Below, in pieces: positions 1 to 64,000 of a stretch of DNA of 64,000 bases. The stretch comes from a virus (lineage: Duplodnaviria > Caudoviricetes). Every line of letters starts with the position of its first letter. Position 1 is the first letter of the stretch. The notes beneath the pieces were generated by a model. It searched no databases, was not told the origin of the DNA, and saw only the letters and a list, made by a program, of their open reading frames with translations. The stretch lies in the IMG/VR virus record IMGVR_UViG_3300042268_000564; one strand, written 5' to 3'. The position numbers were made by a program, and so were the translations under genes.

Positions 1-252
1 ACAACCGACAAGTTTTCGTCGATATTGATGTGCCACATTGTAAGCAATTTTTTCAAATTGAGATAAATCTACAGCTTCGAAACTTGCTCGGCGTCCAATA
101 CGTTTTCCACTTACTTCAGACATCCTTGTTAGGCCTACGCTAACTGCTGCTTTGAGTTCTTTCAGAGCGTTATTGTTTTTTAATTCCTCTTTTTGCTCAA
201 ACCCGGCCATTCTATTTATCGCATCAAAAACCCGTCTTTTTAATTCCTTCAA
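1..252 (-). CDS. Partial ORF running off the left edge; hypothetical, weak resemblance to the start of a sigma-70 region 2
   Basis: Open frame from TTG at 252 (GGAG upstream) to position 1: MKELKRRVF...LSQFEKIAYNVAHQYRRKLVGC. Not in the ORF track because it is truncated. Confidence 0.45.
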   Translation of the reverse strand, partial: MKELKRRVFDAINRMAGFEQKEELKNNNALKELKAAVSVGLTRMSEVSGKRIGRRASFEAVDLSQFEKIAYNVAHQYRRKLVGC

Positions 253-627
253 AATGACACTCCGTATTTTATTATTGGTTTGGCTGCGGCAACTGTGTTA
301 TTTTTTACACATAAAATTGTATTTTTACATTGTGGTAAAAAATAACACATTCATTGAATTTGATTGTTTAATCATAATGACAGATAAAGAAAAAGTCAAC
401 TATCTAAAAAACTTTTTTATTTTGACTTAACACATGCTGCTGTTGATGAGGACAAGCGAGATAAAATAATACTTGTTCCTATACATTATATTTTGTGCAC
501 GGCAACAAAGTGCGAAATATTTACTACTTAAGCTGATATTTGAAAATAAATATTTCTTTTGGTGGTAATATATTTGATAAGTGAAGTCCCATATTTGGTG
601 GGCAGAAATCTTAAAGGAGGCTTTTTT

Positions 628-1446
628 ATGTTAATAAAAAGCTATGAAATGCAGGTTTTGGTTAATGGGAAGCAAGTAAAAGAGTACTCACATAATGGAA
701 ACACCTTTATTGAAGGTAAGCGTGGCAGTGACTTTGAAATTTTACTGCGCAATAATACGCATCGTAGGGTCATGGCTGTATTGTCTGTAGATGGGAAAGA
801 TGTAACTACTGGCGAAGACTGCGACCCTGAAAATAGTGGCGGCTATGTAATTCCTGCCTTTGCACATATTAAAATCCCCGGCTGGCGGCTGAATGAAAAC
901 GAAGTGGCAAAATTCGTATATGATAGTCCCGATAATTCATACGCTGCTACTCAAGCAAACGGCAATGACGAACTTAATCTTGGCGTGATTGGTTGTGTGA
1001 TATTTCAGGAAAAAGAGTTACAGTTGTGGAATGGGAACAATGGATGGATTTGGAATGATTGCATCGCTAAAGATACAATTCCTACTCGCACAGGTGGCAC
1101 AAGCGATTTGCCGAGACCTTTTGAGGTTTGGTATGGAAGCAGTGCTGCAAATAGTAATTATGAATCGCAAACAGTGTCAGCAACATATAATGTGAATAAT
1201 TGCAGTTTGTCATCAGGAAGTCAGATTGGAACAGGTTTCGGCAGCAAAAGCAATCATGCTGTTACCTTTACATCTTTCAACAAAGAAACTACTCCTGATG
1301 CTTCCTTAGTTATTTATTACGACACAAGAGATGGATTGAAGGCAAGAGGGGTTCCACTGGCTCCACTTGTTGCTGTAGTTCCAAATCCATTTCCTGCTGC
1401 GAAATCAAAAAACATGTGCACGCCGCCTAAAGGTTGGAAAGGATAA
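628..1446 (+). CDS. Conserved hypothetical protein
   Basis: AAGGAGG then ATG at 628; long ORF followed by a terminator. Confidence 0.8.
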   Translation: MLIKSYEMQVLVNGKQVKEYSHNGNTFIEGKRGSDFEILLRNNTHRRVMAVLSVDGKDVTTGEDCDPENSGGYVIPAFAHIKIPGWRLNENEVAKFVYDSPDNSYAATQANGNDELNLGVIGCVIFQEKELQLWNGNNGWIWNDCIAKDTIPTRTGGTSDLPRPFEVWYGSSAANSNYESQTVSATYNVNNCSLSSGSQIGTGFGSKSNHAVTFTSFNKETTPDASLVIYYDTRDGLKARGVPLAPLVAVVPNPFPAAKSKNMCTPPKGWKG

Positions 1447-1460
1447 TATGTAGCAATCGT

Positions 1461-1490
1461 AAAAAGGCACGTAAATTACGTGCCTTTTTT
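1461..1490. terminator. Intrinsic terminator, bidirectional form
   Basis: aaaaaggcacgtaa-a-ttacgtgcctttttt. Confidence 0.8.
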
Positions 1491-1536
1491 GCACTCTGCC
1501 TTTTTGAAAGTATCTTGTAAATGAGGTGGAGGGTAT

Positions 1537-1737
1537 GTGATGGAAATAGAAATGGCTGTTAAGAGCTTGGTGAAAACTTATGGTGGTGAAGAATGGTTTA
1601 TTGGCGTGCGTATCCCTTACGAGGAAGATTTGATTATAATGTATGTCACTTGCACGCCAGACATATTAAGTCTGCCTGCGGCGTGGAAAAAATACTCACT
1701 GCATGTGATGCAAAAAAATCGAAAGAATGTTGCATAA
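1537..1737 (+). CDS. Hypothetical protein
   Basis: GGAGG RBS; overlaps the next gene. Confidence 0.6.
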   Translation: MMEIEMAVKSLVKTYGGEEWFIGVRIPYEEDLIIMYVTCTPDILSLPAAWKKYSLHVMQKNRKNVA

Positions 1738-2278
1738 TGACAAAAAAATAATATATGCAGGGATTGGCTCTCGTGAAACCCCTGCTGATATATTGAAATT
1801 AATGCAAGACCTTGCTGAGAAATTGGCGAGGTCTAATTGCATTTTAAGAAGCGGCGGAGCTGATGGAGCAGATACTGCATTCGAACAGGGCTGCGACCTT
1901 GCTAATGGACAAAAAGAAATCTATCTTCCTTGGCGAGGGTTTAATAATAACAAGTCGCAGTTATTCGACCCATCAAATACTGCCTATAAAATTGCTTCCG
2001 AAACACACCCCGGATTCACATATCTTAAATCTCCTGCCAAACTTTTAATGGCAAGGAACACTCACCAAATATTAGGGGAATATTGCGATACCCCTGTAGA
2101 CCTGATTTTGTGCTGGACACCTGATGGTGCGACTACAAAAACATCAAGCAAAACAGGTGGAACTGGTCAAGCTCTAAGATTGGCAGCTAAGTATAATATA
2201 CCTATCTATAATCTTCAGATAGTTGCAGTAAGAAAGGCTTGGCAGAACTGGCTTGAAAATATATCTTCACCCGAATAG
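1727..2278 (+). CDS. DprA/SMF-like (SLOG Rossmann-fold) protein
   Basis: YAGIGSRETP, LRSGGADGADTAFE and GGTGQA motifs. Confidence 0.8.
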   Translation: MLHNDKKIIYAGIGSRETPADILKLMQDLAEKLARSNCILRSGGADGADTAFEQGCDLANGQKEIYLPWRGFNNNKSQLFDPSNTAYKIASETHPGFTYLKSPAKLLMARNTHQILGEYCDTPVDLILCWTPDGATTKTSSKTGGTGQALRLAAKYNIPIYNLQIVAVRKAWQNWLENISSPE

Positions 2279-2729
2279 AATCAAAAAAGTCGCAAGAGCA
2301 GCAGTCCACGCAGCGGTGAGGGCAAAAACGATAAAACGTGCATGTCGTTGTGAAATCTGTCAATATTCTATTCGACAATTGTTAATAGAGCGAGATTCAT
2401 TTGCTGACAGATTCACCCAGCCGTCAAGGCAAAGATTCCCATTGGCTGCTCATCATCACAATTATTACAAACCTTACAATGTGTGGTGGCTTTGCGACTT
2501 CTGTCACATGACCCTGCATCGTGCGCAAGAGGAATTTAATTTTATATGCCTTACTCTTGAACACGCAAAAACTACGGTTGGAAATTATAGTGCTTGGCGC
2601 AACAAAGATGGTTATCAAGGCTACATCAATAAAGAGATAGAATGGGCACGTAAAGAACTGGAAATACTTGAAAGACGAAAGCAGAGATTGCAGGTTTACT
2701 TATCGAGATTAACCAATGAAAGTTTGTAA
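2253..2729 (+). CDS. HNH-like zinc-binding protein
   Basis: CEIC...HHHNYYKPYNVWWLCDFCH. Confidence 0.6.
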   Translation: MKIYLHPNRIKKVARAAVHAAVRAKTIKRACRCEICQYSIRQLLIERDSFADRFTQPSRQRFPLAAHHHNYYKPYNVWWLCDFCHMTLHRAQEEFNFICLTLEHAKTTVGNYSAWRNKDGYQGYINKEIEWARKELEILERRKQRLQVYLSRLTNESL

Positions 2730-3142
2730 TCTAAGAATTTGTCCCACACTCTTAAACAAAATTCCAAAGTAGGTTGAGCACCCACATCTATCCCTGTTGC
2801 AGGCGACTTGATTAAATTTGCATATACCATTGTAATAAGGACGAGTTGATGAGTCCATAAGCCACCAGCTCTTATTGTCGGCATCGGATGTTTTCTTAGT
2901 CTAATGCTTATATAATCCTCTTGTGTCCCTAGTGCCAGCAGGTGGGTTCTTTTGGTGTTTTTAATATTAAGAGCCTTGTTGGATTGTCTGACTCTGATAA
3001 AGAAAAAGGGGATGTTTAATTTCCGCAGGTCACGTTTAATTCTGGCAATAGGGAAAAAGACAGTGTGGTTCCGTCCCTGTATCCATTTTGAGAATAAATG
3101 AATCTGCTCATTTGTCCATGCTTTTGCATCTGTCGGTATCAT
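2696..3142 (-). CDS. Hypothetical protein
   Basis: 148-aa ORF filling the gap. Confidence 0.5.
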   Translation of the reverse strand: MIPTDAKAWTNEQIHLFSKWIQGRNHTVFFPIARIKRDLRKLNIPFFFIRVRQSNKALNIKNTKRTHLLALGTQEDYISIRLRKHPMPTIRAGGLWTHQLVLITMVYANLIKSPATGIDVGAQPTLEFCLRVWDKFLDYKLSLVNLDK

Positions 3143-3176
3143 AAAGTTAAGACTCTTATTAAAGGTATACCATTAT

Positions 3177-4022
3177 ATGATACTTGATTCTTTGCATCTC
3201 AAATCATGCTTTGACGGCATGACTGAAATAGATAACGATAGTGTTGATTTAATCATGACCTCACCACCTTATCCAGAGGGGATGAGGGATTATGAAATTG
3301 ACTGCTCCCCACCACCTGATGATTATGCAACTTGGATTACTCCTTTTCTTAAAGGTGCCCGTAGAGTATTAAAGCAAAGCGGTTCTATGGTGTTGGTTTT
3401 GATGGATAAAATTGTTGACGGTGAAATCCATCCATATATTGACGACCTGAAAAGAAAATGTCGTGAGCTTGGCTTTGCTTTGATTGACGATATAATTTGG
3501 TATAAATCGAATAGTTTGCCAATAGGCGACTACGAAAAAAGACCTTTGCGCAGATATGAACATTGTCTATGGTTCGTTAAAAATGTGAAAACATATAAGT
3601 GGAACGGTGATATGATACGGCAAGAATATTCTGAAGCCACAATAAAAAGATATAGCCCCGGCGACATGCGCACATTGCACAAGCGTTCTGGTGGGCAAGC
3701 AAATCAGACATGGGTTGGCGTAAAACCTAACAAAAAGGGTGCCGCTGGTGGCAATGTTATATATGGTGCAAGATTTTGTGGACGAGACCCCGGACATCCT
3801 GCAAAATATCCTGATTATTTGCCTGAATGGTTTATCAAAACAATGACTTACGTCGATGACGTGGTGCTTGACCCATTTGCTGGCTCAGGAACAACATTAA
3901 TGGTGGCGAAGCAAAACGGACGTAAATATGTTGGATATGAGATTGCACAGAAATATTACGATAGGGCTATGCAGGATTTAAACATGACATGGCGAGAATA
4001 TGACATGACGGAGGTCGTATGA
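3177..4022 (+). CDS. DNA amino-methyltransferase (N4-C/N6-A, beta class)
   Basis: TSPPY catalytic motif precedes DPFAGSGTT SAM-binding motif; HPAKYP. Confidence 0.9.
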   Translation: MILDSLHLKSCFDGMTEIDNDSVDLIMTSPPYPEGMRDYEIDCSPPPDDYATWITPFLKGARRVLKQSGSMVLVLMDKIVDGEIHPYIDDLKRKCRELGFALIDDIIWYKSNSLPIGDYEKRPLRRYEHCLWFVKNVKTYKWNGDMIRQEYSEATIKRYSPGDMRTLHKRSGGQANQTWVGVKPNKKGAAGGNVIYGARFCGRDPGHPAKYPDYLPEWFIKTMTYVDDVVLDPFAGSGTTLMVAKQNGRKYVGYEIAQKYYDRAMQDLNMTWREYDMTEVV

Positions 4023-4636
4023 GTGGGAATTTAATAGTTGTAACCGGTCCAATGTTCGCAGGAAAGACGACACGTCTTGCATCTTTCCTCGAAAAGAAAA
4101 AAATAGTTGTTTGCCATAAAACAGATGAAGCAGATGAAATAGTAATAAAACTTGAGAAATTTCAGGTATTTAACAATGAAAAAGATAGAAGCAGACGTGG
4201 TGATGAACCAGCAATAACAACTCATTCAAAGAAAAGATACCCCGCTCAGTGGTTAGGTGAACTTGAGATTGAACAAATGCTCAGGGAAGAATTATCGCAG
4301 CTTGATAATTGTGATTTGGTGATTATTGATGAAGTTCAGTTTTTTAGAAAACAAACTATAATCGCTTTTGTTGAAGAGCTGCAAAAGAATAATATTCATG
4401 TTTGCGTAGCAGGTCTTGCTCAGGACAGTTATGGGAAACCATTCGGTGCTATGGGTGAATTAATGGCAATGGCTGACAAGATTTACCTTGAAAAGGCAAA
4501 ATGTGACACTTGTGGTGCCCAAGCAACTAGAACACAAAGAACAGTGAATACAGAAGGCACTATTCTGGTGGGTGGTGAGAATATGTTTTCACCGAGATGT
4601 ACTGAACATTGGAGTGCAGTACCAGTTAATGGTTGA
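4019..4636 (+). CDS. tdk: Thymidine kinase
   Basis: GPMFAGKTT P-loop, IDEVQFF, zinc-binding CDTC...C. Confidence 0.92.
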   Translation: MSGNLIVVTGPMFAGKTTRLASFLEKKKIVVCHKTDEADEIVIKLEKFQVFNNEKDRSRRGDEPAITTHSKKRYPAQWLGELEIEQMLREELSQLDNCDLVIIDEVQFFRKQTIIAFVEELQKNNIHVCVAGLAQDSYGKPFGAMGELMAMADKIYLEKAKCDTCGAQATRTQRTVNTEGTILVGGENMFSPRCTEHWSAVPVNG

Positions 4637-4660
4637 CATTACAAAAGAACCTCATATAAT
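4633..4660 (+). promoter_or_regulatory. Sigma70-type promoter, near-leaderless
   Basis: TTGACA-N16-TATAAT, with ATG 5 nt later. Confidence 0.75.
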
Positions 4661-4665
4661 ACTGA

Positions 4666-5454
4666 ATGGACATGACCAGAAAAAATTCACCTGTAGACAT
4701 AGACATTTTCATGAATATGGCTCACCAGTCCACTGGTGGGCATCTTCGTGATTTGTTTTATTTCTTTTGTGTCGCAGATAAAGAACCATTCAGCTCTTAC
4801 TTGCCCGATTCCCCAAGAATCATCGTCACATCATCTGAAATGGGTGGCAGACCGATAAATACGAATTTTATTAATCAACCTGTAATTCCGATACTCGCAT
4901 CAAAAAGATATGCAAATAATTTTAGTGCGTGGCAATGGGATGAGCTGTGCTATACGGCATCTGCGAAACAGCGAGGTTATAAAGCCAAGTTCAAGCAACG
5001 AAAAGATTTGGACAAGCTTATCTTGATGGCTCATAAACATAAAAAGTTTTTCGACGAAGACTTCTCTATTTATAAACTCATTAATTACCCTCTAGTTTTT
5101 AAACTTATGGAAACATTTGTTTCCCAACTTGATGAGAGCGCAAAAATGCTGTTTTGTGACAAAGAGTCGCCTTTGCAGATATTAATGTCTGTTAAAAATT
5201 TTCTGAATCAAATTTGTAACGTGGCGAATGGAAATACAAGTGCAAGGGTGGATTATTTTTGTGAATCAAGATTTATGAGCTATTGTGTTTTTGGTGAGGT
5301 AAAAACAAAGTTCACTCATGATGAGCCAGCAAATTTTTACGATAAAAAAGCCCTTGATGATGCAATCTTGAAATTTAAGAGTAGTTTAAATGTTGCGGTT
5401 CAATCTGTTGCAATTGATGAAATAAACTTGTTGGATTCAGTGGGGTTGTTATGA
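4666..5454 (+). CDS. Hypothetical protein
   Basis: 262-aa ORF directly after a promoter. Confidence 0.7.
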   Translation: MDMTRKNSPVDIDIFMNMAHQSTGGHLRDLFYFFCVADKEPFSSYLPDSPRIIVTSSEMGGRPINTNFINQPVIPILASKRYANNFSAWQWDELCYTASAKQRGYKAKFKQRKDLDKLILMAHKHKKFFDEDFSIYKLINYPLVFKLMETFVSQLDESAKMLFCDKESPLQILMSVKNFLNQICNVANGNTSARVDYFCESRFMSYCVFGEVKTKFTHDEPANFYDKKALDDAILKFKSSLNVAVQSVAIDEINLLDSVGLL

Positions 5455-6119
5455 GCGGGGTTAACATTACAATGGTTGTGAGTAAGAAAGAGCTTGGTAT
5501 TAATATTAACGAGTTGAAGTCTAAGCTTGCGGTCTTCAGAAATGCCAGCGGGACGTCTTTTGCGAAAGAGGGTGAACTTAAAATATCTGCGAGGGTGAGA
5601 GCAGTCTATGGCAGCAATAAAAAGCCCTCGATAACCGTCCCTTCTTCGCCATATAATTTGCAAAAAATGGAAAAGTCTGTTTTGGTAGGGATACATAGCG
5701 ACTATGTATCTGGCCGAACAGTTGGCGACGACATAGTGTTTACTTTTCATGTGAATAAGCCTGTCGATGGGCTTTCTTTTATATACGACTTTTTCTTAAA
5801 GTTGGACAAATACCCATTACAGCACGCCGTTTGGTATAGCCCTGAGAAATTTTTAATTAATTTTGACGACCTTCCCTCAAACCTTAAAATAGGCGTCGAT
5901 GGTCATTCTTTACGAAGAGTATTGCTTCCCTCAAAATTTGGCACATTAAAGGCAAATTGGACAAAAATGTCTTTCTTACTCTCTGCCACTTACGGGATTG
6001 ATATTGCGTCTAAAGCTGAAATGCAAGCATTTTATAATGTGCCAGCAGTGAATGCTGTGAGCTTTGCAGAAGCCAGCGTAAAAAAAGCAAAAGACAAAAT
6101 AATCCTTCCTACTTTTTAA
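5451..6119 (+). CDS. Hypothetical protein
   Basis: ATGA overlap with the upstream gene. Confidence 0.7.
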   Translation: MSGVNITMVVSKKELGININELKSKLAVFRNASGTSFAKEGELKISARVRAVYGSNKKPSITVPSSPYNLQKMEKSVLVGIHSDYVSGRTVGDDIVFTFHVNKPVDGLSFIYDFFLKLDKYPLQHAVWYSPEKFLINFDDLPSNLKIGVDGHSLRRVLLPSKFGTLKANWTKMSFLLSATYGIDIASKAEMQAFYNVPAVNAVSFAEASVKKAKDKIILPTF

Positions 6120-6159
6120 AAAGTATTAATCAGACTAAACCTGATGGGAGGGATGGCTT

Positions 6160-6750
6160 TTGATTTATGGTGGAAGCAGAATTTTTAAAGTTATAGGCAA
6201 TCAATACGTCTTACATCGAAAGAAAATGATTCATAGTTGTTTCATTGCAGACGGTGTTGTTATTCCAGAACAGCCAAAAGGAAAACTTAAGTTGCTTTTT
6301 CAGACTGTTGACAATATTATTGAGTTTCTTCCGCCATTGCAAAATGTCGACGAAGTGAAGGCTTTCTTGGGAAATCTTATAACTAATATCGGGATATCTA
6401 AAAGAACAGGGAAAACATTTTACACGTCGCAAGCAGGCTGTAAGTCCCCTAAAGGTGACGATGTTGATTGGTATATAGACCAATGGTTGTTACGAGTAGA
6501 AAAAGTTTTTAATGAGCCTGACACGCAACCACTATGGGAACTTTTATTAGACCTTGAAATAATTGCTCCTGCTAACAATATGAATAGTACTGTCGCACAG
6601 CTCACATGGGCTGCTATCAGACATGGATGTGGCAAGCCTGTAGCCTTTATCCCTATAAACGAAATTCTCACTTATAGAGACCTCGTTAAGTCTCGCAGGA
6701 ACGAACAAGAAGCACACTTTAATTTTAAACAAAAAATGCTTGACAATTAA
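6160..6750 (+). CDS. Hypothetical protein
   Basis: GGAGGG RBS; TTG start. Confidence 0.65.
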   Translation: MIYGGSRIFKVIGNQYVLHRKKMIHSCFIADGVVIPEQPKGKLKLLFQTVDNIIEFLPPLQNVDEVKAFLGNLITNIGISKRTGKTFYTSQAGCKSPKGDDVDWYIDQWLLRVEKVFNEPDTQPLWELLLDLEIIAPANNMNSTVAQLTWAAIRHGCGKPVAFIPINEILTYRDLVKSRRNEQEAHFNFKQKMLDN

Positions 6751-6767
6751 CATCTCTCATTTATAAT
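6740..6767 (+). promoter_or_regulatory. Sigma70-type promoter
   Basis: TTGACA-N16-TATAAT. Confidence 0.75.
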
Positions 6768-6807
6768 AAGCGCAAGAGATATAAATTAATTTTTGGAGCT
6801 TATTATT

Positions 6808-8526
6808 ATGATAACTGCCAGCCAAGGGCAAATTGCTGAAATCAAGATTGGTGACACCCAACAAATATGGCGCATGTTGGGTCCTTCTTTATATTCAATG
6901 CGCCCCTTGTTCCCTATCACTATTAGGGAAATGTTTCAAAATTCAGTGGACGCACAAAAGGCAAAGGGTGTTGAAAACCCTGTGGATTTTAGAATCGTGC
7001 AGGATAAAGACGGCAACTTAACAGTAACTTGTGAAGATGCTGGTGTTGGGATGACAGAAGATATAATCCTAAACAAATTTCTTGCAATCGGTGGCAGCGA
7101 AAAAGGCAGTGACAAGGCTACTGGTGGATTTGGAATAGCAAAAGCATCTATTATCGGTGCCTGTGCTGGATGGTCGCTTTATACCAAGAAATCATATTTG
7201 GATTCAGGTATGATTGGGAAGTGTCCTGTGGCACAGGTTTCTGAGGAAGTTGATGGATGCAAGATTGTTCTTAACTATAATTTTAATGAGGAAAATCTTG
7301 GGCTGAAATTCACATATGGGATGTTGGACAATGCAATGGCATATCTTGCCACATCACAATATCCAGCCAGAGTATATATTGAAAAAAATGGTAAGAGTAG
7401 CAGCACGGACTTACATGGCTACGCACCAAATGAAAAGATGCATATTGCAACTATAAGTAATAATGCTTATAAGGCAAAATTGTACCTCGCACCACAAATC
7501 AAATACTCTTATTTCAGTGCCTATTTTTGCGATTTGCAATGGGATGGATATAACAACAACGTAAGCCTTGAGGGTAAAATTATTTACCGCTTGAATGGCT
7601 TGACACAGTTTATTACTTGGGGTGGTGATTGTAAGTTTAATGTTCTGGTTGACATTGAAAGCTATGTTAAACCTACTGACAGTGAATACCCATTTTCTGC
7701 ATCAAGAGAGACGGCAAAGGCAGACTTGCGAAATCTGGTAGAAGAAAAAACAAAGAATTTTTTCAAGAACCCAGTGACCACACAGCAGCTCATCGGCAAT
7801 ATTGAAAATAATGTTGCAGAGCAGAAGGTGCAATATTATGATGGCGAACTTGTCCAGACGGCAATTTTTACCAGTGCTGCATTACAAGTAGCCGATGATG
7901 CACCTGTAGCTGCCACAATAGCAAAAACTGATGTAGAAGTGACCATAGATGAGATAGAGGAACAGGTCGCAACATTGCCAGAGCTGGACGCAACTTTTGT
8001 AATAAGAAAGAAAATGCCTGAAAAATTGGTCGCAGAAAATACAGGTTTTGGACGAACGGCAGTGCAATTCTCTAATGAAGAAACTACCATTTCTCCTGTG
8101 GCGTGGAAGATGTGCATTAAATATCGTGATGCAAGCGTCTTAAAAAAGCTGGTGCAGAAAAAATATGCAAAAATTCTGCGTGTTTGGACAGAATTAATGC
8201 AAAAACTTATGGAAGCCAACCCTGCAATTGCTCATTCTTTTGCGATTGGATTTATAACAAATGAACATAGGTTTGCTGAAAGATTCGACGATTATAAAAA
8301 TAATACAGTGTATTATCTGATTGACCCAACAACGATTAAAATTTCAGGTGGGCTTGATACGGTTTTGCAGATGCTCCAGTATGCAGCGCACGAGTTGGCG
8401 CATTCAAAGTTTTATTCTCATGATGAGAATTTTACCTGCGAGTATCATAGAGTATGGGACAATTTTATGCAAAAATTTGGCACAAAAACTTTGCGACAAA
8501 TAGCTAAGGTTTTTAAAGCAAAATAA
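6808..8526 (+). CDS. GHKL (Hsp90/MORC-like) ATPase with C-terminal HExxH motif
   Basis: REMFQNSVDA, EDAGVGM and GGFGIA; C-terminal HELAH...HDENF. Confidence 0.8.
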   Translation: MITASQGQIAEIKIGDTQQIWRMLGPSLYSMRPLFPITIREMFQNSVDAQKAKGVENPVDFRIVQDKDGNLTVTCEDAGVGMTEDIILNKFLAIGGSEKGSDKATGGFGIAKASIIGACAGWSLYTKKSYLDSGMIGKCPVAQVSEEVDGCKIVLNYNFNEENLGLKFTYGMLDNAMAYLATSQYPARVYIEKNGKSSSTDLHGYAPNEKMHIATISNNAYKAKLYLAPQIKYSYFSAYFCDLQWDGYNNNVSLEGKIIYRLNGLTQFITWGGDCKFNVLVDIESYVKPTDSEYPFSASRETAKADLRNLVEEKTKNFFKNPVTTQQLIGNIENNVAEQKVQYYDGELVQTAIFTSAALQVADDAPVAATIAKTDVEVTIDEIEEQVATLPELDATFVIRKKMPEKLVAENTGFGRTAVQFSNEETTISPVAWKMCIKYRDASVLKKLVQKKYAKILRVWTELMQKLMEANPAIAHSFAIGFITNEHRFAERFDDYKNNTVYYLIDPTTIKISGGLDTVLQMLQYAAHELAHSKFYSHDENFTCEYHRVWDNFMQKFGTKTLRQIAKVFKAK

Positions 8527-8633
8527 TTTTTACGGCTCCAAAAATAATGTTTTAACGCTGGCTTGCTTGCCAGCGTTCTTTTTCTGCCTCAGATAAAGTA
8601 TTGAATAGATACTTATTTTTAGGAGGTAATATT

Positions 8634-11228
8634 ATGACTGAAAACAGGCTTCCTCCGTTCATGGAGGCAAAGAAAGAAGAATACTCGGTTGCAATTTCTA
8701 TTTTGAAATCATTGCTTGCAGACCCTAATAATTTTACTGAGATGGACGCAGAAACAGCAAGGGGCTTACTCACTGGCAGATTAGAAACTCTTGAATCTGA
8801 ACTCGCTGTGCTACAGCAACAAATAGACAGCTTGGCTGCGCCTGCTGGATTAACGGGCGATATTGATACACATTTTCATAGTGCGGACAGAGACTTGACC
8901 TTGTCGTCTGGACAATTACCATTGGGCAATAATACCGATGAAGTTTTGAACCATATTAATAATAATGGCTCGTCCAATCCTCACAACATTACCTATTTGA
9001 TTTTAGGTGCCGACCTTGGCGGCATGACATTTACGGGGGCAGGACAAGCTACAGACGCGACAGACATCCCTAATTTTTTACAAGTTCAAAATGTGGTTAA
9101 TGATGCTGTAGTTGCAGCATTGGCTGGAATTGACATGAGTGGATATGAGCCAGCCTTCACTAAAAATACAGCATTTAACAAAAATTTTGGTAATAACGTT
9201 GGTGATGTTGCGGAAGGGAATCATGAACATGTTCCAGCACAGGTAGGGCTTGCCAACGTTTTAAACGTGGAACAGCTTCCTGCGTCCGAAAAAGATGCAC
9301 CCGGTGGTGTAGCGCCAATAGATTCTAATCGAAAAATTCCTTTAGAAAATATTCCCGACGTGCTTTTGGGACAAGTAAATTATGTCACAAATTGGAATGC
9401 AAGCACCGACACGCCGTCTCTTCCTGCTGCGTCCACGGTAAAAGGTGATTATTATATAGTTAATACTGCTGGCACCTATCAGTCAGTTGCTTATGAAGTT
9501 GGCGACTGGATTATATCAGATGGCACTGAATGGAGCAGAGTTAAAAATACTGATGCAGTAAGAACTGTTTTTGGTTTAACTGGCGACATTACTGCACAGC
9601 CTGAGCATTATGCTGCTTTTTATGAAACGAAGTTTGTCAAGAACACGGCATTTAATAAAGACTTCGGACAGGACGCAGGAACGGTCTCAGAAGGCAATCA
9701 TAATCATGACGGGGCATACGAGCCAGTGATTACGAAGAATACTGCTTTCAATAAGAACTTTGGTGTAAATGCAGGTGAGATTGCCGAGGGGAACCACGCT
9801 CATGTTGGATATGCTCTAAGCTCGGACGTAGGCGACATCACAAGCAATCCAATCAATGTTGTGTCACCTGCTGTATTCGCTGTAAATTCCGATGATGTGG
9901 AGATTGCGCACGTTGCGCCGTCTGATGTAACTACACCCTCGAAATATAAACTCGCATTAAATATTAAGAACGGGGCTGAATTCAACTTTGATTTTGCAAC
10001 AGACACGATAATATTGAGACCTGCAAACTCAGTGCAATTCAGTTCGCAGCACCAAGCGACGCCATCATTAACTACATTGCAGCCCGTGAGTGGCGAGTTA
10101 GGGTCTTACGAACTGGCAAGCAGTCCTTTGAGCCTTGCAGCTTATAATCAACCGGGCGGGCTGGGCACGCCAACTATTACCGTAGATGACTTTTCCCCGG
10201 GTGGCGTCAATCTTTCTGTCGCTGGCAATATTTCATCTTATAGTAGCGTCAGAGTTGTAATGACTTACCAAGATGCAGGCACGATGTTCATATCTTTGCT
10301 GGACAATACTGAGACACCGTTTGTGGATAATGTGCAAATGGCGAGTGATTTCATGGGGGGCTTCACTTATTATTACTCTAACGGTGATGACTCAATGGAC
10401 ATTTCTGTTTATAACACGTATACGCTTATAACGGGCAATACTTATAATGCTACATATCCTGTTAATGCACCTGTTGTAGTGGACAGATATTTTATTCAAG
10501 TTAAGGTTGATGGCACAGACTATTATATCGGTAATGATGGCTCTGTTTCTGACGGCAGCGACAAATCTTTGGCTATTTTGCCCGGAACAACTCTTGGTGT
10601 TCTGCCAGAACAGCTCGACAAAAATATCATTGAACTGCTTGGCACTACAAGTTTTGACGAAGCTTATTATAATAATAATAAAACAATTTATGGCGTCTTC
10701 AACGACATTAAAAACAAATTAAATACCAAAGCAACTATTGCAGATTTGAACAGTGCAGTTCCAAATTCAGGAACCATCAATATGATTCCTGAATTCGCAA
10801 ATACAGTTTTTGCCTCTTTAGGTGCCACTAATACATTGGGAACAATGAGAGGTGATTATGATATAGGCTCAAATAAAAATTGTTATAAATTCACTTCGAC
10901 AGAAACGTCTATTCAACAATATAGCATTATTTCATTTGTAGAAGTGCCGTATAACTTCAACGCTTGGTCTACAATAAATATGAACTATAAAACAGTTGGT
11001 AGCGGCATTGTCACGGTAAAAATCTTTGACTGTAACAATATTGAAATATTAACACTGCCCATGTCATCATCGGGTGATTGGGTCGTCAATAGCTTGTCGG
11101 TGTCTGATATAAACACGCTAAACTTGGCTGATTGGTCGGGGAAGCTTTTCAGAGTTGTGACAACAGTTGAAGCCAAAAGCGGTGATGAATGTTATGTGGG
11201 TGAGTTTGAACTTAATTATATAAAATAA
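8634..11228 (+). CDS. Probable virion structural/fibre protein with internal repeats
   Basis: AGGAGG RBS; Gly/Thr/Asn-rich; three YExxxxKNTAFNKxFGxxxGxxxEGNHxH repeats. Confidence 0.7.
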   Translation: MTENRLPPFMEAKKEEYSVAISILKSLLADPNNFTEMDAETARGLLTGRLETLESELAVLQQQIDSLAAPAGLTGDIDTHFHSADRDLTLSSGQLPLGNNTDEVLNHINNNGSSNPHNITYLILGADLGGMTFTGAGQATDATDIPNFLQVQNVVNDAVVAALAGIDMSGYEPAFTKNTAFNKNFGNNVGDVAEGNHEHVPAQVGLANVLNVEQLPASEKDAPGGVAPIDSNRKIPLENIPDVLLGQVNYVTNWNASTDTPSLPAASTVKGDYYIVNTAGTYQSVAYEVGDWIISDGTEWSRVKNTDAVRTVFGLTGDITAQPEHYAAFYETKFVKNTAFNKDFGQDAGTVSEGNHNHDGAYEPVITKNTAFNKNFGVNAGEIAEGNHAHVGYALSSDVGDITSNPINVVSPAVFAVNSDDVEIAHVAPSDVTTPSKYKLALNIKNGAEFNFDFATDTIILRPANSVQFSSQHQATPSLTTLQPVSGELGSYELASSPLSLAAYNQPGGLGTPTITVDDFSPGGVNLSVAGNISSYSSVRVVMTYQDAGTMFISLLDNTETPFVDNVQMASDFMGGFTYYYSNGDDSMDISVYNTYTLITGNTYNATYPVNAPVVVDRYFIQVKVDGTDYYIGNDGSVSDGSDKSLAILPGTTLGVLPEQLDKNIIELLGTTSFDEAYYNNNKTIYGVFNDIKNKLNTKATIADLNSAVPNSGTINMIPEFANTVFASLGATNTLGTMRGDYDIGSNKNCYKFTSTETSIQQYSIISFVEVPYNFNAWSTINMNYKTVGSGIVTVKIFDCNNIEILTLPMSSSGDWVVNSLSVSDINTLNLADWSGKLFRVVTTVEAKSGDECYVGEFELNYIK

Positions 11229-11233
11229 CGCTT

Positions 11234-11261
11234 TGTTGGCTGGTCAACTGACCAGCCAACA
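11234..11261. terminator. Hairpin, probable terminator
   Basis: tgttggctggtca-ac-tgaccagccaaca. Confidence 0.55.
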
Positions 11262-11290
11262 GTTCTATTTTGTTGTGGAGGTAAGAAACT

Positions 11291-12088
11291 ATGAGTTCGT
11301 CACCTTATGGTGAAAACATCGATTTATTGATGCGACAAGGGAAATTTTTCAGTTCAGCAGGGGATTGTCAATTTTGGCTGCCAGATTCAATTGATTACAG
11401 TAATTATACTACAGGGCTTGTCGCATGGTATGATGCGTCCGATTTGTCAACAGTCACAGAAACAAATAGCGTTGTTGATGAATGGCAAGACAAATCAGGT
11501 AATGGTTTTCATTTGCTGCCTGAATTGGGCACAACAATAACCGGACAATCGACTGTTAATGGATTGAATGTGTTAAGTTTCGACGGTGCTGCTAATTTAA
11601 TAACATTAAATGACATATTGCTTGCCAGTGCAGATACAGACACATATACCATATTTGCAGTTTTTCAATCTTCAGGTAGCGACATTCAACATTGTCTCAA
11701 GATTGGTGATGGAACATCGGGTGGTACGACCATTCAACTAAGAGCAAGAACTACAACTCAAGTGGAACATTGTTGGTGGACTCATTCTTATATGTCAGAT
11801 GTTGGAACATGGATTCATGGACGTCCAAATTTAGCTACAATTGCGAATGAGTATGGCGATGGTGGAATAGCTTATACCCGAGTTAACGGCATGGAAAATG
11901 TCTTTGACCACGGGAATAGTTTGAGCTTGAGTAATGGTGCAAAATTACGAGTTGGTGCAAGAAATGGCGTCAGTAAAGAATTCTTGTCAGGCATCGTTGC
12001 TGAAATAAAAATTTATGACATTAAGCTGGCAATTGAACACATCTTAGGAATAGAAGCAAGCCTTGTGGATAAATGGAATATAACATAA
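11291..12088 (+). CDS. Concanavalin A/LamG-like beta-sandwich protein, probably virion-associated
   Basis: LVAWYDASD...WQDKSGNG...GIVAEIKIYD pattern. Confidence 0.7.
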   Translation: MSSSPYGENIDLLMRQGKFFSSAGDCQFWLPDSIDYSNYTTGLVAWYDASDLSTVTETNSVVDEWQDKSGNGFHLLPELGTTITGQSTVNGLNVLSFDGAANLITLNDILLASADTDTYTIFAVFQSSGSDIQHCLKIGDGTSGGTTIQLRARTTTQVEHCWWTHSYMSDVGTWIHGRPNLATIANEYGDGGIAYTRVNGMENVFDHGNSLSLSNGAKLRVGARNGVSKEFLSGIVAEIKIYDIKLAIEHILGIEASLVDKWNIT

Positions 12089-12129
12089 TAAATTATTATA
12101 AAACAACATTTAAACTTAAGGAGATTCGT

Positions 12130-12624
12130 ATGGGAAAACTTGGCAAGCATCTTTTAACTGCTCAGGACAGCCAGCTCTTAAAAGAGCACCCTGAAATTAT
12201 TGAGCTATTGCAAAAAGCATATAATAATGAATATCTTGCGTGGCTCGCCTATCAACGTGGAAAACATGTTATTTTTGGTCCTTGGCGAGAGAACATCATC
12301 AACCACTTTGAAGAGCACGCTGAAGAAGAACTTGACCATTCAAATTATGTGGCTGATAGACTTGTAGCTCTTGGCGAAATGCCAATGCTTGATATGAAAG
12401 CACTTGAAAGAGCTAACAAGGACATCACGTCTACGAAAGATTGGCTTGAATTTACTGTGTTGCTCGAAGGTGAAGCGGTACAACTTTACGGTGAAATTCT
12501 AAAATTACTTGAAAATCATCCAGACATGAGAAATGTGTTTGAAGGTTATGTGACAACAGAACAGGGGCATTTTGAAGACTTTGAAAAAATGCTCAGAAAT
12601 ATGCCTGAAATTATGGCGAAATAA
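12130..12624 (+). CDS. Ferritin/bacterioferritin/Dps-like di-iron protein
   Basis: NE...Y, EEELDH...ADRLVALG, E..AV.LY and EQGH ferroxidase pattern. Confidence 0.8.
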   Translation: MGKLGKHLLTAQDSQLLKEHPEIIELLQKAYNNEYLAWLAYQRGKHVIFGPWRENIINHFEEHAEEELDHSNYVADRLVALGEMPMLDMKALERANKDITSTKDWLEFTVLLEGEAVQLYGEILKLLENHPDMRNVFEGYVTTEQGHFEDFEKMLRNMPEIMAK

Positions 12625-12646
12625 TAGACATCTTGCGACAAGAGGT

Positions 12647-12680
12647 AAAGGTGGGGGGCAGATTGCCTCTCACCTTTTTT
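12647..12680 (+). terminator. Intrinsic terminator
   Basis: aaaggtgggggca...tgcctctcacctttttt. Confidence 0.65.
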
Positions 12681-12685
12681 AAAGA

Positions 12686-13276
12686 ATGAAGAATACAAAA
12701 TCAACAAAAGTATCGGTAACAAAGCAATCTTTAGGATTGCGGGAAAATGTTACCTTAAAAAACTTATCGCAAAGCATAGCCAAACTTAACAAATCTGCAA
12801 TAACGGCTACCGTGAACTATGTTGCCAGACGGATTCTAAAAGAAACAAAGAATATGAAAGGCGAGCTAGTCTTAACTCGTAAAAACGGCGTGTTAAGCTT
12901 TGCTGTTCAACAAAAGCCTACAGTCAAAATCAATCCAGCGAATGTTTTTAAAAATAAAACCAATCAAATGATATCGGGGTATAAAAACCCTGCGAAGCAA
13001 GCCGTTGGAATCATGGAAATGATGGCGGATACAAAATTTGCAACTTTTGTAGAAAATATGCCAGATAAATTTGTAGAATCCAAGACGACTTTGGACATGT
13101 ATGCTATGTATAACAATATGATTAAAGACGCTTTTGGGAAAAGCAAAGTTACTGAGGACATAGACAGAGAACTTGCTGCCGCAGGGGTTGATACAACTCA
13201 AAGAGTCCCAAAAGAATACAGCAATAGTGTCGATGACATTAAAAATCGTTTCAAAAAGCTTGGCAAGAAAGATTAG
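12686..13276 (+). CDS. Hypothetical basic protein
   Basis: 196-aa ORF. Confidence 0.65.
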   Translation: MKNTKSTKVSVTKQSLGLRENVTLKNLSQSIAKLNKSAITATVNYVARRILKETKNMKGELVLTRKNGVLSFAVQQKPTVKINPANVFKNKTNQMISGYKNPAKQAVGIMEMMADTKFATFVENMPDKFVESKTTLDMYAMYNNMIKDAFGKSKVTEDIDRELAAAGVDTTQRVPKEYSNSVDDIKNRFKKLGKKD

Positions 13277-13716
13277 AGCATGTCCACAGCTTTTTTCTCA
13301 GCATCAGAGATGTTTGTAACGATTGTTGTTTTTGCTACAACCAGTTTCTGGAACGCTGGCAAAGTAGTTACTTTAGGTGCAACGGCTTTGATGAGTTGAA
13401 TCGCTGTATCAGTATCCATAAGAGCTTCGTCGGTTGAGTAGTAGCCTTTGTGTGATTTTTCATTCAACTTATCCATTGCTTCTGAAATAGAAACAACTTT
13501 TACCTGATTGGTTTTACCAATGCGCCCCCATGTGGTGAACGCTACATGATAGCCATGTGTTTTGATAACAAATACATGGTATTCTTTATTGTGATTGCTT
13601 TCTGTATTTTCCATGCGCACAACAACAGAACGAGGGTCGTTCATATCATTAGCGGCACGTCGTCTACCACCCATAACTGGGGTATATCCATTCATATTCC
13701 GATACTTGGCTGACAT
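13273..13716 (-). CDS. WGR domain protein
   Basis: NHNKEYHV...WGRIG...KGY. Confidence 0.8.
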   Translation of the reverse strand: MSAKYRNMNGYTPVMGGRRRAANDMNDPRSVVVRMENTESNHNKEYHVFVIKTHGYHVAFTTWGRIGKTNQVKVVSISEAMDKLNEKSHKGYYSTDEALMDTDTAIQLIKAVAPKVTTLPAFQKLVVAKTTIVTNISDAEKKAVDML

Positions 13717-13745
13717 ATTAAGGCTCCTTTTTTATTGTTATTTTT

Positions 13746-13773
13746 ATTATAATGAAATACAAAAAAATGTCAA
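13746..13773 (-). promoter_or_regulatory. Sigma70-type promoter
   Basis: TTGACA-N16-TATAAT; -35 box overlaps the ung stop codon. Confidence 0.75.
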
Positions 13774-14411
13774 GCCCATTTTATTTCTGGCAGGTCATTC
13801 TCTTTCAAGAATCTGTTGGCTTTGGAAAAATGTTTGCAGCCAAAGAATCCTCTATATGCAGACAGTGGCGAGGGATGTGTCGCAGTTAATACAAGGTGCT
13901 TGGAACTTGTTATGAGGCTTTGCTTTTTTTGAGACTGATTTCCCCACAGCATAAAAACTTTTGGCGAATTATGAGAGTTCAATATTGAAATAACCTTGTC
14001 TGTAAATTGCTCCCACCCAAAATCATGATGTGCCATAGGCTTCCCCAACTCGGTAGTCAGATATGTATTTAAAAGCAATACACCTTGTTTTGCCCAAGGG
14101 ATTAATGTTGGGCAAGGCGAGGCAGTTATTCCTATGTCAGATTGAATTTCTTTGAAAATGTTGGCTAATGATTTTGGGATTTTTACTCCCTGATTGACGG
14201 CAAATGCCAATCCATTCGCATTTCCCTTAGTAGGATATGGGTCTTGCCCTAATATAACCACTTTGACATTGTCTATAGGTGTCTCTACAAAAGCTCTCAG
14301 TATAGATGAGTAGTCTGGAACATAATTAGGATATGCTTTTAACAACTTCTCCATTATCTGGACAAAATAAGGTTTTTGCATTTCATTTTTTATTTCTTGC
14401 CAGTGACTCAT
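13770..14411 (-). CDS. ung: Uracil-DNA glycosylase, family 1
   Basis: GQDPY, GVLLLN and HPSPLS motifs. Confidence 0.95.
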   Translation of the reverse strand: MSHWQEIKNEMQKPYFVQIMEKLLKAYPNYVPDYSSILRAFVETPIDNVKVVILGQDPYPTKGNANGLAFAVNQGVKIPKSLANIFKEIQSDIGITASPCPTLIPWAKQGVLLLNTYLTTELGKPMAHHDFGWEQFTDKVISILNSHNSPKVFMLWGNQSQKKQSLITSSKHLVLTATHPSPLSAYRGFFGCKHFSKANRFLKENDLPEIKWA

Positions 14412-14478
14412 AAATATTCCCCTTTTGTTTGTCTAATAAACATTATAGAGGCACAGATAAAAAAGTCAAAAAAAAGAT

Positions 14479-14506
14479 TTGACAATTGTTAGTTGCTATT
14501 TATAAT
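14479..14506 (+). promoter_or_regulatory. Sigma70-type promoter
   Basis: TTGACA-N16-TATAAT. Confidence 0.75.
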
Positions 14507-14540
14507 ACAAGTAACAAAAAAACAAATAGGAGCCAAAATA

Positions 14541-16196
14541 ATGCGTATACTTGAACAGCTCGAACCCGAAGTAAGTCAGATTGTAAACAAAGTAAACAAA
14601 TCGAACTGGAATTCTGATTCAAAGAAATCTGAGACTGTATTGCAAAAACTGTTTGAAGCTCTGTATGACAAGTGCCTGAAAATTGCCAAAGGTGATATTA
14701 ACAAGGCTATGGCTATTTATCATTCTGCGAATTACATGCTTGATAATAGCAACCTGAATGCCAGAGACTATGAACTTATGGCTAATATGGCTCTTACAAT
14801 CAACACTAACAAAGCATCCGAACATAGAGTCGCAAATCCACTCCCTAATAAGGTTGTGAAAGAGATTGAAAAACAGGCAATGAATAAAAAGTGTCCAGCA
14901 GGGCATGTTAGATTGGCTGGTGCTCTCAAATCAGTTGTAGTACAGTCAAATGTAGCCGTGTTGACACCTTGGATTCCTGAAGACGATATCAATGATGTTG
15001 TATGTATGCAGTCCTCTTGGGGTGCACCTGCTAATGATAGCATTTTCAAAGCAGGGTATCTTGTTGTATACAGAACGAGATTCAAAGGTAAAACCAGTTA
15101 TCTCACTGATTTTTCAGATATTGAAGATGATGATAAGGGATTGACTGCATCCGGCTTTTCAAGAATTATTCTTGCCCTGCATGACAAGATTGTTGAAATA
15201 GACGGGGCAAGAGACGCTTACAACTTCTTTGAAACCCTTGTAAAAAATGTGGAGCAGGAAGTTGGTGAAAAAATCTTTGTAAATACCATCAAAGCCTATG
15301 CAGCGACAAAGGCTCTTAAACTCGATGGCAACACAAGTGCAGAGATTATCAACTGTATTCTTGCTCATAAAAAGCCACCTACAGGCGCAAGTGCACTCAA
15401 GATTGACGACAGCATCAATATCGAATCAGGGCTTGAATTGCTCTATCCTTTCACTCCTATTGTTTCCTCTCAGTGGCACAACAGACGACAGGATTACGGT
15501 TTTGTTGATGGACATTATGTTTATCACCTAAGTGCTTTCAAAGGTGCTTATACTCAGCAAATGCTTGTTGGTAGCAAGTTCAAAATCATGGTTGCTGGCG
15601 ATGTAAGTTATGTATTCGCTGGCAATGTGCAGCAAAATGCTTCTATCATGGAAGTGTCTGATTCTTGCAACCTGAACGCTGCTTATTCGCTTAAAATTGA
15701 CGTGGGCAAAAAAGTAATCGAGACAAACATTGATGAATTACTTTCAGGTGAATGTGATTTAACTGGACAGTCAGAACTGGTTGTTTCCCCGAACTTCATA
15801 GAAGTTTCTCAAACAGTGCCCGACAAAAGCTCTTTCACTTTCAAAAATGACATTGGTGATGTGGAAGTTACAGACAATGGTTTGCCAAGTTTTGTCAAAG
15901 CTGGCAATATCATATCTCTTGAAGTGGTATCAGGTGGCAAAAATAAAAAAGATGAACGTTTAACATGGGGCTTGCCAATCCAGAAAAGCGACTTCGACAG
16001 CATTCTGCCTTATCTGAAAATCCTGCATGGTCAGAACTTAAACATCAAAGACAGTAGGCAGATGTTATTCCAAGTTCAAGACAAGGCTTGTGGCGGTGAC
16101 AATAATCCTGCAATCAAAAAAATCAGCTCTATCGGTAAAGCAACACTGATTGCACAGATGATTCCGGGGCTGGAAAACTTTTTGCTTGACAATTAA
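14541..16196 (+). CDS. Large hypothetical protein upstream of the MoxR/vWA pair
   Basis: AGGAGCC RBS; long ORF. Confidence 0.75.
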   Translation: MRILEQLEPEVSQIVNKVNKSNWNSDSKKSETVLQKLFEALYDKCLKIAKGDINKAMAIYHSANYMLDNSNLNARDYELMANMALTINTNKASEHRVANPLPNKVVKEIEKQAMNKKCPAGHVRLAGALKSVVVQSNVAVLTPWIPEDDINDVVCMQSSWGAPANDSIFKAGYLVVYRTRFKGKTSYLTDFSDIEDDDKGLTASGFSRIILALHDKIVEIDGARDAYNFFETLVKNVEQEVGEKIFVNTIKAYAATKALKLDGNTSAEIINCILAHKKPPTGASALKIDDSINIESGLELLYPFTPIVSSQWHNRRQDYGFVDGHYVYHLSAFKGAYTQQMLVGSKFKIMVAGDVSYVFAGNVQQNASIMEVSDSCNLNAAYSLKIDVGKKVIETNIDELLSGECDLTGQSELVVSPNFIEVSQTVPDKSSFTFKNDIGDVEVTDNGLPSFVKAGNIISLEVVSGGKNKKDERLTWGLPIQKSDFDSILPYLKILHGQNLNIKDSRQMLFQVQDKACGGDNNPAIKKISSIGKATLIAQMIPGLENFLLDN

Positions 16197-16213
16197 TGAC
16201 GCTTGTTTATAAT
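16186..16213 (+). promoter_or_regulatory. Sigma70-type promoter
   Basis: TTGACA-N16-TATAAT. Confidence 0.75.
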
Positions 16214-16245
16214 AACGACAACATAACAAACAAAGGAGCCGAGAT

Positions 16246-17703
16246 ATGGGACTGCTAACAGAAATCGTTGTAGGCTGGGACAGTATAGAGCCGATTCTTC
16301 TCGCGTGCATTGCCTGTGAAAAGAATATTATTCTTAGAGGTAAGCATGGTGCCAGTAAAACAGCAGTGGCAAAAATCATTGCTGAATCTCTTGGCAGTAA
16401 GCATCGCCACTACGATGCTACAAAGGCTGACCTGATTACAATTGCGGGTATTCCAAACCCAAAATCAATCTCAGACCCTGAAAAGCCAAGGCTGGAATAC
16501 GCAAAGCACGACCAAACCATCTGGGAAGCCGAATACATCAGCATCGACGAACTTACTCGTGCCCCAAGAGAAGCGCAGAACCTGTGGCTTTCAATTCTTG
16601 AAGAAAAAACTCTTCAGGGGAAACCTCTTGTGTATAAGGCTGCTATTGCAACCATGAACCCTAGCACCTATGCGGCTACCAACAGGGTTGACGAGGCATT
16701 GTTTGACCGCTTTTACGCTGTTATGGACGTGCCTGACATTATGCGTGAAGGTGATGCCAGAAAAAATATATTAGCAATGCTGCAAATGACCAGAGACGGC
16801 AAAACTGTTCGTGATGAAAAACAAATTGCGGTGCTTGGACAAGCAATGGATGAGATTCGTTCTACATTCCAAAGCTTTAAGGCTCAGGATGCTCTTGTTA
16901 ATCCTGTTGAGAGCTATGTGGCTGCTTTCTTTGTTGAGCTGGCTGCTAACCACAAGGGTTATATCTCAGGCAGAAAATTTGACCATGTAAGAGACTGCAT
17001 TTATGCAGTAGCTGCATATTTCAAAACAATGGAGAACCTTGGCAGCAAAGTTAATGCACCTGACGGGTTATTTGCTATCGCTGCACAGCACGCAGTAACC
17101 TTTGTAGTTGGAACTGCTCTGGATATTCAAGCAACAACCATATTCTCTTGCCATGAAAAAGCCGTAAAAGTGCTTAAAGGGCTGTCTGGTTCTGCCTCTG
17201 ACACTATCCGCAAAGAGATTCATGCAGCAAATACCATCAAGAAAAGAATTGCTGTATTGGAAAAACATATCAACGCAGTAGCATCATTACCACCATCTGA
17301 GATGCACGCTGTAATTGCTACAGCGACTAATGATTCAATGCTGGTTGACTTTAAAGATAAGAAGGTAGATAAAAAATCTGCAATCCTTGGCGTGGCTGAA
17401 GCTGTTGACAATATTGTTCCATTTCTTGAAAAACTGCGCACTATGAAAAATCCTGCTGCGAAAGCTGCCGCAAGCTCAATGGCTGGCTCTTACCTCAGCG
17501 AAGGGCTGGCTCAGATTAACAATTTCATTGAATCAATGTCAGACAAGCTGCTGGGCAACAACACTGTAAGGTATGTAACCTACAATAAACTGGCTGGCAA
17601 AAAAGTTGAAAATCCTTTCACTAAAGTTTACGAGAACGGATTCAGCAACGGCATGACCGCAGCGGTTGAAAACCTGCTTAAAGAAATGCAGAAAATCAGT
17701 TGA
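16246..17703 (+). CDS. MoxR-like AAA+ ATPase
   Basis: GKHGASKT Walker A, IDELTRA Walker B, ATMNP, ALFDRF. Confidence 0.85.
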   Translation: MGLLTEIVVGWDSIEPILLACIACEKNIILRGKHGASKTAVAKIIAESLGSKHRHYDATKADLITIAGIPNPKSISDPEKPRLEYAKHDQTIWEAEYISIDELTRAPREAQNLWLSILEEKTLQGKPLVYKAAIATMNPSTYAATNRVDEALFDRFYAVMDVPDIMREGDARKNILAMLQMTRDGKTVRDEKQIAVLGQAMDEIRSTFQSFKAQDALVNPVESYVAAFFVELAANHKGYISGRKFDHVRDCIYAVAAYFKTMENLGSKVNAPDGLFAIAAQHAVTFVVGTALDIQATTIFSCHEKAVKVLKGLSGSASDTIRKEIHAANTIKKRIAVLEKHINAVASLPPSEMHAVIATATNDSMLVDFKDKKVDKKSAILGVAEAVDNIVPFLEKLRTMKNPAAKAAASSMAGSYLSEGLAQINNFIESMSDKLLGNNTVRYVTYNKLAGKKVENPFTKVYENGFSNGMTAAVENLLKEMQKIS

Positions 17704-17727
17704 CAATTTTAACAGCTTGGTTATAAT
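17700..17727 (+). promoter_or_regulatory. Sigma70-type promoter
   Basis: TTGACA-N16-TATAAT overlapping a TGA stop. Confidence 0.7.
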
Positions 17728-17760
17728 AAAGATAACCAAGCTGTTAAAGGATAAAAAACA

Positions 17761-19674
17761 ATGACTAAAAAAGCCGAGCAAAAAGAAAAAGTTGAAAAGA
17801 AACTGGACAGATTCGAGCTTTCCAAGAAGCTTGGAAAAGTCCTGAGTGAAATCAACATACATGGATTGGCAGGGCATGTAAAACTTGCTAGTCCTGAGAA
17901 GATATCAACTGCTTGCTGGCAATTCAATGCCAAGACAAAAGCGTTTACAATTTCGGTGAATATCGAGCTTGTCGACGAGCTTGAGAATGACGAGCTTCGC
18001 ATGTTGCTCGAACATGAACTGTTGCATCACTTCAGGTATCAAAACTGCGACAATCGCAATCCAATCATGACAAATATCGTATTGGATACGGCTATCAACA
18101 AAATGCTGTATCTCTACAGTCCTGAAGTAATGTCATCGATGTCTGATAAAATCTACTTTAAAGAAATGACGAGAGAGCAGGGGTTAGCTTCACCAACAAT
18201 TCTTGCTTGCCCTACACTTTTGCCAGAAGAAATAGAAGCTATTCCTGATGAAAAGATACGGGAAGCTTACATTTCTATTTGGGGCAGCAGACAAACCCCT
18301 GCCGACTATGACCAAACATTGCCTGACCCTACCGAATTGTTTTTTAATCTGGTTCAGATTATTTCTGAAGACGATGCAAGCTCACCTTTCGGGGAGAATT
18401 CCGATGAGGATGGCAATGGTGAGGGTTCAGACGGTGACGGTGAAGGTGAAGGCTCAGATGGTGATGAAAGTGAAAGCTCTAGCTCTGGCTCTGGTAAAGG
18501 TAAAAAATCAAAGGGCAAAAACGGCAAGAAGCAAAAGAAACAGAAAAAGAAAAATCGCTGTAAAATCGTTGATGATGAGGATGAAGAGTCCGATGGCGAA
18601 GGTGATGACAGCGATGGTTCCGGCTCTGGCAAAGATAAAGACGATAAAGAATCTGACGACAAGGAAGATTCAGATGGAAGTGGTTCTGGCAAGGGTGATG
18701 AAGAGTCTGATGAAGACTCAGACAGCGATAATAGCGGTGACGGTGACGATGAGGGTGATAGCGACCCTGACCGTATGGACGAGGGGTATAGCGACATCTC
18801 TGATGAAGTGGCTGAAATGGACAAAGCCATGTCTGACAAAGCCACTGGTGCAGGAAAGGGTGCCAGCTCAATTCAAGTATGCACAAGCATTACCACACAG
18901 ATTAATGCCAAAGAGCTTGAGAGACGACTGCAAGAACTTATTCTTGACCGCACTATAGAAGAAATCTCTAATGCTGTTATTGGTAGCATGGGTGACGAAA
19001 TCGTTTCTCTGCCTTATGCAATAAGACCTACCAATACAACATTGACACATATTGCCTGTGGGCTTAATGAATCAATCCCTCTTTACTGGAACCATAGAGA
19101 CGGCAATACAAAGCCAAAGCTTGCTGTTTATATCGATGTGTCTGGCTCAATGAGTGGGTTAATCCCACTGGTAAGGTCAATTATCATTAAGATAACTGAG
19201 TATCTACCGTCTATCGTGTTTGCCTTTGATACAGGTGTAGCACCTATTTATACCAGTCATTTTGCTGACGCTCACCTTTGCGGCGGCGGAACTAGCTTTG
19301 ACACTGTATTTGACCACATTTGCGCATCACCAGAAGAGCGCAGGGCATGGCTTGAGAAATTTATTAAAAACTGGCAAAAACAATTAGACAGATATGACAG
19401 CGATATGCGTGGCATTGCTGTTGATGGAGGTATGTTGGACTCTGAAATCATGACAGATGATGCACCTGCGATTCTGTTGATTACAGATGGTGAAGATAGA
19501 TTGGACAACCACTATATTAAAAAGTTCAAAGAACTTAATAAAAAACTCATTGTATTGCAATTTGCAGGGGGGTGGGGTGGTTTTAATGTGAAAGATAGTG
19601 TGTTTTATCCTATCGCAAATCAACTGTTCCTTGCTAACAGTAATGGGGAAATTAAAGAAAAACTCTGTGCGTGA
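17761..19674 (+). CDS. Metallopeptidase-like plus vWA domain protein with acidic linker (DUF2201-like)
   Basis: HELLH, long D/E/S/G tract, DVSGS MIDAS, GGGTSF, ITDG. Confidence 0.85.
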   Translation: MTKKAEQKEKVEKKLDRFELSKKLGKVLSEINIHGLAGHVKLASPEKISTACWQFNAKTKAFTISVNIELVDELENDELRMLLEHELLHHFRYQNCDNRNPIMTNIVLDTAINKMLYLYSPEVMSSMSDKIYFKEMTREQGLASPTILACPTLLPEEIEAIPDEKIREAYISIWGSRQTPADYDQTLPDPTELFFNLVQIISEDDASSPFGENSDEDGNGEGSDGDGEGEGSDGDESESSSSGSGKGKKSKGKNGKKQKKQKKKNRCKIVDDEDEESDGEGDDSDGSGSGKDKDDKESDDKEDSDGSGSGKGDEESDEDSDSDNSGDGDDEGDSDPDRMDEGYSDISDEVAEMDKAMSDKATGAGKGASSIQVCTSITTQINAKELERRLQELILDRTIEEISNAVIGSMGDEIVSLPYAIRPTNTTLTHIACGLNESIPLYWNHRDGNTKPKLAVYIDVSGSMSGLIPLVRSIIIKITEYLPSIVFAFDTGVAPIYTSHFADAHLCGGGTSFDTVFDHICASPEERRAWLEKFIKNWQKQLDRYDSDMRGIAVDGGMLDSEIMTDDAPAILLITDGEDRLDNHYIKKFKELNKKLIVLQFAGGWGGFNVKDSVFYPIANQLFLANSNGEIKEKLCA

Positions 19675-20981
19675 CATACCACGGGGCAAGCCCTGTGGCT
19701 TCTCGTTTCAATGACTGGCGTAATCGTCTGTCTCCACGAGCGTAATAGATTCGGAGATGCCCTCCCCTATCAAATTCTGTTTATCAAATGAAAAATCCCT
19801 AATGTTACATGATGCTAAAAAGTCCCTATCATGTTCAGCACCACAATCACATATCCACATTCTGTCAGACAATATGAGGTCTTTATTTATTTTTCCACAC
19901 ACATTGCAGGTTCTTGAAGATGGTTCAAACCGTCCTATTCTAAGAATGTTTTTACCTGCACAGCCTACTTTGTGGATGAGAAAAGAAACAAACATAGACC
20001 ATCCAACATCTCCGATATGTTGTGCCAAACAATGATTCTGCATCATACCTTTTACATTCAAGGTTTCAATACAATATGTGTTGATTTGGTTTTCATCAAC
20101 TAATTGTCTCGAAACTTTATGCAAAAAGTCTCTTCTCTGATTGCTTATTTTCTCATGTATTCTTGCTACTCTTTTCCTCTGTTTGTTTCTTCTATTACTC
20201 TCTTTGCTTTTTAGAGACAGCTTCCTTTGTTCTTTTTTCAGTTTTCGTAAAGATTTCTTCAGATGTTTGGGATTTTCAAATCGCTTTCCATTGCTACAGA
20301 CGGCAAACTCTTTAATTCCTAAATCAATCCCTATTGCTTTATTTATATCTGGATTTTCTCTTTTTGGTTCTGAGACAGTTTCCTCAACTAAGATAGAAAC
20401 AAAATACTTGTCGGTTTTGGTTTTGCTTATAGTGGTTGTTTTAATCTTGCCTTCAAATTGCCTGTGAAACTTGCATTTAATACCTTCTCGGAATTTCATT
20501 ACATACAATTTATTATTTTCAAAGTCAACTTCATTTTTTTGCGGAAACTGGCATGACTGTTTATCACGTTTTGATTTGAATTTAGGAAAACCTTTTTTCT
20601 CCCTGAAAAACCTTGTATATGCTCGGTCAAGGTTTACTAAAGACGCCTGTAAAGATTGGCTATTTATTTCTTTAAGCCATTCAGTTTCAACCGTGTTCTT
20701 CATTGAAACCAAATTTTTCTGTATTTCAAATCTTGAAAGAGTCTTCTTTTCTTTTATGTAATACTCGATTTTTCTATTCAAGGCATAATTATAAATATAT
20801 CTACAACAGCCGAAGTGCTTTGCAAGCAATTCTTGTTGCTGTTTGTTGGGGTAAAGTCTATATTTATATGCCTTTAATCTTTTCATCCCTGCAATATACT
20901 ACATTATTTAGAAATTATCGAGTGTTTGTCTAAATTATTTCGTCAATTCATCCCGATGCAAGCCTACGGGGATTTCTTGGC
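19671..20981 (-). mobile_element. IS200/IS605-family element carrying tnpB only
   Basis: Left-end hairpin CCAAGAAATCCCCGTAGGCTTGCATCGGGATGAATTGAC; right-end hairpin GAAGCCACAGGGCTTGCCCCGTGG ending GTCAC. Left boundary uncertain by a few nt. Confidence 0.8.
19708..20886 (-). CDS. tnpB: RNA-guided endonuclease TnpB
   Basis: AYKYRLYP N-terminus, RuvC motifs GIDLG / IETLN / DRD, CxxC...CxC zinc finger. Confidence 0.95.
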   Translation of the reverse strand: MKRLKAYKYRLYPNKQQQELLAKHFGCCRYIYNYALNRKIEYYIKEKKTLSRFEIQKNLVSMKNTVETEWLKEINSQSLQASLVNLDRAYTRFFREKKGFPKFKSKRDKQSCQFPQKNEVDFENNKLYVMKFREGIKCKFHRQFEGKIKTTTISKTKTDKYFVSILVEETVSEPKRENPDINKAIGIDLGIKEFAVCSNGKRFENPKHLKKSLRKLKKEQRKLSLKSKESNRRNKQRKRVARIHEKISNQRRDFLHKVSRQLVDENQINTYCIETLNVKGMMQNHCLAQHIGDVGWSMFVSFLIHKVGCAGKNILRIGRFEPSSRTCNVCGKINKDLILSDRMWICDCGAEHDRDFLASCNIRDFSFDKQNLIGEGISESITLVETDDYASH

Positions 20982-21028
20982 AGACCTTCTTAACGGTATT
21001 ATATAGTTAAACACAGGGAGACGCTATA

Positions 21029-22696
21029 ATGCCTTTTGACAAGAACACGAAATTTTTTTCCAGCCCCATAATTTATCAGGGTCGTGGCGTTTACATCAAT
21101 GGTGGTAAGACTTATAAGCCTATTGCCATTGATGTCCGTCATTTTATTCAAGTCAACGACTTCTTCTTGGACAGGATTGTTAAAGAAGAAGGTATCTGGG
21201 ATTTGCCTGACAATGATAGCATTGCTCTGGCATGTTTGCGCTTTGTAAGGAAACATATCAAATATACCCCAGACAAAGAGCAAATGGGGGTAGACGAATT
21301 CTGGACATTCCCTAATGAGACTCTTGCTTTAGGAAAAGGCGACTGCTTTGCTGGTTATGAAGAGATTTACACTCAAAATGGAATAAAAAGAATTGACGAA
21401 TTGAAAGTTGGCGATATCGTCCTGTCTTACGATTTTGAAAAGAAAGAATATGTTTACAAGCCAATTGTTGCGGCATGGGAAAAAGATGAGCTGGAAATAA
21501 ATCGAGTTTATTTTAGGAATGGACAATGGATGGACGTTTCTGAAAACCATCCTATGTGGTGCAGGTATAGTCAAAAACATTCTAATTATGAAAAAAGATA
21601 TTTGTCCTCTATCGACTTAACAAGATGGTGGAAAAGAAAAGTTCCAATAGCAAAAAAAATTCCTTATCAAATCAAAGACATGAAATGGCTGACAGACGAC
21701 TTGTGCGTAGTGTTGGGACATTTTCTTGCTGAAGGATGGATTAGACCTAGAGTTAATGTTCCTCATGAGGCATGGACAAGTGGTAGCGAAACAAATACTC
21801 ACATAATTCCTATTTTAGAAAAATATGACATGCCATACAAAACTAGAATCAATGGGTCAGGCGTTACATGTCTAAGATTTTTGGAAGAAAATTTTGCAAG
21901 TTTTCTTTGCAAGCAATTAACAAATAGTTTTGATATCCATTTGGAGGAAAAAATATTTCATCTTCCTGAATCAAAATTAGACAAAATCCTTTATGGATAT
22001 TGGCTTGGCGATGGCACCAAAAATTTAGGGAAAGGGGACAAAAGGGGATTTAAGCAAAGTCGGGAGGCTGTTTATTCAACCTCCTCAAAACAATTTGCCG
22101 CTGATATCCAACGTATCGGATTGCAAATAGGCAAAACCTTCCATATTCAATTCCAGAAAAATCATGGGGGCGCAGGTAAAAAGCCAATTTATAGAATTAC
22201 TTATAATCCTGTTAGCTTCTTTTTGCAAGAACATGGATATAAGGATGTTTCTGAGGTTAGTATAAAAAAGATAGAGCGTTTGGAAAAAACAAAGATGTAT
22301 GACATAACTGTAGCAGATACTCATACGGTTATAATGAAAAATGGGATTATAACTCATCAATGCGACGACGGGTCCATCCTCCTTGCTTCTCTTATGAGAA
22401 ACGCTGGGATTCCTGCATCTAAAATCCGTGTTTGTGCTGGATGGGTAGATGCGGGTAAAAATGCACCACTTGGTGGACACGCTTACACTATCTATAAAGC
22501 TTCTGATGGTGAATTTCGTGTACTCGATTGGTGTTACCTTCCTAATGATTTGCCAGTCTTGCAAAGATTGCCGTATTATCAAGAACCTCGTTATAAAGAT
22601 ATTTGGTTTACTTTTAATGATAAAGGGTCTTGGTCTAAGAATCGAATCCCAACTACAATTTTTAAATCATGTCGAAAGACGAGTTTGCAGACATGA
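21029..22696 (+). CDS. Transglutaminase-like cysteine peptidase, intein-containing
   Basis: Spliced sequence DEFWTFPNETLALGKGD|CDDGSIL...GGHAY...VLDW gives a Cys-His-Asp triad. Confidence 0.8.
   Translation: MPFDKNTKFFSSPIIYQGRGVYINGGKTYKPIAIDVRHFIQVNDFFLDRIVKEEGIWDLPDNDSIALACLRFVRKHIKYTPDKEQMGVDEFWTFPNETLALGKGDCFAGYEEIYTQNGIKRIDELKVGDIVLSYDFEKKEYVYKPIVAAWEKDELEINRVYFRNGQWMDVSENHPMWCRYSQKHSNYEKRYLSSIDLTRWWKRKVPIAKKIPYQIKDMKWLTDDLCVVLGHFLAEGWIRPRVNVPHEAWTSGSETNTHIIPILEKYDMPYKTRINGSGVTCLRFLEENFASFLCKQLTNSFDIHLEEKIFHLPESKLDKILYGYWLGDGTKNLGKGDKRGFKQSREAVYSTSSKQFAADIQRIGLQIGKTFHIQFQKNHGGAGKKPIYRITYNPVSFFLQEHGYKDVSEVSIKKIERLEKTKMYDITVADTHTVIMKNGIITHQCDDGSILLASLMRNAGIPASKIRVCAGWVDAGKNAPLGGHAYTIYKASDGEFRVLDWCYLPNDLPVLQRLPYYQEPRYKDIWFTFNDKGSWSKNRIPTTIFKSCRKTSLQT
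21344..22360 (+). mobile_element. Intein (339 aa) with LAGLIDADG homing endonuclease
   Basis: Starts CFAG; block B VSENHP; LGHFLAEG and YGYWLGDG motifs; ends MYDITV...IITHQ|C. Confidence 0.92.
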
Positions 22697-23451
22697 GAGT
22701 GTTGATTGTAGACGGGAACAATATCGGTGCAATCGCATGGTATGGTTGCTGCAAAAAAGGTCGAAAGCCTAACGCTGCACAAATTGTAGCAAGGTTCAAG
22801 CAGCATCTTGGCAAATTTCGCACAGATTATTTAGCTGACACTGTTTATGTATGTTGGGATGGCAGTGTTGACGATGAACGCCGTCAACTTCTTCCTACTT
22901 ACAAAATGCGTGAAGACAAGCCTGATGGCTATTACGAATTAATGGCTCAGGTAAGAAAACTTGTTGAAAACACAGACTTATACATTTCTGTGTATTCGCC
23001 TGATAAAGAGGCTGATGATTTTATTGGGTTAATTGCAAGATATTTTGACAGTCCGAGAAATACGGTTATAATAGTATCCAGCGACAAAGATATGTTTCAA
23101 CTGATTACAGACAATGTGGTTGTGGTAAGACCGAATGAGCCGCCAGAAAAACGGCTGCTTGACAAGACTGTGTTCAAGCAAAAGTTTGGGTTTGACCCTA
23201 GCTTATTTGTAGATTATTACTGTATGGTTGGTGATTCAAGTGATAAGATACCCGGTGCCAAGGGTATCGGCAAGAAAACAGCGGCAGAGTTGGTGCAGAA
23301 ATTTGGAAAAATAGAAAACATATATGCATCTCTGGACAAAGTTGGCGATAAGACAAAGCAGAAGCTTATTGAATCTAAAGCAGATGTTGATGTAGCCAAA
23401 AAGATTATGACTTTAAAAGAAATTCCCATGTTGGATTGGATGGTATTTTGA
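22669..23451 (+). CDS. 5'-3' exonuclease / flap endonuclease (PolA N-terminal or T4 RNase H-like)
   Basis: LIVDGNN, EADD, SSDKD, GDSSDKIPG.KGIG.KTA. Confidence 0.92.
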   Translation: MSKDEFADMRVLIVDGNNIGAIAWYGCCKKGRKPNAAQIVARFKQHLGKFRTDYLADTVYVCWDGSVDDERRQLLPTYKMREDKPDGYYELMAQVRKLVENTDLYISVYSPDKEADDFIGLIARYFDSPRNTVIIVSSDKDMFQLITDNVVVVRPNEPPEKRLLDKTVFKQKFGFDPSLFVDYYCMVGDSSDKIPGAKGIGKKTAAELVQKFGKIENIYASLDKVGDKTKQKLIESKADVDVAKKIMTLKEIPMLDWMVF

Positions 23452-23900
23452 TGGAGCGAAGTTTGGGTGCTGGCAAGCCCGTAAAGAAGGTAAGACGACA
23501 GCGCAGGACACGAGTTTTTTTTGAAGAGGCTAATGAAAGGTTAAAGGCTTTTGTTAATAAAGAAGCAAAAATCAGGGATAATGACATCATCATGATTCGA
23601 GAATTAGCAAATTTGTTCAATCGTAGCGTGCAAACAATACGGGAATGGGCTAAATCTGGCAAGATTCCATTCCACAAAACAACAGCAGGACGCTACTATT
23701 TCTTACGCTCCGATTTTGCAGAGTTTGACGGAATCAAATTTGACGCTTACACGCCTAGGCAAGTGGCAGAAAAATTAAATAAGACGATAGATACTGTATT
23801 AAGATGGATTAATGAAGGCTTGTTGCCTGCGAATAAGATAGGTGGACGTTGGCAAGTGACAGAGGAAGATTTACAAATGTTCCTTGATGGGGGAATGTAA
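23451..23900 (+). CDS. Tandem excisionase/MerR-type HTH DNA-binding protein
   Basis: Two TIREW..SGKIP / TVLRWI..GLLPA.KIGGRW repeats. Confidence 0.8.
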   Translation: MERSLGAGKPVKKVRRQRRTRVFFEEANERLKAFVNKEAKIRDNDIIMIRELANLFNRSVQTIREWAKSGKIPFHKTTAGRYYFLRSDFAEFDGIKFDAYTPRQVAEKLNKTIDTVLRWINEGLLPANKIGGRWQVTEEDLQMFLDGGM

Positions 23901-24430
23901 TGAGAGATGTAGTTGTTGTTAGACCTTTGTCAGGAGTCTTTGTTGTAAAGTGCCCGTTATGTAATACAGAAAAAGCCGTTGACAAGACTGGGAATCTCGC
24001 AGCTTCAGCCAAAGAGTTTTGTGACGGCTGTGGGGCTTTGTATAATTTCCAGCTATTGGCGATACAGCCATTGAATAAATCATTAGACACTGACACCTAT
24101 CAAGACGACGACATAACAATGATGATGGCGAAGGAAAATGATTCGCCATTTGAAGCTTATGACGATTCAAAAGATATGGCACAGGTTGTGGGAACACAAA
24201 AATTAACAGTTGAAAAACATGCCTTTTATATGGGCGAAGTAATATGCCCTTTTTGTAATGAAGGTTGTGTGGTGACTTATAATGCACCAGAGCCACATTT
24301 GGCTCAATGGTGTCCTGTTGAAACATGCAAGGCTGAACTTGTGGTAACAATATGGGTAACGCAAAGTGTTGGCGGTGACCTGACTGATTGGTATAAACCG
24401 AACGAAAATAATGCCGAGGAGAAAGAATAA
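23900..24430 (+). CDS. Double zinc-ribbon protein
   Basis: CPLC/CDGC and CPFC/CPVETC. Confidence 0.6.
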   Translation: MRDVVVVRPLSGVFVVKCPLCNTEKAVDKTGNLAASAKEFCDGCGALYNFQLLAIQPLNKSLDTDTYQDDDITMMMAKENDSPFEAYDDSKDMAQVVGTQKLTVEKHAFYMGEVICPFCNEGCVVTYNAPEPHLAQWCPVETCKAELVVTIWVTQSVGGDLTDWYKPNENNAEEKE

Positions 24431-25047
24431 TGTCTACATGGATTTTTACGAATGAACATGATGAGCTTTTAACTGTGCCTTACCTTATCAATGGCGAAAG
24501 AATGAAACGGTTTGTGGGTGTGAAAAGCAATACTACATATTTCATGGGCAAATTAACATTGTCGCCAAAAACAAAGAATGAAATAAGAAACGAAATGCTT
24601 GCCCCCTATAAGAATGTTGATGCCAAAAGACTTCCTGAACTTGAAGACAGGGTTGACATGCTATTGAATACTATAAATTTAAGTGAATTCGGCGATGCAG
24701 CTAAAGCTGAAGTTGGTGCCACACAAATTGCAGGGATTAAGGTGTTGCCAGTTTTTGCTTATAAATCTGTAGGCTTTGATTTCTGGAAACAAAAGTTGCC
24801 AAAAACTACCGCTGCAAAGTTAAAAAAGGTTAAGCCTGTTGTTGATGATAAAGATGGTGAAAGGGTTAAGACTGTTAAGCCGACGACAAAAAAGCCAGCA
24901 GTAACGCCATCAAAAGCAGCACCGGAAAAGAAACAGCCTACTGTTGCTGACAAAACTACGCCAGCCTCAAATAGGGCGGCTATGGCGGCTAAAATGGCAG
25001 CGTCAAAAGAATTGTCTGAAAAAACAAGAGCAATCATAATGAAATAA
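24430..25047 (+). CDS. Hypothetical protein with K/A/P-rich tail
   Basis: Translationally coupled ORF followed by a terminator. Confidence 0.7.
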   Translation: MSTWIFTNEHDELLTVPYLINGERMKRFVGVKSNTTYFMGKLTLSPKTKNEIRNEMLAPYKNVDAKRLPELEDRVDMLLNTINLSEFGDAAKAEVGATQIAGIKVLPVFAYKSVGFDFWKQKLPKTTAAKLKKVKPVVDDKDGERVKTVKPTTKKPAVTPSKAAPEKKQPTVADKTTPASNRAAMAAKMAASKELSEKTRAIIMK

Positions 25048-25064
25048 TCTGTAACAATCAAGAG

Positions 25065-25092
25065 AAGAGGGGCTTTTGTCCCTCTTTTTTTT
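25065..25092 (+). terminator. Intrinsic terminator
   Basis: aagaggggc-tttt-gtccctctttttttt. Confidence 0.75.
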
Positions 25093-25155
25093 ATTCCCGA
25101 AAGTATTAAGAAAGGACTAATAATTAGTAACGCATTCATTAGGAGTTGAGAGGAA

Positions 25156-25518
25156 ATGGCTAATTTAACAGGTGCTTTGGTAGCAGTTAAAGTAGACGCT
25201 GAAACAGTGATTGTCATGCAGTCAAAGCATGGTGGCAACATTTTTAATATGGGGCGTGCTCTTCTTTATAAATATACAGACGCCGAAAAAGCCATTGAGC
25301 TTGTACAACATGGACAAATCTTTTTTTTAAAAATGAATGGCATTGAAGCAGCAAAATTTCATGTTGACCCCATAACCATAAATAATGAAGACCAGCTTTT
25401 AAGACTGTCTAAAGGAATGGGTTATGCCAATATTTATATTTATGACAAAGAATGGCTATACTATGTAAGAGGGACTGAGAAGTTTATGCCTCTTGTAGAA
25501 TTGCTGCCCAAAAATTAA
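25156..25518 (+). CDS. Hypothetical protein
   Basis: GAGG RBS; 120 aa. Confidence 0.65.
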   Translation: MANLTGALVAVKVDAETVIVMQSKHGGNIFNMGRALLYKYTDAEKAIELVQHGQIFFLKMNGIEAAKFHVDPITINNEDQLLRLSKGMGYANIYIYDKEWLYYVRGTEKFMPLVELLPKN

Positions 25519-25519
25519 A

Positions 25520-26401
25520 TTAATGGGTGGTATAATCCTCTTCTGACTGTGCAGAATGGCTTAATGCAACTTTGATTGTTGTCTTTTTAAAGTCTTCCAA
25601 TAACTCGCTATGAGCTTGTTTAGAGATTTTTGTTCTTTTATAAAGTTTTGAAACATAATTATAATCTTGCATTATGTCCTTTTTTTCATTTACAAGATGC
25701 TTCGCAATTCCATAACAGTCAGAACTGTCATCTACTTTGATATTAAGTGTTACGGTCTCAAAGCAACCAGTAATAAAATCAATGAACGTATTTCTACTGA
25801 ATATATTATCGATATTATCTGAATCATCGCTCTGCAAATAACCGCCAAGCATGGAGCCTAATTTGCAAGACATCCTTAAAAGGGATTCTGCCGCAAGCTG
25901 ATGTGTTTCTGCAAGAACCTTTGCATCTACTTTAGATTTGAATGTTTTTTTTGCTTTTTCAGGGTGTTTTGACAAGCCGTTTACAAACTGTTGAAATAAC
26001 TTAGTCAAGTCTGATGTTGTTTCTACAACCTCAGTTACAAATTTTTTATCATCAAGCAAAATAGTAAGAAGATTTATCTGGCGAGGGATAGATATTTTAT
26101 ACTCGCTCATTTTTTGAGCCATCCCCGTTAATATTAAACTTCCTATTTGAATAATGTCACCTTTTGCGAACATGTGATGCATAGCTTGGTTCAATTTTTG
26201 TTCGAGAATAAAATTACACATAGCTCGGCTGAGAGTTACTGCGTCTTTTTTATTCTCGATAGAAAAGATTTTCTGATAAAAAGAACCTACTGATTGAATG
26301 ATTTCTTTTTTTGGTTTTTCAACCATTACCATTCCGACTGTTGAGTTAAAGATTTCCTTGAGTTCTTGTATTTTTTCTATTAATGACTTCATAGTTTCCA
26401 T
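25520..26401 (-). CDS. Hypothetical protein
   Basis: 293-aa ORF; TTGACA...CATAAT just upstream. Confidence 0.7.
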   Translation of the reverse strand: METMKSLIEKIQELKEIFNSTVGMVMVEKPKKEIIQSVGSFYQKIFSIENKKDAVTLSRAMCNFILEQKLNQAMHHMFAKGDIIQIGSLILTGMAQKMSEYKISIPRQINLLTILLDDKKFVTEVVETTSDLTKLFQQFVNGLSKHPEKAKKTFKSKVDAKVLAETHQLAAESLLRMSCKLGSMLGGYLQSDDSDNIDNIFSRNTFIDFITGCFETVTLNIKVDDSSDCYGIAKHLVNEKKDIMQDYNYVSKLYKRTKISKQAHSELLEDFKKTTIKVALSHSAQSEEDYTTH

Positions 26402-26460
26402 GTATTTATTATGGCGTTGACTTGATGATTGTCAAGTTACTTTTTATTATACTTTTTGCA

Positions 26461-27625
26461 GTGAACTACCCTTGCCTAAAGGCAATGGCTTCCTGAATGT
26501 TTAGTTCAGTTCGTCCTGTTTCCAGAACGGCTTGTCCCAAGCAATAAATGTTTTTAGCGGCATTTACATCTCTATCTGTTTTGTTTCCGCACTCACAATC
26601 CATTGTTCTGTCCCAAAGTGGTTTATTATGTATTTTACCACACTGGTTACAGGTCTTGGACGTGTTTCTTGGGTCTACTTCTATAACCCTATTGGTTTTA
26701 TATTTCAGATAGTTGATGAATGTTGCTATTTGGGAATTTCTCAGTTCCCTATTTATTCCAGTTTTGTTGCTTTCTGACATCTCTTTCAGTGCTAAATTCT
26801 CTACTACGATTGTATCATATTTACTGGATAGGTCTTTACTGACCTTGTGCAAGAAGTCTTTTACTTTGCGCTCCTTAACACCATACAACCTTTTTATTGT
26901 AATTGAAAGAAACTTGAACCTACGACTACCTTTCTTTGTGTTTTTGTCCCTCCTTGATTTTAGTTTATTTATCTGTTTATCAAGATATTTTGCGTGTGGT
27001 TGATTCTTGATTATCGTTCCATCAGATAGAGTTGCTATATTTGTTATTCCAACGTCAACACCTATCATACCACTGCTCTGTTTGGATTTTACATAATCAG
27101 TTGCTACTATCAAATACCACTTATCATTTTTTGTTGTTACCATAACTTGCTTTATGTTGCCTTGTATATTTCTATGATTTTTGAAACCAATCTTACCATA
27201 CACTTTTGTTATAAACTTATTGCGTTCAATACTAAATCCTTTCTGTGGATACAAAATACCAAAGAAATTTTTACAACTTCTAAACTTTGGAAAACCTTGT
27301 CCGTCTTTGTAATGTTTGAAAAATGCCTTATATGTATTTTCAAGACGTAGCGTTACCTGTTGCAATACTTGACTATGTATTTCTTTTATTAGTTCATCTT
27401 GGTTTCGTAATTGTGTCAATTCTGCCTGTTGCTGTTTACGATAGATATTTGTTTTGTCTTTCTTATACGTCTCTATCCTCTGATTAAGAAAATAGTTATA
27501 CAACCAGTTTAATTTATTGGCGTGTTTCCATAACTTAATTTGCTGTTCTTTGTTTGGATACAACCTAAATTTGTATGCTATCATTTCTGCGCCGTTCTTT
27601 GATTTTCTACGTAATCTTTAAAGTA
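26461..27625 (-). mobile_element. IS200/IS605-family element: tnpB with a 3' remnant of tnpA
   Basis: Right end GAAGCCATTGCCTTTAGGCAAGGGTAGTTCAC; upstream remnant ...KDYVENQRTAQK* overlaps the tnpB ATG; no left-end hairpin recognised. Confidence 0.75.
26466..27584 (-). CDS. tnpB: RNA-guided endonuclease TnpB
   Basis: AYKFRLYP, GVDVG / VVENL / DRDVNAA, zinc finger. Confidence 0.95.
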   Translation of the reverse strand: MIAYKFRLYPNKEQQIKLWKHANKLNWLYNYFLNQRIETYKKDKTNIYRKQQQAELTQLRNQDELIKEIHSQVLQQVTLRLENTYKAFFKHYKDGQGFPKFRSCKNFFGILYPQKGFSIERNKFITKVYGKIGFKNHRNIQGNIKQVMVTTKNDKWYLIVATDYVKSKQSSGMIGVDVGITNIATLSDGTIIKNQPHAKYLDKQINKLKSRRDKNTKKGSRRFKFLSITIKRLYGVKERKVKDFLHKVSKDLSSKYDTIVVENLALKEMSESNKTGINRELRNSQIATFINYLKYKTNRVIEVDPRNTSKTCNQCGKIHNKPLWDRTMDCECGNKTDRDVNAAKNIYCLGQAVLETGRTELNIQEAIAFRQG

Positions 27626-27678
27626 TTATAGCTATTGAGCATATCGCTCAAAAAAAGTTATGAGGAGATAATAAATTT

Positions 27679-28392
27679 ATGAGAAAACTTTTTATCACAA
27701 TTCTTTTGGTAATGGTAGCTGTTACTTGTCAGGCAATGACCTTTGATGTTGGAACTGGATATTTCAGCCAGTATGTATTCAGAGGGCAAAGATTGATTGA
27801 TTCGCCTGTTCTTATGCCATCTGTTTGTTTGAATGGTGAGCATATTGAACTCAGAGCAACCAACATTTATGACATGGACAAAAAAGATTACTACAAGAAT
27901 GAATTTCAGGTCACTTTCAAGACTGAAATTGAAAAAGTTGGTGTTGATGTTGGTTTCCTTCGCCATGACCTTGCTAATGCTGGAATTGATACCAATGAAT
28001 TTTTTGTAAAAGCAGCTTGGAATAGAGAATGGCGTCCAACTTTCGCAGTTTATTTTGACGTTGAAAAAGGTAGCGGTCAGTACCTTCAGGCAGGACTTGA
28101 AAGACAGTTTAAAGCTGACAAAAATACTGTAGCTTTTGGTGGTCGCTTCAGTTATATCCTTGATAATGGGTATATGGGACTTGATGCTGCTGGCAAAGAA
28201 TTTTCAGGAGCTTACAATGGCGAGCTTTACCTTACCTCTAAATTCAATATTGGCAAGCACATCGTCGCTGAACCTATGATTGGCTACACTTTCCCGCTTT
28301 CCAACGAAGCTGAAGGTGCTATCAAGAGATTAAGTGTAAAGAACAAGGAAAACACTCTTTACGGTGGGATTACACTCACAACAAGCTGGTAA
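27679..28392 (+). CDS. Signal-peptide outer-membrane beta-barrel protein (TIGR02001/TorF-like putative porin)
   Basis: Sec signal peptide, SQYVFRG, alternating hydrophobic strands, C-terminal Trp. Confidence 0.7.
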   Translation: MRKLFITILLVMVAVTCQAMTFDVGTGYFSQYVFRGQRLIDSPVLMPSVCLNGEHIELRATNIYDMDKKDYYKNEFQVTFKTEIEKVGVDVGFLRHDLANAGIDTNEFFVKAAWNREWRPTFAVYFDVEKGSGQYLQAGLERQFKADKNTVAFGGRFSYILDNGYMGLDAAGKEFSGAYNGELYLTSKFNIGKHIVAEPMIGYTFPLSNEAEGAIKRLSVKNKENTLYGGITLTTSW

Positions 28393-28405
28393 AATAGCTT
28401 AAACC

Positions 28406-28434
28406 AAAAGGAGGCTTTTAAGCCTCCTTTTTTT
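28406..28434. terminator. Bidirectional terminator
   Basis: aaaaggaggctt-tt-aagcctcctttttt between convergent genes. Confidence 0.8.
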
Positions 28435-28717
28435 ATTCTCTGCAAATCTCTAATCCAAGACATAATCCATTTATCTGTAATACATCGCACGTCTTTGATA
28501 AATTGTGATAATCCAGTTTTTCCACCTCTTGATAAGAATGAACAAATACTGATTCAATCTTTTTATCGTCTTTAACAGCCTCATTAATGGACGATGCCCA
28601 CACCAACGGATGCGCCGAAATAAGCAGTCCGAATTTTTTGGCATCTATCATTCTATTTCCCATTTCTGAATATATGCCTTCATGCCGAATTGTAGCAACC
28701 ACATAATAATAGCTCAT
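28433..28717 (-). CDS. Hypothetical protein
   Basis: AGGAG RBS. Confidence 0.6.
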   Translation of the reverse strand: MSYYYVVATIRHEGIYSEMGNRMIDAKKFGLLISAHPLVWASSINEAVKDDKKIESVFVHSYQEVEKLDYHNLSKTCDVLQINGLCLGLEICRE

Positions 28718-28757
28718 ATCAATTCTCCTTCATTTATATAATATTCTTTTGACTTGC

Positions 28758-28785
28758 TTGACATTTATTTGTATTTCGTTATAAT
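28758..28785 (+). promoter_or_regulatory. Sigma70-type promoter
   Basis: TTGACA-N16-TATAAT. Confidence 0.75.
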
Positions 28786-28813
28786 AAAGATATAAATAAA
28801 TAGGAGGTTCGGT

Positions 28814-29017
28814 ATGAATAAGCAGGAATGGCAAGAATGGCAAGCAAAAGCAATTGCTGGCACTGTTCAAGATAAGGATAATCCTGTATTTCTTTTCTGC
28901 ATGACCGAGACTCAAATGTTGGTGGACATTGTTAATGGCAAGATTAATCCTGTGGAACTTGCCAAGCGAGAGCTTGAGAGTCGCAGGTTCGATATAAAAT
29001 CAGGGAGGTTCGTATGA
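28814..29017 (+). CDS. Small hypothetical protein
   Basis: AGGAGG RBS after a promoter. Confidence 0.7.
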   Translation: MNKQEWQEWQAKAIAGTVQDKDNPVFLFCMTETQMLVDIVNGKINPVELAKRELESRRFDIKSGRFV

Positions 29018-29114
29018 TAGAAAAAGCTTGGCTTTCAAAAAATGATGGAACGCTCCAGCCTATTTGGGTTGAAACTACCAAAGATGGCAAGCAGGTATTG
29101 CACGAAACAAAACC

Positions 29115-29603
29115 ATGCAACGGCACCAAATAGACCTCAATAAAACTCAAATTATAGCCCTGCAAGATGCAATTGAGGCTTTGTTGGATTTTGGGACTTA
29201 TGCCGACCCTGAAACTTTGGCATATGAACATGGGATTTCTTACGCTAAAGCTCGCAATGTGTTTAATGCAATACACAATAGTGACTTTGAGAATGTTTAT
29301 GCTCAACTCAGTATGGCAAGCAAGTCGTTTGGATTTGCTAAAACAAAACAATACAGCATGACATGTTCATTCGAGATTATATCTGGAATGGATTATGTGA
29401 TGGAAGCATTACATAATTACATTGAGGACGATATTAATCTGCACATGGACATGTTTGAAGAAATGTTTGGCTCGAAAAATGCGAAGAAAATAGTGGGTGA
29501 GCTTGAAGAATTAATGACAAAACTTCTCGAAGCGGCTGCGATTATGAAAGAGCCAGAAAGAGAGATTACCGAGCAGGACATTGTTACAATTGAAATGCTT
29601 TGA
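29115..29603 (+). CDS. Hypothetical protein
   Basis: 162-aa ORF. Confidence 0.65.
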   Translation: MQRHQIDLNKTQIIALQDAIEALLDFGTYADPETLAYEHGISYAKARNVFNAIHNSDFENVYAQLSMASKSFGFAKTKQYSMTCSFEIISGMDYVMEALHNYIEDDINLHMDMFEEMFGSKNAKKIVGELEELMTKLLEAAAIMKEPEREITEQDIVTIEML

Positions 29604-29607
29604 ATTG

Positions 29608-29667
29608 TGTGGTAATTTTACCGCATAGTTGTGGTATTTTAGCTACACGTGTGGTATTTTTACCACA
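29608..29667. repeat. Three tandem imperfect palindromes TGTGGTA-N4-TACCACA
   Basis: tgtggtaattttaccgca / tgtggtattttagctaca / tgtggtatttttaccaca. Confidence 0.7.
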
Positions 29668-29677
29668 GTCAGTTCTA

Positions 29678-29707
29678 AAAAAAGAGAGAGTGATACACTC
29701 TCTCTTT
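29678..29707. terminator. Bidirectional terminator
   Basis: aaagagagagtg-ata-cactctctcttt. Confidence 0.75.
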
Positions 29708-29727
29708 AATCGTTGGTTGAGTTTAGG

Positions 29728-30267
29728 TTAAGTTGTACCGTGTTGTAAAAAGCTTTCTAGTGTTGTGTTGATTTTATGTGCTTCATCGGCAAATTCTTTA
29801 AAAATATTAATGATACATTTAGCCATTTCTTGTGGCATCTTCCTGATTTCACCCATAGCGATAGCGTAAGCAGTTTGCATCTGTTCGTTAGTATTTGACG
29901 GTTTGGTCTCATCAAGGGCGTTCATGATTTCAGTGCTGTTCTGATGTTTTTTCAGCTTGATATTAAGTGTTTTCAAAACTGGAATTGCATCAGGGCTAAA
30001 CAATAATCTGTTTTTAACAATATAGATGAGTTTCTTTTCCAAAAGTTTATTCTTGATTTTACTCACGAGATGATAGAGCCGAAAACGGTTGATGCCAAGC
30101 TCTTTGACCACGGTGCCAGTCTTGCACAGGTCATTGTGAGCTGGCATATTAATCTCTTGAGCAGGCACTTTGGTTGCTGCGCTGGCGTTTACTTTAACAA
30201 CTGTCTTGTTGCTGTGCTTCTTACGTTTTGCGTTCCCTCTTTTTTTGTTTTTAGAACGATTGACCAT
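29728..30267 (-). CDS. Basic protein, possible HTH DNA-binding
   Basis: GGAGG RBS; TGTVVKELGINRFRLY. Confidence 0.55.
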   Translation of the reverse strand: MVNRSKNKKRGNAKRKKHSNKTVVKVNASAATKVPAQEINMPAHNDLCKTGTVVKELGINRFRLYHLVSKIKNKLLEKKLIYIVKNRLLFSPDAIPVLKTLNIKLKKHQNSTEIMNALDETKPSNTNEQMQTAYAIAMGEIRKMPQEMAKCIINIFKEFADEAHKINTTLESFLQHGTT

Positions 30268-30344
30268 AAAAATCCTCCCATAAATTTATATTTGTTAAAG
30301 TCAACGTAAACATTTTTTAGGTGGATGTCAAATAAAAAATAAAA

Positions 30345-30371
30345 ATAGAGGTGTGATATCACACCTCTATT
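30345..30371 (-). terminator. Intrinsic terminator
   Basis: atagaggtgtga-ta-tcacacctctat with a T-run on the minus strand. Confidence 0.7.
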
Positions 30372-30447
30372 AAAAACATCTTATTTGTTTCTGTTGGCGA
30401 GAAGCTTGTTTATGTTGTCTTAACTTTGCTTTGCTTGAACGATTAAA

Positions 30448-33400
30448 TTAGATTGCAGTGATTGTCGCAGGAACTTCTACGCCGTTTACTTTGATTTTGT
30501 AAGAATCTGCCCCATTCGGTGGTGTATCCCAAGTGATAACGACGTCGTTTGTTTTTGTGTCAGTAATTATACTGTTTAAAGGTGCGTCAGGCAGAGTGAG
30601 TATATTTACAATCAAAGTCGCAGACTCGGATTCATTCCAACTAGTTTGATATACCTTGAAATTATAATCACTGTTTGCTGATAAGCCCACTACACTTGTT
30701 GATAGAATGTCGTTCGGCATTGTCTGAATAGGTATGCCGTCTTGATATAATGTGCATGTTGCATAAGTCGCAGAAGTAATCAAAACAGTTATATCTGGCA
30801 CATCTCCCAATCCAGCGTATTCATATCCAAAACCTGTTATACTTCCATCCCCATGTAATACATAATTATAAAAATAATTGGATTGCAAACTTATAACATT
30901 TGTTAGTTCAGCAGGGATATTATTTATTGCCCCGTTATAATCGCTCCCCCAACCAACAATAGTATTGTCAGCTTTTAAAGCCATGCTTCTGAAAAAACCA
31001 CCAGTTATATCAATAACACCAGTTAAGCCAGTTGGCACGTCGCATTGTCCATAATCATTGCGTCCCCAAGCTACTACCGTGCCATCTGTTTTAAGTGCTA
31101 ATGAGTGATTCGGGCCTGCGGCTATTTTTTTAACACCAGTTAAGCCAGTTGGCACGTTGCACTGACCGTAATCATTGCGCCCCCAAGCTACTACCGTGTT
31201 GTCGGGCATGAGAGCTAATGAATGAAAATTGCCACAAACGATTTGTTTAATATCTAGCAACTCTGTGAAAGGCACATCACATTGTCCATACGTATTATCA
31301 CCCCAAGCAACAATATTACCAATTGCTTTTAAAGCAAGGCAAAAATCTTGTCCTGCGGCTATTTTTTTAACACCAGTTAAGCCAGTTGGCACGTCGCATT
31401 GTCCGTAATCATTGCTCCCCCAAGCTACTACCGTGCCATCTGTTTTAAGTGCTAATGAATTCCATCTACTTGCCACAGCCTGTCTAACACCAGTTAAGCC
31501 AGTTGGTACGTCGCATTGACCGAAGTTATTGTCGCCCCATGCGACCACTGAGGCATCCGCTTTAACGGCTAATGTGTGAATAGCACATGAGCTTGTACAT
31601 AAGCCTAAAACGTCTTCGGTAGACGAAGTTATAAGATTATCCCAGCTTAAGTCAACTGTGTTTTTTGTTATTGCGTCAACAGTGATAAAACCACTAGCGG
31701 TAGTTGTAGTATATGTAGACGACATTGCTGATTCGTTGGTTGCGCTGACAGCTTTAACTGTAACGTTATATATAGCGTTTTCAACAAGCCCACTAAAACT
31801 TATGCTGTTTGCCGTTGTGGTGTTATACAAGCTGCTGTTCAAATATACCTCATAAGATGTTGCGTCAGCAACCGCATCCCACGTCAAGTCAAAGCCTGTG
31901 GGGTGAGAATTCGTCTCTATTAAATTCGTTGGCGAATTTAATAGCGTCAAGGTTGTTGCAATATTCCCTGCCGACTCACCTGTTTCATTAACTGACTTAA
32001 CCATGAAATCGTAGTTAGTGTTTGGCATAAGGTTTGTTATTGTATTAGGACTTGTCAAGACATTATTAACAAACACGCCGTCTTGATACACATTGTAAGA
32101 GTCTGCATTTGTTGTAGGCGGGTTCCAAGAAATAGTTGCAGAATCGCTAGTCGCTATTGCAGTGACATTTTGAGGCACAGATGGCAATGTTAATTGATTT
32201 ATAAATTCCGAATCTAACGACTCTCCTGTAGCATTAAGAGACCTTATGGCGAAATTATAGCTGGTATTGCCAACTAAACCAGTAATATTTATTGCGGTGC
32301 TGGCAACATTTCCATATAAGACCCCGTTTTTATATACATTATAAGAATCAGCCCCATTAATAGGCGCAGTCCAACTTAAGTCTAATGTATTGACAGTAAC
32401 ATTATTTACAGTTAATGTGACTGGCGCCAAAGGCAATGTTAATGCTGTAAGAATACTTGCGCTGGTGGATTCCCCACTTGTATTTATCGCTTTGATTGTT
32501 ATATCATAACTTGTATTTGATGTCAGCCCCGTTATTGTTTTAGTCGATGTAGATGACGTGTCCCACAAATTGCCATCCACATAAATATTATAGGTGTCCG
32601 CACCCAATGATGAAGTCCATGAAAGTGAAACAGACGTTGATGTTATACTAGTTTGTATTAAATTGGTTGGTGGGTTTGGAACAGTTATCACATTAATGCT
32701 ATTTGATAAATTTGAAAAGCTATTAGCACTAATAGCCTTTACAGACAAAGCATAAGTTTCGCCACCTAACAATCCGGTAATAGATTGTGAATTTGTAACA
32801 GACGTATTGGTCAAGTCCCCGTTCAAATATACCTCATAAGAGGTTGCATTTGGAACACTAGACCAGCTCAAAAGTAAAGATGTAGATGTGATATCAGCCA
32901 CATCAATATTTGTGGGGGTGTCCAATAATGGTAATGTTGCAAGAGAAGTTATAGTGGCTTGTGATTTGCCTGATGAATTTACAGCTTTTAATATCAAATC
33001 ATAGATTGTGTCAGGCAACAACTCTGGCACATTGAAGAACAAATTTGTAATTCCAGTATATACTGCAATAGAGCTATTGTTAACATTAACATTAAGCTCA
33101 TAAGAAGTTGCAGTCTCAACCTCTGACCATTGTAATAATATTGATGCCGCACGAATTTCTGTCCCTGTGATTGTTGGCGGAAAAGGTAACGTTAATACAT
33201 TAATTTGAATCGGGTTGCTCGGATGTCCTACAGGATTGTAAGCCGTTAATGTGACCGTATAATCCTTCGACGCAACTAGTCCCGTCATAGTATAACTTGT
33301 TGCGCTTGTTGTAACGGTTTTTGTGTTTTCCTCCGCTGCGTCAAAATCTATTCTGTAATAGGCAGCCCCACCATCTGGAGATGTCCATGCCAACCCACAA

Positions 33401-34539
33401 CTTGTTTCAGTTATTGATGTCAAATATAATCCTGATGGATTATTAACTGCGGTAGCCGTTATAAGAGGTTCTGAGTAATTTGACAAATCCCAGCCTCCTT
33501 CGCCGTTAGGCAGCCACGCTCTTACATCAATCGAATAATCTGTATTAGGCGTTAAATTGTTGAGTGTATATGTCGTTGATGCCCATTGTGTCTTATAACC
33601 ACTTCCATTTACCCTGATATCATAATAATCAGCATTATCAACCACATCCCATGCAATAGACAGGCTAGTAGTTGTAGGTATAGATGTTAATCTCACATTT
33701 GTCGGAATTGGCACCATAGGAGTAGCGACTTGGGTAGTCGTAGAGATAGGCCCTTCCCAAAGTCCCAAATGTTTTGCTTGTAATGCAAAATTATAAGTTG
33801 TATTTTGTGACAACCCTGTAATTGTAACACTATTACTTAAAGAAGTTTTGGCACCACCAACTAAACTAGGTTCGTATATAACGTATGTATCTGCATCAGG
33901 AACATCTGCCCATGTTAATGTCACAGTTGTTGATGATACGGCAGATACAGAGGGCGGAGATTGAGTTGCCGGCCCCGTTCTGCCAGTTATATTAACAGGG
34001 CTACTTTCTAAGCTTCCTGCCACTGTAACAATGTCAAAGCTATAAGCTGTCGCCGCATTAAGCCCCGAAACCGTAATTGAGTTATAATTGTTATAACTTG
34101 TGCTATAACCTTCTGCTGTTGTAGCAACCGTTGTGTATAAAACAGAATCTTTGAAAATTTTAAATGAATCTGCGCCAGTCGTTGGCTCTTTCCATGTCAA
34201 AGTTATCGAAGTCGATTCTTGAGAATAGCTACTAGCTTGAGTTGCAGGATTGGCGACACTAGTCGACACAGGAAGTAGTGTTGATAATGCAGAATCCCCT
34301 GAACTGTTTGAGGCGTAAATTTGTATAGGATAAGCAGTGCCAGCCGTTAATCCTGTCATCATATATTCTAAATAGCCATATTCATTGGTAGATAAATTTG
34401 TTGTGCTTGCAAAAAAAGTCCCATCTATTAAAATTGTGTAAGATGTAGCATCCCCACTGGCAGACGGGAGCCAGTTTAATCTTATCGTATTTATTGAAGA
34501 AGAAGCTTGTAAACCATATGGTGCACTAGGTATCGCCAT
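30448..34539 (-). CDS. Fibronectin type III repeat protein with an RCC1/BLIP-II repeat beta-propeller
   Basis: About 11 FN3 units (P..L...L.W...Y...GL....Y...V.A.N..G.S); repeated LALKxDxTVVAWGxNxYGQCxVP. Confidence 0.9.
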   Translation of the reverse strand: MAIPSAPYGLQASSSINTIRLNWLPSASGDATSYTILIDGTFFASTTNLSTNEYGYLEYMMTGLTAGTAYPIQIYASNSSGDSALSTLLPVSTSVANPATQASSYSQESTSITLTWKEPTTGADSFKIFKDSVLYTTVATTAEGYSTSYNNYNSITVSGLNAATAYSFDIVTVAGSLESSPVNITGRTGPATQSPPSVSAVSSTTVTLTWADVPDADTYVIYEPSLVGGAKTSLSNSVTITGLSQNTTYNFALQAKHLGLWEGPISTTTQVATPMVPIPTNVRLTSIPTTTSLSIAWDVVDNADYYDIRVNGSGYKTQWASTTYTLNNLTPNTDYSIDVRAWLPNGEGGWDLSNYSEPLITATAVNNPSGLYLTSITETSCGLAWTSPDGGAAYYRIDFDAAEENTKTVTTSATSYTMTGLVASKDYTVTLTAYNPVGHPSNPIQINVLTLPFPPTITGTEIRAASILLQWSEVETATSYELNVNVNNSSIAVYTGITNLFFNVPELLPDTIYDLILKAVNSSGKSQATITSLATLPLLDTPTNIDVADITSTSLLLSWSSVPNATSYEVYLNGDLTNTSVTNSQSITGLLGGETYALSVKAISANSFSNLSNSINVITVPNPPTNLIQTSITSTSVSLSWTSSLGADTYNIYVDGNLWDTSSTSTKTITGLTSNTSYDITIKAINTSGESTSASILTALTLPLAPVTLTVNNVTVNTLDLSWTAPINGADSYNVYKNGVLYGNVASTAINITGLVGNTSYNFAIRSLNATGESLDSEFINQLTLPSVPQNVTAIATSDSATISWNPPTTNADSYNVYQDGVFVNNVLTSPNTITNLMPNTNYDFMVKSVNETGESAGNIATTLTLLNSPTNLIETNSHPTGFDLTWDAVADATSYEVYLNSSLYNTTTANSISFSGLVENAIYNVTVKAVSATNESAMSSTYTTTTASGFITVDAITKNTVDLSWDNLITSSTEDVLGLCTSSCAIHTLAVKADASVVAWGDNNFGQCDVPTGLTGVRQAVASRWNSLALKTDGTVVAWGSNDYGQCDVPTGLTGVKKIAAGQDFCLALKAIGNIVAWGDNTYGQCDVPFTELLDIKQIVCGNFHSLALMPDNTVVAWGRNDYGQCNVPTGLTGVKKIAAGPNHSLALKTDGTVVAWGRNDYGQCDVPTGLTGVIDITGGFFRSMALKADNTIVGWGSDYNGAINNIPAELTNVISLQSNYFYNYVLHGDGSITGFGYEYAGLGDVPDITVLITSATYATCTLYQDGIPIQTMPNDILSTSVVGLSANSDYNFKVYQTSWNESESATLIVNILTLPDAPLNSIITDTKTNDVVITWDTPPNGADSYKIKVNGVEVPATITAI

Positions 34540-34659
34540 AATAAAAAATATCTCCCTTAAAAATCTTTATCAATACTTTATTCATAATATTTTCAAAATC
34601 TACTTGACACTTTTTCGCATTTCAATATAATTAGATTAGAAATCAAATGGAGGTATTTT

Positions 34660-34821
34660 ATGAAAAGCTCTGAACTTGACTATCTATATAAAATGGTTGA
34701 ATTCTACGCAGGGGAAAGAAAACGCCAGCCAAAGGTTCCCATTCATCTCAAACCTTCCTATAGACAGTATGTTGTTGAAAACATTAAGCGTGCTGCAAAG
34801 GCACGGGTTGCTGCGAGATAA
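34660..34821 (+). CDS. Small hypothetical protein (53 aa)
   Basis: GGAGG RBS after a TTGACA/TATAAT promoter; below the ORF-track cutoff. Confidence 0.55.
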   Translation: MKSSELDYLYKMVEFYAGERKRQPKVPIHLKPSYRQYVVENIKRAAKARVAAR

Positions 34822-34830
34822 GAGGAAAAT

Positions 34831-34998
34831 ATGAAACATGAAATCAACAGAATTAAAAATATTCTGAACTGTGAAGATAGTCATGCTAAAAACGTGTATG
34901 ACCAGATAGCCCCATTCGTAGACTTTTCTGAAATAACAATAAGGAACTACATCATCGAAGTCCGAGTTGCCGACCACATTCTCAAAAAAGGTTTATAA
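34831..34998 (+). CDS. Small hypothetical protein (55 aa)
   Basis: GAGG RBS; below the ORF-track cutoff. Confidence 0.55.
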   Translation: MKHEINRIKNILNCEDSHAKNVYDQIAPFVDFSEITIRNYIIEVRVADHILKKGL

Positions 34999-35005
34999 CA
35001 TAATT

Positions 35006-35227
35006 ATGGCAAGGAAAACTAATAAAAAGACAATTCATGACTTTACAAGTCAAATCCATTCAACCAGACGTAAAGACACCATGTTTGCCAATATGTCTAA
35101 CTGGAACGAGAGAAAAGCCAAAGCAGAAAACAAAGTAGGCTGTAGCCACTGTCGATTCTTCGCATTAGGCTGTTCCGAGTTTATTGGTAGATGGCATCAA
35201 CCATGTTCAGAATTTGAATGGTGGTAA
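35006..35227 (+). CDS. Small Cys-containing hypothetical protein
   Basis: CSHC...C...C. Confidence 0.45.
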   Translation: MARKTNKKTIHDFTSQIHSTRRKDTMFANMSNWNERKAKAENKVGCSHCRFFALGCSEFIGRWHQPCSEFEWW

Positions 35228-35304
35228 TATTTTTTTCTGAATCCGCTTGACACTTTTTTATATTTGATTATAATAAGAATATAAGAAATTTGGAGGTAAT
35301 GAAA

Positions 35305-35517
35305 ATGAGTAAGGACTACAACTGGAGAGAAGATAATCTGTTTCAGGACAACAACACTCGTGCTTTATATTACAAAATCGCTGATAACCTTCCTGGGCTG
35401 GTTAAAATGATGGAAATCGCTGCTGAACGTGGCAGTGAAATGGCGAAAAAAGAGCTGCCGATGTATAAAAAGATGTTAGAATTGTTCAACACATCAAAAC
35501 TTGGCAAATATTTTTAA
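35305..35517 (+). CDS. Small hypothetical protein
   Basis: Promoter 35247-35274 (TTGACA-N16-TATAAT) and GGAGG RBS. Confidence 0.65.
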   Translation: MSKDYNWREDNLFQDNNTRALYYKIADNLPGLVKMMEIAAERGSEMAKKELPMYKKMLELFNTSKLGKYF

Positions 35518-35532
35518 GGAGCTTGAACTTGC

Positions 35533-35994
35533 ATGGTAACATTATGCTTAGACCTTGAAGAAACGATTATCGACAATATATGGGATGGTAACATTCTCAC
35601 AGAAAATATCCAGAAAATAAAAAAGATAATCAAACATCACAAGCCTGACAGAATCATTACCTTCTCATTTGCCCTGATAGACGCACAAGATAAACAAATC
35701 TGGAAACATGTTCAAAGCGAACTCAAAGAAATGGGAATCACTGTAGAAACACAGCAATTTGAAGTAAATGAACTGCGCCAGCTTTTCCTGAGAAAAAGAT
35801 TTGGTGCTCACCGATTGCCCGACAAAGATTCTACTGAATTTTTGTGTGAATTTACACAATTTTGTCGCAAAGACATCGTGTTTGAGTGGTGGGCTATGCA
35901 GCAGGCTGAAGGGAACTTTATTCTCGTAGACGACATGGTTGAGAATAAAACCATTGTATGCGGAAAAAGAGCCATAAAATTGATAAAAATTTGA
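35533..35994 (+). CDS. HAD-superfamily phosphatase-like protein
   Basis: LCLDLEETII motif I variant; FILVDD motif IV. Confidence 0.6.
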   Translation: MVTLCLDLEETIIDNIWDGNILTENIQKIKKIIKHHKPDRIITFSFALIDAQDKQIWKHVQSELKEMGITVETQQFEVNELRQLFLRKRFGAHRLPDKDSTEFLCEFTQFCRKDIVFEWWAMQQAEGNFILVDDMVENKTIVCGKRAIKLIKI

Positions 35995-36056
35995 TTGACA
36001 ATTAAACTAATTTATTTATAATAAAAATATAGATTAAACAAAAGGAGCCGAGCAAC

Positions 36057-36407
36057 ATGCTTGAACCAATCCAGAGTGAAATAGCTAGACTTGAAAAAGA
36101 GCTTGTTACTATGACAAGCGAAACTCTCCGTGCTCTGTATTCAGGGCAACTCAGTGGCTTGAAAATGGGTCTTACACTGCTTCTGAACCACAACATCTTT
36201 GATGAAAAGAAGTTCTTCTGCTGGGGTGGCAAGATGCTTCCAGTTGTTGATACTAACAAAGTTACTGGCAAAGAGCGTGTTAAGTTCACGATTCAGCAAA
36301 TAATCAAGAATGACCGGATTGCTGCTGGCAGGGACACACACGCCACATTCACACCTTATATTCAGGGACACAGCATAGGGCTTGAATCAGTACTCAGCTA
36401 CTTGTAA
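36057..36407 (+). CDS. Hypothetical protein
   Basis: Promoter 35995-36022; AAGGAGCCGAG leader. Confidence 0.7.
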   Translation: MLEPIQSEIARLEKELVTMTSETLRALYSGQLSGLKMGLTLLLNHNIFDEKKFFCWGGKMLPVVDTNKVTGKERVKFTIQQIIKNDRIAAGRDTHATFTPYIQGHSIGLESVLSYL

Positions 36408-36420
36408 GTATTATAAAAGC

Positions 36421-37344
36421 ATGGACACCATGCTTGCATCTACACTTAAAATACTGTCACAACTTTTACCTATAAAATCGAATCCCGGACGTGAACAGAA
36501 TATGTTTAATTATGTTCGGGGTTTATTTTTGTCCTTGGGCTTTGAGCAGATTGAATTGCCGCTCGTTGTAGACAAATATCAAATCCACAAATCTGTTGCC
36601 GATACTGATGCTATATTTGAAAGACAAGTCCCTAATCTTGCTTTAACTTTCTCTGGCGACAAGGATAAGCCTCATTATTTGTTTAATGCTCACCTTGACC
36701 ATTATTTTGCCGAGAATATAACCAAAGAGCTTATATTTAAGGACGATTGGTTGGTTGGTGACGGTAAGAATATTCTTGCTGCTGACAATAAAGCAGGAAT
36801 AGCCATCATTTATACAATCGTGCAAGCTCTCATTGCACAAAAAAAACCACCATCAATAGACATACTATTCGATACCTGCGAGGAAGATGGCGTAATAGGA
36901 ATAAGTGAATTTGTCGCCCACAAACATTACCATTTGATGCCATTCTGGCAGGCTTACAAAATGAACAAGACTGTTTACTCTTATTCAATGGATGGCGAGC
37001 ATCACTATCCTCATATGAAATTATGCGTGAATCGCCCAAGCGGATTGTTTCTTTGTAAATATTTGGCGAATAAGGAACAGATATTTGATATAAACAAGGG
37101 TGAGCTTAAAGCGAGAAAGCTGCGTAAAGTTGAAAGATACTTGATAAACACAATCTCGAACGTGTGTAATGTGGAGCAGGCAAGTTTGCGAGTAGAAAAA
37201 TTTGGTGCAAGCTTTGTTATTCTAAATAAAGCAATCCCCATCGTTTTAGTCCCGATGGGGATTTATAATCAACACACTAAAGATGAAATACTCTACGTTC
37301 CTTGGCTGGAAACCATAATCAAGGCATTTACTCCTCGTAAATAG
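36421..37344 (+). CDS. M20/M28-family zinc peptidase
   Basis: NAHLDH, AADNKAG, CEEDG and C-terminal HTKDE. Confidence 0.8.
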   Translation: MDTMLASTLKILSQLLPIKSNPGREQNMFNYVRGLFLSLGFEQIELPLVVDKYQIHKSVADTDAIFERQVPNLALTFSGDKDKPHYLFNAHLDHYFAENITKELIFKDDWLVGDGKNILAADNKAGIAIIYTIVQALIAQKKPPSIDILFDTCEEDGVIGISEFVAHKHYHLMPFWQAYKMNKTVYSYSMDGEHHYPHMKLCVNRPSGLFLCKYLANKEQIFDINKGELKARKLRKVERYLINTISNVCNVEQASLRVEKFGASFVILNKAIPIVLVPMGIYNQHTKDEILYVPWLETIIKAFTPRK

Positions 37345-37600
37345 CCATAATACTATTATCGTATACCACCAACACGTCTTTCCCCTCCCAAGTGATTTTG
37401 GTGCCAGAGTGTTTTTCAATGAGGATTCTGTCACCTATTTTTACATCTGATTTAACATCGCTTCCAATAGCGACAACTATGCCAGTGGTCTGCTGTTCTT
37501 TTTCGACAAGGTCTGGAATGACAATACCTGATGCCGTTTGTGTTTTATGGGGTTTTACTTCTATTATTAGCTTGTCATTGATTGGTTGCAATTTTGGCAT
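37328..37600 (-). CDS. groES: Co-chaperonin GroES
   Basis: LQPINDKLIIE...TASGIVIP...GIVVAIG...VKIGDRIL. Confidence 0.9.
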   Translation of the reverse strand: MPKLQPINDKLIIEVKPHKTQTASGIVIPDLVEKEQQTTGIVVAIGSDVKSDVKIGDRILIEKHSGTKITWEGKDVLVVYDNSIMAIYEE

Positions 37601-38357
37601 CTTCCTGCTCCTCGTCTTCATCTTTTTTGTCAGAATTTATAACAATCTTTTTCGTTTCTGTTGTTACTGGCAATGATTCTTGAGCAACAAGTTGAAACTT
37701 CTGATTAAGAAATTCTACCATTTCGTGTGGATTGGCGTAAGTGCACCCACGACCTCTTGTCCCACTCAATATAGAGCTGTCCAGTTTTTCCACCCATTTC
37801 AACCAAGTAATATAAGGAATGGAAGCATACCTGCTAAAATCGTCATACAAAGCTTTGGCAGCTACAGACTCATTTTCATTGGTAGTAGTTTGTGGCATAT
37901 TTTCGGCTGGAACAAGCATTAGCTCTTTTTCTACTAATGCCCATACAAAACCCTTTCCTTTGAATTTGTCCACAAGCAATTCTTTTGTTAAATAGTCTCT
38001 GATAAGCCGTCCTTTTTTTCGGTAAGGAGCGAGAATTTCAGCAATGACTCTCGATGGACTTTTTACGCCATCTTCTTTGGCTTTCTGGATTATCCACGCA
38101 ACCGAGTCACCCGCTTTATACATCTTAATGTATTTTTGTTTTGCGGTGGCATTTTCAGGGAGCAATAGTTCGTTAGCCAGCTTCTTTTTCTTTTTGCGCT
38201 TATATTTAACTACCTTTTCGCTGTCGAGCCGTCCTTGGTCGATTAACCTGTTCTTTATGAAGTGAACATCATTTCTGCGCAAGCCCAAAGCTCTTGCGAT
38301 TTCTGCCTGACTCATGCCCTCCAACAACATCTTTAGTATTTCATCATCATGAGGCAT
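37575..38357 (-). CDS. HTH DNA-binding protein
   Basis: EGMSQAEIARALGL. Confidence 0.65.
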   Translation of the reverse strand: MPHDDEILKMLLEGMSQAEIARALGLRRNDVHFIKNRLIDQGRLDSEKVVKYKRKKKKKLANELLLPENATAKQKYIKMYKAGDSVAWIIQKAKEDGVKSPSRVIAEILAPYRKKGRLIRDYLTKELLVDKFKGKGFVWALVEKELMLVPAENMPQTTTNENESVAAKALYDDFSRYASIPYITWLKWVEKLDSSILSGTRGRGCTYANPHEMVEFLNQKFQLVAQESLPVTTETKKIVINSDKKDEDEEQEDAKIATNQ

Positions 38358-38456
38358 AAAATTCTCCTTTTTTCGGTTCTACTTATTATTATAACCAAAA
38401 AACAATATTGTCAAGCACTTTATTGACAATAGACTCATAAAAGATATAATAACACT

Positions 38457-39053
38457 ATGCGAATAACAATTATTTCAGATTGGCATGGTAATTTTGATTT
38501 AAAACCTATACGTGGCACAGACATTATTTGTGTCTGTGGCGACATGTTGCGCAATAATAAAGTTCATAAATACGAAAAATGGCTTGCATCGTTGCCAGCC
38601 AAATATGTTTTGGTAATTCCCGGCAATCATGATATCCCATTAAAAACAGAGTTCTGGCAGCCATCTGTTCGACCTGAGAAAGTAATCAATCCAATTGCCA
38701 CACCTTTTACCTATGAAGGAATTAAGTTTGGTGGGATTTGTTGGTCATCGGGGGATGTTGATTTATCATACATATGGGCTTTTACAACTTATAACATGGC
38801 TTTTCTTAAAGAGAAAATGAATAAAGTGCCTGCGTGCGACATATTATTAAGTCATTGTCCTCCATCATGTAGAGAAATGCTTATTGGCAACAATATTGAC
38901 ATCGGACATCCCAGCATGATTGATTGGGCAATAGACAATAATTGTAAGCATATTTTTTGTGGACATATTCACGAACACTCTGGCAAGCAAATAGAGGTTG
39001 CAGGGGTCAAAGTTCATAACGCTGCCTGCACGCTGATAACAGTCGAGATATAA
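38457..39053 (+). CDS. Calcineurin-like metallophosphoesterase
   Basis: SDWHG, CGD, GNHD, SHCPP, GHIH; promoter 38423-38450. Confidence 0.9.
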   Translation: MRITIISDWHGNFDLKPIRGTDIICVCGDMLRNNKVHKYEKWLASLPAKYVLVIPGNHDIPLKTEFWQPSVRPEKVINPIATPFTYEGIKFGGICWSSGDVDLSYIWAFTTYNMAFLKEKMNKVPACDILLSHCPPSCREMLIGNNIDIGHPSMIDWAIDNNCKHIFCGHIHEHSGKQIEVAGVKVHNAACTLITVEI

Positions 39054-39075
39054 AAACAGAGCCATTTCTGGCTCT
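39052..39075 (-). terminator. Intrinsic terminator
   Basis: cagagcca-tttc-tggctctg with a T-run on the minus strand. Confidence 0.65.
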
Positions 39076-39325
39076 GCCTTGTGTGCTAAATCCTCTGCAA
39101 AAATGCCTGCCGCCACCGTAACATATTATAATTAGGTTTGGCTAACCACTGAATCATATTAGTAATATGGTCAGCCCATATATGGCACAACGTCTAACTT
39201 GCCATACAGACGGCAACATGACAAGGTCATCACACCTGTCCTATAAAACCGACAAGACATAACGCTTCTTGTAACAGTTTAGCGCAAGCTTATGCGGTTT
39301 GACCTATAAGGGTTTTCTAAACTTA
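39076..39325 (-). ncRNA. Candidate structured ncRNA
   Basis: Non-coding gap with at least five nested helices ending at a terminator; strand inferred from the terminator. Confidence 0.35.
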
Positions 39326-39348
39326 ATGGTTTTTGTCCGTTGCATAGT

Positions 39349-39771
39349 TCAGAGAATTTCGCACACTTTTTTATCAATTGCAGTCATATTTGCATCCTGC
39401 ATCCGAGAACAAATACAAATTTTATCAACAAGGTCGCACAAAGCTTGATTGAATAATTGTTTTCCCACTTGGCGACTCGCCATAGAACCTGCCAACTTTA
39501 CAGCATTGGATGTTTGCAAGAAATACCAAAGCTCTTTTTTTGTTTCACGCCTCATTCTTTTACTATTAGCGAGCGATTTAAGATAGGAAAAGAATACTGC
39601 GCAAATGGCATTTCTTTTTTTAAGTTCAATTTTAATAAGGCTTGCTTTATGGAATCGTTTTAAATAATTTTGTGCAGGCGGAAGTGATGTGAGAATATGA
39701 GAAATCTTACGAGCTGCATTAAACATGATGGATGGCTTCAACTCTAAATACAGAGCTATAAGCCTTGCCAT
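39349..39771 (-). CDS. Hypothetical protein
   Basis: ORF in a minus-strand run. Confidence 0.55.
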   Translation of the reverse strand: MARLIALYLELKPSIMFNAARKISHILTSLPPAQNYLKRFHKASLIKIELKKRNAICAVFFSYLKSLANSKRMRRETKKELWYFLQTSNAVKLAGSMASRQVGKQLFNQALCDLVDKICICSRMQDANMTAIDKKVCEIL

Positions 39772-39776
39772 TTTAT

Positions 39777-39992
39777 TCAGCTTTTCTTCTTTAATGGTTT
39801 CATGTCGATTGTCTTCACCCATCGGCTTTCTCCTGATAATGTTTCAAGGTCTGCATAATACTCAGGTTCTACACCCATAGTAACGTAACACTGATTTCGT
39901 CCGTATTTAATAATTACAGCTTTTTGCCAAGAGCCGCTAACCTTAACTTTGACAAGGTCGCCGACTTTATAGCCAGTAAATACTTCTGTCAT
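39777..39992 (-). CDS. Small SH3/KOW-like hypothetical protein
   Basis: YKVGDLVKVK. Confidence 0.5.
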   Translation of the reverse strand: MTEVFTGYKVGDLVKVKVSGSWQKAVIIKYGRNQCYVTMGVEPEYYADLETLSGESRWVKTIDMKPLKKKS

Positions 39993-40312
39993 TTGTTTAA
40001 GCTCGCAATTAAGGTCTGGGAATCCTTGTCCTGACACATATTTTTTAAGACGTCGGCGTCTATTTTATCATCAATTGATATACCGCCAAATGGAACAAAA
40101 CTTGTTGGCATCACTTTTTCGTAACCTAATGCCAGTATTTCATTTACAGCCACATCAAAAGATTCTCTTAAAGATTTGTTTGTTCGTTTAAGTGCCGCCA
40201 AACAGGCGTTCTGGATGTCTACTTTATATTCTGTGCTATCTTTTGTAGGATGGCGCAAGAGAATTGAGTCATCACTGCCGTAGCTCCAGTATCCGAATCG
40301 GTAGATATTCAT
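39989..40312 (-). CDS. Hypothetical protein
   Basis: Promoter and GAGG RBS upstream. Confidence 0.65.
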   Translation of the reverse strand: MNIYRFGYWSYGSDDSILLRHPTKDSTEYKVDIQNACLAALKRTNKSLRESFDVAVNEILALGYEKVMPTSFVPFGGISIDDKIDADVLKNMCQDKDSQTLIASLNK

Positions 40313-40407
40313 TTGGCTTCCTCGATATTTAATTTGATACTTCTATTATATCGCTTTTCTGGTAATGTCAAGAAAGTATTTAAAAAGTTCAAGGGAGGGT
40401 TGCAAAT

Positions 40408-40692
40408 ATGGTTTTTCATTTCAAAGATAAAAGCAGCACTGTTAAGCACCTCAGCTTTATACTTGAGGCAAAATCAATTAACACAGAAACTCTTATGTTG
40501 AAGGAAACATATGGTGGGGGAACCATAATGCAAGACCTTCTGTTTTACGATGAACCAAAAAAGCTCACATCTGACTTGAAAAAATTGTTCAAAGAACTTA
40601 AGTCATACGCAGAGCACATGAATAATATGCAAAGAGCTGTTGGCTATCAACACGAAGAGGACGACGGTGAAGAAGGATTAATGGAAGAGTAG
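40408..40692 (+). CDS. Hypothetical protein
   Basis: GGAGG RBS. Confidence 0.65.
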   Translation: MVFHFKDKSSTVKHLSFILEAKSINTETLMLKETYGGGTIMQDLLFYDEPKKLTSDLKKLFKELKSYAEHMNNMQRAVGYQHEEDDGEEGLMEE

Positions 40693-40706
40693 TAGTCGGG
40701 CAGACG

Positions 40707-40739
40707 AAAAAGAGGCTGAATTTTCAGCCTCTTTTTTTT
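40707..40739. terminator. Bidirectional terminator
   Basis: aaaaagaggctgaa-tt-ttcagcctctttttt. Confidence 0.8.
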
Positions 40740-40745
40740 ATTACT

Positions 40746-41030
40746 TTATGCGCTATAGCTATCATAGCTTCTGATTTTACTGCGCTTGTCGGTCGATTTG
40801 CAAGTTATCATTTCTCTAATGTGCGCTGCGTCGTATCCCTGCGCTATCATAGCTTCAAAGAATTTTGCTGCATCACTATCTTCTTCAAGATACGCATTTT
40901 CACCAAGCTGATAGGAGCAGGTCGAAATTTTGTCAGCGATTCCAAGAGCAACAAGGTCTTTCTTGGGCACTTTCAACCAGCCATGTCCGGGGTCTGCGAA
41001 AAAGCTCATTTTCTTAAGATTTACTTTCAT
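40746..41030 (-). CDS. Conserved small phage/plasmid hypothetical protein
   Basis: DPGHGWLKV...YLEED; promoter 41064-41091 and AAGGAGCCGAG leader. Confidence 0.75.
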   Translation of the reverse strand: MKVNLKKMSFFADPGHGWLKVPKKDLVALGIADKISTCSYQLGENAYLEEDSDAAKFFEAMIAQGYDAAHIREMITCKSTDKRSKIRSYDSYSA

Positions 41031-41108
41031 ATCTCGGCTCCTTTATTTTTTCTTTACATCTCTATTATAGTCAAACATAAAAAAATGTCAAGTGGCAGAG
41101 CAAAAAAA

Positions 41109-41471
41109 TTATAATAAATCCAATTCAGGACAATTTTCTCTTTTTACTGGACGTAAAAAAGCTATCGCAGCTTGGAGATGTTCAACAAAATGTTCGTCAG
41201 GCTCTTTATAAGTTCCTTTAAAGCTTGAATCTTGGGTTATAGTAAGTGTTATTTGAGATTCGTCAATAAAAACTGTAGCTATCTGACATTTAACAATGTA
41301 ATCATCGTGACAGTTACTATTCAAGGTTTGGAATACAGCTATAATGTCGAGAAAAGCTTCATGGGCGTCAATATGCCCCTCTACATTAAAAACATTGGTA
41401 TCAAGTGCCAATTCATCAATGGCAGAAATGGTAGCTTTTAAAAGTTTTTCATAATTTGAATTAGTATTCAT
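41109..41471 (-). CDS. Hypothetical protein
   Basis: Start trimmed to the ATG at 41471. Confidence 0.5.
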   Translation of the reverse strand: MNTNSNYEKLLKATISAIDELALDTNVFNVEGHIDAHEAFLDIIAVFQTLNSNCHDDYIVKCQIATVFIDESQITLTITQDSSFKGTYKEPDEHFVEHLQAAIAFLRPVKRENCPELDLL

Positions 41472-41549
41472 TTTGTCTATTATTGTAAAATGTAAATAAA
41501 TAATGTCAATTAAAATATTAAACAGTTTAAGTAAAAAAAGGATGTAAAC

Positions 41550-43097
41550 ATGAAAGGGTTGACTGGCAATCAAAAAACTGATGGAAATAATTCTATAAAA
41601 ACTCGTACGAAAGATAAAACTGCAACTCAACAGAATGTTGCATCTTTAAAAGTTGCCGACAATAAAATTACTATTAATTTAAAAGATAATGGGAGAGATT
41701 TGTTTCGCCCAAACATGTCAATAAAAGAGGCTAGAAAAGCCGTTGGGAGGGCTATTAAACAGTCACAAGATAAACCTGAACTTGTTGCACAATTAAGACG
41801 AGTAGCTGGTCGACTCAGCGAAAAAGGACTTTTTACTGAACAATATAAGGCTGATATTGAAAAATGGGCTGGTGGTGATAAAAAGTTAGCGTCTAAACTC
41901 CGAGATGAACTATTAAGAAATTTCGTTGACGCACAAAGGGCTGAAAAAATAGCAACTAGTTTAAACGATGCAGGAATCAAGCCTGTATATATATCCACTA
42001 ATACGTCCCCGATTACTGGCGGTGGTCGTCATATAATTGGGAAAGAAGTGAAAAATGTAGAAGACCTTGCAGCTCTGGGCATGATTTTACAAAATTCAGA
42101 ATATGAAACTTTTAGAGTTGTTTATGTTAAGGATGGCAAGGTTGCGGGTGTAGATTCCAATTCAAGCAAGTTAACTGCACAGGCAGGTATTGTAACTGGA
42201 AATCAAAAGTCTGAGAGAGAACTTCTTAAAACATATATGGCAATGAAAAAAAATCAAAACATCGCTACAGAAACTCAATATGAAAATAAAAAAAATGAGA
42301 TTAAAGAGAAAGATAAAAATACTGATTTTGTACAAATTGCAGCAGATAAAATGAACAAAAAAGCAAAAAGAATTGGCGCAGATGCAATTTATTTAATGCA
42401 CAATCATCCAACAGGGCAAGTAAACCCATCTGGTGCTGACGTGAACCTAACAGCAAAACTCTCGCAAAAAGTTTCTTTAATTAAAGGCCATGTGATAATT
42501 GGTGAAGATGGGGATTACGGGCATTTAAAATATAATAATGGCGGGTCAGTAAGTGCAGACAAAGGGTCTGTAGGTGACGTGTTCGCCATGAAAGAAGGCG
42601 AAAAAACACCTGTGTCAACTGCCGAAACTCGCAGGCTCGTGGATGGAGAATTAGGGAAAAGTTTGAGTAACCAATCGGCAACATTGCTGCTCGGCGAAAA
42701 ATCAGGGCCTTGGGCTTTAAAAGAATTTGCAGAAAAAATAAATTACAGACAGGATGAAACTGTTAATATTATCGTTGATGGACAAGGCAAAATTAAAGCC
42801 GCATATTCTATTCCACAGGCATTGATGGAAAGCAAAGATTTTTCCAAAGTGGAAAAGGCTTTTAAAGACATGGCGGCAGTTCATCAAGGTTATATCGGAT
42901 TTGTATTAACTAATAGCGACAAAGTCGGTGTGCCACCAAATCTTGAAAAATTGAATAATGCTGGACATGTTTTAGATGGTGTAATAAGACGAGAAGATGG
43001 CTTTATGATTGCAATGTCGTTTTACAACGATGTAGGTGAAGCGTTACGCATCAAAAGTTTAAAAGCTAATGCAAAAAAAATTGTAAAAGTAGATTAA
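41550..43097 (+). CDS. RadC-like JAB domain-containing protein
   Basis: E.FRVVY...MHNHPTG...PSGAD...GHVIIG. Confidence 0.75.
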   Translation: MKGLTGNQKTDGNNSIKTRTKDKTATQQNVASLKVADNKITINLKDNGRDLFRPNMSIKEARKAVGRAIKQSQDKPELVAQLRRVAGRLSEKGLFTEQYKADIEKWAGGDKKLASKLRDELLRNFVDAQRAEKIATSLNDAGIKPVYISTNTSPITGGGRHIIGKEVKNVEDLAALGMILQNSEYETFRVVYVKDGKVAGVDSNSSKLTAQAGIVTGNQKSERELLKTYMAMKKNQNIATETQYENKKNEIKEKDKNTDFVQIAADKMNKKAKRIGADAIYLMHNHPTGQVNPSGADVNLTAKLSQKVSLIKGHVIIGEDGDYGHLKYNNGGSVSADKGSVGDVFAMKEGEKTPVSTAETRRLVDGELGKSLSNQSATLLLGEKSGPWALKEFAEKINYRQDETVNIIVDGQGKIKAAYSIPQALMESKDFSKVEKAFKDMAAVHQGYIGFVLTNSDKVGVPPNLEKLNNAGHVLDGVIRREDGFMIAMSFYNDVGEALRIKSLKANAKKIVKVD

Positions 43098-43327
43098 GAA
43101 AGCAACCTTTCCAATTCTTTAAAGGCATCTTGATAATCACTTTCTTCAGAAGAGAACGATTCTCTTTCAACTGGATAACTACCACTTTGTATGATGTAGC
43201 CCTCCTGCTGTAGAGTATTGAGAATGTTCCTTATTACGTCTGAAACATTTTTGTTTGCTTTTTCCAACAATTTATTGTATTTATTTGTGCTCTCCGCTGA
43301 GAGCGATTTACTTGCGATTGTATACAT
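43094..43327 (-). CDS. Small hypothetical protein
   Basis: AAGGAG RBS and promoter upstream. Confidence 0.6.
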   Translation of the reverse strand: MYTIASKSLSAESTNKYNKLLEKANKNVSDVIRNILNTLQQEGYIIQSGSYPVERESFSSEESDYQDAFKELERLLS

Positions 43328-43378
43328 ACTTTGTTTCTCCTTATTTTTATTATATAAACATGTCTCGACTTGTCAAAT

Positions 43379-43410
43379 AAAAAACGGCTACAACGGAATT
43401 GCTGTAGCCG
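43379..43410 (-). terminator. Terminator of the tRNA cluster
   Basis: CGGCTACAGC...GTTGTAGCCG followed by a T-run. Confidence 0.7.
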
Positions 43411-43453
43411 CACCGACCCAGTAGATTTGTGGCGGTTTCAGAACCACAAACAT

Positions 43454-43525
43454 AGCCAACAGTGAGATTTGAACTCACGACCTGTGCGTTACGAGGGCAC
43501 TGCTCTACCACTGAGCCATGTTGGC
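43454..43525 (-). tRNA. tRNA-Thr(CGU)
   Basis: Cloverleaf; loop CT-CGT-AA; one C.C mismatch in the anticodon stem. Confidence 0.85.
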
Positions 43526-43532
43526 GTATCAA

Positions 43533-43605
43533 AGCGGGAAACGAGGCTCGAACTCGCGACATTCACCTTGGGAAGGTGACGCTCTACCAACTGAGCTATT
43601 CCCGC
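43533..43605 (-). tRNA. tRNA-Gly(CCC)
   Basis: GCGGGAA acceptor; TCACC-TTCCCAA-GGTGA; U discriminator. Confidence 0.93.
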
Positions 43606-43611
43606 AATAGA

Positions 43612-43676
43612 ACAGGCTGTTTTTACGTATAAGAGTATGAATCTTACTTGTTTTTGTTTTGCTGTAAACAGCCTTT
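43612..43676 (-). ncRNA. CAGCAA-module RNA, type A1: encloses a lone anticodon stem-loop (CAU)
   Basis: AAAGGCTG-TTTACAGCAA...TAAGA-TTCATAC-TCTTA...CAGCCTG. Confidence 0.75.
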
Positions 43677-43683
43677 ATTACGG

Positions 43684-43756
43684 CAGATGTGAAAGGGCTT
43701 GAACCTTTAACTTCTGGTTTTGGAGACCAGCACTCTTCCAATTGAGCTACACATCT
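43684..43756 (-). tRNA. tRNA-Trp(CCA)
   Basis: CTGGT-CTCCAAA-ACCAG; G discriminator. Confidence 0.92.
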
Positions 43757-43797
43757 ATTTATATCTATTATTTTATCTTTATGACGAAAATTGTCAA

Positions 43798-44103
43798 TTA
43801 ATTTTTAGAAAAAGTTCCAGAGGCATTTATATCACTTTCAGCTTGAACAGTTGTTGATGCTGGCGGGTCGGACAAATCAAGAATCGGTCGGATTGTTGCT
43901 CTTCCTTTAAAAGTCCGTCTAAAATCCTCGCCGGATAATTGATAAGACCATTCCCCCGTGCAATTGTCTCTTGATATAGAATAGCCACGAAACACCTTAA
44001 CTTGTCCATCTATGTGATACATGGTAAGCTCATGTTTTTGCTCTCTGCATCCACAATTGATTGTCATTAATAGGACAGCAGCAATAATTAAAGCATGTCG
44101 CAT
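43798..44103 (-). CDS. Small secreted or lipoprotein-like protein
   Basis: Hydrophobic N-terminus followed by NCGC. Confidence 0.55.
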   Translation of the reverse strand: MRHALIIAAVLLMTINCGCREQKHELTMYHIDGQVKVFRGYSISRDNCTGEWSYQLSGEDFRRTFKGRATIRPILDLSDPPASTTVQAESDINASGTFSKN

Positions 44104-44792
44104 ACTTTATTTGCCTCCACTTCATTTACCTTGTTAGGGTTTTCTCTAATAAATGGCGTGTCATCCACTTCGTCTGTAAAACCATATTTCTCATTTTTAA
44201 GCTCTCTCGCTGCTTGAAGCAAAACATTCTCAAAATATACTAATTCAGTAAGAGTTGCCGATGAATGATACCGACTTAACCCCTCTTTCACGTCTTTAAT
44301 GAATTTGTATATTAAGTCTGCGGTTTCGTTCTGGAAATCCTCATTTAATTGCATTGAAAGCATAAATTTGTTCATGCCACCTGCCAAAGCGCAAGATGTT
44401 GACCGCCATTTCTGTATATCAATTTGAATCAGCAGGTAATGGCATAAAAGAGTATTCGCCATAATAAACATTTTGTCGAATATCGCTATTTTTGAACTAT
44501 CACCAGCCCACGAATCAACAGCTTGAGCTTCTTCCATAATAGAACGAAACATAAACCTATAAGCAGCAATAAACTCGCCTAGCATTGTTGGTTTACCTTC
44601 GTCTTGGAGTAACAAAGTTGTGCCTGATTCTCTATGTAAGAGGTGGGCAGTCTCGCAACGATTACATTTTTTTATGATTAGCTGGTCACGCTCTTTATAG
44701 TTGCATAAGGACAGAAGGTTTATTTGTTGGGTATCATACTTGTGTCCAAAGGTGGCACACATTGTCTTTTTGATTGAATCAAATATGCTCAT
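44088..44792 (-). CDS. Hypothetical protein
   Basis: Translationally coupled ORF; N-terminal C..FGH...CNRC. Confidence 0.65.
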   Translation of the reverse strand: MSIFDSIKKTMCATFGHKYDTQQINLLSLCNYKERDQLIIKKCNRCETAHLLHRESGTTLLLQDEGKPTMLGEFIAAYRFMFRSIMEEAQAVDSWAGDSSKIAIFDKMFIMANTLLCHYLLIQIDIQKWRSTSCALAGGMNKFMLSMQLNEDFQNETADLIYKFIKDVKEGLSRYHSSATLTELVYFENVLLQAARELKNEKYGFTDEVDDTPFIRENPNKVNEVEANKVCDML

Positions 44793-45700
44793 TCAAACAT
44801 GTCCATTTCTGTAGTCGGCTTTTTATAGGATATCATCTTTCGTTCAGTTAACTTGTCTGAATCCTGTAAGCAGCCCAACAACATTGTCGAATTCCATTGA
44901 TGTTTTTGTAATTGTAAATCAGCTCTTTGTGCATAACAATAAACACAGCCATGCTTGCAAGAACTGTAAGCCCCAATATCAACTGATGTGACACAGCCAC
45001 ATTCCTGCCTCTGTCCTTTATCTTTGTTCAAAGTTAATGGTTGCCCTATAACCTTGGATATTAGTTCGTTGTCGATACATTTCCCGTGTTTTATCCCAAA
45101 TCGTGACAAATCCATTGTTTCGCTACAAGTTTCCAATTCAATCTCATAAGTCTCAGCAATTTTCGCAAAAGCTCCGCAGAGCATTTCTATTTGGTTCAAA
45201 GTTGGTGGCACAACATCTTGTATCTTCTTGTATTCGTCATAAAAGCTTATCACGCACTTTTGGGTTGCACCTGCCATTGATTTTGCAAGAAGCTCAAACT
45301 CGAAAATATGCTCCTTGACAGTATAAACACTTGTCAATAATATTGGGTCATAACGCCATATAATTTTGTCGCTGCCAATCTTAGTTGCCAATTCATGAGC
45401 GGCACAAACTGTGTAAATCATATCTGGAACATTTTTTTCAAGCTTGTAAGAATAAGGCGTTATTGTGAGTTGAAAATAATAATTGTAGTCCTTTAACAGG
45501 TCTAACTTGTTTTTCATGGGTTCCGGATTTTTTGTCCAGAAAACAATGCAGTCTACTACATCAGGTGTTAATTTGACTCTGGACACTTGCTTCGGCGACA
45601 TGGGATTTCTTACGTCACAAAAACCAGCTTTTAATCTGTTAAAGAACCAATCAGAATAAAAAGCAGGGATGTCGGTACGTCGACTCGCACTTATAATCAT
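44789..45700 (-). CDS. DUF1848 family protein (radical-SAM/SPL-related, Fe-S)
   Basis: MIISASRRTDIPAFY, VFWTKNP, IWRYDP, CGC...DIGAY..CKHGCVYCYA. Confidence 0.88.
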   Translation of the reverse strand: MIISASRRTDIPAFYSDWFFNRLKAGFCDVRNPMSPKQVSRVKLTPDVVDCIVFWTKNPEPMKNKLDLLKDYNYYFQLTITPYSYKLEKNVPDMIYTVCAAHELATKIGSDKIIWRYDPILLTSVYTVKEHIFEFELLAKSMAGATQKCVISFYDEYKKIQDVVPPTLNQIEMLCGAFAKIAETYEIELETCSETMDLSRFGIKHGKCIDNELISKVIGQPLTLNKDKGQRQECGCVTSVDIGAYSSCKHGCVYCYAQRADLQLQKHQWNSTMLLGCLQDSDKLTERKMISYKKPTTEMDMFE

Positions 45701-45709
45701 GTTACATCC

Positions 45710-46009
45710 TCATTCAGGCATATCTTGTTCTTGCAAGAATACAACAGCCTCTCTCATGAATTTTACGCCAACTATTCCAGCGCAGTTAGGATTATTATAT
45801 TCCTTTGTGAGCCGATAAAATTCTTTTCCTGCTTCAATCCTTAATCGTGTTCTTTCAGCGTCCCAGTCGAGAACCAACTTTGAAGCATCTTCTTTTCTCA
45901 TGTTTGTGTCTAATATCCGAGTGCAAATTGTATCCAATTTTGTTTCATGGTTAGCACAGACATCAAGTAACTCAGAAAGCTTCTTCGTATCTTTTTTCAT
46001 GGCTGGCAT
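45710..46009 (-). CDS. Hypothetical protein
   Basis: Promoter 46035-46062 (TTGACA-N16-TATAAT). Confidence 0.65.
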   Translation of the reverse strand: MPAMKKDTKKLSELLDVCANHETKLDTICTRILDTNMRKEDASKLVLDWDAERTRLRIEAGKEFYRLTKEYNNPNCAGIVGVKFMREAVVFLQEQDMPE

Positions 46010-46065
46010 TTCCCTCGCTTGTTAAGCTGCTATTATTATAACGACGACGCTGGCATTGTCAAGCA

Positions 46066-46093
46066 AAAAGCCCCTGAGAAATCAGGGGCTTTT
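46066..46093 (-). terminator. Intrinsic terminator
   Basis: aaaagcccctga-gaaa-tcaggggctttt. Confidence 0.8.
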
Positions 46094-46108
46094 CCAAAGG
46101 ATAAAGCT

Positions 46109-48370
46109 TTACAGATATTCAGTAACGGTTTTTGCCTTTACAAGCAGGGTCTTGTCTGCCTGAGTATAAACATAGTTACCTTTATCGTCGGCTTCGGTAA
46201 GTTCTTCAAACCAGTCACCTGTGAGCATCTTGGCAATCTTAACGCCACCTAACCAGTAACGGTTCTGACGCAGTCTCGCACGAACTTCTTTAAGTTCGGT
46301 TTCAAGCACTGGTTTCAGTTCTCTTGTAAGATTGTTAAGGTCTTGTCCTGCTTTTGCTACTTTGTCAGCAAGGATAGCTTTTGCGTCAATCATGATTTGC
46401 TGGCTGATAGTAGGTGTTTTACCGCTGGCAATTCTTGCTTCAACATCTTTTACTGATGGTAGAGAGGAAACACCTTTGAATATGAATGACAGGCTTCTTG
46501 TTTCGTAAGAATCAGAATTGGCAGCAGATGTCATGGTATTGTTGATACCTTTATAGACACCTGTCTTGTCAACGCCGTGGTCTTCAAGAACCTGAATCTG
46601 TTCAGGAGTGTATGATTTGAACACACCTGCTTCCTCTTTAAGCTCGGGAAAGGCAGCGTCGACAGCCTTGACATAGTGTCCAATCCACTTCTGGACTGCT
46701 TGGTCAACAATCATATCATTGCACAGGCTGAACACTTTACTCATGTCAGCACCTTTACTGAGGTAAGTGCGATTGATAATTGGAAGCTTGTCAAGCTCAA
46801 TGATTGCGACTACGGGGTTACTCATGCCTGCCTTTTTAAGGCTTGCCAGAGTAGCTTTGTCGGCTTTAAGGCTTGTCATTGTAGTTCCAGCCTTTTTAAG
46901 CGATTTGAAGGCTGCGTCAGACATAGCTACAACCATTTTTTTAATGTTCAAGGTGCCGTCTTTGATAACGGTGTGGGCGCGATAAACAAAGCTGTCGAAG
47001 GATTCAGCCAAGCCCACTCTTTGAGCTGCCTTATGATTGAGCTTCACTGTGCCGTAAGCTTTAAACCTGATAGACACATTCATTCTGTCTTCCGAGAAAA
47101 TAAAGTCTTCGAAAGATGCCATTACAAGGTCTTTCTTGTAAGAGAAGGCATTTTCAGCATCTTCAACCTTGCGTCGAGTGCGCTGGTACTTCTCTGCTTC
47201 TTTGTGCATTGGCAGGTAGTAAGCGTTGTCCTCGGCAAGGGCAAGAATAACATCCATTACACAATGAGCATTATGCTTTGGCAAGTAATTGGCAGGACAT
47301 TTGCCGTCTGCATAACGAGTGGTGGTGTCATGCAGTGCCTGTTCAAGTTGATTGATGTAATTTGCCGCTTCATCAAAGGTGAAAACCGACATTTGCGTAT
47401 CAGCCAGAGCTTTGTCACGGATATTTTTGGCAACAACGTCCAAGCATTTCTGACGCTTGCCGAGATAAAACATATTGTAAGCATAAGCATACAGGAATGT
47501 TTCTTTTGTCAGGTCAGGAATCGCATCAGTGATGTTTTTTGTGTTGGTTTTTACACCATCAACATCAACATCAAAGTCGTCCTTGCCGAGAACAAAAATT
47601 GTGCTGGCAGTTTTGCCCATTCGTGTAAGTGCCAGTTCATTTTCAGCCAGCTTGGTAAATCCAGTGGTAAGGTAAACAATTTCACCCTGAGCTTTTACAT
47701 TGATGGGTTCAGCAACGGTACCAGAAAGAACTTCGTAGTTTTTCACAAAGATATCTTTGTAATTATCTACTGCGGTAGAGTGAACAAAAACACCATATTC
47801 TGTTACGCTTGCCATTCTCTGGAGTAGATTCTGATTGTAGCCACAACCATAACCCACAGTGTTTACTGCAACGATTTTTTCTTTGAGCTGGTCTAAGCAA
47901 TCAAAGATTTTTCTTTCTTCTTCGGCAAGGCTCCAAGGCACAACAGGCTGCCCGTCAGTGAAAAATGTAACAGAAATATTAGGACAGAGGTCATAAAGTT
48001 CTGTGACAATCAGATTGATTTCTTTGATTGGGTCAGAGAAACAGGTCGTGCCGAGAGTATGTCTGAGTGAATCCAGAAGCTTGAGCAAGTTATCTGATTT
48101 TTTTGTCCCTTTAACAAGGGTGCGATATTCGCCGGGACTTGAGAACCAGATAATAGAGATAAGGTCATTGTCGTCCACTTCTTTGATAGTGGCTTGCACA
48201 TTATCAATTAATGTGTCGATTTCCCAAGTCATAGAACCTGAACGGTCAAGAACGTGGATGTGATGAAACTGTTTTTGTTCTACTTTGTCAGTTTCAACAG
48301 GGGTGATTGCCACCAGTGTTTTTTTACTGGTGCCAACGGTTACGGTTGATTTGCTTAACGTAACGTCCAT
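46109..48370 (-). CDS. vWA domain-containing protein
   Basis: VLDRSGSM MIDAS, FFTDG, TVGYG. Confidence 0.85.
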   Translation of the reverse strand: MDVTLSKSTVTVGTSKKTLVAITPVETDKVEQKQFHHIHVLDRSGSMTWEIDTLIDNVQATIKEVDDNDLISIIWFSSPGEYRTLVKGTKKSDNLLKLLDSLRHTLGTTCFSDPIKEINLIVTELYDLCPNISVTFFTDGQPVVPWSLAEEERKIFDCLDQLKEKIVAVNTVGYGCGYNQNLLQRMASVTEYGVFVHSTAVDNYKDIFVKNYEVLSGTVAEPINVKAQGEIVYLTTGFTKLAENELALTRMGKTASTIFVLGKDDFDVDVDGVKTNTKNITDAIPDLTKETFLYAYAYNMFYLGKRQKCLDVVAKNIRDKALADTQMSVFTFDEAANYINQLEQALHDTTTRYADGKCPANYLPKHNAHCVMDVILALAEDNAYYLPMHKEAEKYQRTRRKVEDAENAFSYKKDLVMASFEDFIFSEDRMNVSIRFKAYGTVKLNHKAAQRVGLAESFDSFVYRAHTVIKDGTLNIKKMVVAMSDAAFKSLKKAGTTMTSLKADKATLASLKKAGMSNPVVAIIELDKLPIINRTYLSKGADMSKVFSLCNDMIVDQAVQKWIGHYVKAVDAAFPELKEEAGVFKSYTPEQIQVLEDHGVDKTGVYKGINNTMTSAANSDSYETRSLSFIFKGVSSLPSVKDVEARIASGKTPTISQQIMIDAKAILADKVAKAGQDLNNLTRELKPVLETELKEVRARLRQNRYWLGGVKIAKMLTGDWFEELTEADDKGNYVYTQADKTLLVKAKTVTEYL

Positions 48371-48561
48371 AAAGCGAGGTTCTCCTTTTTTTACAATCTC
48401 TGTTTACTATTATAAACGTTTTTAAAAATTGTCAAGTAAAAAAAGAAAAACATCAATCTCAGCCTTTATTAGAAAGTATTTAATAGGAGCCTATTCGGTG
48501 CTTAAACTTGTCGCAGGGTATTAAGTTTTTAAAAGGCTGACGATGACTAAGGAGGAAAATT

Positions 48562-50361
48562 ATGTCACGTATTCATGGAACTAGAGCGATTATCGCCCAA
48601 ACGATTTCTAATGCAGCTATTGCGAATGATGCCGCTATTGCTGATATCAAGCTCGGCACTATCGCAACTGCAAACAAAGTTAACGTTTCTGCCATTTTTG
48701 GCGTTCTTTCTGCTGAAAAAGGTGGTACTGGTGTTAACAACGGTTCTAACACTATTACCCTTGGTGGTAATGTAAGTCTTGCTGGTGCTTTCTCAACCAC
48801 TGGTGCTTTCTCAACCACATTGAATCAGACAGCTAACGTTGTATTGAATTTGCCTTCAATTAACGGCACGCTTGCTACTGAAGAATATGTTGATGCTTTG
48901 GCACAATCTCTTGACCCAAAAGCTTCTGTAAGAGTTGCTACACAGGCTGCACTTCCTGCTGTTACTTATAACAACGGGGCTGCTGGCGTAGGTGCCACCC
49001 TTACTGCTGATGCTGTTGGTGCGCTTCCTGTTATCGACGATATCACTCTTGTAGCTGGCGACAGAATTTTGGTTAAAAATCAAGCCGATGCTACTCAGAA
49101 TGGTATCTATGTTGTAACTGTAGCTGGCGACGCTGGCACAGCTTTTGTTCTTACTCGTGGTACTGATTGTGATGGTTCACCAGCTAACGAAGTCTCTGGC
49201 GGCATGTTCACATTCGTAGAACAGGGAACTGTCTCTGGTGGGCACGGTTATGTACTTATTTTCGACGGCAACGCAGTTATTGGAACTGACGTTCTTAATT
49301 TCACACAGTTCTCTGGTGCAGGTCAATTGATTGGCGGAGATGGCATTTCTATTGACGGCAACACAGTAAATATCGACGCATCTTATTGGGATGATATTCA
49401 GCAAATCAACACATGGAATGTGGCTGGTGTTACAGGTATGGTTCAAGCCGACCTTCAAAAACTTGCCGATATGGACGTCACTGCCGCTGAACTGAACGAG
49501 CTTAATGGTGCCGGTTGCACAAACGCTGACTTTGTAAAACTTCACAATATCACAGTTTCTGCGGTGCAGCTTTCAGACGTTGCGACTCTTACCAGACTTG
49601 CCTCTACCACTAATGGTGATGGCGCAAGCTTGATTGGCGTTGAAGCAATCGCCGGACTTACTGCGACTACAGTTCAAGCCGCTCTCGCAGAATTGCTGGG
49701 CAATGACAATAACAACTCTGCCAATCTTACGGCTCTTGATGCGGCAGTAAATGGAAGAATTGACAGCATCGACGTTGCACTTGGAATTCCGGGTGATGTT
49801 TATGTTACTGGCACTGGCTCACTTCTTAATGTGGCCACATCTTTCATGGACGCCGACGAAATCCTTGAAGCCAAAGCTGTTAGCTTGCAGGGTGAATTGG
49901 ACGCAACTCAGGCTGGCGCAGGACTCAATCCTGATGGCGCTTATACTCCTAATGCTACCGCTAACTATATCTCAACCGCACAGTCTCTTAAAGATGCTGA
50001 CAACAAGCTCGACCTTGCTATCGAATCCGAAGAAGTTGCGAGAATCGCGGCTGTAGCTGATGAAGCCGCTGCAAGAACTGCTGCTGACGACGCTCTTAGT
50101 GGCAGACTTGATGCTGTTGAGGGTGGCGCACTTGGCATCGTTGACTATGACTTCCTCGGTAATGGTGATGGTTCACAAGTTCTGTATACAGTAAGCGCTG
50201 CTGCTTACCTTGCAGGCACTTTGAAGGTGTATATCAACGGTCTTCTCATGAAAAAAGGCACTGCTGCTGGCGAAGTTCAGGAAACTGACCCTGCAACAGG
50301 AACTTTCACTTTCGGGACTGCACCTGCGATTGATGATGAAATCATCGTTGCTCACCGCTAA
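48562..50361 (+). CDS. Probable virion structural (decoration/fibre) protein
   Basis: AAGGAGG RBS; ATEEYVD...KASVRVAT...DRILVKNQ...NGIY; C-terminal LKVYINGL. Confidence 0.75.
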   Translation: MSRIHGTRAIIAQTISNAAIANDAAIADIKLGTIATANKVNVSAIFGVLSAEKGGTGVNNGSNTITLGGNVSLAGAFSTTGAFSTTLNQTANVVLNLPSINGTLATEEYVDALAQSLDPKASVRVATQAALPAVTYNNGAAGVGATLTADAVGALPVIDDITLVAGDRILVKNQADATQNGIYVVTVAGDAGTAFVLTRGTDCDGSPANEVSGGMFTFVEQGTVSGGHGYVLIFDGNAVIGTDVLNFTQFSGAGQLIGGDGISIDGNTVNIDASYWDDIQQINTWNVAGVTGMVQADLQKLADMDVTAAELNELNGAGCTNADFVKLHNITVSAVQLSDVATLTRLASTTNGDGASLIGVEAIAGLTATTVQAALAELLGNDNNNSANLTALDAAVNGRIDSIDVALGIPGDVYVTGTGSLLNVATSFMDADEILEAKAVSLQGELDATQAGAGLNPDGAYTPNATANYISTAQSLKDADNKLDLAIESEEVARIAAVADEAAARTAADDALSGRLDAVEGGALGIVDYDFLGNGDGSQVLYTVSAAAYLAGTLKVYINGLLMKKGTAAGEVQETDPATGTFTFGTAPAIDDEIIVAHR

Positions 50362-50404
50362 CGACGGTTGCTAACGAATTAATTCGTTAGCCTATGAACA
50401 TGAT

Positions 50405-50437
50405 GGGAGGAGGAAACCCCTCCTCCCTATTTTTTTA
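50405..50437 (+). terminator. Intrinsic terminator
   Basis: gggaggagg...cctcctccc-tattttttt. Confidence 0.75.
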
Positions 50438-50466
50438 TAAAATAACCAAACAGGAGTATATTTTTA

Positions 50467-51498
50467 ATGAGCAATCTTATTTCAAACAACGGACAATTAG
50501 CTGTTCATAACGGGTTTTTAGCTCTTGGCGTATCAAGTGAAGATTTGCAACTGGCGTGGCGAGCGCTCGGCACTGGTGCGTCGTCTGACGTGAAGAAGGT
50601 GTTTGTCTCGTCTGCTGGCGATTTATATGCGGCAGGCACATTTGCGACAATGGATAATATTACGGTAAATCAAATAGCTAAATGGGACGGGAATAGTTGG
50701 TCTGCAATAGGTGAAGGCATTTCTCTTGGCGTTCCTCAAGCAATTGCAGAAGATAGTCTCGGCAATATTTATTTTGGCGCACAAAATCTTTTTAAATGGG
50801 ATGGCACGAATTTGTCAACTGTTTTAACGACAAATTTTAGTATCACAGACATGGCTTTCGATTCAAATGAAAATTTATATTTTGTTGGTGGATTCTCATC
50901 GGCTGGCGGCGTTACATGCAATAATATTGGCAAATGGGACGGCACTAATGTTACTTCGATAGGCAGTGGTGTAAATACAGCCGCTGCGGGGCTTGATGTG
51001 GCTATAGATTCATCCGACAATATTTATGTTGCTGGAAATTTTACAAATATTGATGGTGTTCCTGCGCAAAGAATCGCAGTATGGGACGGGATAGCATGGT
51101 CTGCCATGTCTACAGGGTTCTCTGAAATGGTTTATGATGTTTACGCATCTGGGAATGATGTGTATGCTGCGGGGTTTAACTATTCTCAAACAGGTTCTAC
51201 AGTAAATAAATGGAATCCTGCAAATAATAACTGGGAAGTAGTAGGCAGCCATCCTTATACTGCTTATGAACTCCAGACTTATAATGGGAACTTAATTGCT
51301 GTCGACGATATAGGCGTTCATCAATATATAAACAGCTCTTGGGAATTAATTCCTACGATTTATTCTTCTATTGCTGGCGCAAGAACACTAGCTATTAAAA
51401 ATGACGAGATTTTTATAGGTGGGACTTTTACAAGTATCAATAGTCAAACTGGTAGCATCAGTGCGAATCGTATTGCTAAATATGGTTATAGCATTTAA
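50467..51498 (+). CDS. Beta-propeller repeat protein
   Basis: Repeated LY.GG.F...IA.WDG..W. Confidence 0.75.
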   Translation: MSNLISNNGQLAVHNGFLALGVSSEDLQLAWRALGTGASSDVKKVFVSSAGDLYAAGTFATMDNITVNQIAKWDGNSWSAIGEGISLGVPQAIAEDSLGNIYFGAQNLFKWDGTNLSTVLTTNFSITDMAFDSNENLYFVGGFSSAGGVTCNNIGKWDGTNVTSIGSGVNTAAAGLDVAIDSSDNIYVAGNFTNIDGVPAQRIAVWDGIAWSAMSTGFSEMVYDVYASGNDVYAAGFNYSQTGSTVNKWNPANNNWEVVGSHPYTAYELQTYNGNLIAVDDIGVHQYINSSWELIPTIYSSIAGARTLAIKNDEIFIGGTFTSINSQTGSISANRIAKYGYSI

Positions 51499-51534
51499 TT
51501 CCTTGTCCCTATCTCCTGACAAAGGATTGTAATT

Positions 51535-52170
51535 ATGAGTCAAATAAATAAAAAGCAAATTAAACCCGGCTCTGTCGACTCTACAATCGTTGAAGACGAG
51601 AGTCTGACTGGGGCAGACATCCTTGATGAGACTTTGACAGATGCAGATTTGTCTACAGACGCAAATATCCAATTGGCCAAACTCAACAAAGTAGGACAAA
51701 CTGTTAGAGCAATCCCGCAATTTGACGGGAGTGTGTGGAGTGCTCACACAAAAGAATATTTTGAAGTTTATGATTCAATCGGTGGGCAAACATATTTAGG
51801 TACAATTACCGTCAATCTTGACACGGTGAACAAAAATAGCAATACGTCCGTGTTCTCCCTTTCCATGCCCGATGTGACGATAAATAAGACGGGAACCTTT
51901 TTTTACAGTTACAAAGTAACTGTAAAATCGGCAACCAACACGAGAACAAATAGCTTAAACTGGCTAGAAAAAAACACTGCGTTAATCCCTCAAAGTATTG
52001 CCTATAGCTATCATCAAAATTCTACAAATGGAGAGTCGACTACAGGCAGCACGGGGATTGTTGAGCTAACGTCGGGCGACACCTTAAGAATCCGCTCTCA
52101 AATGATTAACGGTAGCACCTTGGCGACCGTCGCCAATGGTACAAGCCTCGTTTTAATAGAACTTCTTTAA
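51535..52170 (+). CDS. Fibre-like protein with C1q/BclA-type C-terminal domain
   Basis: TINKTGTF...VELTSGDTLRI. Confidence 0.6.
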   Translation: MSQINKKQIKPGSVDSTIVEDESLTGADILDETLTDADLSTDANIQLAKLNKVGQTVRAIPQFDGSVWSAHTKEYFEVYDSIGGQTYLGTITVNLDTVNKNSNTSVFSLSMPDVTINKTGTFFYSYKVTVKSATNTRTNSLNWLEKNTALIPQSIAYSYHQNSTNGESTTGSTGIVELTSGDTLRIRSQMINGSTLATVANGTSLVLIELL

Positions 52171-52181
52171 GGAGGTAGGGT

Positions 52182-53012
52182 ATGGCAGAACAAATTCATA
52201 ATTTTTCTATTGCAAATGATACTGCAAATGGGAAAATAAATTTAAAAGAGTTGCAATTGGCTATAGCCAATTCAAGTATAGTGGCGGGTTTTTATCCTCC
52301 TGAAACATTCGGCGATAATTTAAAACTTATTTCTAAGGCTGAATTAACTGCTGGCGAAATTACACTTTTAGCTTCATTGGTGTTCAATAATTCAGGTCAT
52401 GATTCTGCTGCTGAGGTATTGAGTGTAAAAGTGATAGAAGAGCCGACTTATGTTACGGTTGATAGAACGATTAAAACGGAATCTATTGAGCTTGAGTCCG
52501 GTGAATCAAGCAAGCAAATTTCTTTCCCTTATCCTGTTGTTTTGTTAGGTGGTGAATTCCATTGCAAGGCTGAGAATGTTAAAGACAGATGCCAATTGGT
52601 CGTAAACCCTGACGGCGTGGTCGGTATTACTGAAGCAGTAATTGCGTCGGGACTAAATGAAATAAATTTACCCGCCACTGTAATGCCATATGCGTTTAAA
52701 GGATATACATTAAAACTTACTGACGGCACCAATACGGACAACCTCGGCGAGATTATTAGTACATCCAATCAGAACCCATTGACTACAGAAAATCCTACAA
52801 CAAGGGAGTGGGGCATAGGCACTCAAATTATAATTGAGTATTATGTAATCCCTCACATCTATTTTGATGCTCCTGTAATCTATCACATTGGCAAAAATTC
52901 TAACAGCGGGTCGATTGTACAGGCTAACATACCTATCGAATTCAGATATTTTAACGATAATAACATTACAAAAGATGTGAAAATCAGTTTCATGATTGAG
53001 TATTACCTGTAA
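52182..53012 (+). CDS. Hypothetical protein, probably structural
   Basis: AAGGAGG RBS within the structural run. Confidence 0.7.
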   Translation: MAEQIHNFSIANDTANGKINLKELQLAIANSSIVAGFYPPETFGDNLKLISKAELTAGEITLLASLVFNNSGHDSAAEVLSVKVIEEPTYVTVDRTIKTESIELESGESSKQISFPYPVVLLGGEFHCKAENVKDRCQLVVNPDGVVGITEAVIASGLNEINLPATVMPYAFKGYTLKLTDGTNTDNLGEIISTSNQNPLTTENPTTREWGIGTQIIIEYYVIPHIYFDAPVIYHIGKNSNSGSIVQANIPIEFRYFNDNNITKDVKISFMIEYYL

Positions 53013-53024
53013 TGGAGGCAACAA

Positions 53025-53383
53025 ATGACTAACTTTAGCTTGCGTGTAAAACACTATTCAACGGGGGGGCATGGACGCTTGTGGGCACGTTTGAAGCCCC
53101 TGTGATTAACTCTCGTTTCGACTTGTGGGGCACAAGTTCGTCACCTTGGGTTGAGTGTCAAGTTCTTGCAGTAGATAAACCTTTACAATTGTCGTTTTAC
53201 GCTCAATATGACGGTTTGGTCGTTCCTCAAACCACTGTAATTATGCCAGAAGATGGTTGGGTTACAATGGCTGCGCACAATGGGAATTTAGACTACACAG
53301 AGGCAGCCGTGACAAGAGTATTGTCAGATGGCGCAGGAAATATCTTTTTTGATAGCAGTGGGAATGTTTTAACAGACCTTTAA
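53025..53383 (+). CDS. Hypothetical protein interrupted by a frameshift at a G7 run
   Basis: GGAGG+ATG at 53025 stops after 26 codons; the -1 frame continues to 53383. Confidence 0.5.
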
Positions 53384-53407
53384 AAAGTGGTTATTACAGG
53401 GCTTATT

Positions 53408-53830
53408 TTAAGCCCTGTAATAAATAACCTCAACCGTGCCAAGCAGATAAGTATCTTCGCTTGCATTAATCCATTTTATAGTGTCGCCATCAACCTCAAA
53501 ATCAATGCCAACTTTTTGCGGCAATGTTTCATAAATAAGCTGAATAGGCGCAGTCTGGTTCACCACATATTCGAGCGGGAATTGTGTTCTAGGTGTAGTA
53601 AAATTAAACCTTTGGAAAACGGGCACGGATTTGCCGACATTTTCTTGCAGGCTTATAAGTTGTGATTCGAGAGATTCAATTCTTTGCGCTAATAAACCAT
53701 GAATTTGAGAATCTTCCACATTAGACAAGTCGCTGCCGGGAGGCAACAAAGATTCTATCACTTTTATAACTTTTGCTCTTTTTACCTTTGTTTTATGTAG
53801 CCCGGGCGGCAGCTTATGAGTCTTATTCAT
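53408..53830 (-). CDS. Small structural-type protein sharing its N-terminal module with the 8634 gene
   Basis: LPP...SLL...GLL..R.E.LES.L..LQ. Confidence 0.65.
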   Translation of the reverse strand: MNKTHKLPPGLHKTKVKRAKVIKVIESLLPPGSDLSNVEDSQIHGLLAQRIESLESQLISLQENVGKSVPVFQRFNFTTPRTQFPLEYVVNQTAPIQLIYETLPQKVGIDFEVDGDTIKWINASEDTYLLGTVEVIYYRA

Positions 53831-53847
53831 GACACCATCTCAACTTA

Positions 53848-54246
53848 TTACAGGATATCGTCGTCGTTACGTTGTCTGCGAACAGGTTCTGTCGACTGCT
53901 GTGTGGCGGAATGTGTTTTATTTAAAGCATTTTGTATGGATTTTGTCTCATTGGCTGAAACATTCGTCTGTGGTGTAGCCTCTGCAAGGTCTTTGTTCAT
54001 TGCATTTCTAATCAAAGAAAGCCGGGTAAGGGCATAATTTTCTTTCAAAGTCTCGATTTGCAAAATCAAAAGATTCAACGCTGTTTCATTATAAGTAATG
54101 TCAGTCATTGTCCGCATGTTGGCGTCTTTTATAAGCTTGATTTTATAAATTTTTTCTTCGAAATCAGCTTCTGCTGGTGGTTGGACTGGCGCAGAGCTAG
54201 GTGTGGCAGGTGGTGTATTTTTTTTGACAGGTGATTTTTTAACCAT
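53848..54246 (-). CDS. Hypothetical protein
   Basis: GGAG RBS. Confidence 0.6.
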   Translation of the reverse strand: MVKKSPVKKNTPPATPSSAPVQPPAEADFEEKIYKIKLIKDANMRTMTDITYNETALNLLILQIETLKENYALTRLSLIRNAMNKDLAEATPQTNVSANETKSIQNALNKTHSATQQSTEPVRRQRNDDDIL

Positions 54247-54346
54247 AAAACAAATCTCTCCAAACTAAATTTTTACTTGTATATATTATACTTTCAAACT
54301 AGCTTACAAAAACGCCAACAGAAAAATCGCATGATGGCTGTTATTA

Positions 54347-54727
54347 TTAATCTTTATCAGACGTTAAAAAACTGTCTATCTGAGCTTTGACAAGCTTATA
54401 TTGTTCATGAAAATATCTTGCATCTTCTTTGTTCATGATATGGCAAGACATGAACATGGGATAACCATTAAATCCCATTGTGCCAGCTTTATCCATATAT
54501 TCATACACCATCGCTGTGTCTGGCGGTAACGGTTCCTCCATCAATGCAAGCACCATAAAAATATTCGGCAAAAGATGTAGGTCGTGTTCGGGGATATGAC
54601 CAGAAGTAAAAATTTTGTTTTGATAGCAATCCATTGCCAATTGCTTTAATTCTTGGTCGGTCATTTTTCTGACACTTCTATCTTTATCAATAGCGATGTC
54701 GGGCATATTCTCAGGCTTGATTGTCAT
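54347..54727 (-). CDS. Hypothetical protein
   Basis: ORF in a minus-strand run. Confidence 0.65.
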   Translation of the reverse strand: MTIKPENMPDIAIDKDRSVRKMTDQELKQLAMDCYQNKIFTSGHIPEHDLHLLPNIFMVLALMEEPLPPDTAMVYEYMDKAGTMGFNGYPMFMSCHIMNKEDARYFHEQYKLVKAQIDSFLTSDKD

Positions 54728-54765
54728 TTTTTTATTAGTTCCTTTTGGATAAAAGTTAGTGAACG

Positions 54766-55170
54766 TCAACCGAACAGCCATTTAAACGCAGCAAACATCA
54801 AAAGCAAGTGCATGGTGTTGTCTGAAACTACATAAACAATTGGTGAAAACATTTTTCTTATTTCTCTGGTTTGGTAATTCTCTATTTTAAATACATCTAC
54901 TGGTGGTGTACTACCAATCATTTTCATCCATTTATTGGCAAGCCCATATCTATCAATAGGGTAGTGGCTCAAAAACGCAATAACAAATATTTGCCAAGAC
55001 AAAATCCCTATACAAGACATAGTGACAGTCATTGTCAAAGCATAAACAATACAATGAATGAGGCACGCCCATAGTCCTGTCCATGTTTTTTGTTGTTTAT
55101 TTGTTGCCATCCAGTCGGTTTGGAACAAATAGTCGCCAATGAAATGCCCAAAGAAAATAGCTTCAAACAT
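54766..55170 (-). CDS. DUF3307 membrane protein
   Basis: HFIGDYLFQTDWMA..K, H...Y, HYPID, DNTMH. Confidence 0.8.
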   Translation of the reverse strand: MFEAIFFGHFIGDYLFQTDWMATNKQQKTWTGLWACLIHCIVYALTMTVTMSCIGILSWQIFVIAFLSHYPIDRYGLANKWMKMIGSTPPVDVFKIENYQTREIRKMFSPIVYVVSDNTMHLLLMFAAFKWLFG

Positions 55171-56053
55171 TGGATTCTTTTTTCCTTTCAATCATTTCAA
55201 CAAGAGGTTCAAACAGGGCTTTTGTTCCACCTTTATTATTAAAATTGTCTAAATATCGTTTAGCTCTCGCAGTCATTTTTGCCGCATATTTTGTTTCAAT
55301 TTGTTCTTTTATTTCCATGTAAGAGCTGTGCTTGTATTGATGCTCAGGGTCTTTTCTTTTATTCTCTCGAAACAACCTGTCCACAATTTTTTCACTTGTG
55401 TAAACTAAGGTATATTTGTGAATTTTTTCGGCTGAAAAAAAATATTCCAATTTGCCAATCAAAGCTTCAAGCCAATCAACGTCCCATCTTGCAATTCCTC
55501 TGGTAAGACGGTCAATACCTTCTGCGACAATACAAAACATTTCATTACTCGGAACGCCACTATCGTCCAATAGGACGTGAGACCAATCTTTTTTTCTTTG
55601 TTCCCATTCTTCCTCGGTAGCGGTTTCGTCAGGGTCAGTGTTGTCCCAATAACCGTATGGAATAGCAATACCTGAGTCCATGAACAATTTCCTTGTCATG
55701 GAGCCGCCAAATAAAAGCCCTAACAGGTTTCCATCAGGTGCAGAGCTAACACCAAGTGCAATTTCGTTTTCTCTTACGAAATTTCGTCTATTTCTTTCCC
55801 CTGCCAAGCTGTATCTGTCTTTCTCATTATCAAAGATTTCATTCATTATGATATTATTTATCATTTTAAGAGAGTTATCAAATGATTCGTTTTTGAAAAC
55901 ATAATGTCTTACAAGGTCATAACCGCCAGTGAGCAGTAATTCAGCCAGAACGTCATGAAAAATACCTCCAGCGGCACATTTCTTGAATACAGCTTTTATT
56001 TCAGCAAGAGAATTCGTGGTGAATTTTACACCGTCATATATCTTTATGCTCAT
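55163..56053 (-). CDS. Hypothetical protein
   Basis: 296-aa ORF; YGYWDNTDPD...EW..R...W. Confidence 0.7.
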   Translation of the reverse strand: MSIKIYDGVKFTTNSLAEIKAVFKKCAAGGIFHDVLAELLLTGGYDLVRHYVFKNESFDNSLKMINNIIMNEIFDNEKDRYSLAGERNRRNFVRENEIALGVSSAPDGNLLGLLFGGSMTRKLFMDSGIAIPYGYWDNTDPDETATEEEWEQRKKDWSHVLLDDSGVPSNEMFCIVAEGIDRLTRGIARWDVDWLEALIGKLEYFFSAEKIHKYTLVYTSEKIVDRLFRENKRKDPEHQYKHSSYMEIKEQIETKYAAKMTARAKRYLDNFNNKGGTKALFEPLVEMIERKKESNV

Positions 56054-56240
56054 TCTTAGCCAGCCTTTCTAAACGTTTTTTATATTCAGCTTTCCACTTT
56101 ACAATCGTGGAAATGGAAACATGATGCCTTGCCGCCAAAACAGGATTTGTCAAGTCAGGGTATTTCTCAAAACTCGCCATTACATCCCTTTTCTTTGCGT
56201 CTTTGTGTTTGATATTTCTACGTCCCATTCCAAAAGTCAT
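56034..56240 (-). CDS. Small HTH protein
   Basis: LAARHHVSISTIVKW. Confidence 0.55.
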   Translation of the reverse strand: MTFGMGRRNIKHKDAKKRDVMASFEKYPDLTNPVLAARHHVSISTIVKWKAEYKKRLERLAKNEHKDI

Positions 56241-56353
56241 CGAGAGTATCCTTTCGTTGCAAGTGAATTAATTGCCTCTGGAGCAAACATTCCAGTCCAG
56301 TTTATTATTTTTATATATTCTATTATATGCCCAAGTTAAAAGTTAAATAATGT

Positions 56354-56410
56354 CAAATATACAAAACAGGTGAAAGAATGTTTTGTTCTTTCACCTGTTT
56401 TGTATATTTG
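56354..56410. repeat. 25-bp perfect inverted repeat
   Basis: caaatatacaaaacaggtgaaagaa-N7-ttctttcacctgttttgtatatttg. Confidence 0.85.
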
Positions 56411-56430
56411 CTTATTTATTGATTGGCAAA

Positions 56431-57345
56431 TTAAGAGGTTTTATAAGCCAAAAAGCCGCTAGTGTAATTGAAGCCTGTTATGTAAATTGCATCGCCATAC
56501 ATATTAACACTCGCTGCCATTCCTCGACCATATGGCAGTGATGCATAGCTAGTATTGCCAGTCGCAACATCTATAAAATATAAAAAGTTGTCGTAACTCA
56601 CAACATATATAGTATTGCCATCAGCAGACAATTTAACATCTGTTGGTTTTTCAGGATAGAATGGCTGTGTAAGATTTGTTCCATCTACATTCATCGAATA
56701 AAAGCCGTCCAAATAGGCAGCCATATAAATTTTGTCATTAACGATTTCTAATCCCAAAATATCCTTGGTCGAATTTAAGTGCTCAATTAATGTCATATTA
56801 GCATCAAGTTTATCTATCCCAAACCCATAGCGGCTCGCAAAATAAATATTATTATTAGAGTCCTCTGCGAAAGCAACGCCATGAAAGTTACTTCCAGTAT
56901 GAGTATAATGGTTCACATAGTTTCCAGATAAATCATGTTTAACGATAGTGAATTCATCATAAGCGTGCAACATATGCTGATTATCTTTCATGAAATAAAT
57001 CTTCGAATCATGCATATAAACTTCTTCTTCGTTCCTTGTATAATTAGGGATGTCGTCAGAATATTTAATAAGATGTCCTGCGGCGTCGAAAATCTTAATA
57101 TTAGCTTGAGACTGTAGAGTTAAATATAAATATTGTTCGTCAGGTGTCACAAAAATGCCGCATGGCAGACTATTTCCACCCAAATCAGGGAAAATACTTG
57201 TAGACTCACCACCCGTGACAGTTGACGCTACACTCCCGTCTGGCAAAACAATAGTCGGGGAAAAATTAACACTAGGGTCGTAGACATAAATATATTCATT
57301 ATCGTCATGAATTAATCGACCATCCACAGTAACTAGGTATGCCAT
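56431..57345 (-). CDS. Beta-propeller (YVTN/NHL-like) protein
   Basis: PCGIFVTPD..YLY, PTDVKLSADG.TIYV. Confidence 0.65.
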   Translation of the reverse strand: MAYLVTVDGRLIHDDNEYIYVYDPSVNFSPTIVLPDGSVASTVTGGESTSIFPDLGGNSLPCGIFVTPDEQYLYLTLQSQANIKIFDAAGHLIKYSDDIPNYTRNEEEVYMHDSKIYFMKDNQHMLHAYDEFTIVKHDLSGNYVNHYTHTGSNFHGVAFAEDSNNNIYFASRYGFGIDKLDANMTLIEHLNSTKDILGLEIVNDKIYMAAYLDGFYSMNVDGTNLTQPFYPEKPTDVKLSADGNTIYVVSYDNFLYFIDVATGNTSYASLPYGRGMAASVNMYGDAIYITGFNYTSGFLAYKTS

Positions 57346-57391
57346 AAGCTTTACTCCTTTTCGTTCTACTTCTAATACTTTAAAGTAAGGA

Positions 57392-57934
57392 TTAAAGCAA
57401 TATTAATGATTTGTGTGGTTTAATTGCGTCATCTGGCCATTTTTTGTAGGAAGCTATCTTTCTCATAGCTCTTTTTCTGGCATCTTCCACAGAGTCCCCC
57501 TCTGCCCAAACAATGTCGTGAATGCCTTCGTCTCGCAAGTCAGCTTCTTCTGATGTTATAAGGTGAGGCTGCGTCCTTTTGCCATCGGCACGGCATTCTA
57601 GGCTTTTTACAACAAATGACACCTCGCCCGTTTCAAGCCAAAACCCCACGTTATATTTTGTAATAGCTCTTAAATCGCTCGTTGTTTCTACAATGTTTCT
57701 TTCAACAATACAAAATTCTTGCTTAAGATATTCACGATAAGGTGGGAGCGTTCCCAACATACACTCATTTTCTGCGCCTCGCCATCTCTCTTGAGATTCC
57801 CGTTTATCCAAATATTCTTGCCTGCCGAGCATGAACATTGCCTTCCTTGCAAGTTTTTTGTCGAAAAAAATTCCTGTAATAATGGCTTCGCCGCCAAGAC
57901 TGCAATCAGAATGCAAAAAGTATGCTTTAATCAA
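57392..57934 (-). CDS. Hypothetical protein
   Basis: GGAG plus a TTG start overlapping the upstream TGA. Confidence 0.55.
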   Translation of the reverse strand: MIKAYFLHSDCSLGGEAIITGIFFDKKLARKAMFMLGRQEYLDKRESQERWRGAENECMLGTLPPYREYLKQEFCIVERNIVETTSDLRAITKYNVGFWLETGEVSFVVKSLECRADGKRTQPHLITSEEADLRDEGIHDIVWAEGDSVEDARKRAMRKIASYKKWPDDAIKPHKSLILL

Positions 57935-58986
57935 GAGTTTTCTCCTTCGTTTTCTGTTATAAAAGTCCCAACCCCGTCTAATGTAAATGATGTGCCCCAC
58001 ACTCGCCATCGCCAAGTGTTTAAATCGTAGTCTTTTAAGCAATCTACTTTCTCTTGAAAAGGAATCAAGAATGGTATCTTGGAATCAATATCGTTACTTG
58101 GACAAGGAAGTAATACAGATGTTTTTGAATCTGACTTAAATATGTTTGCAAACATCGCTGTATAGATGTCTATGTTAGGCTTCTTCTTGTCACCATAACA
58201 AATTATGTTGTTTGGGTTGCTGCAATCATAACGTCTAATGACTCCACTTTTGTCAGCAGCCAAAAAATTAGTTTCATTCAGTTTACAAGCCACCAATCTA
58301 AAATCTGGATATTTGTCCTTCAGTTTTGCAATGGTCTTTATAGCTTTTGGGGGTGGGGTGAACCCCGTCAGTTCTTTCTTTTGCGTGAATTTAATTTGGT
58401 TAAAATACATCTTTAACCAGTTCATTAGCTTTGAAGGAAACTCTCTTTCAATAGAGCGATGGTGTTCTAATGTAAGCTTAAAGGGATATCCATCTTTTGG
58501 ACGACAATCACAATGTCCGTCCCAGAAGTTAAAAACAAAGTTTATATTGGCTTGATTGACATTTTCAACCGTAGATTCTTGAGAGGCAAGAAATTTTTTC
58601 TTTTTTATGAATGACCGTGCCTTTGGATTTTTCCGCCAATCTTTAAATGTAGTGTTATCTGGAATGACATCTGGCTCCTTAGCAAATAATAGATAGGCAT
58701 CAAACTTATCTGCATTGTTTTTGATGTAATCGTGATAGTCAAACAAGGTTTCACAGTATTTAACTTTGTTGCAACACATCATAATATCTCTTGCATCTTT
58801 TTCTCGTTCGGGTTTTACAATATGAACATCGAAATGACGTTGGAGTGTATAAATGAGGTCTTCAAAGATACGAGACCTGTCTGTCAGGTCGGGACACCCT
58901 ATGCTGACAAATACCTTTTCAATAATAGCTTTTGCAGAAAAATGCCCATAAGACACTAATATTGATTTACGAGTCGTTTTTTTCAT
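57931..58986 (-). CDS. Hypothetical protein
   Basis: Promoter 58993-59020; near-leaderless. Confidence 0.7.
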   Translation of the reverse strand: MKKTTRKSILVSYGHFSAKAIIEKVFVSIGCPDLTDRSRIFEDLIYTLQRHFDVHIVKPEREKDARDIMMCCNKVKYCETLFDYHDYIKNNADKFDAYLLFAKEPDVIPDNTTFKDWRKNPKARSFIKKKKFLASQESTVENVNQANINFVFNFWDGHCDCRPKDGYPFKLTLEHHRSIEREFPSKLMNWLKMYFNQIKFTQKKELTGFTPPPKAIKTIAKLKDKYPDFRLVACKLNETNFLAADKSGVIRRYDCSNPNNIICYGDKKKPNIDIYTAMFANIFKSDSKTSVLLPCPSNDIDSKIPFLIPFQEKVDCLKDYDLNTWRWRVWGTSFTLDGVGTFITENEGENS

Positions 58987-59016
58987 GTCTTTATTATAAA
59001 AAGAGCGAGCTGGATG

Positions 59017-59418
59017 TCAACTTTTTATTTTGGGCAGAATGTTATTTTCCAGTGTTCTAATAATAGAATGTAATTCAGTTATTATTTCTCTGTCGGATTT
59101 ATATAGCTCAGGGTTCCTTGCGAACCATACCAATTTGTAAAACAAAATCTCGCAACATTCATGAAAAGCTGTGCGCTCAATCTCGAATAAAGATGTCTCA
59201 GGATGATAAAGCCATTCGTCGTTAATGCAAAGGCGAACCTGTTGTGCACCACAATCTATGTCATGTGGAATAGTTTTGGCACGAAATTGTCCATCTGCCC
59301 AATCCACCACCACGACGATGATTTGCCAGTGATTAAGGTTCAATAAGTCCTTATATCTGTTAACACAATTACGGAAATGAGAAAGATTGGCTGGTATTGG
59401 TTTCATTTGTTCATCCAT
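59017..59418 (-). CDS. Zincin-like hypothetical protein
   Basis: AFHECCE...ELH. Confidence 0.55.
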   Translation of the reverse strand: MDEQMKPIPANLSHFRNCVNRYKDLLNLNHWQIIVVVVDWADGQFRAKTIPHDIDCGAQQVRLCINDEWLYHPETSLFEIERTAFHECCEILFYKLVWFARNPELYKSDREIITELHSIIRTLENNILPKIKS

Positions 59419-59435
59419 GCCTTTATATTACTCTA

Positions 59436-59472
59436 AAAAACAAATAAGCCCGTAGCTTTTGGGCTACAGGCT
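59436..59472 (-). terminator. Probable terminator of the RNA cluster
   Basis: AGCCTGTAGC...GCTACGGGCT then TATTTGTTTTTT. Confidence 0.6.
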
Positions 59473-59509
59473 CACTTGTATATCAATTTGCCTAATAGAG
59501 CTTAATAAA

Positions 59510-59582
59510 ACAGATTGTTGTTTTAACAAAGATTAACAGTCTTTTGCTCATTTGAGCGGTTGTGTTGCTGTAAACAATCTTT
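59510..59582 (-). ncRNA. CAGCAA-module RNA, type A2: encloses a mini D-stem and an anticodon stem-loop (GUU)
   Basis: AAAGATTG-TTTACAGCAAC...GCTC-AAAT-GAGC-A-AAAGA-CTGTTAA-TCTTT...CAATCTG. Confidence 0.75.
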
Positions 59583-59598
59583 ATTTAAAAAGCATCAG

Positions 59599-59735
59599 GG
59601 CAGGAAGTAGGACTCGAACCTACACGTCTTGCGACACCAGTCCCGTTGTTAAGTAGTTTGAGTTGCTGTATGTAACCTTTGTCAGGTTAACCTTTACTTT
59701 TTTACTGGTGCGTCTGCCAATTCCGCCATTCCCGC
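59599..59735 (-). ncRNA. tRNA-like RNA, type B1: Leu-type body with the anticodon loop replaced by a ~62-nt CAGCAA module
   Basis: GCGGGAA/TTCCTGC acceptor, Leu D-arm, ACCAGT/ACTGGT stem, long variable arm, GGTTCGAGTCC; insert TAACCTGACAAAGGTTACATACAGCAAC. Confidence 0.85.
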
Positions 59736-59739
59736 CAAA

Positions 59740-60306
59740 TTATCTTTTGCCACTCCTATCTTTAATCAGGTCAATAAGAGCCTGCACTTTCTCAATTGTC
59801 AAAAAGCCATCGAAATCAAAGTTGTGAACAACGATACAGTTTGTTATATTTTTTTCATCGTTCGGGTCATAGGTAGAAATAGTAACCATTTCATTAAAGT
59901 CACCAATATTTCCAGCCTGTAGTAACCTGCGTCTACCCAAGCGATAAAAAATTTGATGTCCAATGGTGAAATGAGGTATTTCTTCAAAACCAAGTGCTAT
60001 TAGGTCAGCATTTTTAAGTGGTGTCCCTCTGTATTCCGGCTTATCTTTATCTGCAAGCAGATTGATAAAAGCATTTATCTTTTCTTCCGTTAAAGCACCC
60101 TCAAACAGATGGTCGTGAAGAGAAATTATGTCGGTTATTTCTTTTCCATCATTGTCGTCAATCATAAGCGATTCACTGGTTGTTCCAACGCCAGCAACAC
60201 TTAACGCTCGTCCACGACTCAAAGGATAAAAGAAATTGCCACCAATAGAATATTGAGGACGTCTTTTAAATCCAAGTTCCAACAAGTCTTCAGTTGTAAG
60301 TGTCAT
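59740..60306 (-). CDS. Hypothetical protein made of two tandem ~90-aa domains
   Basis: Twice L...DL..LGF...P...IG...FY.L.R.R.L...G.LT.EK..A.I.L. Confidence 0.75.
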   Translation of the reverse strand: MTLTTEDLLELGFKRRPQYSIGGNFFYPLSRGRALSVAGVGTTSESLMIDDNDGKEITDIISLHDHLFEGALTEEKINAFINLLADKDKPEYRGTPLKNADLIALGFEEIPHFTIGHQIFYRLGRRRLLQAGNIGDFNEMVTISTYDPNDEKNITNCIVVHNFDFDGFLTIEKVQALIDLIKDRSGKR

Positions 60307-60361
60307 TTTTTACCATTCCTTAACTAAGCTTGTTGTTATTATAACCAAAAAGAACAAGTTG

Positions 60362-60586
60362 TCAACTTGTTCTTTTTGATTTCGGTACAATTGGAAGCTT
60401 TTCATGCTTAGCAAAATGTCGTTTTAGAAAGGTAAGCATCTTCTCACCATTCTCAGTTAAGACAAAACCTGTTCCATTGCATTTTCCACACTCATAGTTC
60501 TGATTGCATGAACATTCTTCATCAAGCTTTACAATGGTATTAGCGTTGATGTCTTTCTTGCACTTAAGAACTATTTTTTCTTGCAT
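60362..60586 (-). CDS. Small zinc-finger protein
   Basis: CSC...CGKCNGTG; start trimmed to exclude the RNA genes. Confidence 0.6.
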   Translation of the reverse strand: MQEKIVLKCKKDINANTIVKLDEECSCNQNYECGKCNGTGFVLTENGEKMLTFLKRHFAKHEKLPIVPKSKRTS

Positions 60587-60611
60587 GAAAATTCCCTTCT
60601 GGAAAGAACAG

Positions 60612-60730
60612 GGCGGGGGATAGGACTTGAACCTATGACCTAAAGCTTGTATTTTTTTGGGTTGCTGCATGTAACCTTTTGTCAGGTTAACTTTTAATGG
60701 CTCTCGCTCTACCAACTGAGCTACCCCCGC
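60612..60730 (-). ncRNA. tRNA-like RNA, type B2: class I body with the anticodon loop replaced by the CAGCAA module
   Basis: GCGGGGG/CCCCCGC, GCTCAGTTGGTAGAGC, AGAGC/GCTTT, AGGTC, GGTTCAAGTCC; insert TAACCTGACAAAAGGTTACATGCAGCAAC. Confidence 0.85.
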
Positions 60731-60741
60731 AATTTTATAAA

Positions 60742-60802
60742 ACAGGCTGTCAATTTTAACAATTTCAAGTTGTTTGTTGTTGAGTTGCTGAAAACAGCCT
60801 TT
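60742..60802 (-). ncRNA. CAGCAA-module RNA, type A3: encloses a lone anticodon stem-loop (UGA)
   Basis: AAAGGCTG-TTTTCAGCAAC...AACAA-CTTGAAA-TTGTT...CAGCCTG. Confidence 0.75.
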
Positions 60803-60810
60803 ATTCTCGG

Positions 60811-60909
60811 TGGGGCAGATTGGATTTGAACCAATAATTCTTTGTGTTGCAGTATCAAACCTTATCAGGCTTGCTCGCCCTCTACCAATGTGAGCGATAT
60901 ACCTGCCCC
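60811..60909 (-). ncRNA. tRNA-like RNA, type B3: divergent body with a module variant in place of the anticodon arm
   Basis: GGGGCAG/CTGCCCC, ATTGG-TTCAAAT-CCAAT; insert AAGCCTGATAAGGTTTGATACTGCAAC. Confidence 0.75.
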
Positions 60910-60925
60910 ATATTCGGTGCCGGAA

Positions 60926-60957
<32 letters not shown>

Positions 60958-60966
60958 GTGGATTTT

Positions 60967-61686
60967 CCTACCACACTATTTTTCAATAGCCTCGTTAACA
61001 CGAGTTGTAGTCTGGACTATATCTTCACCCACGTCATTATACGTTACGGGTGCTTCGTGCATAGTCTCTGAACCTTCCTCTTTCTTTTCAGTTAAGAGGC
61101 TCGGCTGCTGATTACCTAATTCCCAAAGTTTTATAACATTCACGCCCGTTGTTTCCAACCACGTTGTAGTCTTTGAGACTATCAAGGCTTTCCAGCAATT
61201 CTCGAAGTTTTCATTTGTAGATTTCGCTACAACGACTCTTTGAAGGTCTAAAAAACGATGAAGCTTCCCATGCGCTTTTCTTGATATAACTATCAAATTA
61301 CAGATTTGATTATTCTTAGGATTTTCGTCCAAATGATGAACAATTTCATCCGTATTTAATTGTCTGCCAAGAGTCTTTTCTGCGAGGTCTCGGTGTAATG
61401 TCCTGCCCGGTATGTTCGTAAACTTATAATTATTGGTAGTTTTTACTTGTCCAGCCAATTCCAACTTTAATGTATTACATGCTTTACAAAGCAAAGATGT
61501 TTTCTTTCCTGCCTGAAATTGACTATTACAAGCAACACACTTTTTAACCCATGTGTATCTAGCATAACTGTTTACACGAATTATATTACAAGCCCTACAC
61601 AACCGTCTGCCAATCTCTCTCGGCTTGCCACATACCTTACAGAACAAATCTTTTGTCACAACTTCTCCTTTTAAAAACCTAGAACA
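60967..61686 (-). mobile_element. Group I intron
   Basis: P AATTGCTGGAAA, Q AATCAGCAGCC, R TTCAGAGACTA, S AAGATATAGTCC; terminal G; guide GAGTC at 61238-61234 pairs with exon GACTT. Confidence 0.93.
60976..61659 (-). CDS. Intron-encoded HNH homing endonuclease with zinc fingers
   Basis: AAGGAG plus GTG start; four CxxC; IVHHLDENPKNNQICNL...HGKLH. Confidence 0.88.
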   Translation of the reverse strand: MTKDLFCKVCGKPREIGRRLCRACNIIRVNSYARYTWVKKCVACNSQFQAGKKTSLLCKACNTLKLELAGQVKTTNNYKFTNIPGRTLHRDLAEKTLGRQLNTDEIVHHLDENPKNNQICNLIVISRKAHGKLHRFLDLQRVVVAKSTNENFENCWKALIVSKTTTWLETTGVNVIKLWELGNQQPSLLTEKKEEGSETMHEAPVTYNDVGEDIVQTTTRVNEAIEK

Positions 61687-61727
61687 AAGTCCACTGCGTC
61701 TGCCGATTCCGCCATCCCGGCGTTCAG

Positions 61728-61801
61728 TGCAGGTAGTGGGACTCAAACCCACGGCCCTCTGGTTGGAAGCCAGATGCTCTAATCAACTGAGCTATACCTG
61801 C
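61728..61801 (-). tRNA. tRNA with UCC anticodon (nominally Gly), atypical body
   Basis: TCTGG-CTTCCAA-CCAGA; D-loop lacks GG; T-loop TTTGAGT; A discriminator. Confidence 0.65.
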
Positions 61802-62088
61802 AAATCTTCTTCAAGAAAAATTTCTGCAAACACATCGTAAACAGATTCCCGTGATACCATGTATTTGCACTGATATTTACGCCATTTTTTCCAAGAACGC
61901 TTGTTTTTATACCCACCATTATAGTTCTCGCCACCATGCGCAGGGCATATAGGACAAGAAACTGTTTTTCCACCGTATCTTGAGAGCCAAAGTCGATAGT
62001 GTCTTTTGTAAAAAGTTCTATCAACGGTGTTATGGAGTGTTTCAACAGCGTCAAAATGACATTCTTCGTAATAATCGTAATCGTTCAT
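61792..62088 (-). CDS. Small basic hypothetical protein
   Basis: GGAGG RBS; CPIC; RSWKKWRKYQ. Confidence 0.55.
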   Translation of the reverse strand: MNDYDYYEECHFDAVETLHNTVDRTFYKRHYRLWLSRYGGKTVSCPICPAHGGENYNGGYKNKRSWKKWRKYQCKYMVSRESVYDVFAEIFLEEDLQV

Positions 62089-62159
62089 TGTAGTAACCTC
62101 CTTAAGAGTCACTACAATTTGTTAAATTTTTTCATACTTACCCCTTTTAATAAAGATGT

Positions 62160-62310
62160 AAAGTGGTCTGGACGCTACTCCAGCTCTAGGGTGCCCTTAT
62201 TACTGCCTTACTTCCCCCATCAAATTCGCTCCTTAAAACTGGGAGGTACTTTAATTTGCAACCAGTGTTGAGCTTGACTGCGTGTCTGCGATTTTCCACG
62301 CCGCCACTTT
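62160..62310 (-). ncRNA. Large atypical tRNA-like RNA
   Basis: AAAGTGG/CCACTTT terminal stem, GCGTG...CACGC D-like arm, CTGGA-GTAGCG-TCCAG T-like arm, long insert. Confidence 0.55.
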
Positions 62311-62313
62311 CGG

Positions 62314-62397
62314 TACCAGAAGTCGGGGTCGAACCGACACGGTATTGCTACCGGAGGCTTTTGAGACCTCTGCGTCTGCCAATTTCGCCATTCTGGC
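62314..62397 (-). tRNA. tRNA-Leu(CAA)
   Basis: GAGGT-CTCAAAA-GCCTC; long variable arm. Confidence 0.92.
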
Positions 62398-62496
62398 ATA
62401 ATCTGACCGTCATGATTTTTAGGTCAAGTCACCTACTTATTCCCACTGAGCATTTTAGTGGGCTATCCGAACGATTGCTAATCGTATAGGCTTGCA

Positions 62497-62569
62497 TCAG
62501 GGGTGGCTGGATTTGAACCAACGAGTGCCTGCTCCAAAGGCAGGTGCCTTACCGCTTGGCTACACCCCC
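62497..62569 (-). tRNA. tRNA-Gln(UUG)
   Basis: GCCAAGCGGTAAGGC; CCTGC-CTTTGGA-GCAGG. Confidence 0.92.
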
Positions 62570-62572
62570 ACA

Positions 62573-62758
62573 TTACTTAGAATCAAGCCATCTATGAAGC
62601 CAATGTCCCAATTCATGAAACACCAGCCACCACAAATCTTTTCTCACATAGATTGTGTTAGAAAAAGGATGATAAGCTGCTTTGTCAGAGCTAATTATCC
62701 ATTGTGGTAATTCTTTTACGAACTTGATTTTAAGCCATTTTCTTTTCATAGACACCAA
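62573..62758 (-). CDS. Small HExxH protein
   Basis: FHELGH. Confidence 0.5.
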   Translation of the reverse strand: MVSMKRKWLKIKFVKELPQWIISSDKAAYHPFSNTIYVRKDLWWLVFHELGHWLHRWLDSK

Positions 62759-62768
62759 ATTCTATCGG

Positions 62769-62853
62769 TACGGGAAGAGGGAGTCGAACCCTCAACGCTC
62801 TTACGAGCACTAGAACCTGAATCTAGCGTGGCTGCCAATTTCACCATTCCCGC
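62769..62853 (-). tRNA. tRNA-Leu(CAG)
   Basis: CTAGA-TTCAGGT-TCTAG; long variable arm. Confidence 0.92.
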
Positions 62854-62860
62854 ATATTTT

Positions 62861-63286
62861 TCAAAACAAAGTCCTTTGCCACGGAGCTTTGTCAATGTGC
62901 CCTGCATCCTCAAGCTTCTTTATCAAGAGCTTACATTCTTCAACGCTAAACTTTCCAATGTGAGCCTCTTCCTTGGACTTGCCAAGCAACTGCTGCATCA
63001 TAATGTAAGCTGCCCGTCTCAGGAAATTGGTCTCTTTTGGATTACTACCCTTTTTCCAGAGAGGGTCAAAGGCTGCATGAGCTTTGTTGCGCCAACTCCT
63101 CAGCTCTTTGTTGGCAAGTGTTCCAAGTGGAGTATGTTGAGCACTATTTTTATGAGTCCCAACATAAGCATCGCATGGTTTACACAACCAAATTAAGCCA
63201 TAACTTTTACCACCATAAACCTGAGCAGAATCAACCAATTTTGCCTGATTCCCACAGTAAGGACATATAACTTCCATTGTTATCAC
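62861..63286 (-). CDS. DUF3268 family zinc-finger protein
   Basis: CPYCG...WLCKPCDAYVGTH...PLGTLA...AH.AFDPLW. Confidence 0.85.
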   Translation of the reverse strand: MITMEVICPYCGNQAKLVDSAQVYGGKSYGLIWLCKPCDAYVGTHKNSAQHTPLGTLANKELRSWRNKAHAAFDPLWKKGSNPKETNFLRRAAYIMMQQLLGKSKEEAHIGKFSVEECKLLIKKLEDAGHIDKAPWQRTLF

Positions 63287-63291
63287 CTCGG

Positions 63292-63374
63292 TACCAGCGA
63301 CAGGACTTGAACCTGCACGGGGGTCTCCCGCTAGTTCCTAAGACTAGTGCGGCTGCCATTTTCGCCACGCTGGC
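63292..63374 (-). tRNA. tRNA-Leu(UAG)
   Basis: CTAGT-CTTAGGA-ACTAG; long variable arm. Confidence 0.92.
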
Positions 63375-63385
63375 ATGTTTTCTTT

Positions 63386-63413
63386 ATTATAACAATGGAA
63401 GTTGCAATGTCAA
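63386..63413 (-). promoter_or_regulatory. Promoter heading the tRNA cluster
   Basis: TTGACA-N16-TATAAT. Confidence 0.75.
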
Positions 63414-63414
63414 G

Positions 63415-64000
63415 TTATTTTAGTTCAAAAAGTTTTTTGTAGAATCTGTCGTAGTCACAGGCAATAGAGATAAATGTGTTTGTGCCATTGGCTCGTTCTG
63501 ATGACCACTTGTCGCCATTGAGAAGCAGGTTCACCTCGGCAAACTCGCAAAGCTTTTCCCCTTTAAGGGAACACATAAAGGTAAGTGCCATCAATGGGTC
63601 ATGCAACATTTTCTGGAATGGTCTCTTCTTCATTTTGAGCATGTTTCCATACTTTGCCATGCCATTAACAACTTCCATCATCCCGAAAGACAGATTAGCA
63701 GCATTGTATAGAGAAACATGCAAAGACTCATCATAAAGTGTGCCGTGGCAAACGTTTTTTGCTACAAGATGTCTTTTTACAACCTGTTTTGAATTTAAAA
63801 CATAGAGAGCAGCTTCTTTGTCACAATTAAAGTTAAAAGTTCTAACCTCTGTTTTGTTCTTAAACTTTGGCAACACATTTTCACTGGCAACAAGGTTACA
63901 CCCTGCAAAACCACCCTGAATATACATTCTTTCTACGGTGTCGGCGGGATAAGCTTCGAGATAAGCATGAACGTTGCTCAGGTAAGCACCAGTAAGGATA
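63415..64000 (-). CDS. Nucleoside hydrolase-like protein (5' partial)
   Basis: Frame is open to the window edge: ILTGAYLSN..., IQGG, TFNFNCD..AA, LHDPL. Confidence 0.7.
   Translation of the reverse strand, partial: ILTGAYLSNVHAYLEAYPADTVERMYIQGGFAGCNLVASENVLPKFKNKTEVRTFNFNCDKEAALYVLNSKQVVKRHLVAKNVCHGTLYDESLHVSLYNAANLSFGMMEVVNGMAKYGNMLKMKKRPFQKMLHDPLMALTFMCSLKGEKLCEFAEVNLLLNGDKWSSERANGTNTFISIACDYDRFYKKLFELK

What the first reader, a model, noticed from the sequence alone, without database searches (positions are those of the whole stretch)
43612..60909. Reciprocal tRNA-mimic RNA system: one module joined either to a bare anticodon arm or to an anticodon-less tRNA body
Seen: six minus-strand elements inside the tRNA clusters share a 6-bp helix followed by NNT(A/T/G)C(A/T)GCAA. 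The helix covaries: AGGCTG/CAGCCT (43612, 60742), AGATTG/CAATCT (59510), AGGTTA/TAACCT (59599, 60612) and AGGTTT/AAGCCT (60811). The CCT/TCT strand is always followed by G. In type A the helix closes the RNA and encloses an anticodon stem-loop. In type B the same module is circularly permuted (strands joined by a short loop) and sits where a tRNA's anticodon loop should be. Established: bacterial YrlA Y RNAs join a Ro60-binding stem to a tRNA-like domain at the anticodon position, and hosts use anticodon nucleases against phages. Inference: the module is a protein-binding handle that displays either half of a tRNA. Possible roles are decoy or bait for anticodon nucleases or sensors, scaffold for a Ro/TROVE-like or RNA-repair protein, or substrate for piecewise tRNA assembly. 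I do not recognise a described family with both forms.
Basis: partly seen in the sequence, partly recalled or inferred. Interest (0 to 1): 0.95.

Follow-up and report, generated by a model that had tools for sequence, protein, structure and literature searches.

The report
Handle-tagged tRNA mimics of phage Ro60-like protein
Six small RNAs in this giant phage's tRNA clusters share a conserved "handle" attached to pieces of tRNA. They are probably partner RNAs of a Ro60-like ring protein the phage also encodes, a widespread pairing I found described in no paper or Rfam family.

Summary
All six minus-strand elements exist. The motif occurs 7 times in the window against 0.14 expected, and the helix covaries.

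The window belongs to a 394-kb phage. The shared module is a 6-7 bp helix (AGGWUNN/NNAWCCU) followed by G, with UNCAGCAA next to the 5' strand. It belongs to a large family found in many phage tRNA clusters.

The handle either closes an RNA or is grafted into a tRNA. When it closes an RNA, the cargo is an anticodon stem-loop, a partial tRNA, a whole tRNA or a circularly permuted tRNA.

The decisive link is genetic. The phage encodes a DUF2828/DUF7788 protein whose model folds like Ro60 (a TROVE ring plus a vWA domain). In 55 of 70 independently chosen phage loci, handle RNAs lie just upstream of this gene on the same strand. Controls gave 3/70 and 0/70.

So these are most likely Y-RNA-like partners of a Ro60 paralogue that display tRNA parts. 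The handle is not the canonical Ro60 site. It closely resembles the orphan Class I RNAs of Dictyostelium.

Binding and function are inferred, not shown. This scan has already met the same family in more than 100 other genomes.

The parts
43611..43677 (-). A1: handle-closed RNA. It has helix 43668-43674 / 43614-43620, G at 43613, motif UUACAGCAA at 43659-43667, and an anticodon stem-loop mimic (CAU loop UUCAUAC) at 43630-43646.
   Evidence: Model R1 scores it 56.5 bits; it is a training row. It lies in an operon: promoter 43797-43770, tRNA-Trp, A1, tRNA-Gly, tRNA-Thr, terminator 43411-43384.
60741..60803 (-). A2: handle-closed RNA. It has helix 60794-60800 / 60744-60750, motif UUUCAGCAA at 60785-60793, and a stem-loop mimic with loop CUUGAAA (UGA) at 60758-60774.
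   Evidence: R1 scores it 55.4 bits (training row). It gives a weak end-to-end hit to Rfam Dicty_Class_I_RNA (17.6 bits).
59509..59583 (-). A3: handle-closed RNA. It has helix 59574-59580 / 59512-59518, motif UUACAGCAA at 59565-59573, an extra hairpin at 59546-59557, and a stem-loop mimic with loop CUGUUAA (GUU) at 59528-59544. The operon terminator follows at 59479-59440.
   Evidence: R1 scores it 31 bits, E 3e-5, and it was not in the training set.
59599..59735 (-). B1: a class II (Leu-like) tRNA body with acceptor, D, anticodon-stem, long variable and T arms. Its anticodon loop is replaced by an A-rich linker, the handle hairpin (UUAACCU-G-ACAA-AGGUUA, 59673-59690), CAUACAGCAA (59663-59672) and an A/C-rich linker.
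   Evidence: Rfam tRNA 34.1 bits with a 62-nt insert.
60612..60730 (-). B2: a class I tRNA body whose anticodon loop is replaced by a linker, the handle hairpin (60672-60690), CAUGCAGCAA (60662-60671) and a linker.
   Evidence: Rfam tRNA 53.6 bits with a 52-nt insert. R1 gives a partial hit at 60607-60680 (22.7 bits).
60811..60909 (-). B3: a tRNA-like body with acceptor 60903-60909 / 60812-60818, an extended D-like arm and a T arm at 60819-60835. The handle hairpin AAGCCU-G-AUA-AGGUUU (60857-60872) plus GAUACUGCAA (60847-60856) replaces the whole anticodon arm.
   Evidence: The fold has z = -3.8.

Best explanation
The six elements belong to a widespread family of phage (and some bacterial) small RNAs built from one conserved handle and a variable tRNA-derived cargo.

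The handle is a 6-7 bp helix (5'-AGGWUNN / NNAWCCU-3'). Its 3' strand is followed by G(UU). The single-stranded motif UNCAGCAA sits next to its 5' strand.

Most likely (inferred), the handle is the binding site of the phage's Ro60-like ring protein. That protein is a DUF2828 TROVE-like domain plus a DUF7788 vWA/MIDAS domain, 524 aa, encoded 180 kb away at G000:307342-308916. The RNAs would then be Y-RNA analogues.

In type A the handle closes the RNA and presents an anticodon stem-loop. In type B the same handle, capped by a short loop, is grafted into a tRNA body that keeps normal tRNA ends.

The RNAs are co-transcribed with tRNAs and presumably released by the same processing. By analogy with Ro60-Y RNA particles, the RNP would tether the ring to factors that recognise particular parts of tRNA. 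Those factors could be tRNA enzymes, repair enzymes or host tRNA nucleases. Alternatively it would present those parts as baits during infection.

Shown: the family, the helix covariation, the Ro60 fold of the protein, and the gene-RNA linkage.

Inferred: binding itself, processing, and the physiological role.
For: 1. Family. The same handle recurs in dozens of unrelated IMG/VR contigs inside tRNA clusters. Its consensus was computed from 84 copies.

2. Protein. The ORF matches Pfam DUF2828 (1.4e-27) and DUF7788 (3e-34). The AF2 model has pLDDT 85.6. The 13 best PDB matches are all Ro60/TROVE over the full length (E down to 1.8e-9, TM about 0.55), and vWA/MIDAS domains follow. An invariant DxSxS is present.

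3. Linkage.
- In a tblastn of all own-genome ORFs against loci fetched only by RNA pattern, this ORF hit 20 loci, 19 of them handle-positive. The RNAs lie 30-130 nt upstream on the same strand.
- In the reverse, protein-anchored test, 55 of 70 loci have at least one paired handle upstream and 44 have at least two. Controls gave 3/70 downstream and 0/70 on the opposite strand.
- Independent NCBI/JGI contigs show the same arrangement. So do cultured phages Jubie and wV8 and a Fervidobacterium chromosome.
- The own genome has two further handle RNAs beside the gene.
- Among genomes checked, G000 and G003 have both gene and RNA. G008 has neither. G006 has RNAs 3 kb from a weak DUF2828-like ORF.

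4. Y-RNA analogy. Permuted-tRNA members hit Rfam YrlA at 37-41 bits.

5. RNA-repair neighbourhood in relatives. A metallophosphoesterase is present in 19/81 loci and an AAA_33 kinase in 7/81. L239 carries an RNA ligase and an HD/AAA_33 protein.
Against: - No binding or expression data exist.
- The handle lacks the canonical Ro60-binding motif GNCGAAN0-1G and the bulged helix. The protein matches DUF2828, not Pfam TROVE.
- 15 of 70 protein-anchored loci had no handle by my strict rule.
- Synteny could also reflect cis-regulation of the gene's mRNA.
- This phage has no recognisable RtcB, RNA ligase or polynucleotide kinase, so the repair link is weak here.
- The six window copies lie 180 kb from the gene.
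Confidence: 0.7

Rival explanations
1. The module is a processing or splicing signal that works like the archaeal/eukaryal bulge-helix-bulge motif. When hairpin-capped inside a tRNA it is an intron. When it closes the RNA it flanks a permuted pre-tRNA, which is cut and re-ligated (circularised) and then opened by RNase P/Z. The Ro-like protein could assist.
For: - Relatives include otherwise complete tRNAs interrupted only by the module: L191 tRNA-Glu, and the L283/L288/L309 tRNA-Tyr that carries an encoded CCA.
- They also include circularly permuted tRNAs with 7-bp acceptor stems capped by 4-5 nt (L177, L203, L225, L127).
- In four independent cases, the 1-2 nt after position 26 complement the last nt of the anticodon-stem 3' strand (my reading).
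- End-healing and sealing enzymes neighbour the Ro-like gene in some phages.
Against: - B3 and all stem-loop-only cargos cannot yield a tRNA.
- For B1 and B2, no excision gives a canonical 7-nt loop with U33 (and my inspection).
- The 27:43 complementarity is equally explained by an unspliced three-way junction.
- Junction enumeration with ARAGORN was uninformative.
- This phage has no splicing endonuclease, RtcB or RNA ligase.
- The same module precedes a protein gene.
- M. smegmatis YrlA shows that permuted tRNA-like Y RNAs exist without splicing.
Confidence: 0.12
2. The handle is mainly a cis-regulatory or operon-punctuation element. It would be an autoregulatory operator in the 5' UTR of the DUF2828 mRNA, or an RNase or terminator signal in tRNA operons, not a stable trans-acting RNA.
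For: - Copies sit 30-130 nt before the start codon in most loci.
- In this genome, a related hairpin followed by a T run precedes the RBS.
- The elements are spaced like tRNA genes within operons.
Against: - Most copies in this genome (6 of 8) lie far from the gene, inside tRNA operons.
- Cargo is conserved as tRNA-like structure with canonical anticodon loops.
- In Jubie, wV8 and Fervidobacterium the RNAs lie downstream of the gene.
- An operator role would still imply binding by the protein.
Confidence: 0.1
3. The elements are decaying tRNA pseudogenes or a miniature mobile repeat with no RNA-level function.
For: The tRNA bodies are clearly derived from neighbouring tRNA genes. There are many copies per cluster.
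Against: - Compensatory changes maintain the helix.
- The single-stranded motif and flanks are invariant across phages of unrelated hosts.
- All copies share the strand of the tRNAs and of the gene (0/70 on the opposite strand).
- There are no target duplications or DNA-level inverted ends.
Confidence: 0.03

Closest known systems
Ro60 (Rsr) - Y RNA ribonucleoproteins, especially bacterial and phage YrlA (Rfam RF02553; Chen et al. 2014, PMC4201824; Thermus phage phiLo Ro60-Yrl, PMC12135203)
   Same: - A ring protein with the Ro60 fold (TROVE-like HEAT ring plus vWA/MIDAS) is encoded next to, and on the same strand as, one to several small RNAs.
- The RNAs have a protein-handle module plus a tRNA-like module.
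- Permuted-tRNA members match the YrlA model in the T arm, capped acceptor and D arm (37-41 bits).
- RNA-repair genes are sometimes adjacent.
   Different: - The protein belongs to DUF2828/DUF7788, not Pfam TROVE (14% identity to Ro60 in the structural alignment).
- The handle has no GNCGAAN0-1G or GGUCCGA bulged helix. It is AGGWU.../...AWCCU-G plus UNCAGCAA.
- No member reaches the YrlA gathering score (69 bits).
- Cargo includes bare anticodon arms with canonical loops. The handle can be grafted inside open-ended tRNAs. Neither is described for Y RNAs.
Dictyostelium Class I RNAs (Rfam RF01414; Kjellin et al. 2021, PMC7919456)
   Same: - A short covarying stem joins the 5' and 3' ends.
- A conserved unpaired motif ...UUACAGCAA lies directly after the 5' stem strand.
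- The ends read ..AAG and CUGU.
- Length is about 55-70 nt and the interior is variable.
- The Rfam model aligns end to end with short type-A members (27-33 bits; window A2 17.6 bits).
   Different: - Scores are below the gathering threshold (41.5 bits).
- Class I RNAs are eukaryotic, have a DUSE promoter, and were reported as unique to Dictyostelia.
- Their known direct binder is the RRM protein Rnp1A. No Ro-like partner or tRNA-like cargo is described.
- Homology versus convergence is untested.
Archaeal/eukaryal tRNA introns and permuted or split tRNA genes (bulge-helix-bulge system)
   Same: One RNA module occurs either inside a tRNA or, split in two, around a circularly permuted tRNA.
   Different: - There is no bulge-helix-bulge geometry.
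- The phage has no splicing endonuclease or RtcB.
- Many cargos cannot give a tRNA.
Phage T4 stable RNAs C and D (species 1 and 2) in the tRNA cluster (from my own knowledge, not checked here)
   Same: They are non-tRNA small RNAs co-transcribed with phage tRNAs, of unknown function.
   Different: No sequence comparison was made here, and no Ro-like partner is known.

Membership tests
Y RNA / YrlA (RF02553) | Encoded close to, and on the same strand as, a Ro60-type gene | tested here: met
   55 of 70 protein-anchored loci have one (controls 3/70 and 0/70). Own genome: two copies beside the gene. The gene is a DUF2828 paralogue, and the six window copies are 180 kb away.
Y RNA / YrlA (RF02553) | Ro60-binding motif GNCGAAN0-1G or the GGUCCGA bulged helix | tested here: not met
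   The handle is AGGWUNN-NUNCAGCAA ... NNAWCCU-G. The YrlA alignment matches only the tRNA-like part. The motif definition comes from PMC4201824.
Y RNA / YrlA (RF02553) | Score at or above the Rfam gathering threshold (69 bits) | tested here: not met
   No hit in the window region at E<=10. Permuted relatives score 29-41 bits.
Y RNA / YrlA (RF02553) | tRNA-like domain (T arm, D arm, acceptor-like stem) | tested here: met
   B1, B2 and B3 have these arms. Relatives have permuted full tRNAs. A1-A3 carry only an anticodon arm.
Y RNA / YrlA (RF02553) | Physical association with the Ro protein | not testable with these tools
   Needs pull-down, EMSA or CLIP.
Ro60 / TROVE protein family (for the partner protein) | HEAT-repeat ring plus C-terminal vWA domain with a MIDAS motif | tested here: met
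   The top 13 Foldseek hits are all Ro60/TROVE over the full length. vWA/MIDAS domains follow. DxSxS is invariant (D295, S297, S299).
Ro60 / TROVE protein family (for the partner protein) | Sequence match to Pfam TROVE (PF05731) or to solved Ro60 chains | tested here: not met
   Pfam gives only DUF2828 and DUF7788. A profile against PDB sequences gives Ro60 1yvp at E 0.78. phmmer gives none.
Dictyostelium Class I RNA (RF01414) | Six-bp covarying stem joining the 5' and 3' ends | tested here: met
Dictyostelium Class I RNA (RF01414) | Conserved 11-nt motif (..CUUACAGCAA) adjacent to the 5' stem strand, with conserved ends AAG / CUGU | tested here: met
   UNCAGCAA is at least 89% conserved. The flanks are (U/A)(U/A)A-G... 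and ...CU-GUU. The model alignment is and the paper's text.
Dictyostelium Class I RNA (RF01414) | Score at or above the Rfam gathering threshold (41.5 bits) | tested here: not met
   Window A2 scores 17.6 bits. A1 gives no hit at E<=10. Relatives score 27.5-32.7 bits.
Bulge-helix-bulge tRNA introns / permuted tRNA genes | Splicing endonuclease and RtcB-type ligase available, and excision restores a canonical tRNA | tested here: not met
   PF01974, PF01139, PF09414 and PF09511 are absent from the phage. No canonical loop is restorable for B1-B3 (and inspection). Host enzymes are unknown.

The most novel reading that the evidence does not exclude
The helix-plus-UNCAGCAA handle is the universal recognition element of the DUF2828 branch of Ro60-like proteins, from phages and bacteria to the so far orphan Class I RNAs of Dictyostelium. 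In phages the exchangeable tRNA-part cargos work as a programmable set of baits or tethers. Anticodon arms of Lys, Thr, Asn, Tyr, Asp and Met, or anticodon-less bodies, would let the ring capture, neutralise or repair the products of host tRNA-targeting nucleases. In a bolder form, the handle would direct cleavage and ligation that matures the interrupted and permuted tRNAs.
Probability: 0.12. Interest if true: 0.9.

Novelty: new variant of a known kind. Interest (0 to 1): 0.72.

Why it matters
If the inference holds, it defines a second, very widespread branch of Ro60/Y-RNA biology. The protein occurs in at least 695 cultured phage genomes, including Felix O1-like phages, cluster L mycobacteriophages, and Listeria, Staphylococcus and Campylobacter phages. 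It also occurs in at least 585 IMG/VR contigs.

This branch has its own RNA recognition code and a modular way of displaying chosen parts of tRNA.

It would give a function to unannotated "spacers" in phage tRNA clusters. It would explain tRNA genes that tRNA finders call as intron-containing or pseudo-tRNAs.

It also gives a concrete, testable hypothesis for the Dictyostelium Class I RNAs, whose mechanism has been open since 2004: look for a DUF2828/Ro-like partner.

Tractable phages (Felix O1, wV8, mycobacteriophage cluster L) make direct tests easy.

Tried and rejected
- Known ribozymes and other Rfam families. cmscan at E<=10 over the region gave only tRNA plus noise.
- Small self-splicing or protein-spliced intron, with trans-splicing of A into B. 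I enumerated junctions with ARAGORN, but ARAGORN was too permissive to fix any junction. The A and B helices are not cross-complementary, and B1 and B2 already have their own anticodon stems.
- DNA-level readings (IS200/IS605-like ends, CRISPR-like repeats, retron). Rejected because the pairing partners can be more than 100 nt apart, they covary, and the elements are strand-locked to the tRNAs.
No RNA-seq evidence could be obtained.
- Near-DNA search of phage records gave only tRNA-sized hits.
- My first loose pattern scans of IMG/VR were mostly chance hits and had to be filtered by pairing. The plain partner test has a high background: 167 partners against 72-86 in controls.
- Searches for RtcB, Rnl2-type ligase, Rnl1-type ligase, AAA_33 kinase and splicing endonuclease in the phage were all negative. 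The PF09511 control rang nowhere, so that negative is uninformative.
- The protein-atlas look-up gave only DUF2828 clusters of bacteria and viruses. It could not tell whether Dictyostelium has a homologue.

Full report
**What is there.** The window is G000:C1:63068-127067 of a 393,839-bp IMG/VR phage record. On the minus strand it carries two tRNA operons.

- ARAGORN and Rfam find eight ordinary tRNAs.
- They also find a tRNA-Leu(UAA) split by a group I intron with an HNH ORF.
- Two further tRNA matches carry 52- and 62-nt inserts in the anticodon loop. These are B2 (60612-60730) and B1 (59599-59735).

- In A1 (43611-43677), A2 (60741-60803) and A3 (59509-59583), a 7-bp helix closes the RNA. 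It encloses UNCAGCAA, an A/C-rich linker, a 5-bp/7-nt anticodon stem-loop (CAU, UGA, GUU) and an A-rich linker.
- In B1, B2 and B3 (60811-60909), the two helix strands are joined by a 3-5 nt loop. The resulting hairpin plus motif sits inside a tRNA body. It replaces the anticodon loop in B1 and B2 and the whole anticodon arm in B3.

The 3' helix strand is always followed by G. The motif pattern occurs 7 times in the window against 0.14 expected.

Promoter and terminator scans place A1 in a promoter / tRNA-Trp / A1 / tRNA-Gly / tRNA-Thr / terminator unit. They place B1 and A3 at the end of a unit closed by a strong terminator at 59479-59440. These are consensus matches only.

**It is a family.** Two pattern scans of IMG/VR were filtered for a complementary partner. 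They yielded dozens of elements in unrelated contigs, nearly all inside tRNA clusters and spaced like tRNA genes.

The consensus from 84 copies is 5'-UUU-AGGWUNN-NUNCAGCAA-(A/C-rich)...(A-rich)-NNAWCCU-GUU.

On 23 short members the six outer pairs are always paired. Three pairs are invariant (A-U, G-C, U-A) and three covary, far above the shuffled and slid controls. Those rows were selected for pairing.

A covariance model built from them (R1) recovers untrained members:

- A3 in the window;
- two copies next to the Ro-like gene;
- copies in NCBI/JGI contigs;
- copies in phages Jubie and wV8;
- copies in a Fervidobacterium chromosome.

**Cargo is strikingly varied.**

- Bare anticodon arms, most often with Thr-UGU, Lys-UUU, Ser-GGA, Asp-GUC or CAU loops.
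- D, anticodon and T arms without an acceptor stem.
- A whole tRNA-Arg whose leader and trailer form the helix.
- Circularly permuted tRNAs: T arm, acceptor 3' strand, 4-5 nt cap, acceptor 5' strand, D arm.

In the capped-hairpin form, the handle is found at four sites:

- in the anticodon loop (this window);
- between nt 27 and 28 of otherwise complete tRNA-Glu and tRNA-Tyr;
- in place of the D arm;
- in place of the anticodon arm.

**The partner.** I ran a tblastn of every ORF of the phage against the loci fetched purely by RNA pattern. One ORF stood out, hitting 20 loci, 19 of them handle-positive.

- It is a 524-aa protein at G000:307342-308916. It matches Pfam DUF2828 and DUF7788.
- Its AlphaFold model has pLDDT 85.6. 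The 13 best PDB matches are all Ro60/TROVE over the full length: Xenopus, human, Deinococcus Rsr and Thermus phage phiLo. vWA/MIDAS domains follow.
- A DxSxS MIDAS motif is invariant in the family.

Directly upstream of the gene lie a consensus promoter, a type-A handle RNA, further structure and the RBS. Another handle RNA lies 1 kb upstream.

I then made the reverse, unbiased test, anchored on the protein rather than the RNA. Of 70 non-redundant IMG/VR loci encoding a relative:

- 55 have at least one paired handle within 650 nt upstream on the same strand;
- 44 have two or more;
- the downstream control gave 3/70 and the opposite-strand control gave 0/70.

Other data agree.

- Contigs chosen by protein from NCBI/JGI show the same arrangement.
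- Complete genomes with handle RNAs (G000, G003) have the gene, and G008 has neither.
- The protein occurs in 695 cultured phage records.
- In mycobacteriophage Jubie, three handle RNAs follow the annotated "Ro-like RNA binding protein" gene.
- In Felix O1-like wV8, four handle RNAs lie in the tRNA cluster after the gene.

**Comparison with the known.** Ro60 with Y RNAs is the obvious frame. Bacterial YrlA joins a Ro60-binding module to a permuted tRNA-like domain and is encoded by rsr (PMC4201824).

The permuted members of this family hit Rfam YrlA at 37-41 bits, below the 69-bit threshold. The match covers only the tRNA-like part. The handle has no GNCGAAN0-1G motif. The protein is a distant paralogue and gives no TROVE Pfam match.

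Short type-A members recurrently hit one other Rfam family end to end, the Dictyostelium Class I RNA (27-33 bits; window A2 17.6 bits; gathering 41.5).

- That model's consensus is a 6-bp terminal stem, then CUUACAGCAA, then a variable interior, then the closing stem strand followed by UG.
- The paper describes ends AAG and CUGU and calls the class unique to Dictyostelia (PMC7919456).
- Whether it reflects homology or convergence is open.

I found no paper describing RNA partners of DUF2828 proteins. Five papers mention DUF2828, none of them relevant. The library is incomplete.

**How it most likely works.**

- Shown: a conserved, covarying handle; tRNA-derived cargo; a Ro60-fold protein; tight gene-RNA synteny.
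- Inferred: the protein binds the handle, through sequence-specific contacts to the invariant A-U, G-C and U-A pairs, the 3' G and the UNCAGCAA strand. It would stabilise these RNAs as RNPs.

By analogy with Y RNAs, which act as gates and tethers, the cargo would direct the ring to proteins that recognise a given part of tRNA, or offer that part as a substrate mimic.

In relatives the gene neighbours a metallophosphoesterase (19/81 loci), an AAA_33 kinase (7/81), and in one contig an RNA ligase plus an HD/AAA_33 protein. This points to RNA-damage or repair biology. This phage itself has no recognisable ligase, kinase or RtcB.

A1 and A3 carry exactly the anticodon loops of the phage's own tRNA-Met and tRNA-Asn, but on AU-rich stems. 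That fits mimicry of loops rather than decayed gene copies.

**Rivals.** A splicing or permuted-tRNA maturation signal is attractive for the interrupted and permuted complete tRNAs, but several points count against it.

- It cannot apply to B3 or to the stem-loop-only RNAs.
- It restores no canonical loop in B1 or B2.
- It lacks the enzymes in this phage.
- It is not needed to explain the 27:43 complementarity.

I give it about 0.12. A purely cis-regulatory role gets about 0.1, and pseudogene or repeat decay about 0.03.

It is a new variant of a known kind, a Y-RNA-like RNP of a Ro60 paralogue with its own handle and with modular tRNA-part display.

This scan has already reported the same family in more than 100 other genomes. 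The find is therefore not new to the scan, although I found no published description.

Noticed in passing
window 60918-61721 (-): tRNA-Leu(UAA) is interrupted at the classic anticodon site by a group I intron (Rfam Intron_gpI, 81.9 bits at 60989-61261). The intron carries an HNH-type ORF.
   Followed up: partly
window 62160-62310 (-): An oversized tRNA-like stretch lies right after tRNA-Leu(CAA). It has no CAGCAA handle, no Rfam hit at gathering, and was not found by model R1.
   Followed up: no
window 43384-43411 (-): The terminator hairpin of the first tRNA operon contains CUACAGCAA, spanning its 5' stem strand and loop. This may be chance or a degenerate handle.
   Followed up: no
window 60368-60586 (-): A small ORF between B2 and the next promoter encodes a protein with a CxxCxGxG (DnaJ-type zinc-finger-like) motif.
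   Followed up: no
L237:2283-2315 (G000:307282-307314, +): Between the handle RNA and the RBS of the Ro-like gene lies a hairpin AGGUUAGAA-GAAA-UUCUAACCU-G followed by a T run. It has a handle-type helix without the CAGCAA motif and looks like a terminator or attenuator.
   Followed up: no
L178:1787-2164, L075:1587-1978, L206:7238-7536, L200:11835-12122: Other handle-positive phages carry tmRNA genes near their tRNA clusters. They hit Rfam tmRNA_permuted at 77-143 bits, and the L178 stretch also passes the one-piece beta_tmRNA model.
   Followed up: no
window 58172-58229, 39273-39326, 6405-6453 (-): Model R1 gives weak matches here (E 0.13-0.9).
   Followed up: no
G006:C1:307333-307683 and 310866-311292: A 314-kb phage that I had taken as a handle-negative control has two strong handle RNAs. 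They lie 3 kb from a 561-aa ORF that matches DUF2828 only weakly (17.9 bits). This may be a more divergent branch of the protein.
   Followed up: partly

What the first reader, a model, noticed from the sequence alone, without database searches (positions are those of the whole stretch)
43612..60802. Three free-standing anticodon stem-loop RNAs (type A) showing CAU, GUU and UGA
Seen: each ~65-nt element holds a 5-bp stem with a 7-nt loop of tRNA form (Y-U-NNN-A-N): TAAGA-TTCATAC-TCTTA, AAAGA-CTGTTAA-TCTTT and AACAA-CTTGAAA-TTGTT. The stems differ in sequence while the geometry is fixed. A2 also keeps a shrunken D-stem (GCTC/GAGC) at the correct spacing. Each lies next to a tRNA or tRNA-like gene, so normal tRNA processing could release it. 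Inference: these are anticodon decoys with a swappable specificity loop (Met/Ile2, Asn, Ser).
Basis: partly seen in the sequence, partly recalled or inferred. Interest (0 to 1): 0.85.

Follow-up and report, generated by a model that had tools for sequence, protein, structure and literature searches.

The report
Anticodon-displaying RNAs of phage Ro60-like protein
Three ~65-base RNA genes in a giant phage's tRNA clusters each join a conserved "handle" to a copy of a tRNA anticodon arm; they belong to a widespread RNA family that I could not find described, which travels with a Ro60-shaped ring protein and may bait the tRNA-cutting enzymes bacteria use against phages.

Summary
Observation confirmed. 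The three minus-strand elements are real. A covariance model built only from other phages hits exactly them (42, 40, 32 bits; next 11.8), plus two degenerate copies 180 kb away beside a DUF2828 gene. Phages with this handle encode DUF2828 (40/47 records against 1/28 controls, and that one also has handle RNAs). The protein's model (pLDDT 93) matches Ro60 best. Anticodon arms are under selection in the family (44 of 203 short RNAs against 2.5 by chance) and skew to Lys UUU, Asn GUU, Ser GCU/UGA, overlapping PrrC and PARIS targets. About three quarters of relatives carry other cargo, so these are the anticodon-arm subclass of a Y-RNA-like family, probably protein-held and not free-standing. A1's loop is elongator Met, not Ile2. 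Binding, expression and decoy activity are untested. This scan found the family before in at least 18 other genomes; I found no paper on it. The handle resembles Dictyostelium Class I RNA, below the family cut-off.

The parts
43613..43676 (-). A1: clamp helix (43666-43674 with 43614-43622), ACAGCAA box (43659-43665), anticodon arm with elongator-Met CAU loop (43630-43646); spacer between tRNA-Trp and tRNA-Gly
   Evidence: model R1 32.3 bits
59511..59582 (-). A2: clamp (59573-59580 with 59512-59519), ACAGCAA (59565-59571), D-stem-like hairpin (59546-59557), Asn GUU anticodon arm (59528-59544); between tRNA-like B1 and a terminator
   Evidence: R1 40.4 bits
60743..60802 (-). A3: clamp (60793-60800 with 60744-60751), TCAGCAA (60785-60791), Ser UGA anticodon arm (60758-60774); between tRNA-like B3 and B2. 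The remaining parts of the system lie outside the window: A4 (genome 306110-306180, +), A5 (307155-307217, +) and the DUF2828 gene (307342-308916, +)
   Evidence: R1 42.0 bits; weak RF01414 hit, E 0.29; outside parts:
59599..59735 (-). B1: tRNA body whose anticodon arm is replaced by the same handle in permuted form (hairpin, then ACAGCAA)
60612..60730 (-). B2: tRNA body with a handle hairpin and GCAGCAA in place of the anticodon arm
60808..60909 (-). B3: compact tRNA-like RNA with a handle hairpin and the variant box ACTGCAA
43770..43797 (-). sigma-70-type promoter (11/12) ahead of the Trp-A1-Gly-Thr unit; terminator at 43384-43411
   Evidence: consensus match only
60338..60365 (-). sigma-70-type promoter (12/12) ahead of the ORF-B1-A2 unit; terminator at 59440-59479
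   Evidence: consensus match only

Best explanation
The three elements are small RNA genes of the anticodon-arm subclass of a phage Y-RNA-like family. Step 1 (shown by sequence analysis): each is a clamp helix + ACAGCAA box (handle) + a 5-bp/7-nt anticodon arm. Step 2 (inferred from consensus promoters and terminators): they are transcribed inside tRNA operons and cut out by tRNA processing. Step 3 (strong genetic and structural inference): the phage's DUF2828 ring protein, which has the Ro60 fold, binds the handle, protects the joined ends and keeps the box unpaired, which favours the anticodon arm. Step 4 (inferred, weakest): the particle presents the arm as bait or competitive substrate to host tRNA anticodon nucleases (PrrC/RloC, PARIS AriB, VapC-type), sparing real tRNAs during infection; changing the loop retargets it. 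My odds: real structured RNAs 0.97, partner of DUF2828 0.85, arm read by some tRNA-recognising factor 0.8, that factor being a defence nuclease about 0.45.
For: A model from other phages finds exactly A1-A3 in the window and five copies genome-wide. DUF2828 is in this genome, in 40/47 handle-bearing records (16/17 of those at least 90% complete) and in 1/28 controls; that one control has strong handle RNAs. 15/25 DUF2828 genes have a handle within 700 nt upstream, as here (A5). Handles lie next to or within a few kb of the gene in cultured E. coli, Mycobacterium, Listeria and Vibrio phages. The AlphaFold2 model has pLDDT 93 and its 13 best Foldseek hits are Ro60/Rsr/TROVE structures (E 2.5e-9, TM 0.47-0.63). 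Arms occur in 44/203 clusters against 2.5 shuffled. A loop-only selection gives 46/120 fully paired stems against 2.2. Mimic stems are 23% GC against 59% in real tRNAs, yet stay paired. Census of 57 arms: UUU 21, GUU 8, GCU 6, UGA 3; U36 in 77% against 40% of comparable real tRNAs; UUU 37% against 4.7%. AriB cuts tRNA-Lys(UUU), Thr(UGU) and Asn(GUU), which share U36-A-A-U (PMC12409363); 43 of 56 mimics have U36 and 43 have U39. PrrC cleaves isolated modified anticodon stem-loops (PMC1950546).
Against: About 75% of short handle RNAs lack an anticodon arm. The arms of A2-A5 are not in the naked-RNA minimum-energy fold, and A4/A5 stems are imperfect. The census is not corrected for kinship or A/U richness, so the Lys excess may be partly inherited. 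U36-A37 and A36-A37-A38 are also the signals for t6A and i6A enzymes (own knowledge). A cleavable bait for a catalytic nuclease needs high copy number or slow product release. PrrC depends on base modifications that a mini-RNA may not receive. In this genome the protein gene is 180 kb from A1-A3.
Confidence: 0.45

Rival explanations
1. Tether or adaptor, as in RYPER: the handle binds the Ro60-like ring and the anticodon arm recruits or sequesters a housekeeping tRNA-reading factor (t6A/i6A modification enzyme, Lys/Asn/Met synthetase, ribosome, PNPase) to retune host translation or RNA turnover.
For: Known Y RNAs tether Ro60 to PNPase (PMC4201824), also in Thermus phage phiLo (PMC12135203). 55 of 57 arms have U36 or A36 before A37, the t6A/i6A contexts. 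Cargo is modular: T/D-arm mimics and plain hairpins also occur.
Against: Ser GCU/UGA arms (A3 here) are common, although seryl-tRNA synthetase does not read the anticodon (own knowledge). The strong Lys UUU excess fits nuclease targets better than a general modification sink.
Confidence: 0.25
2. tRNA-damage sensor or repair platform (Rtc-like): cleavage of the arm reports tRNA damage or switches the ring on, and the particle feeds broken tRNAs to an RNA ligase.
For: rsr-yrl-rtcB precedent (own knowledge; RNA repair operon paper listed) and TROVE proteins proposed as repair platforms in jumbo phages (PMC7824862). Listeria phage List-36 has RtcB 1.3 kb after the DUF2828 gene. A Lys-loop handle sits in the gene's own leader before a terminator.
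Against: RtcB is in only 1 of 40 handle-bearing records tested. This genome has no RtcB or Rnl2-type ligase hit; the Rnl1 search was inconclusive.
Confidence: 0.12
3. One reading: protein-free anticodon decoys in which the clamp only stabilises the ends.
For: A1 folds into clamp + arm unaided. A1-A3 lie 180 kb from the protein gene.
Against: An invariant single-stranded box shared with RNAs that have no anticodon (type B, hairpin cargo), and tight co-occurrence with DUF2828.
Confidence: 0.08
4. Only the handle matters (to titrate, store or regulate the ring protein); the anticodon arms are fading remains of tRNA-derived ancestors.
For: Most cargo has no arm; A4/A5 arms are degenerate; the stems are A/U-rich and weak.
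Against: All five stem pairs change on both sides while pairing is kept. Loops match the real loop of the cognate tRNA and avoid A34.
Confidence: 0.1

Closest known systems
Ro60/Rsr (TROVE + vWA) with Y RNAs: YrlA/YrlB (Rfam RF02553; Chen et al. 2014, PMC4201824) and phage phiLo Ro60-Yrl1/2 (PMC12135203)
   Same: Ring protein fold; RNAs closed by a 5'/3' helix with a short conserved motif on the 5' side and a tRNA-mimicking module; genes often adjacent. Relatives with permuted T-arm/acceptor/D-arm cargo copy the YrlA layout.
   Different: The protein is DUF2828 + DUF7788, not Pfam TROVE, 12-16% identity to Ro60. The motif is ACAGCAA, not GNCGAA/CGAA. YrlA shows D and T arms and no anticodon arm; these show only the anticodon arm. 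No RF02553 hit on A1-A3.
Dictyostelium Class I RNAs (Rfam RF01414; Kjellin et al. 2021, PMC7919456)
   Same: About 60 nt; a short stem joining the ends; an 11-nt motif next to the 5' strand with T3, C6, C9, A10, A11; start AAG and end CUGU. A1-A3 have all of these. The model's three best hits in the 394-kb genome are A4, A5 and A3.
   Different: Scores 17.6-21.9 bits against a cut-off of 41.5. Reported only from dictyostelids, with a DUSE promoter and the RRM partner Rnp1A; no anticodon cargo is mentioned in the passages read.
Phage tRNAs that counter anticodon nucleases (T5 tRNA-Lys/Thr/Asn against PARIS AriB; PMC11464382, PMC12409363)
   Same: Encoded in phage tRNA clusters; overlapping anticodon set (Lys UUU, Asn GUU, Thr UGU).
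   Different: Those are full, chargeable tRNAs that resist cleavage and replace the host's. These have no acceptor end and keep the cleavable consensus loop, so they could only bait or signal.

Membership tests
Bacterial/phage Y RNA (YrlA, RF02553) | GNCGAA (CGAA) Ro60-binding motif near the 5' end | tested here: not met
   No CGAA in A1-A3; the box is WCAGCAA (motif definition)
Bacterial/phage Y RNA (YrlA, RF02553) | Permuted tRNA module with T and D arms; match to RF02553 | tested here: not met
   No RF02553 hit on A1-A3; the cargo is an anticodon arm. Some relatives do have the permuted module.
Bacterial/phage Y RNA (YrlA, RF02553) | Terminal helix joining the 5' and 3' ends | tested here: met
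   8-9 bp clamp in each; all 7 modelled pairs change on both sides across 45 relatives (these were selected for pairing)
Bacterial/phage Y RNA (YrlA, RF02553) | Ro60 orthologue with a Pfam TROVE domain in the same genome | tested here: not met
   No PF05731 hit
Ro60-like RNP (works like) | A protein of Ro60 fold in the same genome that co-occurs with the RNAs | tested here: met
   DUF2828 model matches Ro60; 40/47 against 1/28
Ro60-like RNP (works like) | Physical binding of the RNA to the ring protein | not testable with these tools
   Needs pull-down or gel shift
Dictyostelium Class I RNA (RF01414) | End-joining stem, 11-nt motif with T3/C6/C9/A10/A11, AAG start, CUGU end, about 60 nt | tested here: met
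   Read directly on A1-A3 against the description
Dictyostelium Class I RNA (RF01414) | Score above the Rfam gathering cut-off (41.5 bits) | tested here: not met
   Best 21.9 bits in this genome; 26.7 in phage fjerdesal
tRNA (RF00005) | Acceptor stem, T arm, cloverleaf | tested here: not met
   No ARAGORN or RF00005 hit on A1-A3
tRNA anticodon arm mimic | 5-bp stem, 7-nt loop, Y32-U33, purine 37, loop equal to that of the cognate tRNA | tested here: met
   The three loops are loops seen in real Met, Asn and Ser(UGA) tRNAs
Anticodon-nuclease decoy | Binds, is cut by, or inhibits an anticodon nuclease | not testable with these tools
   Only the overlap of anticodons with known targets could be shown

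The most novel reading that the evidence does not exclude
A retargetable anti-defence particle: a phage Ro60-like ring is loaded with interchangeable small RNAs whose constant handle docks on the ring and whose variable anticodon arm baits a given tRNA-cutting immune nuclease. The same handle survives as the Class I RNAs of social amoebae.
Probability: 0.35. Interest if true: 0.92.

Novelty: new variant of a known kind. Interest (0 to 1): 0.76.

Why it matters
tRNA cleavage is a common bacterial anti-phage strategy, and the phage answers I found in the literature are resistant tRNAs, repair enzymes or protein inhibitors. An RNA bait with an exchangeable anticodon would be a different kind of counter-measure. 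Even if the decoy step is wrong, the family supplies a likely RNA partner for DUF2828, a protein with matches in 695 phage records (FelixO1-like, Listeria, Vibrio and Mycobacterium phages among them). It also offers a testable lead for Dictyostelium Class I RNAs, whose mechanism is unknown. The handle-protein pairing can be tested in laboratory E. coli or M. smegmatis phages.

Tried and rejected
Exact-sequence search for this phage's handle in viral contigs: no match. DNA similarity to cultured phages gave only tRNA fragments. Pfam TROVE, RtcB and RNA_ligase: no hit in this genome; T4 Rnl1 inconclusive because no control rang. The search for related loci with the DUF2828 protein found nothing; sequence search of PDB was blank. 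The single-sequence fold was poor and was replaced by an alignment-based fold. The first homologue scan demanded the Asn loop, so it was left out of the anticodon census. Pair counts use RNAs chosen for pairing; the non-circular test is the loop-only permutation. The specific type-B pattern scan returned mostly chance hits. Literature searches for ACAGCAA, DUF2828, Ro-like phage RNAs and anticodon decoys found no description of the family; the library lacks most subscription papers. Rejected: intron remnants (no splice signals seen; too short), the Thr-leader hit over A2 and its terminator (35.6 bits against a cut-off of 55), and A/B splicing into one tRNA (joining the two topologies gives no cloverleaf; reasoning only).
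Full report
Setting. The window is positions 63068-127067 of a 393,839-base virus record, estimated complete. It carries about 30 tRNA genes, mostly on the minus strand. Rfam and ARAGORN do not annotate the three elements; a sub-threshold Thr-leader hit overlaps A2 and its terminator.

Observation. All three stem-loops are present as described. A2's GCTC/GAGC hairpin is followed by one A and the 5-bp stem, the spacing of tRNA positions 22-31. In shuffled cargo a comparable arm arises with probability 0.001-0.002 per element. Each arm sits inside a larger unit: an 8-9 bp clamp helix joining the ends, followed on the 5' side by WCAGCAA and an A/C-rich linker. A1 lies between tRNA-Trp and tRNA-Gly in a unit with a consensus promoter and terminator. 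A2 lies between tRNA-like B1 and a terminator, and A3 between tRNA-like B3 and B2. Release by tRNA processing is plausible but not shown. The loops equal those of real tRNAs: A1 this phage's elongator tRNA-Met, A2 its tRNA-Asn, A3 the loop of all 41 Ser(UGA) tRNAs sampled. Folding adds a caution. Only A1's arm is stable in the naked RNA; A2's appears when the clamp is fixed and the box kept unpaired; A3's stays weak.

The family. Earlier notes of this scan pointed to an ACAGCAA handle tied to DUF2828; I tested this here. Scans keyed on the handle, not the cargo, gave 405 distinct handle RNAs in 368 loci. Of 203 short-cargo clusters, 44 hold a 5-bp arm with a Y-U-N-N-N-R loop, against 2.5 (sd 1.5) in shuffles; 7-nt loops are the clearly enriched length (64 against 18.7). 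Selecting on the loop alone, 46 of 120 flanks pair fully against 2.2 after permuting 3' flanks. Mimic stems are 23% GC against 59% in real tRNAs of the same loci, so they are not fresh tRNA debris. Related scaffolds carry different anticodons, which supports the 'swappable loop'. The other three quarters carry plain hairpins or weakly structured cargo, and longer relatives carry T/D-arm tRNA mimics. A covariance model from 45 RNAs of other phages finds A3, A2 and A1 at 42.0, 40.4 and 32.3 bits, with nothing else above 11.8 in the window. Genome-wide it finds two more outside the window: A4 (genome 306110-306180, Asp GUC-type arm) and A5 (307155-307217, Lys UUU loop). The neighbouring tRNA-like genes B1-B3 hold the same handle in permuted form in place of the anticodon arm, a type also seen in about 25 loci of other genomes.

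The partner protein. The genome has no Pfam TROVE gene but encodes a 524-residue DUF2828 + DUF7788 protein at genome 307342-308916, directly after A5. Its alignment-based model has pLDDT 93 and pTM 0.92. The 13 best Foldseek matches are all Ro60, Rsr or TROVE structures, including the Thermus phage phiLo Ro60. DUF2828 occurs in 40 of 47 handle-bearing virus records and in 1 of 28 control records whose pattern match appeared to be chance. The controls are smaller on average; of the 11 above 90 kb only one is positive, and it carries handle RNAs. 15 of 25 DUF2828 genes have a handle within 700 bases upstream. In cultured phages the handles lie near the gene: fjerdesal, BigCheese (gene annotated 'Ro-like RNA binding protein'), List-36 and R11Z. 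In this genome the 3' clamp strand of A5 can pair with the 5' arm of a terminator just before the gene's start. The paused leader folds as an antiterminator unless the clamp is held, which would give feedback control by the protein; the 15 kcal/mol gap makes this a prediction only.

What the arm is for. Among 57 arms the anticodons are UUU 21, GUU 8, GCU 6, UGA 3, and two each of UGU, GUA, GAU, CAU and UUA. U36 is in 77% against 40% of comparable real tRNAs, Lys UUU in 37% against 4.7%, and A34 in 3 against 23 expected. AriB of PARIS cuts Lys(UUU), Thr(UGU) and Asn(GUU), which share U36-A-A-U (PMC12409363), and PrrC cleaves isolated modified anticodon stem-loops (PMC1950546). A bait role is therefore biochemically possible and fits the skew best. 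The skew is not corrected for kinship or A/U content, and the same contexts are read by t6A and i6A enzymes (own knowledge), so a tether role remains. A repair platform is less likely in general: RtcB is in 1 of 40 handle-bearing records and absent here, although List-36 has it nearby.

Comparison. The system works like Ro60 with Y RNAs (PMC4201824, PMC12135203) but fails the YrlA tests: no GNCGAA motif, no T/D module in type A, no TROVE match. It shares size, end stem, 11-nt motif and terminal letters with Dictyostelium Class I RNAs (PMC7919456). RF01414 ranks A4, A5 and A3 first in the genome, though far below its cut-off. I found no paper describing the family. This scan has reported it from at least 18 other genomes; those notes were leads and are not counted as evidence.

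Verdict. The feature is real and belongs to a widespread RNA family with no published description found: a new variant of the Ro60/Y-RNA kind whose cargo is a bare anticodon arm. The protein link is strong but indirect. The decoy function is the best guess, at about 0.45, and is untested.

Noticed in passing
window 60918-61721 (-): tRNA-Leu(UAA) split between U34 and A35 by a group I intron (RF00028, 81.9 bits) that holds an HNH endonuclease ORF.
   Followed up: partly
window 59599-59735, 60612-60730, 60808-60909 (-): Three tRNA bodies with the handle in place of the anticodon arm; B1 and B2 end in C73. About 25 similar RNAs with covarying hairpins were found in other genomes.
   Followed up: partly
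G000:C1:307110-307342 (outside window): The DUF2828 leader has a promoter, handle A5, two hairpins and a terminator whose 5' arm can pair with the 3' clamp strand: possible autoregulation.
   Followed up: partly
G000 whole record: ARAGORN finds no tRNA for Lys, Cys, Val or Ser(UGA), although A5 and A3 display Lys UUU and Ser UGA loops; Met and Asn tRNAs are present.
   Followed up: no
window 62861-63413 (-) and L123 about 7900-8414 (-): A tRNA-Leu(UAG) followed by a small Cys-rich ORF appears twice about 2 kb apart, each with a consensus promoter nearby; looks like a local duplication.
   Followed up: no
window 46109-48370 (-); 16246-19674 (+): A 753-aa protein with an N-terminal vWA domain, and what looks by eye like an AAA ATPase plus vWA-type pair; neither was linked to the RNAs.
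   Followed up: no
window 21029-22696 (+); 19708-20886 (-); 26466-27584 (-): By eye from the translations: a protein interrupted by an intein-like insert, and two TnpB-like ORFs.
   Followed up: no
L640:7485-7680 (Mycobacterium phage BigCheese); L639:16710-17480 (E. coli phage fjerdesal); L641:11570-11830 (Listeria phage List-36): Unannotated handle RNAs beside the DUF2828 gene of cultured phages, including YrlA-like permuted tRNA cargo; ready test systems.
   Followed up: partly

What the first reader, a model, noticed from the sequence alone, without database searches (positions are those of the whole stretch)
59599..60909. Three tRNA bodies with no anticodon (type B)
Seen: B1 (Leu-type, long variable arm) and B2 (class I) keep paired acceptor, D, anticodon-stem and T arms, but carry a 50-60 nt insert of A-rich linker, TAACCTGACA(A)AAGGTTACAT(A/G)CAGCAAC and A/C-rich linker. 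B3 has a compact variant. The inserts are far too short for group I introns, and I see no excision that restores a canonical 7-nt loop. The same insert in unrelated bodies with intact stems argues for selection rather than decay. None encodes CCA, and B1 and B2 have a C discriminator, so charging may not be the function (inference).
Basis: partly seen in the sequence, partly recalled or inferred. Interest (0 to 1): 0.88.

Follow-up and report, generated by a model that had tools for sequence, protein, structure and literature searches.

The report
tRNA-shaped RNAs with Ro60-type handle
Three genes in a giant phage's tRNA cluster encode tRNA-shaped RNAs whose anticodon is replaced by a conserved "handle". 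The same handle accompanies a Ro60-like ring protein gene in many phages, so these are most likely that protein's partner RNAs, not decoding tRNAs or intron-bearing tRNAs.

Summary
B1 (59599-59735), B2 (60612-60730) and B3 (60811-60909), all on the minus strand, keep acceptor, D and T arms but have no anticodon loop. In its place sits a 6-bp hairpin, then 4 nt, then C(A/U)GCAAC.

This insert is not private to these genes. The 394-kb phage has eight copies. Two lie beside a DUF2828 gene whose predicted fold matches Ro60/TROVE+vWA best.

In 80 other viral DUF2828 loci, the strict handle occurs 121 times on the gene strand, once on the other strand and never in reversed controls. It has 23 covarying helix sequences.

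tRNA bodies carrying the closed handle occur in 19 further viral contigs, 13 of which encode DUF2828. A B1 homologue keeps the fold through compensatory changes.

I found no group I core, no BHB motif, no consistent splice junctions and no phage splicing endonuclease or RtcB.

Best reading (0.65): these are circularly permuted analogues of tRNA-like Y RNAs (YrlA) that dock a Ro60-like protein, probably in tRNA repair or surveillance. Binding and function are inferred.

The scan has noted this handle/DUF2828 pairing on about 95 other genomes, including tRNA-body forms. I found it neither in Rfam nor in the papers I searched.

The parts
59599..59735 (-). B1: class II (Leu-like) tRNA body. It has the acceptor stem GCGGGAA/UUCCUGC (G3:U70), a D arm, the anticodon stem CCAGU/ACUGG, a variable arm and a T arm, with discriminator C at 59599.
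   Evidence: Rfam tRNA model 34.1 bits; fold; most similar to the phage's Leu tRNAs; homologue L395:105-264 with compensatory changes
59642..59703 (-). B1 insert, 62 nt, replacing the anticodon loop: 14-nt A-rich linker, handle, 20-nt linker
   Evidence: read
59662..59689 (-). B1 handle: UAACCU-GACAA-AGGUUA hairpin, then CAUA, then CAGCAAC
   Evidence: model R1 36.7 bits, E 1.7e-6
60612..60730 (-). B2: class I tRNA body with the anticodon stem AGAGC/GCUUU closing the insert; discriminator C
   Evidence: Rfam tRNA model 53.6 bits, above gathering; fold z -2.3; analogue L284:2507-2635
60647..60699 (-). B2 insert, 53 nt: 10-nt linker, handle, 14-nt A/C-rich linker
60661..60689 (-). B2 handle: UAACCU-GACAAA-AGGUUA hairpin, then CAUG, then CAGCAAC
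   Evidence: R1 31.2 bits
60811..60909 (-). B3: compact tRNA-like RNA. It has an acceptor stem, a 6-bp D-like stem with GG in its loop, the handle hairpin directly in place of the anticodon arm, and a T arm. Discriminator A is followed by CC.
   Evidence: fold z -3.8, 0 of 200 shuffles as good; not called by ARAGORN or Rfam
60846..60872 (-). B3 handle: AAGCCU-GAUA-AGGUUU hairpin (one G-U pair), then GAUA, then CUGCAAC
   Evidence: R1 28.2 bits
59511..59582 (-). A2: sibling RNA with the same handle in open topology (the 5' and 3' ends form the helix). It encloses a mini D-like hairpin and an anticodon-arm mimic with loop CUGUUAA. It lies directly downstream of B1.
60743..60802 (-). A3: open-handle RNA enclosing an anticodon-arm mimic (loop CUUGAAA), between B3 and B2
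43613..43676 (-). A1: open-handle RNA enclosing an anticodon-arm mimic (loop UUCAUAC), between tRNA-Trp and tRNA-Gly
   Evidence: fold z -3.8
59440..59479 (-). Terminator-like hairpin with a U run, closing the unit that holds the 188-aa ORF, B1 and A2
60338..60365 (-). Promoter-like site matching the sigma-70 consensus at 12 of 12 positions, upstream of the 188-aa ORF, B1 and A2
   Evidence: a consensus match only

Best explanation
B1, B2 and B3 are non-decoding, tRNA-shaped small RNAs. They are transcribed with the phage's tRNA cluster. Because their acceptor, D and T arms are intact, they are probably trimmed at both ends like tRNAs.

The anticodon loop (in B3 the whole anticodon arm) is replaced by a conserved handle. 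The handle is a 6-bp helix whose loop-side pairs are A-U and G-C, followed by G, with an unpaired C(A/U)GCAAC four nucleotides beyond the helix.

The handle is most likely the docking site of the phage's Ro60-like ring protein. That protein is the DUF2828 + vWA gene at genome 307153-308916, about 183 kb from B1-B3. On this reading the RNAs are circularly permuted analogues of the tRNA-like Y RNA YrlA: the acceptor end is free and the handle is closed by a loop, whereas in YrlA the handle is open and the acceptor is closed.

By analogy with Y RNAs, the tRNA-shaped part would tether or gate the ring protein towards proteins or RNAs that recognise tRNA shape. Given the gene neighbourhoods, this probably serves tRNA repair or surveillance against host tRNA-cutting defences.

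Shown here: the anatomy, the family membership, the selection on the fold, the genomic linkage to DUF2828 and the Ro60-like predicted fold. Inferred: protein binding, end processing and the biological role.
For: 1. tRNA bodies are present and anticodon loops are absent.

2. The phage has eight handle copies. Y2 lies directly upstream of the DUF2828 gene and Y1 about 1 kb upstream, on the same strand.

3. The DUF2828 protein model has pLDDT 81. Its top 13 PDB matches are all Ro60/TROVE chains aligned over about 500-590 columns: 1yvr at E 1.5e-8, Deinococcus Rsr 2nvo, and Thermus phage Ro60 9l5y. vWA domains follow.

4. In 80 viral DUF2828 loci the strict open handle occurs 121 times on the gene strand, once on the opposite strand and 0 times in reversed sequence. 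There are 98 unique copies with 23 helix sequences, and 42 of 73 loci have one within 800 nt upstream of the gene. In 74 bacterial and archaeal DUF2828 loci the counts are 17, 0 and 0.

5. Handle RNAs elsewhere carry tRNA parts. Some carry anticodon-arm mimics and others carry permuted tRNA mimics with exactly the YrlA topology. This includes an E. coli K-12 Felix O1-like phage.

6. Closed handles inside tRNA bodies occur in 19 further viral contigs. Thirteen of these encode DUF2828, and the rest are incomplete contigs, three of them fragments of 4-5 kb. They also occur in cultured Synechococcus, Aeromonas and Vibrio phages.

7. A model built from foreign copies ranks B1-B3 first in the window.

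8. The B1 homologue L395 keeps the anticodon stem and an identical handle helix and CAUACAGCAA, differing only in the handle's hairpin loop. It changes both sides of pairs 1-72, 2-71, 7-66 and 49-65 and of the variable stem, while its linkers differ in sequence and length.

9. Recurrent DUF2828 neighbours are RNA end-healing enzyme families: Metallophos in 26 of 80 loci, a DSP phosphatase in 13 and an AAA_33 kinase in 10. This phage has a Metallophos gene and a CCA-adding-enzyme family gene within 10 kb of its DUF2828 gene.

10. Precedent: Ro60 genes with adjacent same-strand Y RNAs that mimic tRNA, one of which is cut by RNase P and receives CCA (PMC4201824), and a phage Ro60 that binds phage-encoded Y-like RNAs (PMC12135203).
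Against: - No binding data exist. The link between handle and DUF2828 is genomic association plus analogy.
- B1-B3 lie 183 kb from the DUF2828 gene.
- The protein does not match Pfam TROVE, and the RNAs do not match Rfam YrlA. The best YrlA score in the genome is 22 bits against a gathering score of 69, and it falls on tRNA pairs rather than on B1-B3.
- The handle has CAGCAA, not the CGAA-type motif of known Y RNAs.
- One 114-kb contig (71% complete) with a closed-handle tRNA body has no DUF2828 match.
- In many relatives the handle sits between the D arm and a retained anticodon arm. There, precise removal would give a normal tRNA, so an intron-like fate is not excluded for those relatives.
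- The closed-handle examples were gathered with patterns derived from B1 and B2. The 100% pairing and the model are therefore partly circular.
Confidence: 0.65

Rival explanations
1. The handle is a functional RNA element, but its partner or role has nothing to do with DUF2828. It could be a recognition site for an RNase or a processing or stability signal of tRNA-cluster transcripts. It could also be the binding site of a different protein, as with the RRM protein reported to bind Dictyostelium Class I RNAs.
For: - The handle lies mostly inside tRNA clusters, where processing signals are expected.
- In one locus the open handle flanks a complete tRNA, as a leader-trailer helix would (L055:970).
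- One fairly complete contig with a handle-bearing tRNA body has no DUF2828 match.
- Class I RNAs share a short terminal stem, an AAG start, a CUGU end and a motif next to the 5' stem strand. Their reported direct binder is an RRM protein (PMC7919456).
Against: - Physical linkage is tight. Most copies lie within 500 nt upstream of DUF2828 on the same strand, in unrelated phages and in bacterial and archaeal assemblies.
- 13 of 19 contigs with closed forms encode DUF2828, although most are fragments.
- The arrangement mirrors Ro60 genes with their Y RNA genes (PMC4201824).
- A mere processing site would not need to sit in the anticodon loop of an otherwise intact tRNA body.
Confidence: 0.15
2. 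The inserts are a new kind of small, protein-dependent intron. They are removed precisely, perhaps with the Ro60-like protein as cofactor and a host ligase, to give working tRNAs.
For: - ARAGORN with its intron option proposes tRNAs for B1 (ACG) and B2 (UUA).
- In relatives such as L136 or L146 the handle lies between position 26 and a retained 5-bp/7-nt anticodon arm. Removing it would leave a perfect cloverleaf, often with an encoded CCA.
- The neighbouring tRNA-Leu(UAA) does carry an intron, of group I type.
Against: - The proposed junctions differ (32/33 in B1, 36/37 in B2), and both leave A33 instead of U33. An ACG anticodon on a Leu-like body and a stop-reading UUA anticodon are implausible.
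- B3 has no anticodon stem at all.
- There is no group I core and no bulge-helix-bulge in the folds.
- The phage has no detected tRNA splicing endonuclease, RtcB or Rnl2. The Rnl1 search was uninformative, because its control found nothing anywhere.
- The same handle occurs in free-standing RNAs that have no exons to join.
Confidence: 0.06
3. B bodies and A anticodon arms are two halves of a split system. Each half carries a handle and docks on a protein dimer or multimer, and together they present a complete tRNA-like surface. On this reading B1-B3 are only functional together with A1-A3.
For: - This phage holds body-plus-handle RNAs (B) and handle-plus-anticodon-arm RNAs (A) next to each other, in the order B1-A2 and B3-A3-B2.
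- Many other phages have single RNAs with body, handle and anticodon arm together.
- A phage Ro60 forms dimers on its Y-like RNA (PMC12135203).
Against: - The handle helices of neighbouring A and B elements are each self-complementary and do not pair with one another.
- The anticodons shown by the A elements (CAU, GUU, UGA) do not fit the body types: the Leu-like class II B1 is followed by a GUU arm.
- Open anticodon-arm RNAs are common in phages without any B form.
- There is no evidence on the oligomeric state of DUF2828 proteins.
Confidence: 0.05
4. B1-B3 are dead tRNA genes, disrupted by a small mobile insertion that targets anticodon loops.
For: - Nearly the same 28-nt core sits in two unrelated bodies.
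- Homing endonuclease genes and a group I intron are nearby.
Against: - All stems are intact.
- The B1 homologue shows compensatory changes, not random ones.
- The flanking linkers differ between copies, and there are no target duplications or terminal repeats.
- The arrangement recurs with different helices in many phage lineages.
Confidence: 0.04

Closest known systems
YrlA, the tRNA-like Y RNA bound by bacterial and mycobacteriophage Ro60/Rsr (Rfam RF02553; Chen et al. 2014, PMC4201824)
   Same: [quoted passage not shown]
- Both are encoded with a Ro60-type ring protein.
- Open-handle siblings in other phages have exactly the YrlA order: handle strand, variable or anticodon-like arm, T arm, closed acceptor, D arm, handle strand.
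   Different: - B1-B3 are circularly permuted. The acceptor end is open and the handle is closed by a loop, sitting in or replacing the anticodon arm.
- The motif is CAGCAA, not GNCGAA.
- There is no match to the Rfam model.
- The partner protein is DUF2828, not Pfam TROVE.
- There are several copies per genome, spread through tRNA clusters far from the protein gene.
Thermus phage phiLo Ro60 with Yrl1 and Yrl2 (PMC12135203; PDB 9KOP, 9L5Y)
   Same: - A phage-encoded Ro60-type ring protein has small RNAs encoded just upstream of it.
- These structures are among the best structural matches of the DUF2828 model.
   Different: The phiLo RNAs are stem-bulge-stem Y RNAs with a CGAA motif and no tRNA body. 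Binding is shown there and only inferred here.
[quoted passage not shown]
   Same: This Y RNA ends up with a free, tRNA-like acceptor end, the state in which B1-B3 are encoded.
   Different: There the free end arises by cutting a closed acceptor. Here it is encoded directly, and relatives even encode CCA.
tmRNA
   Same: It is a tRNA-like RNA with acceptor and T arms but no anticodon, working as a ribonucleoprotein. B1 has a G3:U70 pair, as tmRNA and tRNA-Ala do.
   Different: There is no mRNA-like part and no match to the tmRNA model at B1-B3. The G3:U70 pair is not kept in the B1 homologue.
Intron-bearing tRNAs (bacterial and phage group I introns; archaeal bulge-helix-bulge introns)
   Same: An extra segment sits in or next to the anticodon loop of a tRNA gene.
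   Different: There is no ribozyme core, no BHB motif, no consistent junctions, no phage splicing enzymes, and the same segment occurs without exons.
Class I RNAs of dictyostelid amoebae (PMC7919456)
   Same: The open-handle siblings (A1-A3, Y2) match the description in the text. They are about 60 nt, have a short covarying stem joining the ends, start with AAG, end with CUGU, and carry a conserved motif next to the 5' stem strand.
   Different: - The paper gives the 11-nt motif only in a figure, so I could not compare it letter by letter.
- Class I RNAs are eukaryotic, and their reported binder is an RRM protein.
- B1-B3 are the permuted, tRNA-embedded form.

Membership tests
Canonical decoding tRNA | Cloverleaf with acceptor, D and T arms recognised by the tRNA model | tested here: met
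   B1 34.1 bits and B2 53.6 bits. B3 is not called but folds with acceptor, D-like and T arms.
Canonical decoding tRNA | 7-nt anticodon loop with U33 and a three-base anticodon | tested here: not met
   The loops are replaced by 62-nt and 53-nt inserts, and B3 has no anticodon stem. ARAGORN's forced loops have A33.
Intron-containing tRNA | Group I catalytic core or bulge-helix-bulge motif at the exon-intron junctions | tested here: not met
   Rfam in E-value mode finds a group I intron only in the neighbouring gene at 60989-61261. The folds show a plain hairpin flanked by long unpaired linkers.
Intron-containing tRNA | Splicing machinery available (endonuclease, ligase) | tested here: inconclusive
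   The phage has no detected tRNA_int_endo, RtcB or Rnl2. The Rnl1 search was uninformative. The host is unknown and could supply a ligase.
Intron-containing tRNA | Spliced product exists | not testable with these tools
YrlA Y RNA (Rfam RF02553) | Match to the family's covariance model at or above the gathering score | tested here: not met
   The best score in the genome is 22 bits against 69, on adjacent tRNA pairs and not on B1-B3. Searches found none.
YrlA Y RNA (Rfam RF02553) | GNCGAA(N)G motif near the 5' end | tested here: not met
   The conserved motif is C(A/U)GCAAC. The YrlA motif is as given in PMC4201824.
YrlA Y RNA (Rfam RF02553) | tRNA-like domain with D arm, T arm and acceptor stem | tested here: met
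YrlA Y RNA (Rfam RF02553) | Encoded within about 4 kb of the Ro60 gene on the same strand | tested here: not met
   B1-B3 are about 183 kb from the DUF2828 gene and on the other strand. The sibling handle RNAs Y1 and Y2 do meet this feature.
YrlA Y RNA (Rfam RF02553) | Bound by the Ro60 orthologue | not testable with these tools
   This needs immunoprecipitation or gel-shift assays.
CAGCAA-handle RNAs linked to DUF2828 (unnamed; not in Rfam) | 6-bp covarying helix with conserved A-U and G-C pairs plus G at one end, 4 nt, then C(A/U)GCAA | tested here: met
   The examples used were selected for pairing, so those counts lean towards the structure.
CAGCAA-handle RNAs linked to DUF2828 (unnamed; not in Rfam) | DUF2828 gene in the same genome | tested here: met
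   Pfam DUF2828 at 1.9e-27 and DUF7788 at 3.9e-34. Family-wide linkage.
Ro60/TROVE protein (for the presumed partner) | Match to Pfam TROVE (PF05731) | tested here: not met
Ro60/TROVE protein (for the presumed partner) | HEAT-repeat ring closed by a vWA domain | tested here: met
   The predicted model's top 13 PDB matches are Ro60 chains aligned over nearly full length, with TM-score normalised to target length of 0.37-0.60. This is a predicted structure, not a solved one.
Dictyostelid Class I RNA | Short stem joining the ends, AAG start, CUGU end, motif next to the 5' stem strand | tested here: inconclusive
   The open siblings A1-A3 and Y2 fit the text of PMC7919456. The motif sequence could not be read from the paper's text. 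B1-B3 have the ends joined by a loop.

The most novel reading that the evidence does not exclude
The phage runs a modular tRNA-mimic particle system. One universal handle docks interchangeable tRNA parts onto a Ro60-like ring: whole bodies without anticodon (B1-B3), bare anticodon arms (A1-A3), and in other phages complete tRNAs. The particles capture, decoy or repair the targets of host anticodon nucleases. The same handle is homologous to the orphan Class I RNAs of social amoebae. That would make this an ancient, undescribed branch of Ro/Y-RNA biology spanning viruses, bacteria, archaea and eukaryotes.
Probability: 0.2. Interest if true: 0.9.

Novelty: new variant of a known kind. Interest (0 to 1): 0.72.

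Why it matters
Ro60 with its Y RNAs is a conserved but poorly understood RNA-surveillance particle, and what the tRNA-like half of bacterial Y RNAs does is still open.

This branch is widespread. Its protein is filed only as DUF2828 and is found in 695 isolated phage genomes. Its RNAs are missing from Rfam.

One handle carries a whole catalogue of tRNA parts, and B1-B3 are the clearest case of a tRNA body with the anticodon swapped for the handle.

The genes sit inside phage tRNA clusters and next to RNA end-healing enzymes. This ties Ro-type particles to the arms race over tRNA cleavage.

Members occur in tractable phage-host pairs (E. coli K-12, Vibrio natriegens, Synechococcus elongatus PCC 7942), so the question becomes directly testable.

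For annotation, these genes should not be called pseudo-tRNAs, suppressor tRNAs or intron-bearing tRNAs.

Tried and rejected
- **ARAGORN with introns.** It calls B1 Arg(ACG) with a 55-nt intron and B2 a UUA 'stop' tRNA with a 46-nt intron. I rejected both: the junctions are inconsistent, both leave A33, and ARAGORN also misplaced the junction of the true group I intron next door (it called Phe-GAA where the sequence reads as Leu-UAA).
- **Suppressor tRNA or recoded stop codon.** I did not pursue this. It rests only on ARAGORN's arbitrary junction, and the genes examined are open under code 11.
- **Exact-core searches.** Viral and metagenome contigs gave no match, so there are no near-identical relatives. 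Degenerate patterns were needed.
- **Single-protein locus searches.** These found little. The 188-aa neighbour's relatives L003 and L004 hold no tRNAs or handles.
- **First loose regex.** It was swamped by chance matches and was replaced by strict rules with controls.
- **Rfam.** No family covers the handle. The weak Thr-leader match at 59439-59547 covers A2 and the downstream terminator hairpin, which one search finds independently.
- **Alanine charging of B1 through G3:U70.** The pair is G-C in the homologue L395, so this is not supported.
- **Weak R1 hit at 40863-40895 (17.1 bits).** It is a weak hit in the middle of a region without tRNAs or other handles, and is probably chance.
- **Burroughs and Aravind 2016.** The paper is not held in the library, so I could not check whether it already links DUF2828 to TROVE.
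- **One script (between).** I derived the coordinates by hand instead.
Full report
**Setting.** The window is bases 63068-127067 of a 393,839-bp viral record with 39.6% G+C, rated complete. The minus strand carries a long tRNA cluster. ARAGORN finds 8 ordinary tRNAs in the window and about 30 in the genome. Rfam adds a group I intron at 60989-61261.

**The observation.**
- B1 (59599-59735) and B2 (60612-60730) are recognised by Rfam's tRNA model across a large insertion in the anticodon loop, at 34.1 and 53.6 bits.
- Read directly, B1 is a Leu-like class II body. The strands of its 5-bp anticodon stem are separated by 62 nt.
- B2 is a class I body with a 53-nt insert.
- B3 (60811-60909) is not called by either program. 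It folds into an acceptor stem, a 6-bp D-like stem, a hairpin where the anticodon arm should be, and a T arm. Its z-score is -3.8, and none of 200 shuffles folds as well.

**The insert is one copy of a repeated module.** A note from the same scan pointed to a covarying helix followed by CAGCAA in six elements, and to two small RNAs beside a TROVE-like gene. I tested this with a strict rule: helix strand AGNNNN, four nucleotides, C(A/T)GCAA, and a fully pairing NNNNCT followed by G within 130 nt. The rule picks out eight convincing copies in the genome.
- In B1-B3 the helix is closed by a short loop.
- In A1 (43613-43676), A2 (59511-59582) and A3 (60743-60802) the same helix is formed by the two ends of a roughly 65-nt RNA. 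Each encloses a 5-bp stem with a 7-nt anticodon-like loop.
- Y1 and Y2 (genome 306112 and 307157, plus strand) have the open form as well.

The closed form is a circular permutation of the open one. The loop of B1-B3 reads CUG...AAG, which is the 3' end and the 5' start of the open RNAs joined together.

**The gene beside Y1 and Y2.** Y2 lies directly upstream of an ORF at genome 307153-308916 that matches Pfam DUF2828 (1.9e-27) and DUF7788 (3.9e-34), with a weak VWA hit. Homologues are about 480-500 aa, so the true start is probably some 70-100 codons downstream of the ORF's first start codon and Y2 precedes it. The protein matches neither Pfam TROVE nor any PDB sequence. An AlphaFold model built from 28 homologues has mean pLDDT 81. 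Its 13 best PDB matches are all Ro60 chains aligned over about 500-590 columns: frog Ro60 1yvr at E 1.5e-8, Deinococcus Rsr, Thermus phage Ro60 and human Ro60. vWA domains come next. On this evidence the protein is a distant Ro60-like ring protein.

**Linkage of handle and protein across genomes.**
- An alignment-based scan returned 80 viral loci encoding DUF2828.
- In them the strict open handle occurs 121 times on the gene's strand, once on the opposite strand and never in the reversed sequences.
- There are 98 unique copies using 23 different helix sequences. Most lie in the 500 nt before the gene, and 42 of 73 loci have at least one within 800 nt upstream.
- In 74 bacterial and archaeal DUF2828 loci the counts are 17, 0 and 0.
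- Rfam reports only tRNAs in these loci. The DUF2828 gene usually sits inside a phage tRNA cluster.
- This is the pattern reported for Ro60 genes and their Y RNA genes, which are adjacent and on the same strand (PMC4201824).

**What the handle carries.** The enclosed part is bimodal in length.
- Short RNAs mostly hold anticodon-arm mimics with a YU-NNN-RN loop, and one holds a T-arm mimic.
- Long RNAs include permuted tRNA mimics in the order anticodon-like arm, T arm, acceptor closed by a tetraloop, D arm. This is exactly the topology described for YrlA. One holds a complete tRNA.
- A Felix O1-like phage of E. coli K-12 has one short and one long member, unannotated, just after its DUF2828 gene.

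**tRNA bodies with the closed handle elsewhere.**
- Two were already present in the DUF2828 loci.
- A pattern scan of viral contigs added about 17 more.
- Of the 19 contigs, 13 encode DUF2828. The other six are incomplete contigs, three of them fragments of 4-5 kb.
- More turned up in metagenome contigs, and in cultured Synechococcus, Aeromonas and Vibrio phages.
- In many of these the handle lies between the D arm and a retained anticodon arm, and CCA is encoded.
- Others, like B1 and B2, keep only the anticodon stem around the handle (L395, L284).
- A covariance model built only from foreign copies ranks B1, B2 and B3 first in the window.

These examples were gathered with patterns derived from B1 and B2 and filtered for pairing. 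The pair counts and the model are therefore not independent proof of structure. The strand and reversal controls on the open form are independent.

**Selection rather than decay.** L395:105-264 comes from a 1-kb metagenome contig with the same neighbours, tRNA-Gln(UUG) and tRNA-Leu(CAA). It is a B1 homologue.
- The D arm, the anticodon stem, the handle helix with its CAUACAGCAA and the T loop are conserved; the handle's hairpin loop differs.
- Pairs 1-72, 2-71, 7-66 and 49-65 and the variable stem change on both sides.
- The 3' linker grows from 20 to 36 nt.

**Not an intron.**
- The inserts contain no group I core and no bulge-helix-bulge.
- ARAGORN's forced solutions use different junctions, leave A33 and give implausible anticodons.
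- B3 has no anticodon stem.
- The phage shows no splicing endonuclease, RtcB or Rnl2. The Rnl1 search was uninformative.
- The same handle occurs in RNAs with nothing to splice.

For the composite relatives, whose excision would give a perfect tRNA, an intron-like fate stays open.

**The argument about charging.** The ordinary tRNAs of this phage also lack an encoded CCA, and the phage has a PolyA_pol/CCA-adding family gene at genome 297109. C73 is replaced by A73 plus CCA in L395 and L284. B1's G3:U70 is not conserved. CCA addition is therefore plausible, as shown for M. smegmatis YrlA (PMC4201824). Aminoacylation remains open.

**Likely role.** The recurrent neighbours of DUF2828 are a calcineurin-like phosphoesterase (26 of 80 loci), a dual-specificity phosphatase (13) and an AAA_33 kinase (10), all enzyme families used in RNA end healing. 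This phage has a Metallophos gene 5 kb upstream of its DUF2828 gene. A review of jumbo phages notes TROVE proteins as a platform for RNA repair with a tRNA-like partner (PMC7824862).

I therefore favour a particle that uses tRNA-shaped or anticodon-shaped RNAs to tether or gate a Ro60-like ring in tRNA repair, surveillance or decoying. This step is inference.

**Transcription context.** A 12/12 sigma-70 consensus at 60338-60365 and a terminator-like hairpin at 59440-59479 bracket the 188-aa ORF, B1 and A2 on the minus strand.

**Relation to earlier work.**
- Phage Ro60 with Y-like RNAs is known (PMC4201824, PMC12135203).
- I found no paper on DUF2828 function and no Rfam family for the handle.
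- The scan itself has noted the handle/DUF2828 pairing in about 95 other genomes, including tRNA-body forms, and its follow-up agents reached the same reading.
- Two of those notes point to dictyostelid Class I RNAs. The paper's text does describe a short end-joining stem, an AAG start, a CUGU end and a motif next to the 5' stem strand. This fits A1-A3 and Y2. I could not compare the motif itself.

Noticed in passing
window 60916-61721 (-): A tRNA with a 720-nt group I intron (Rfam 81.9 bits) that holds an HNH endonuclease ORF. ARAGORN calls it Phe(GAA). Placing the junction after a U and the intron end at a G gives the loop CUU|AAAA, which is the classic tRNA-Leu(UAA) intron site between U34 and A35.
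   Followed up: partly
window 59740-60306 (-): A 188-aa ORF between B2 and B1 is made of two similar halves. It has no Pfam family, and 40%-identical relatives occur in only two viral contigs (L003, L004), which hold no tRNAs. It is apparently co-transcribed with B1 and A2 from a consensus promoter.
   Followed up: partly
window 60362-60589 (-) and 62861-63286 (-): Small zinc-ribbon proteins are embedded in the tRNA cluster: a 75-aa Anti-TRAP-like protein (3.7e-8) right after B2, and a DUF3268 zinc-finger protein (9.8e-36).
   Followed up: no
L136:735, L146:733, L143:8510, L150:8624, L164:3530 and others: In other phages complete tRNA-like genes, often with an encoded CCA, carry the closed handle between position 26 and a retained anticodon arm. 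The anticodons vary (GCU, AUG, GUC, UCU, UUC, UCC). Whether these decode, are spliced or are Y-like RNAs is open.
   Followed up: partly
L399:7713-7780 and 7879-8005 (Escherichia phage warpig, MN850637.1): Two unannotated handle RNAs, one short and one a permuted tRNA mimic, lie in gaps of the tRNA cluster just after the 'vWFA protein' (DUF2828) gene of a Felix O1-like phage that grows on E. coli K-12.
   Followed up: partly
L018:3654: One short open-handle RNA encloses a T-arm look-alike (GAGG-UUCGAUC-CCUC) instead of an anticodon arm.
   Followed up: no
L055:970-1072: Here the open handle flanks a complete tRNA-Arg(UCU) like a leader-trailer helix. Normal end processing would cut the handle off.
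   Followed up: no
phage collection: DUF2828 homologues occur in 695 isolated phage genomes (Felix O1-like, Campylobacter, Listeria, Staphylococcus, Enterococcus, Vibrio, cyanophages). Mycobacteriophage proteins annotated 'Ro-like RNA binding protein' match at about 27% identity (E about 1e-40). The family therefore connects by sequence to proteins already called Ro-like.
   Followed up: partly
genome 300972-302342, 305371-306066 and 297109-297522 (outside the window): Around the DUF2828 gene lie a Metallophos phosphoesterase, a ClpP protease and a PolyA_pol/CCA-adding family gene.
   Followed up: partly
window 43613-43676, 59511-59582 and 60743-60802 (-): The open-handle RNAs start with AAG and end with CUGU, as described for the Class I RNAs of social amoebae (PMC7919456).
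   Followed up: partly
window 59606-59600 with 59735-59729: The B1 acceptor stem has a G3:U70 wobble, the alanine identity pair. The pair is G-C in the homologue L395, so it is probably incidental.
   Followed up: yes
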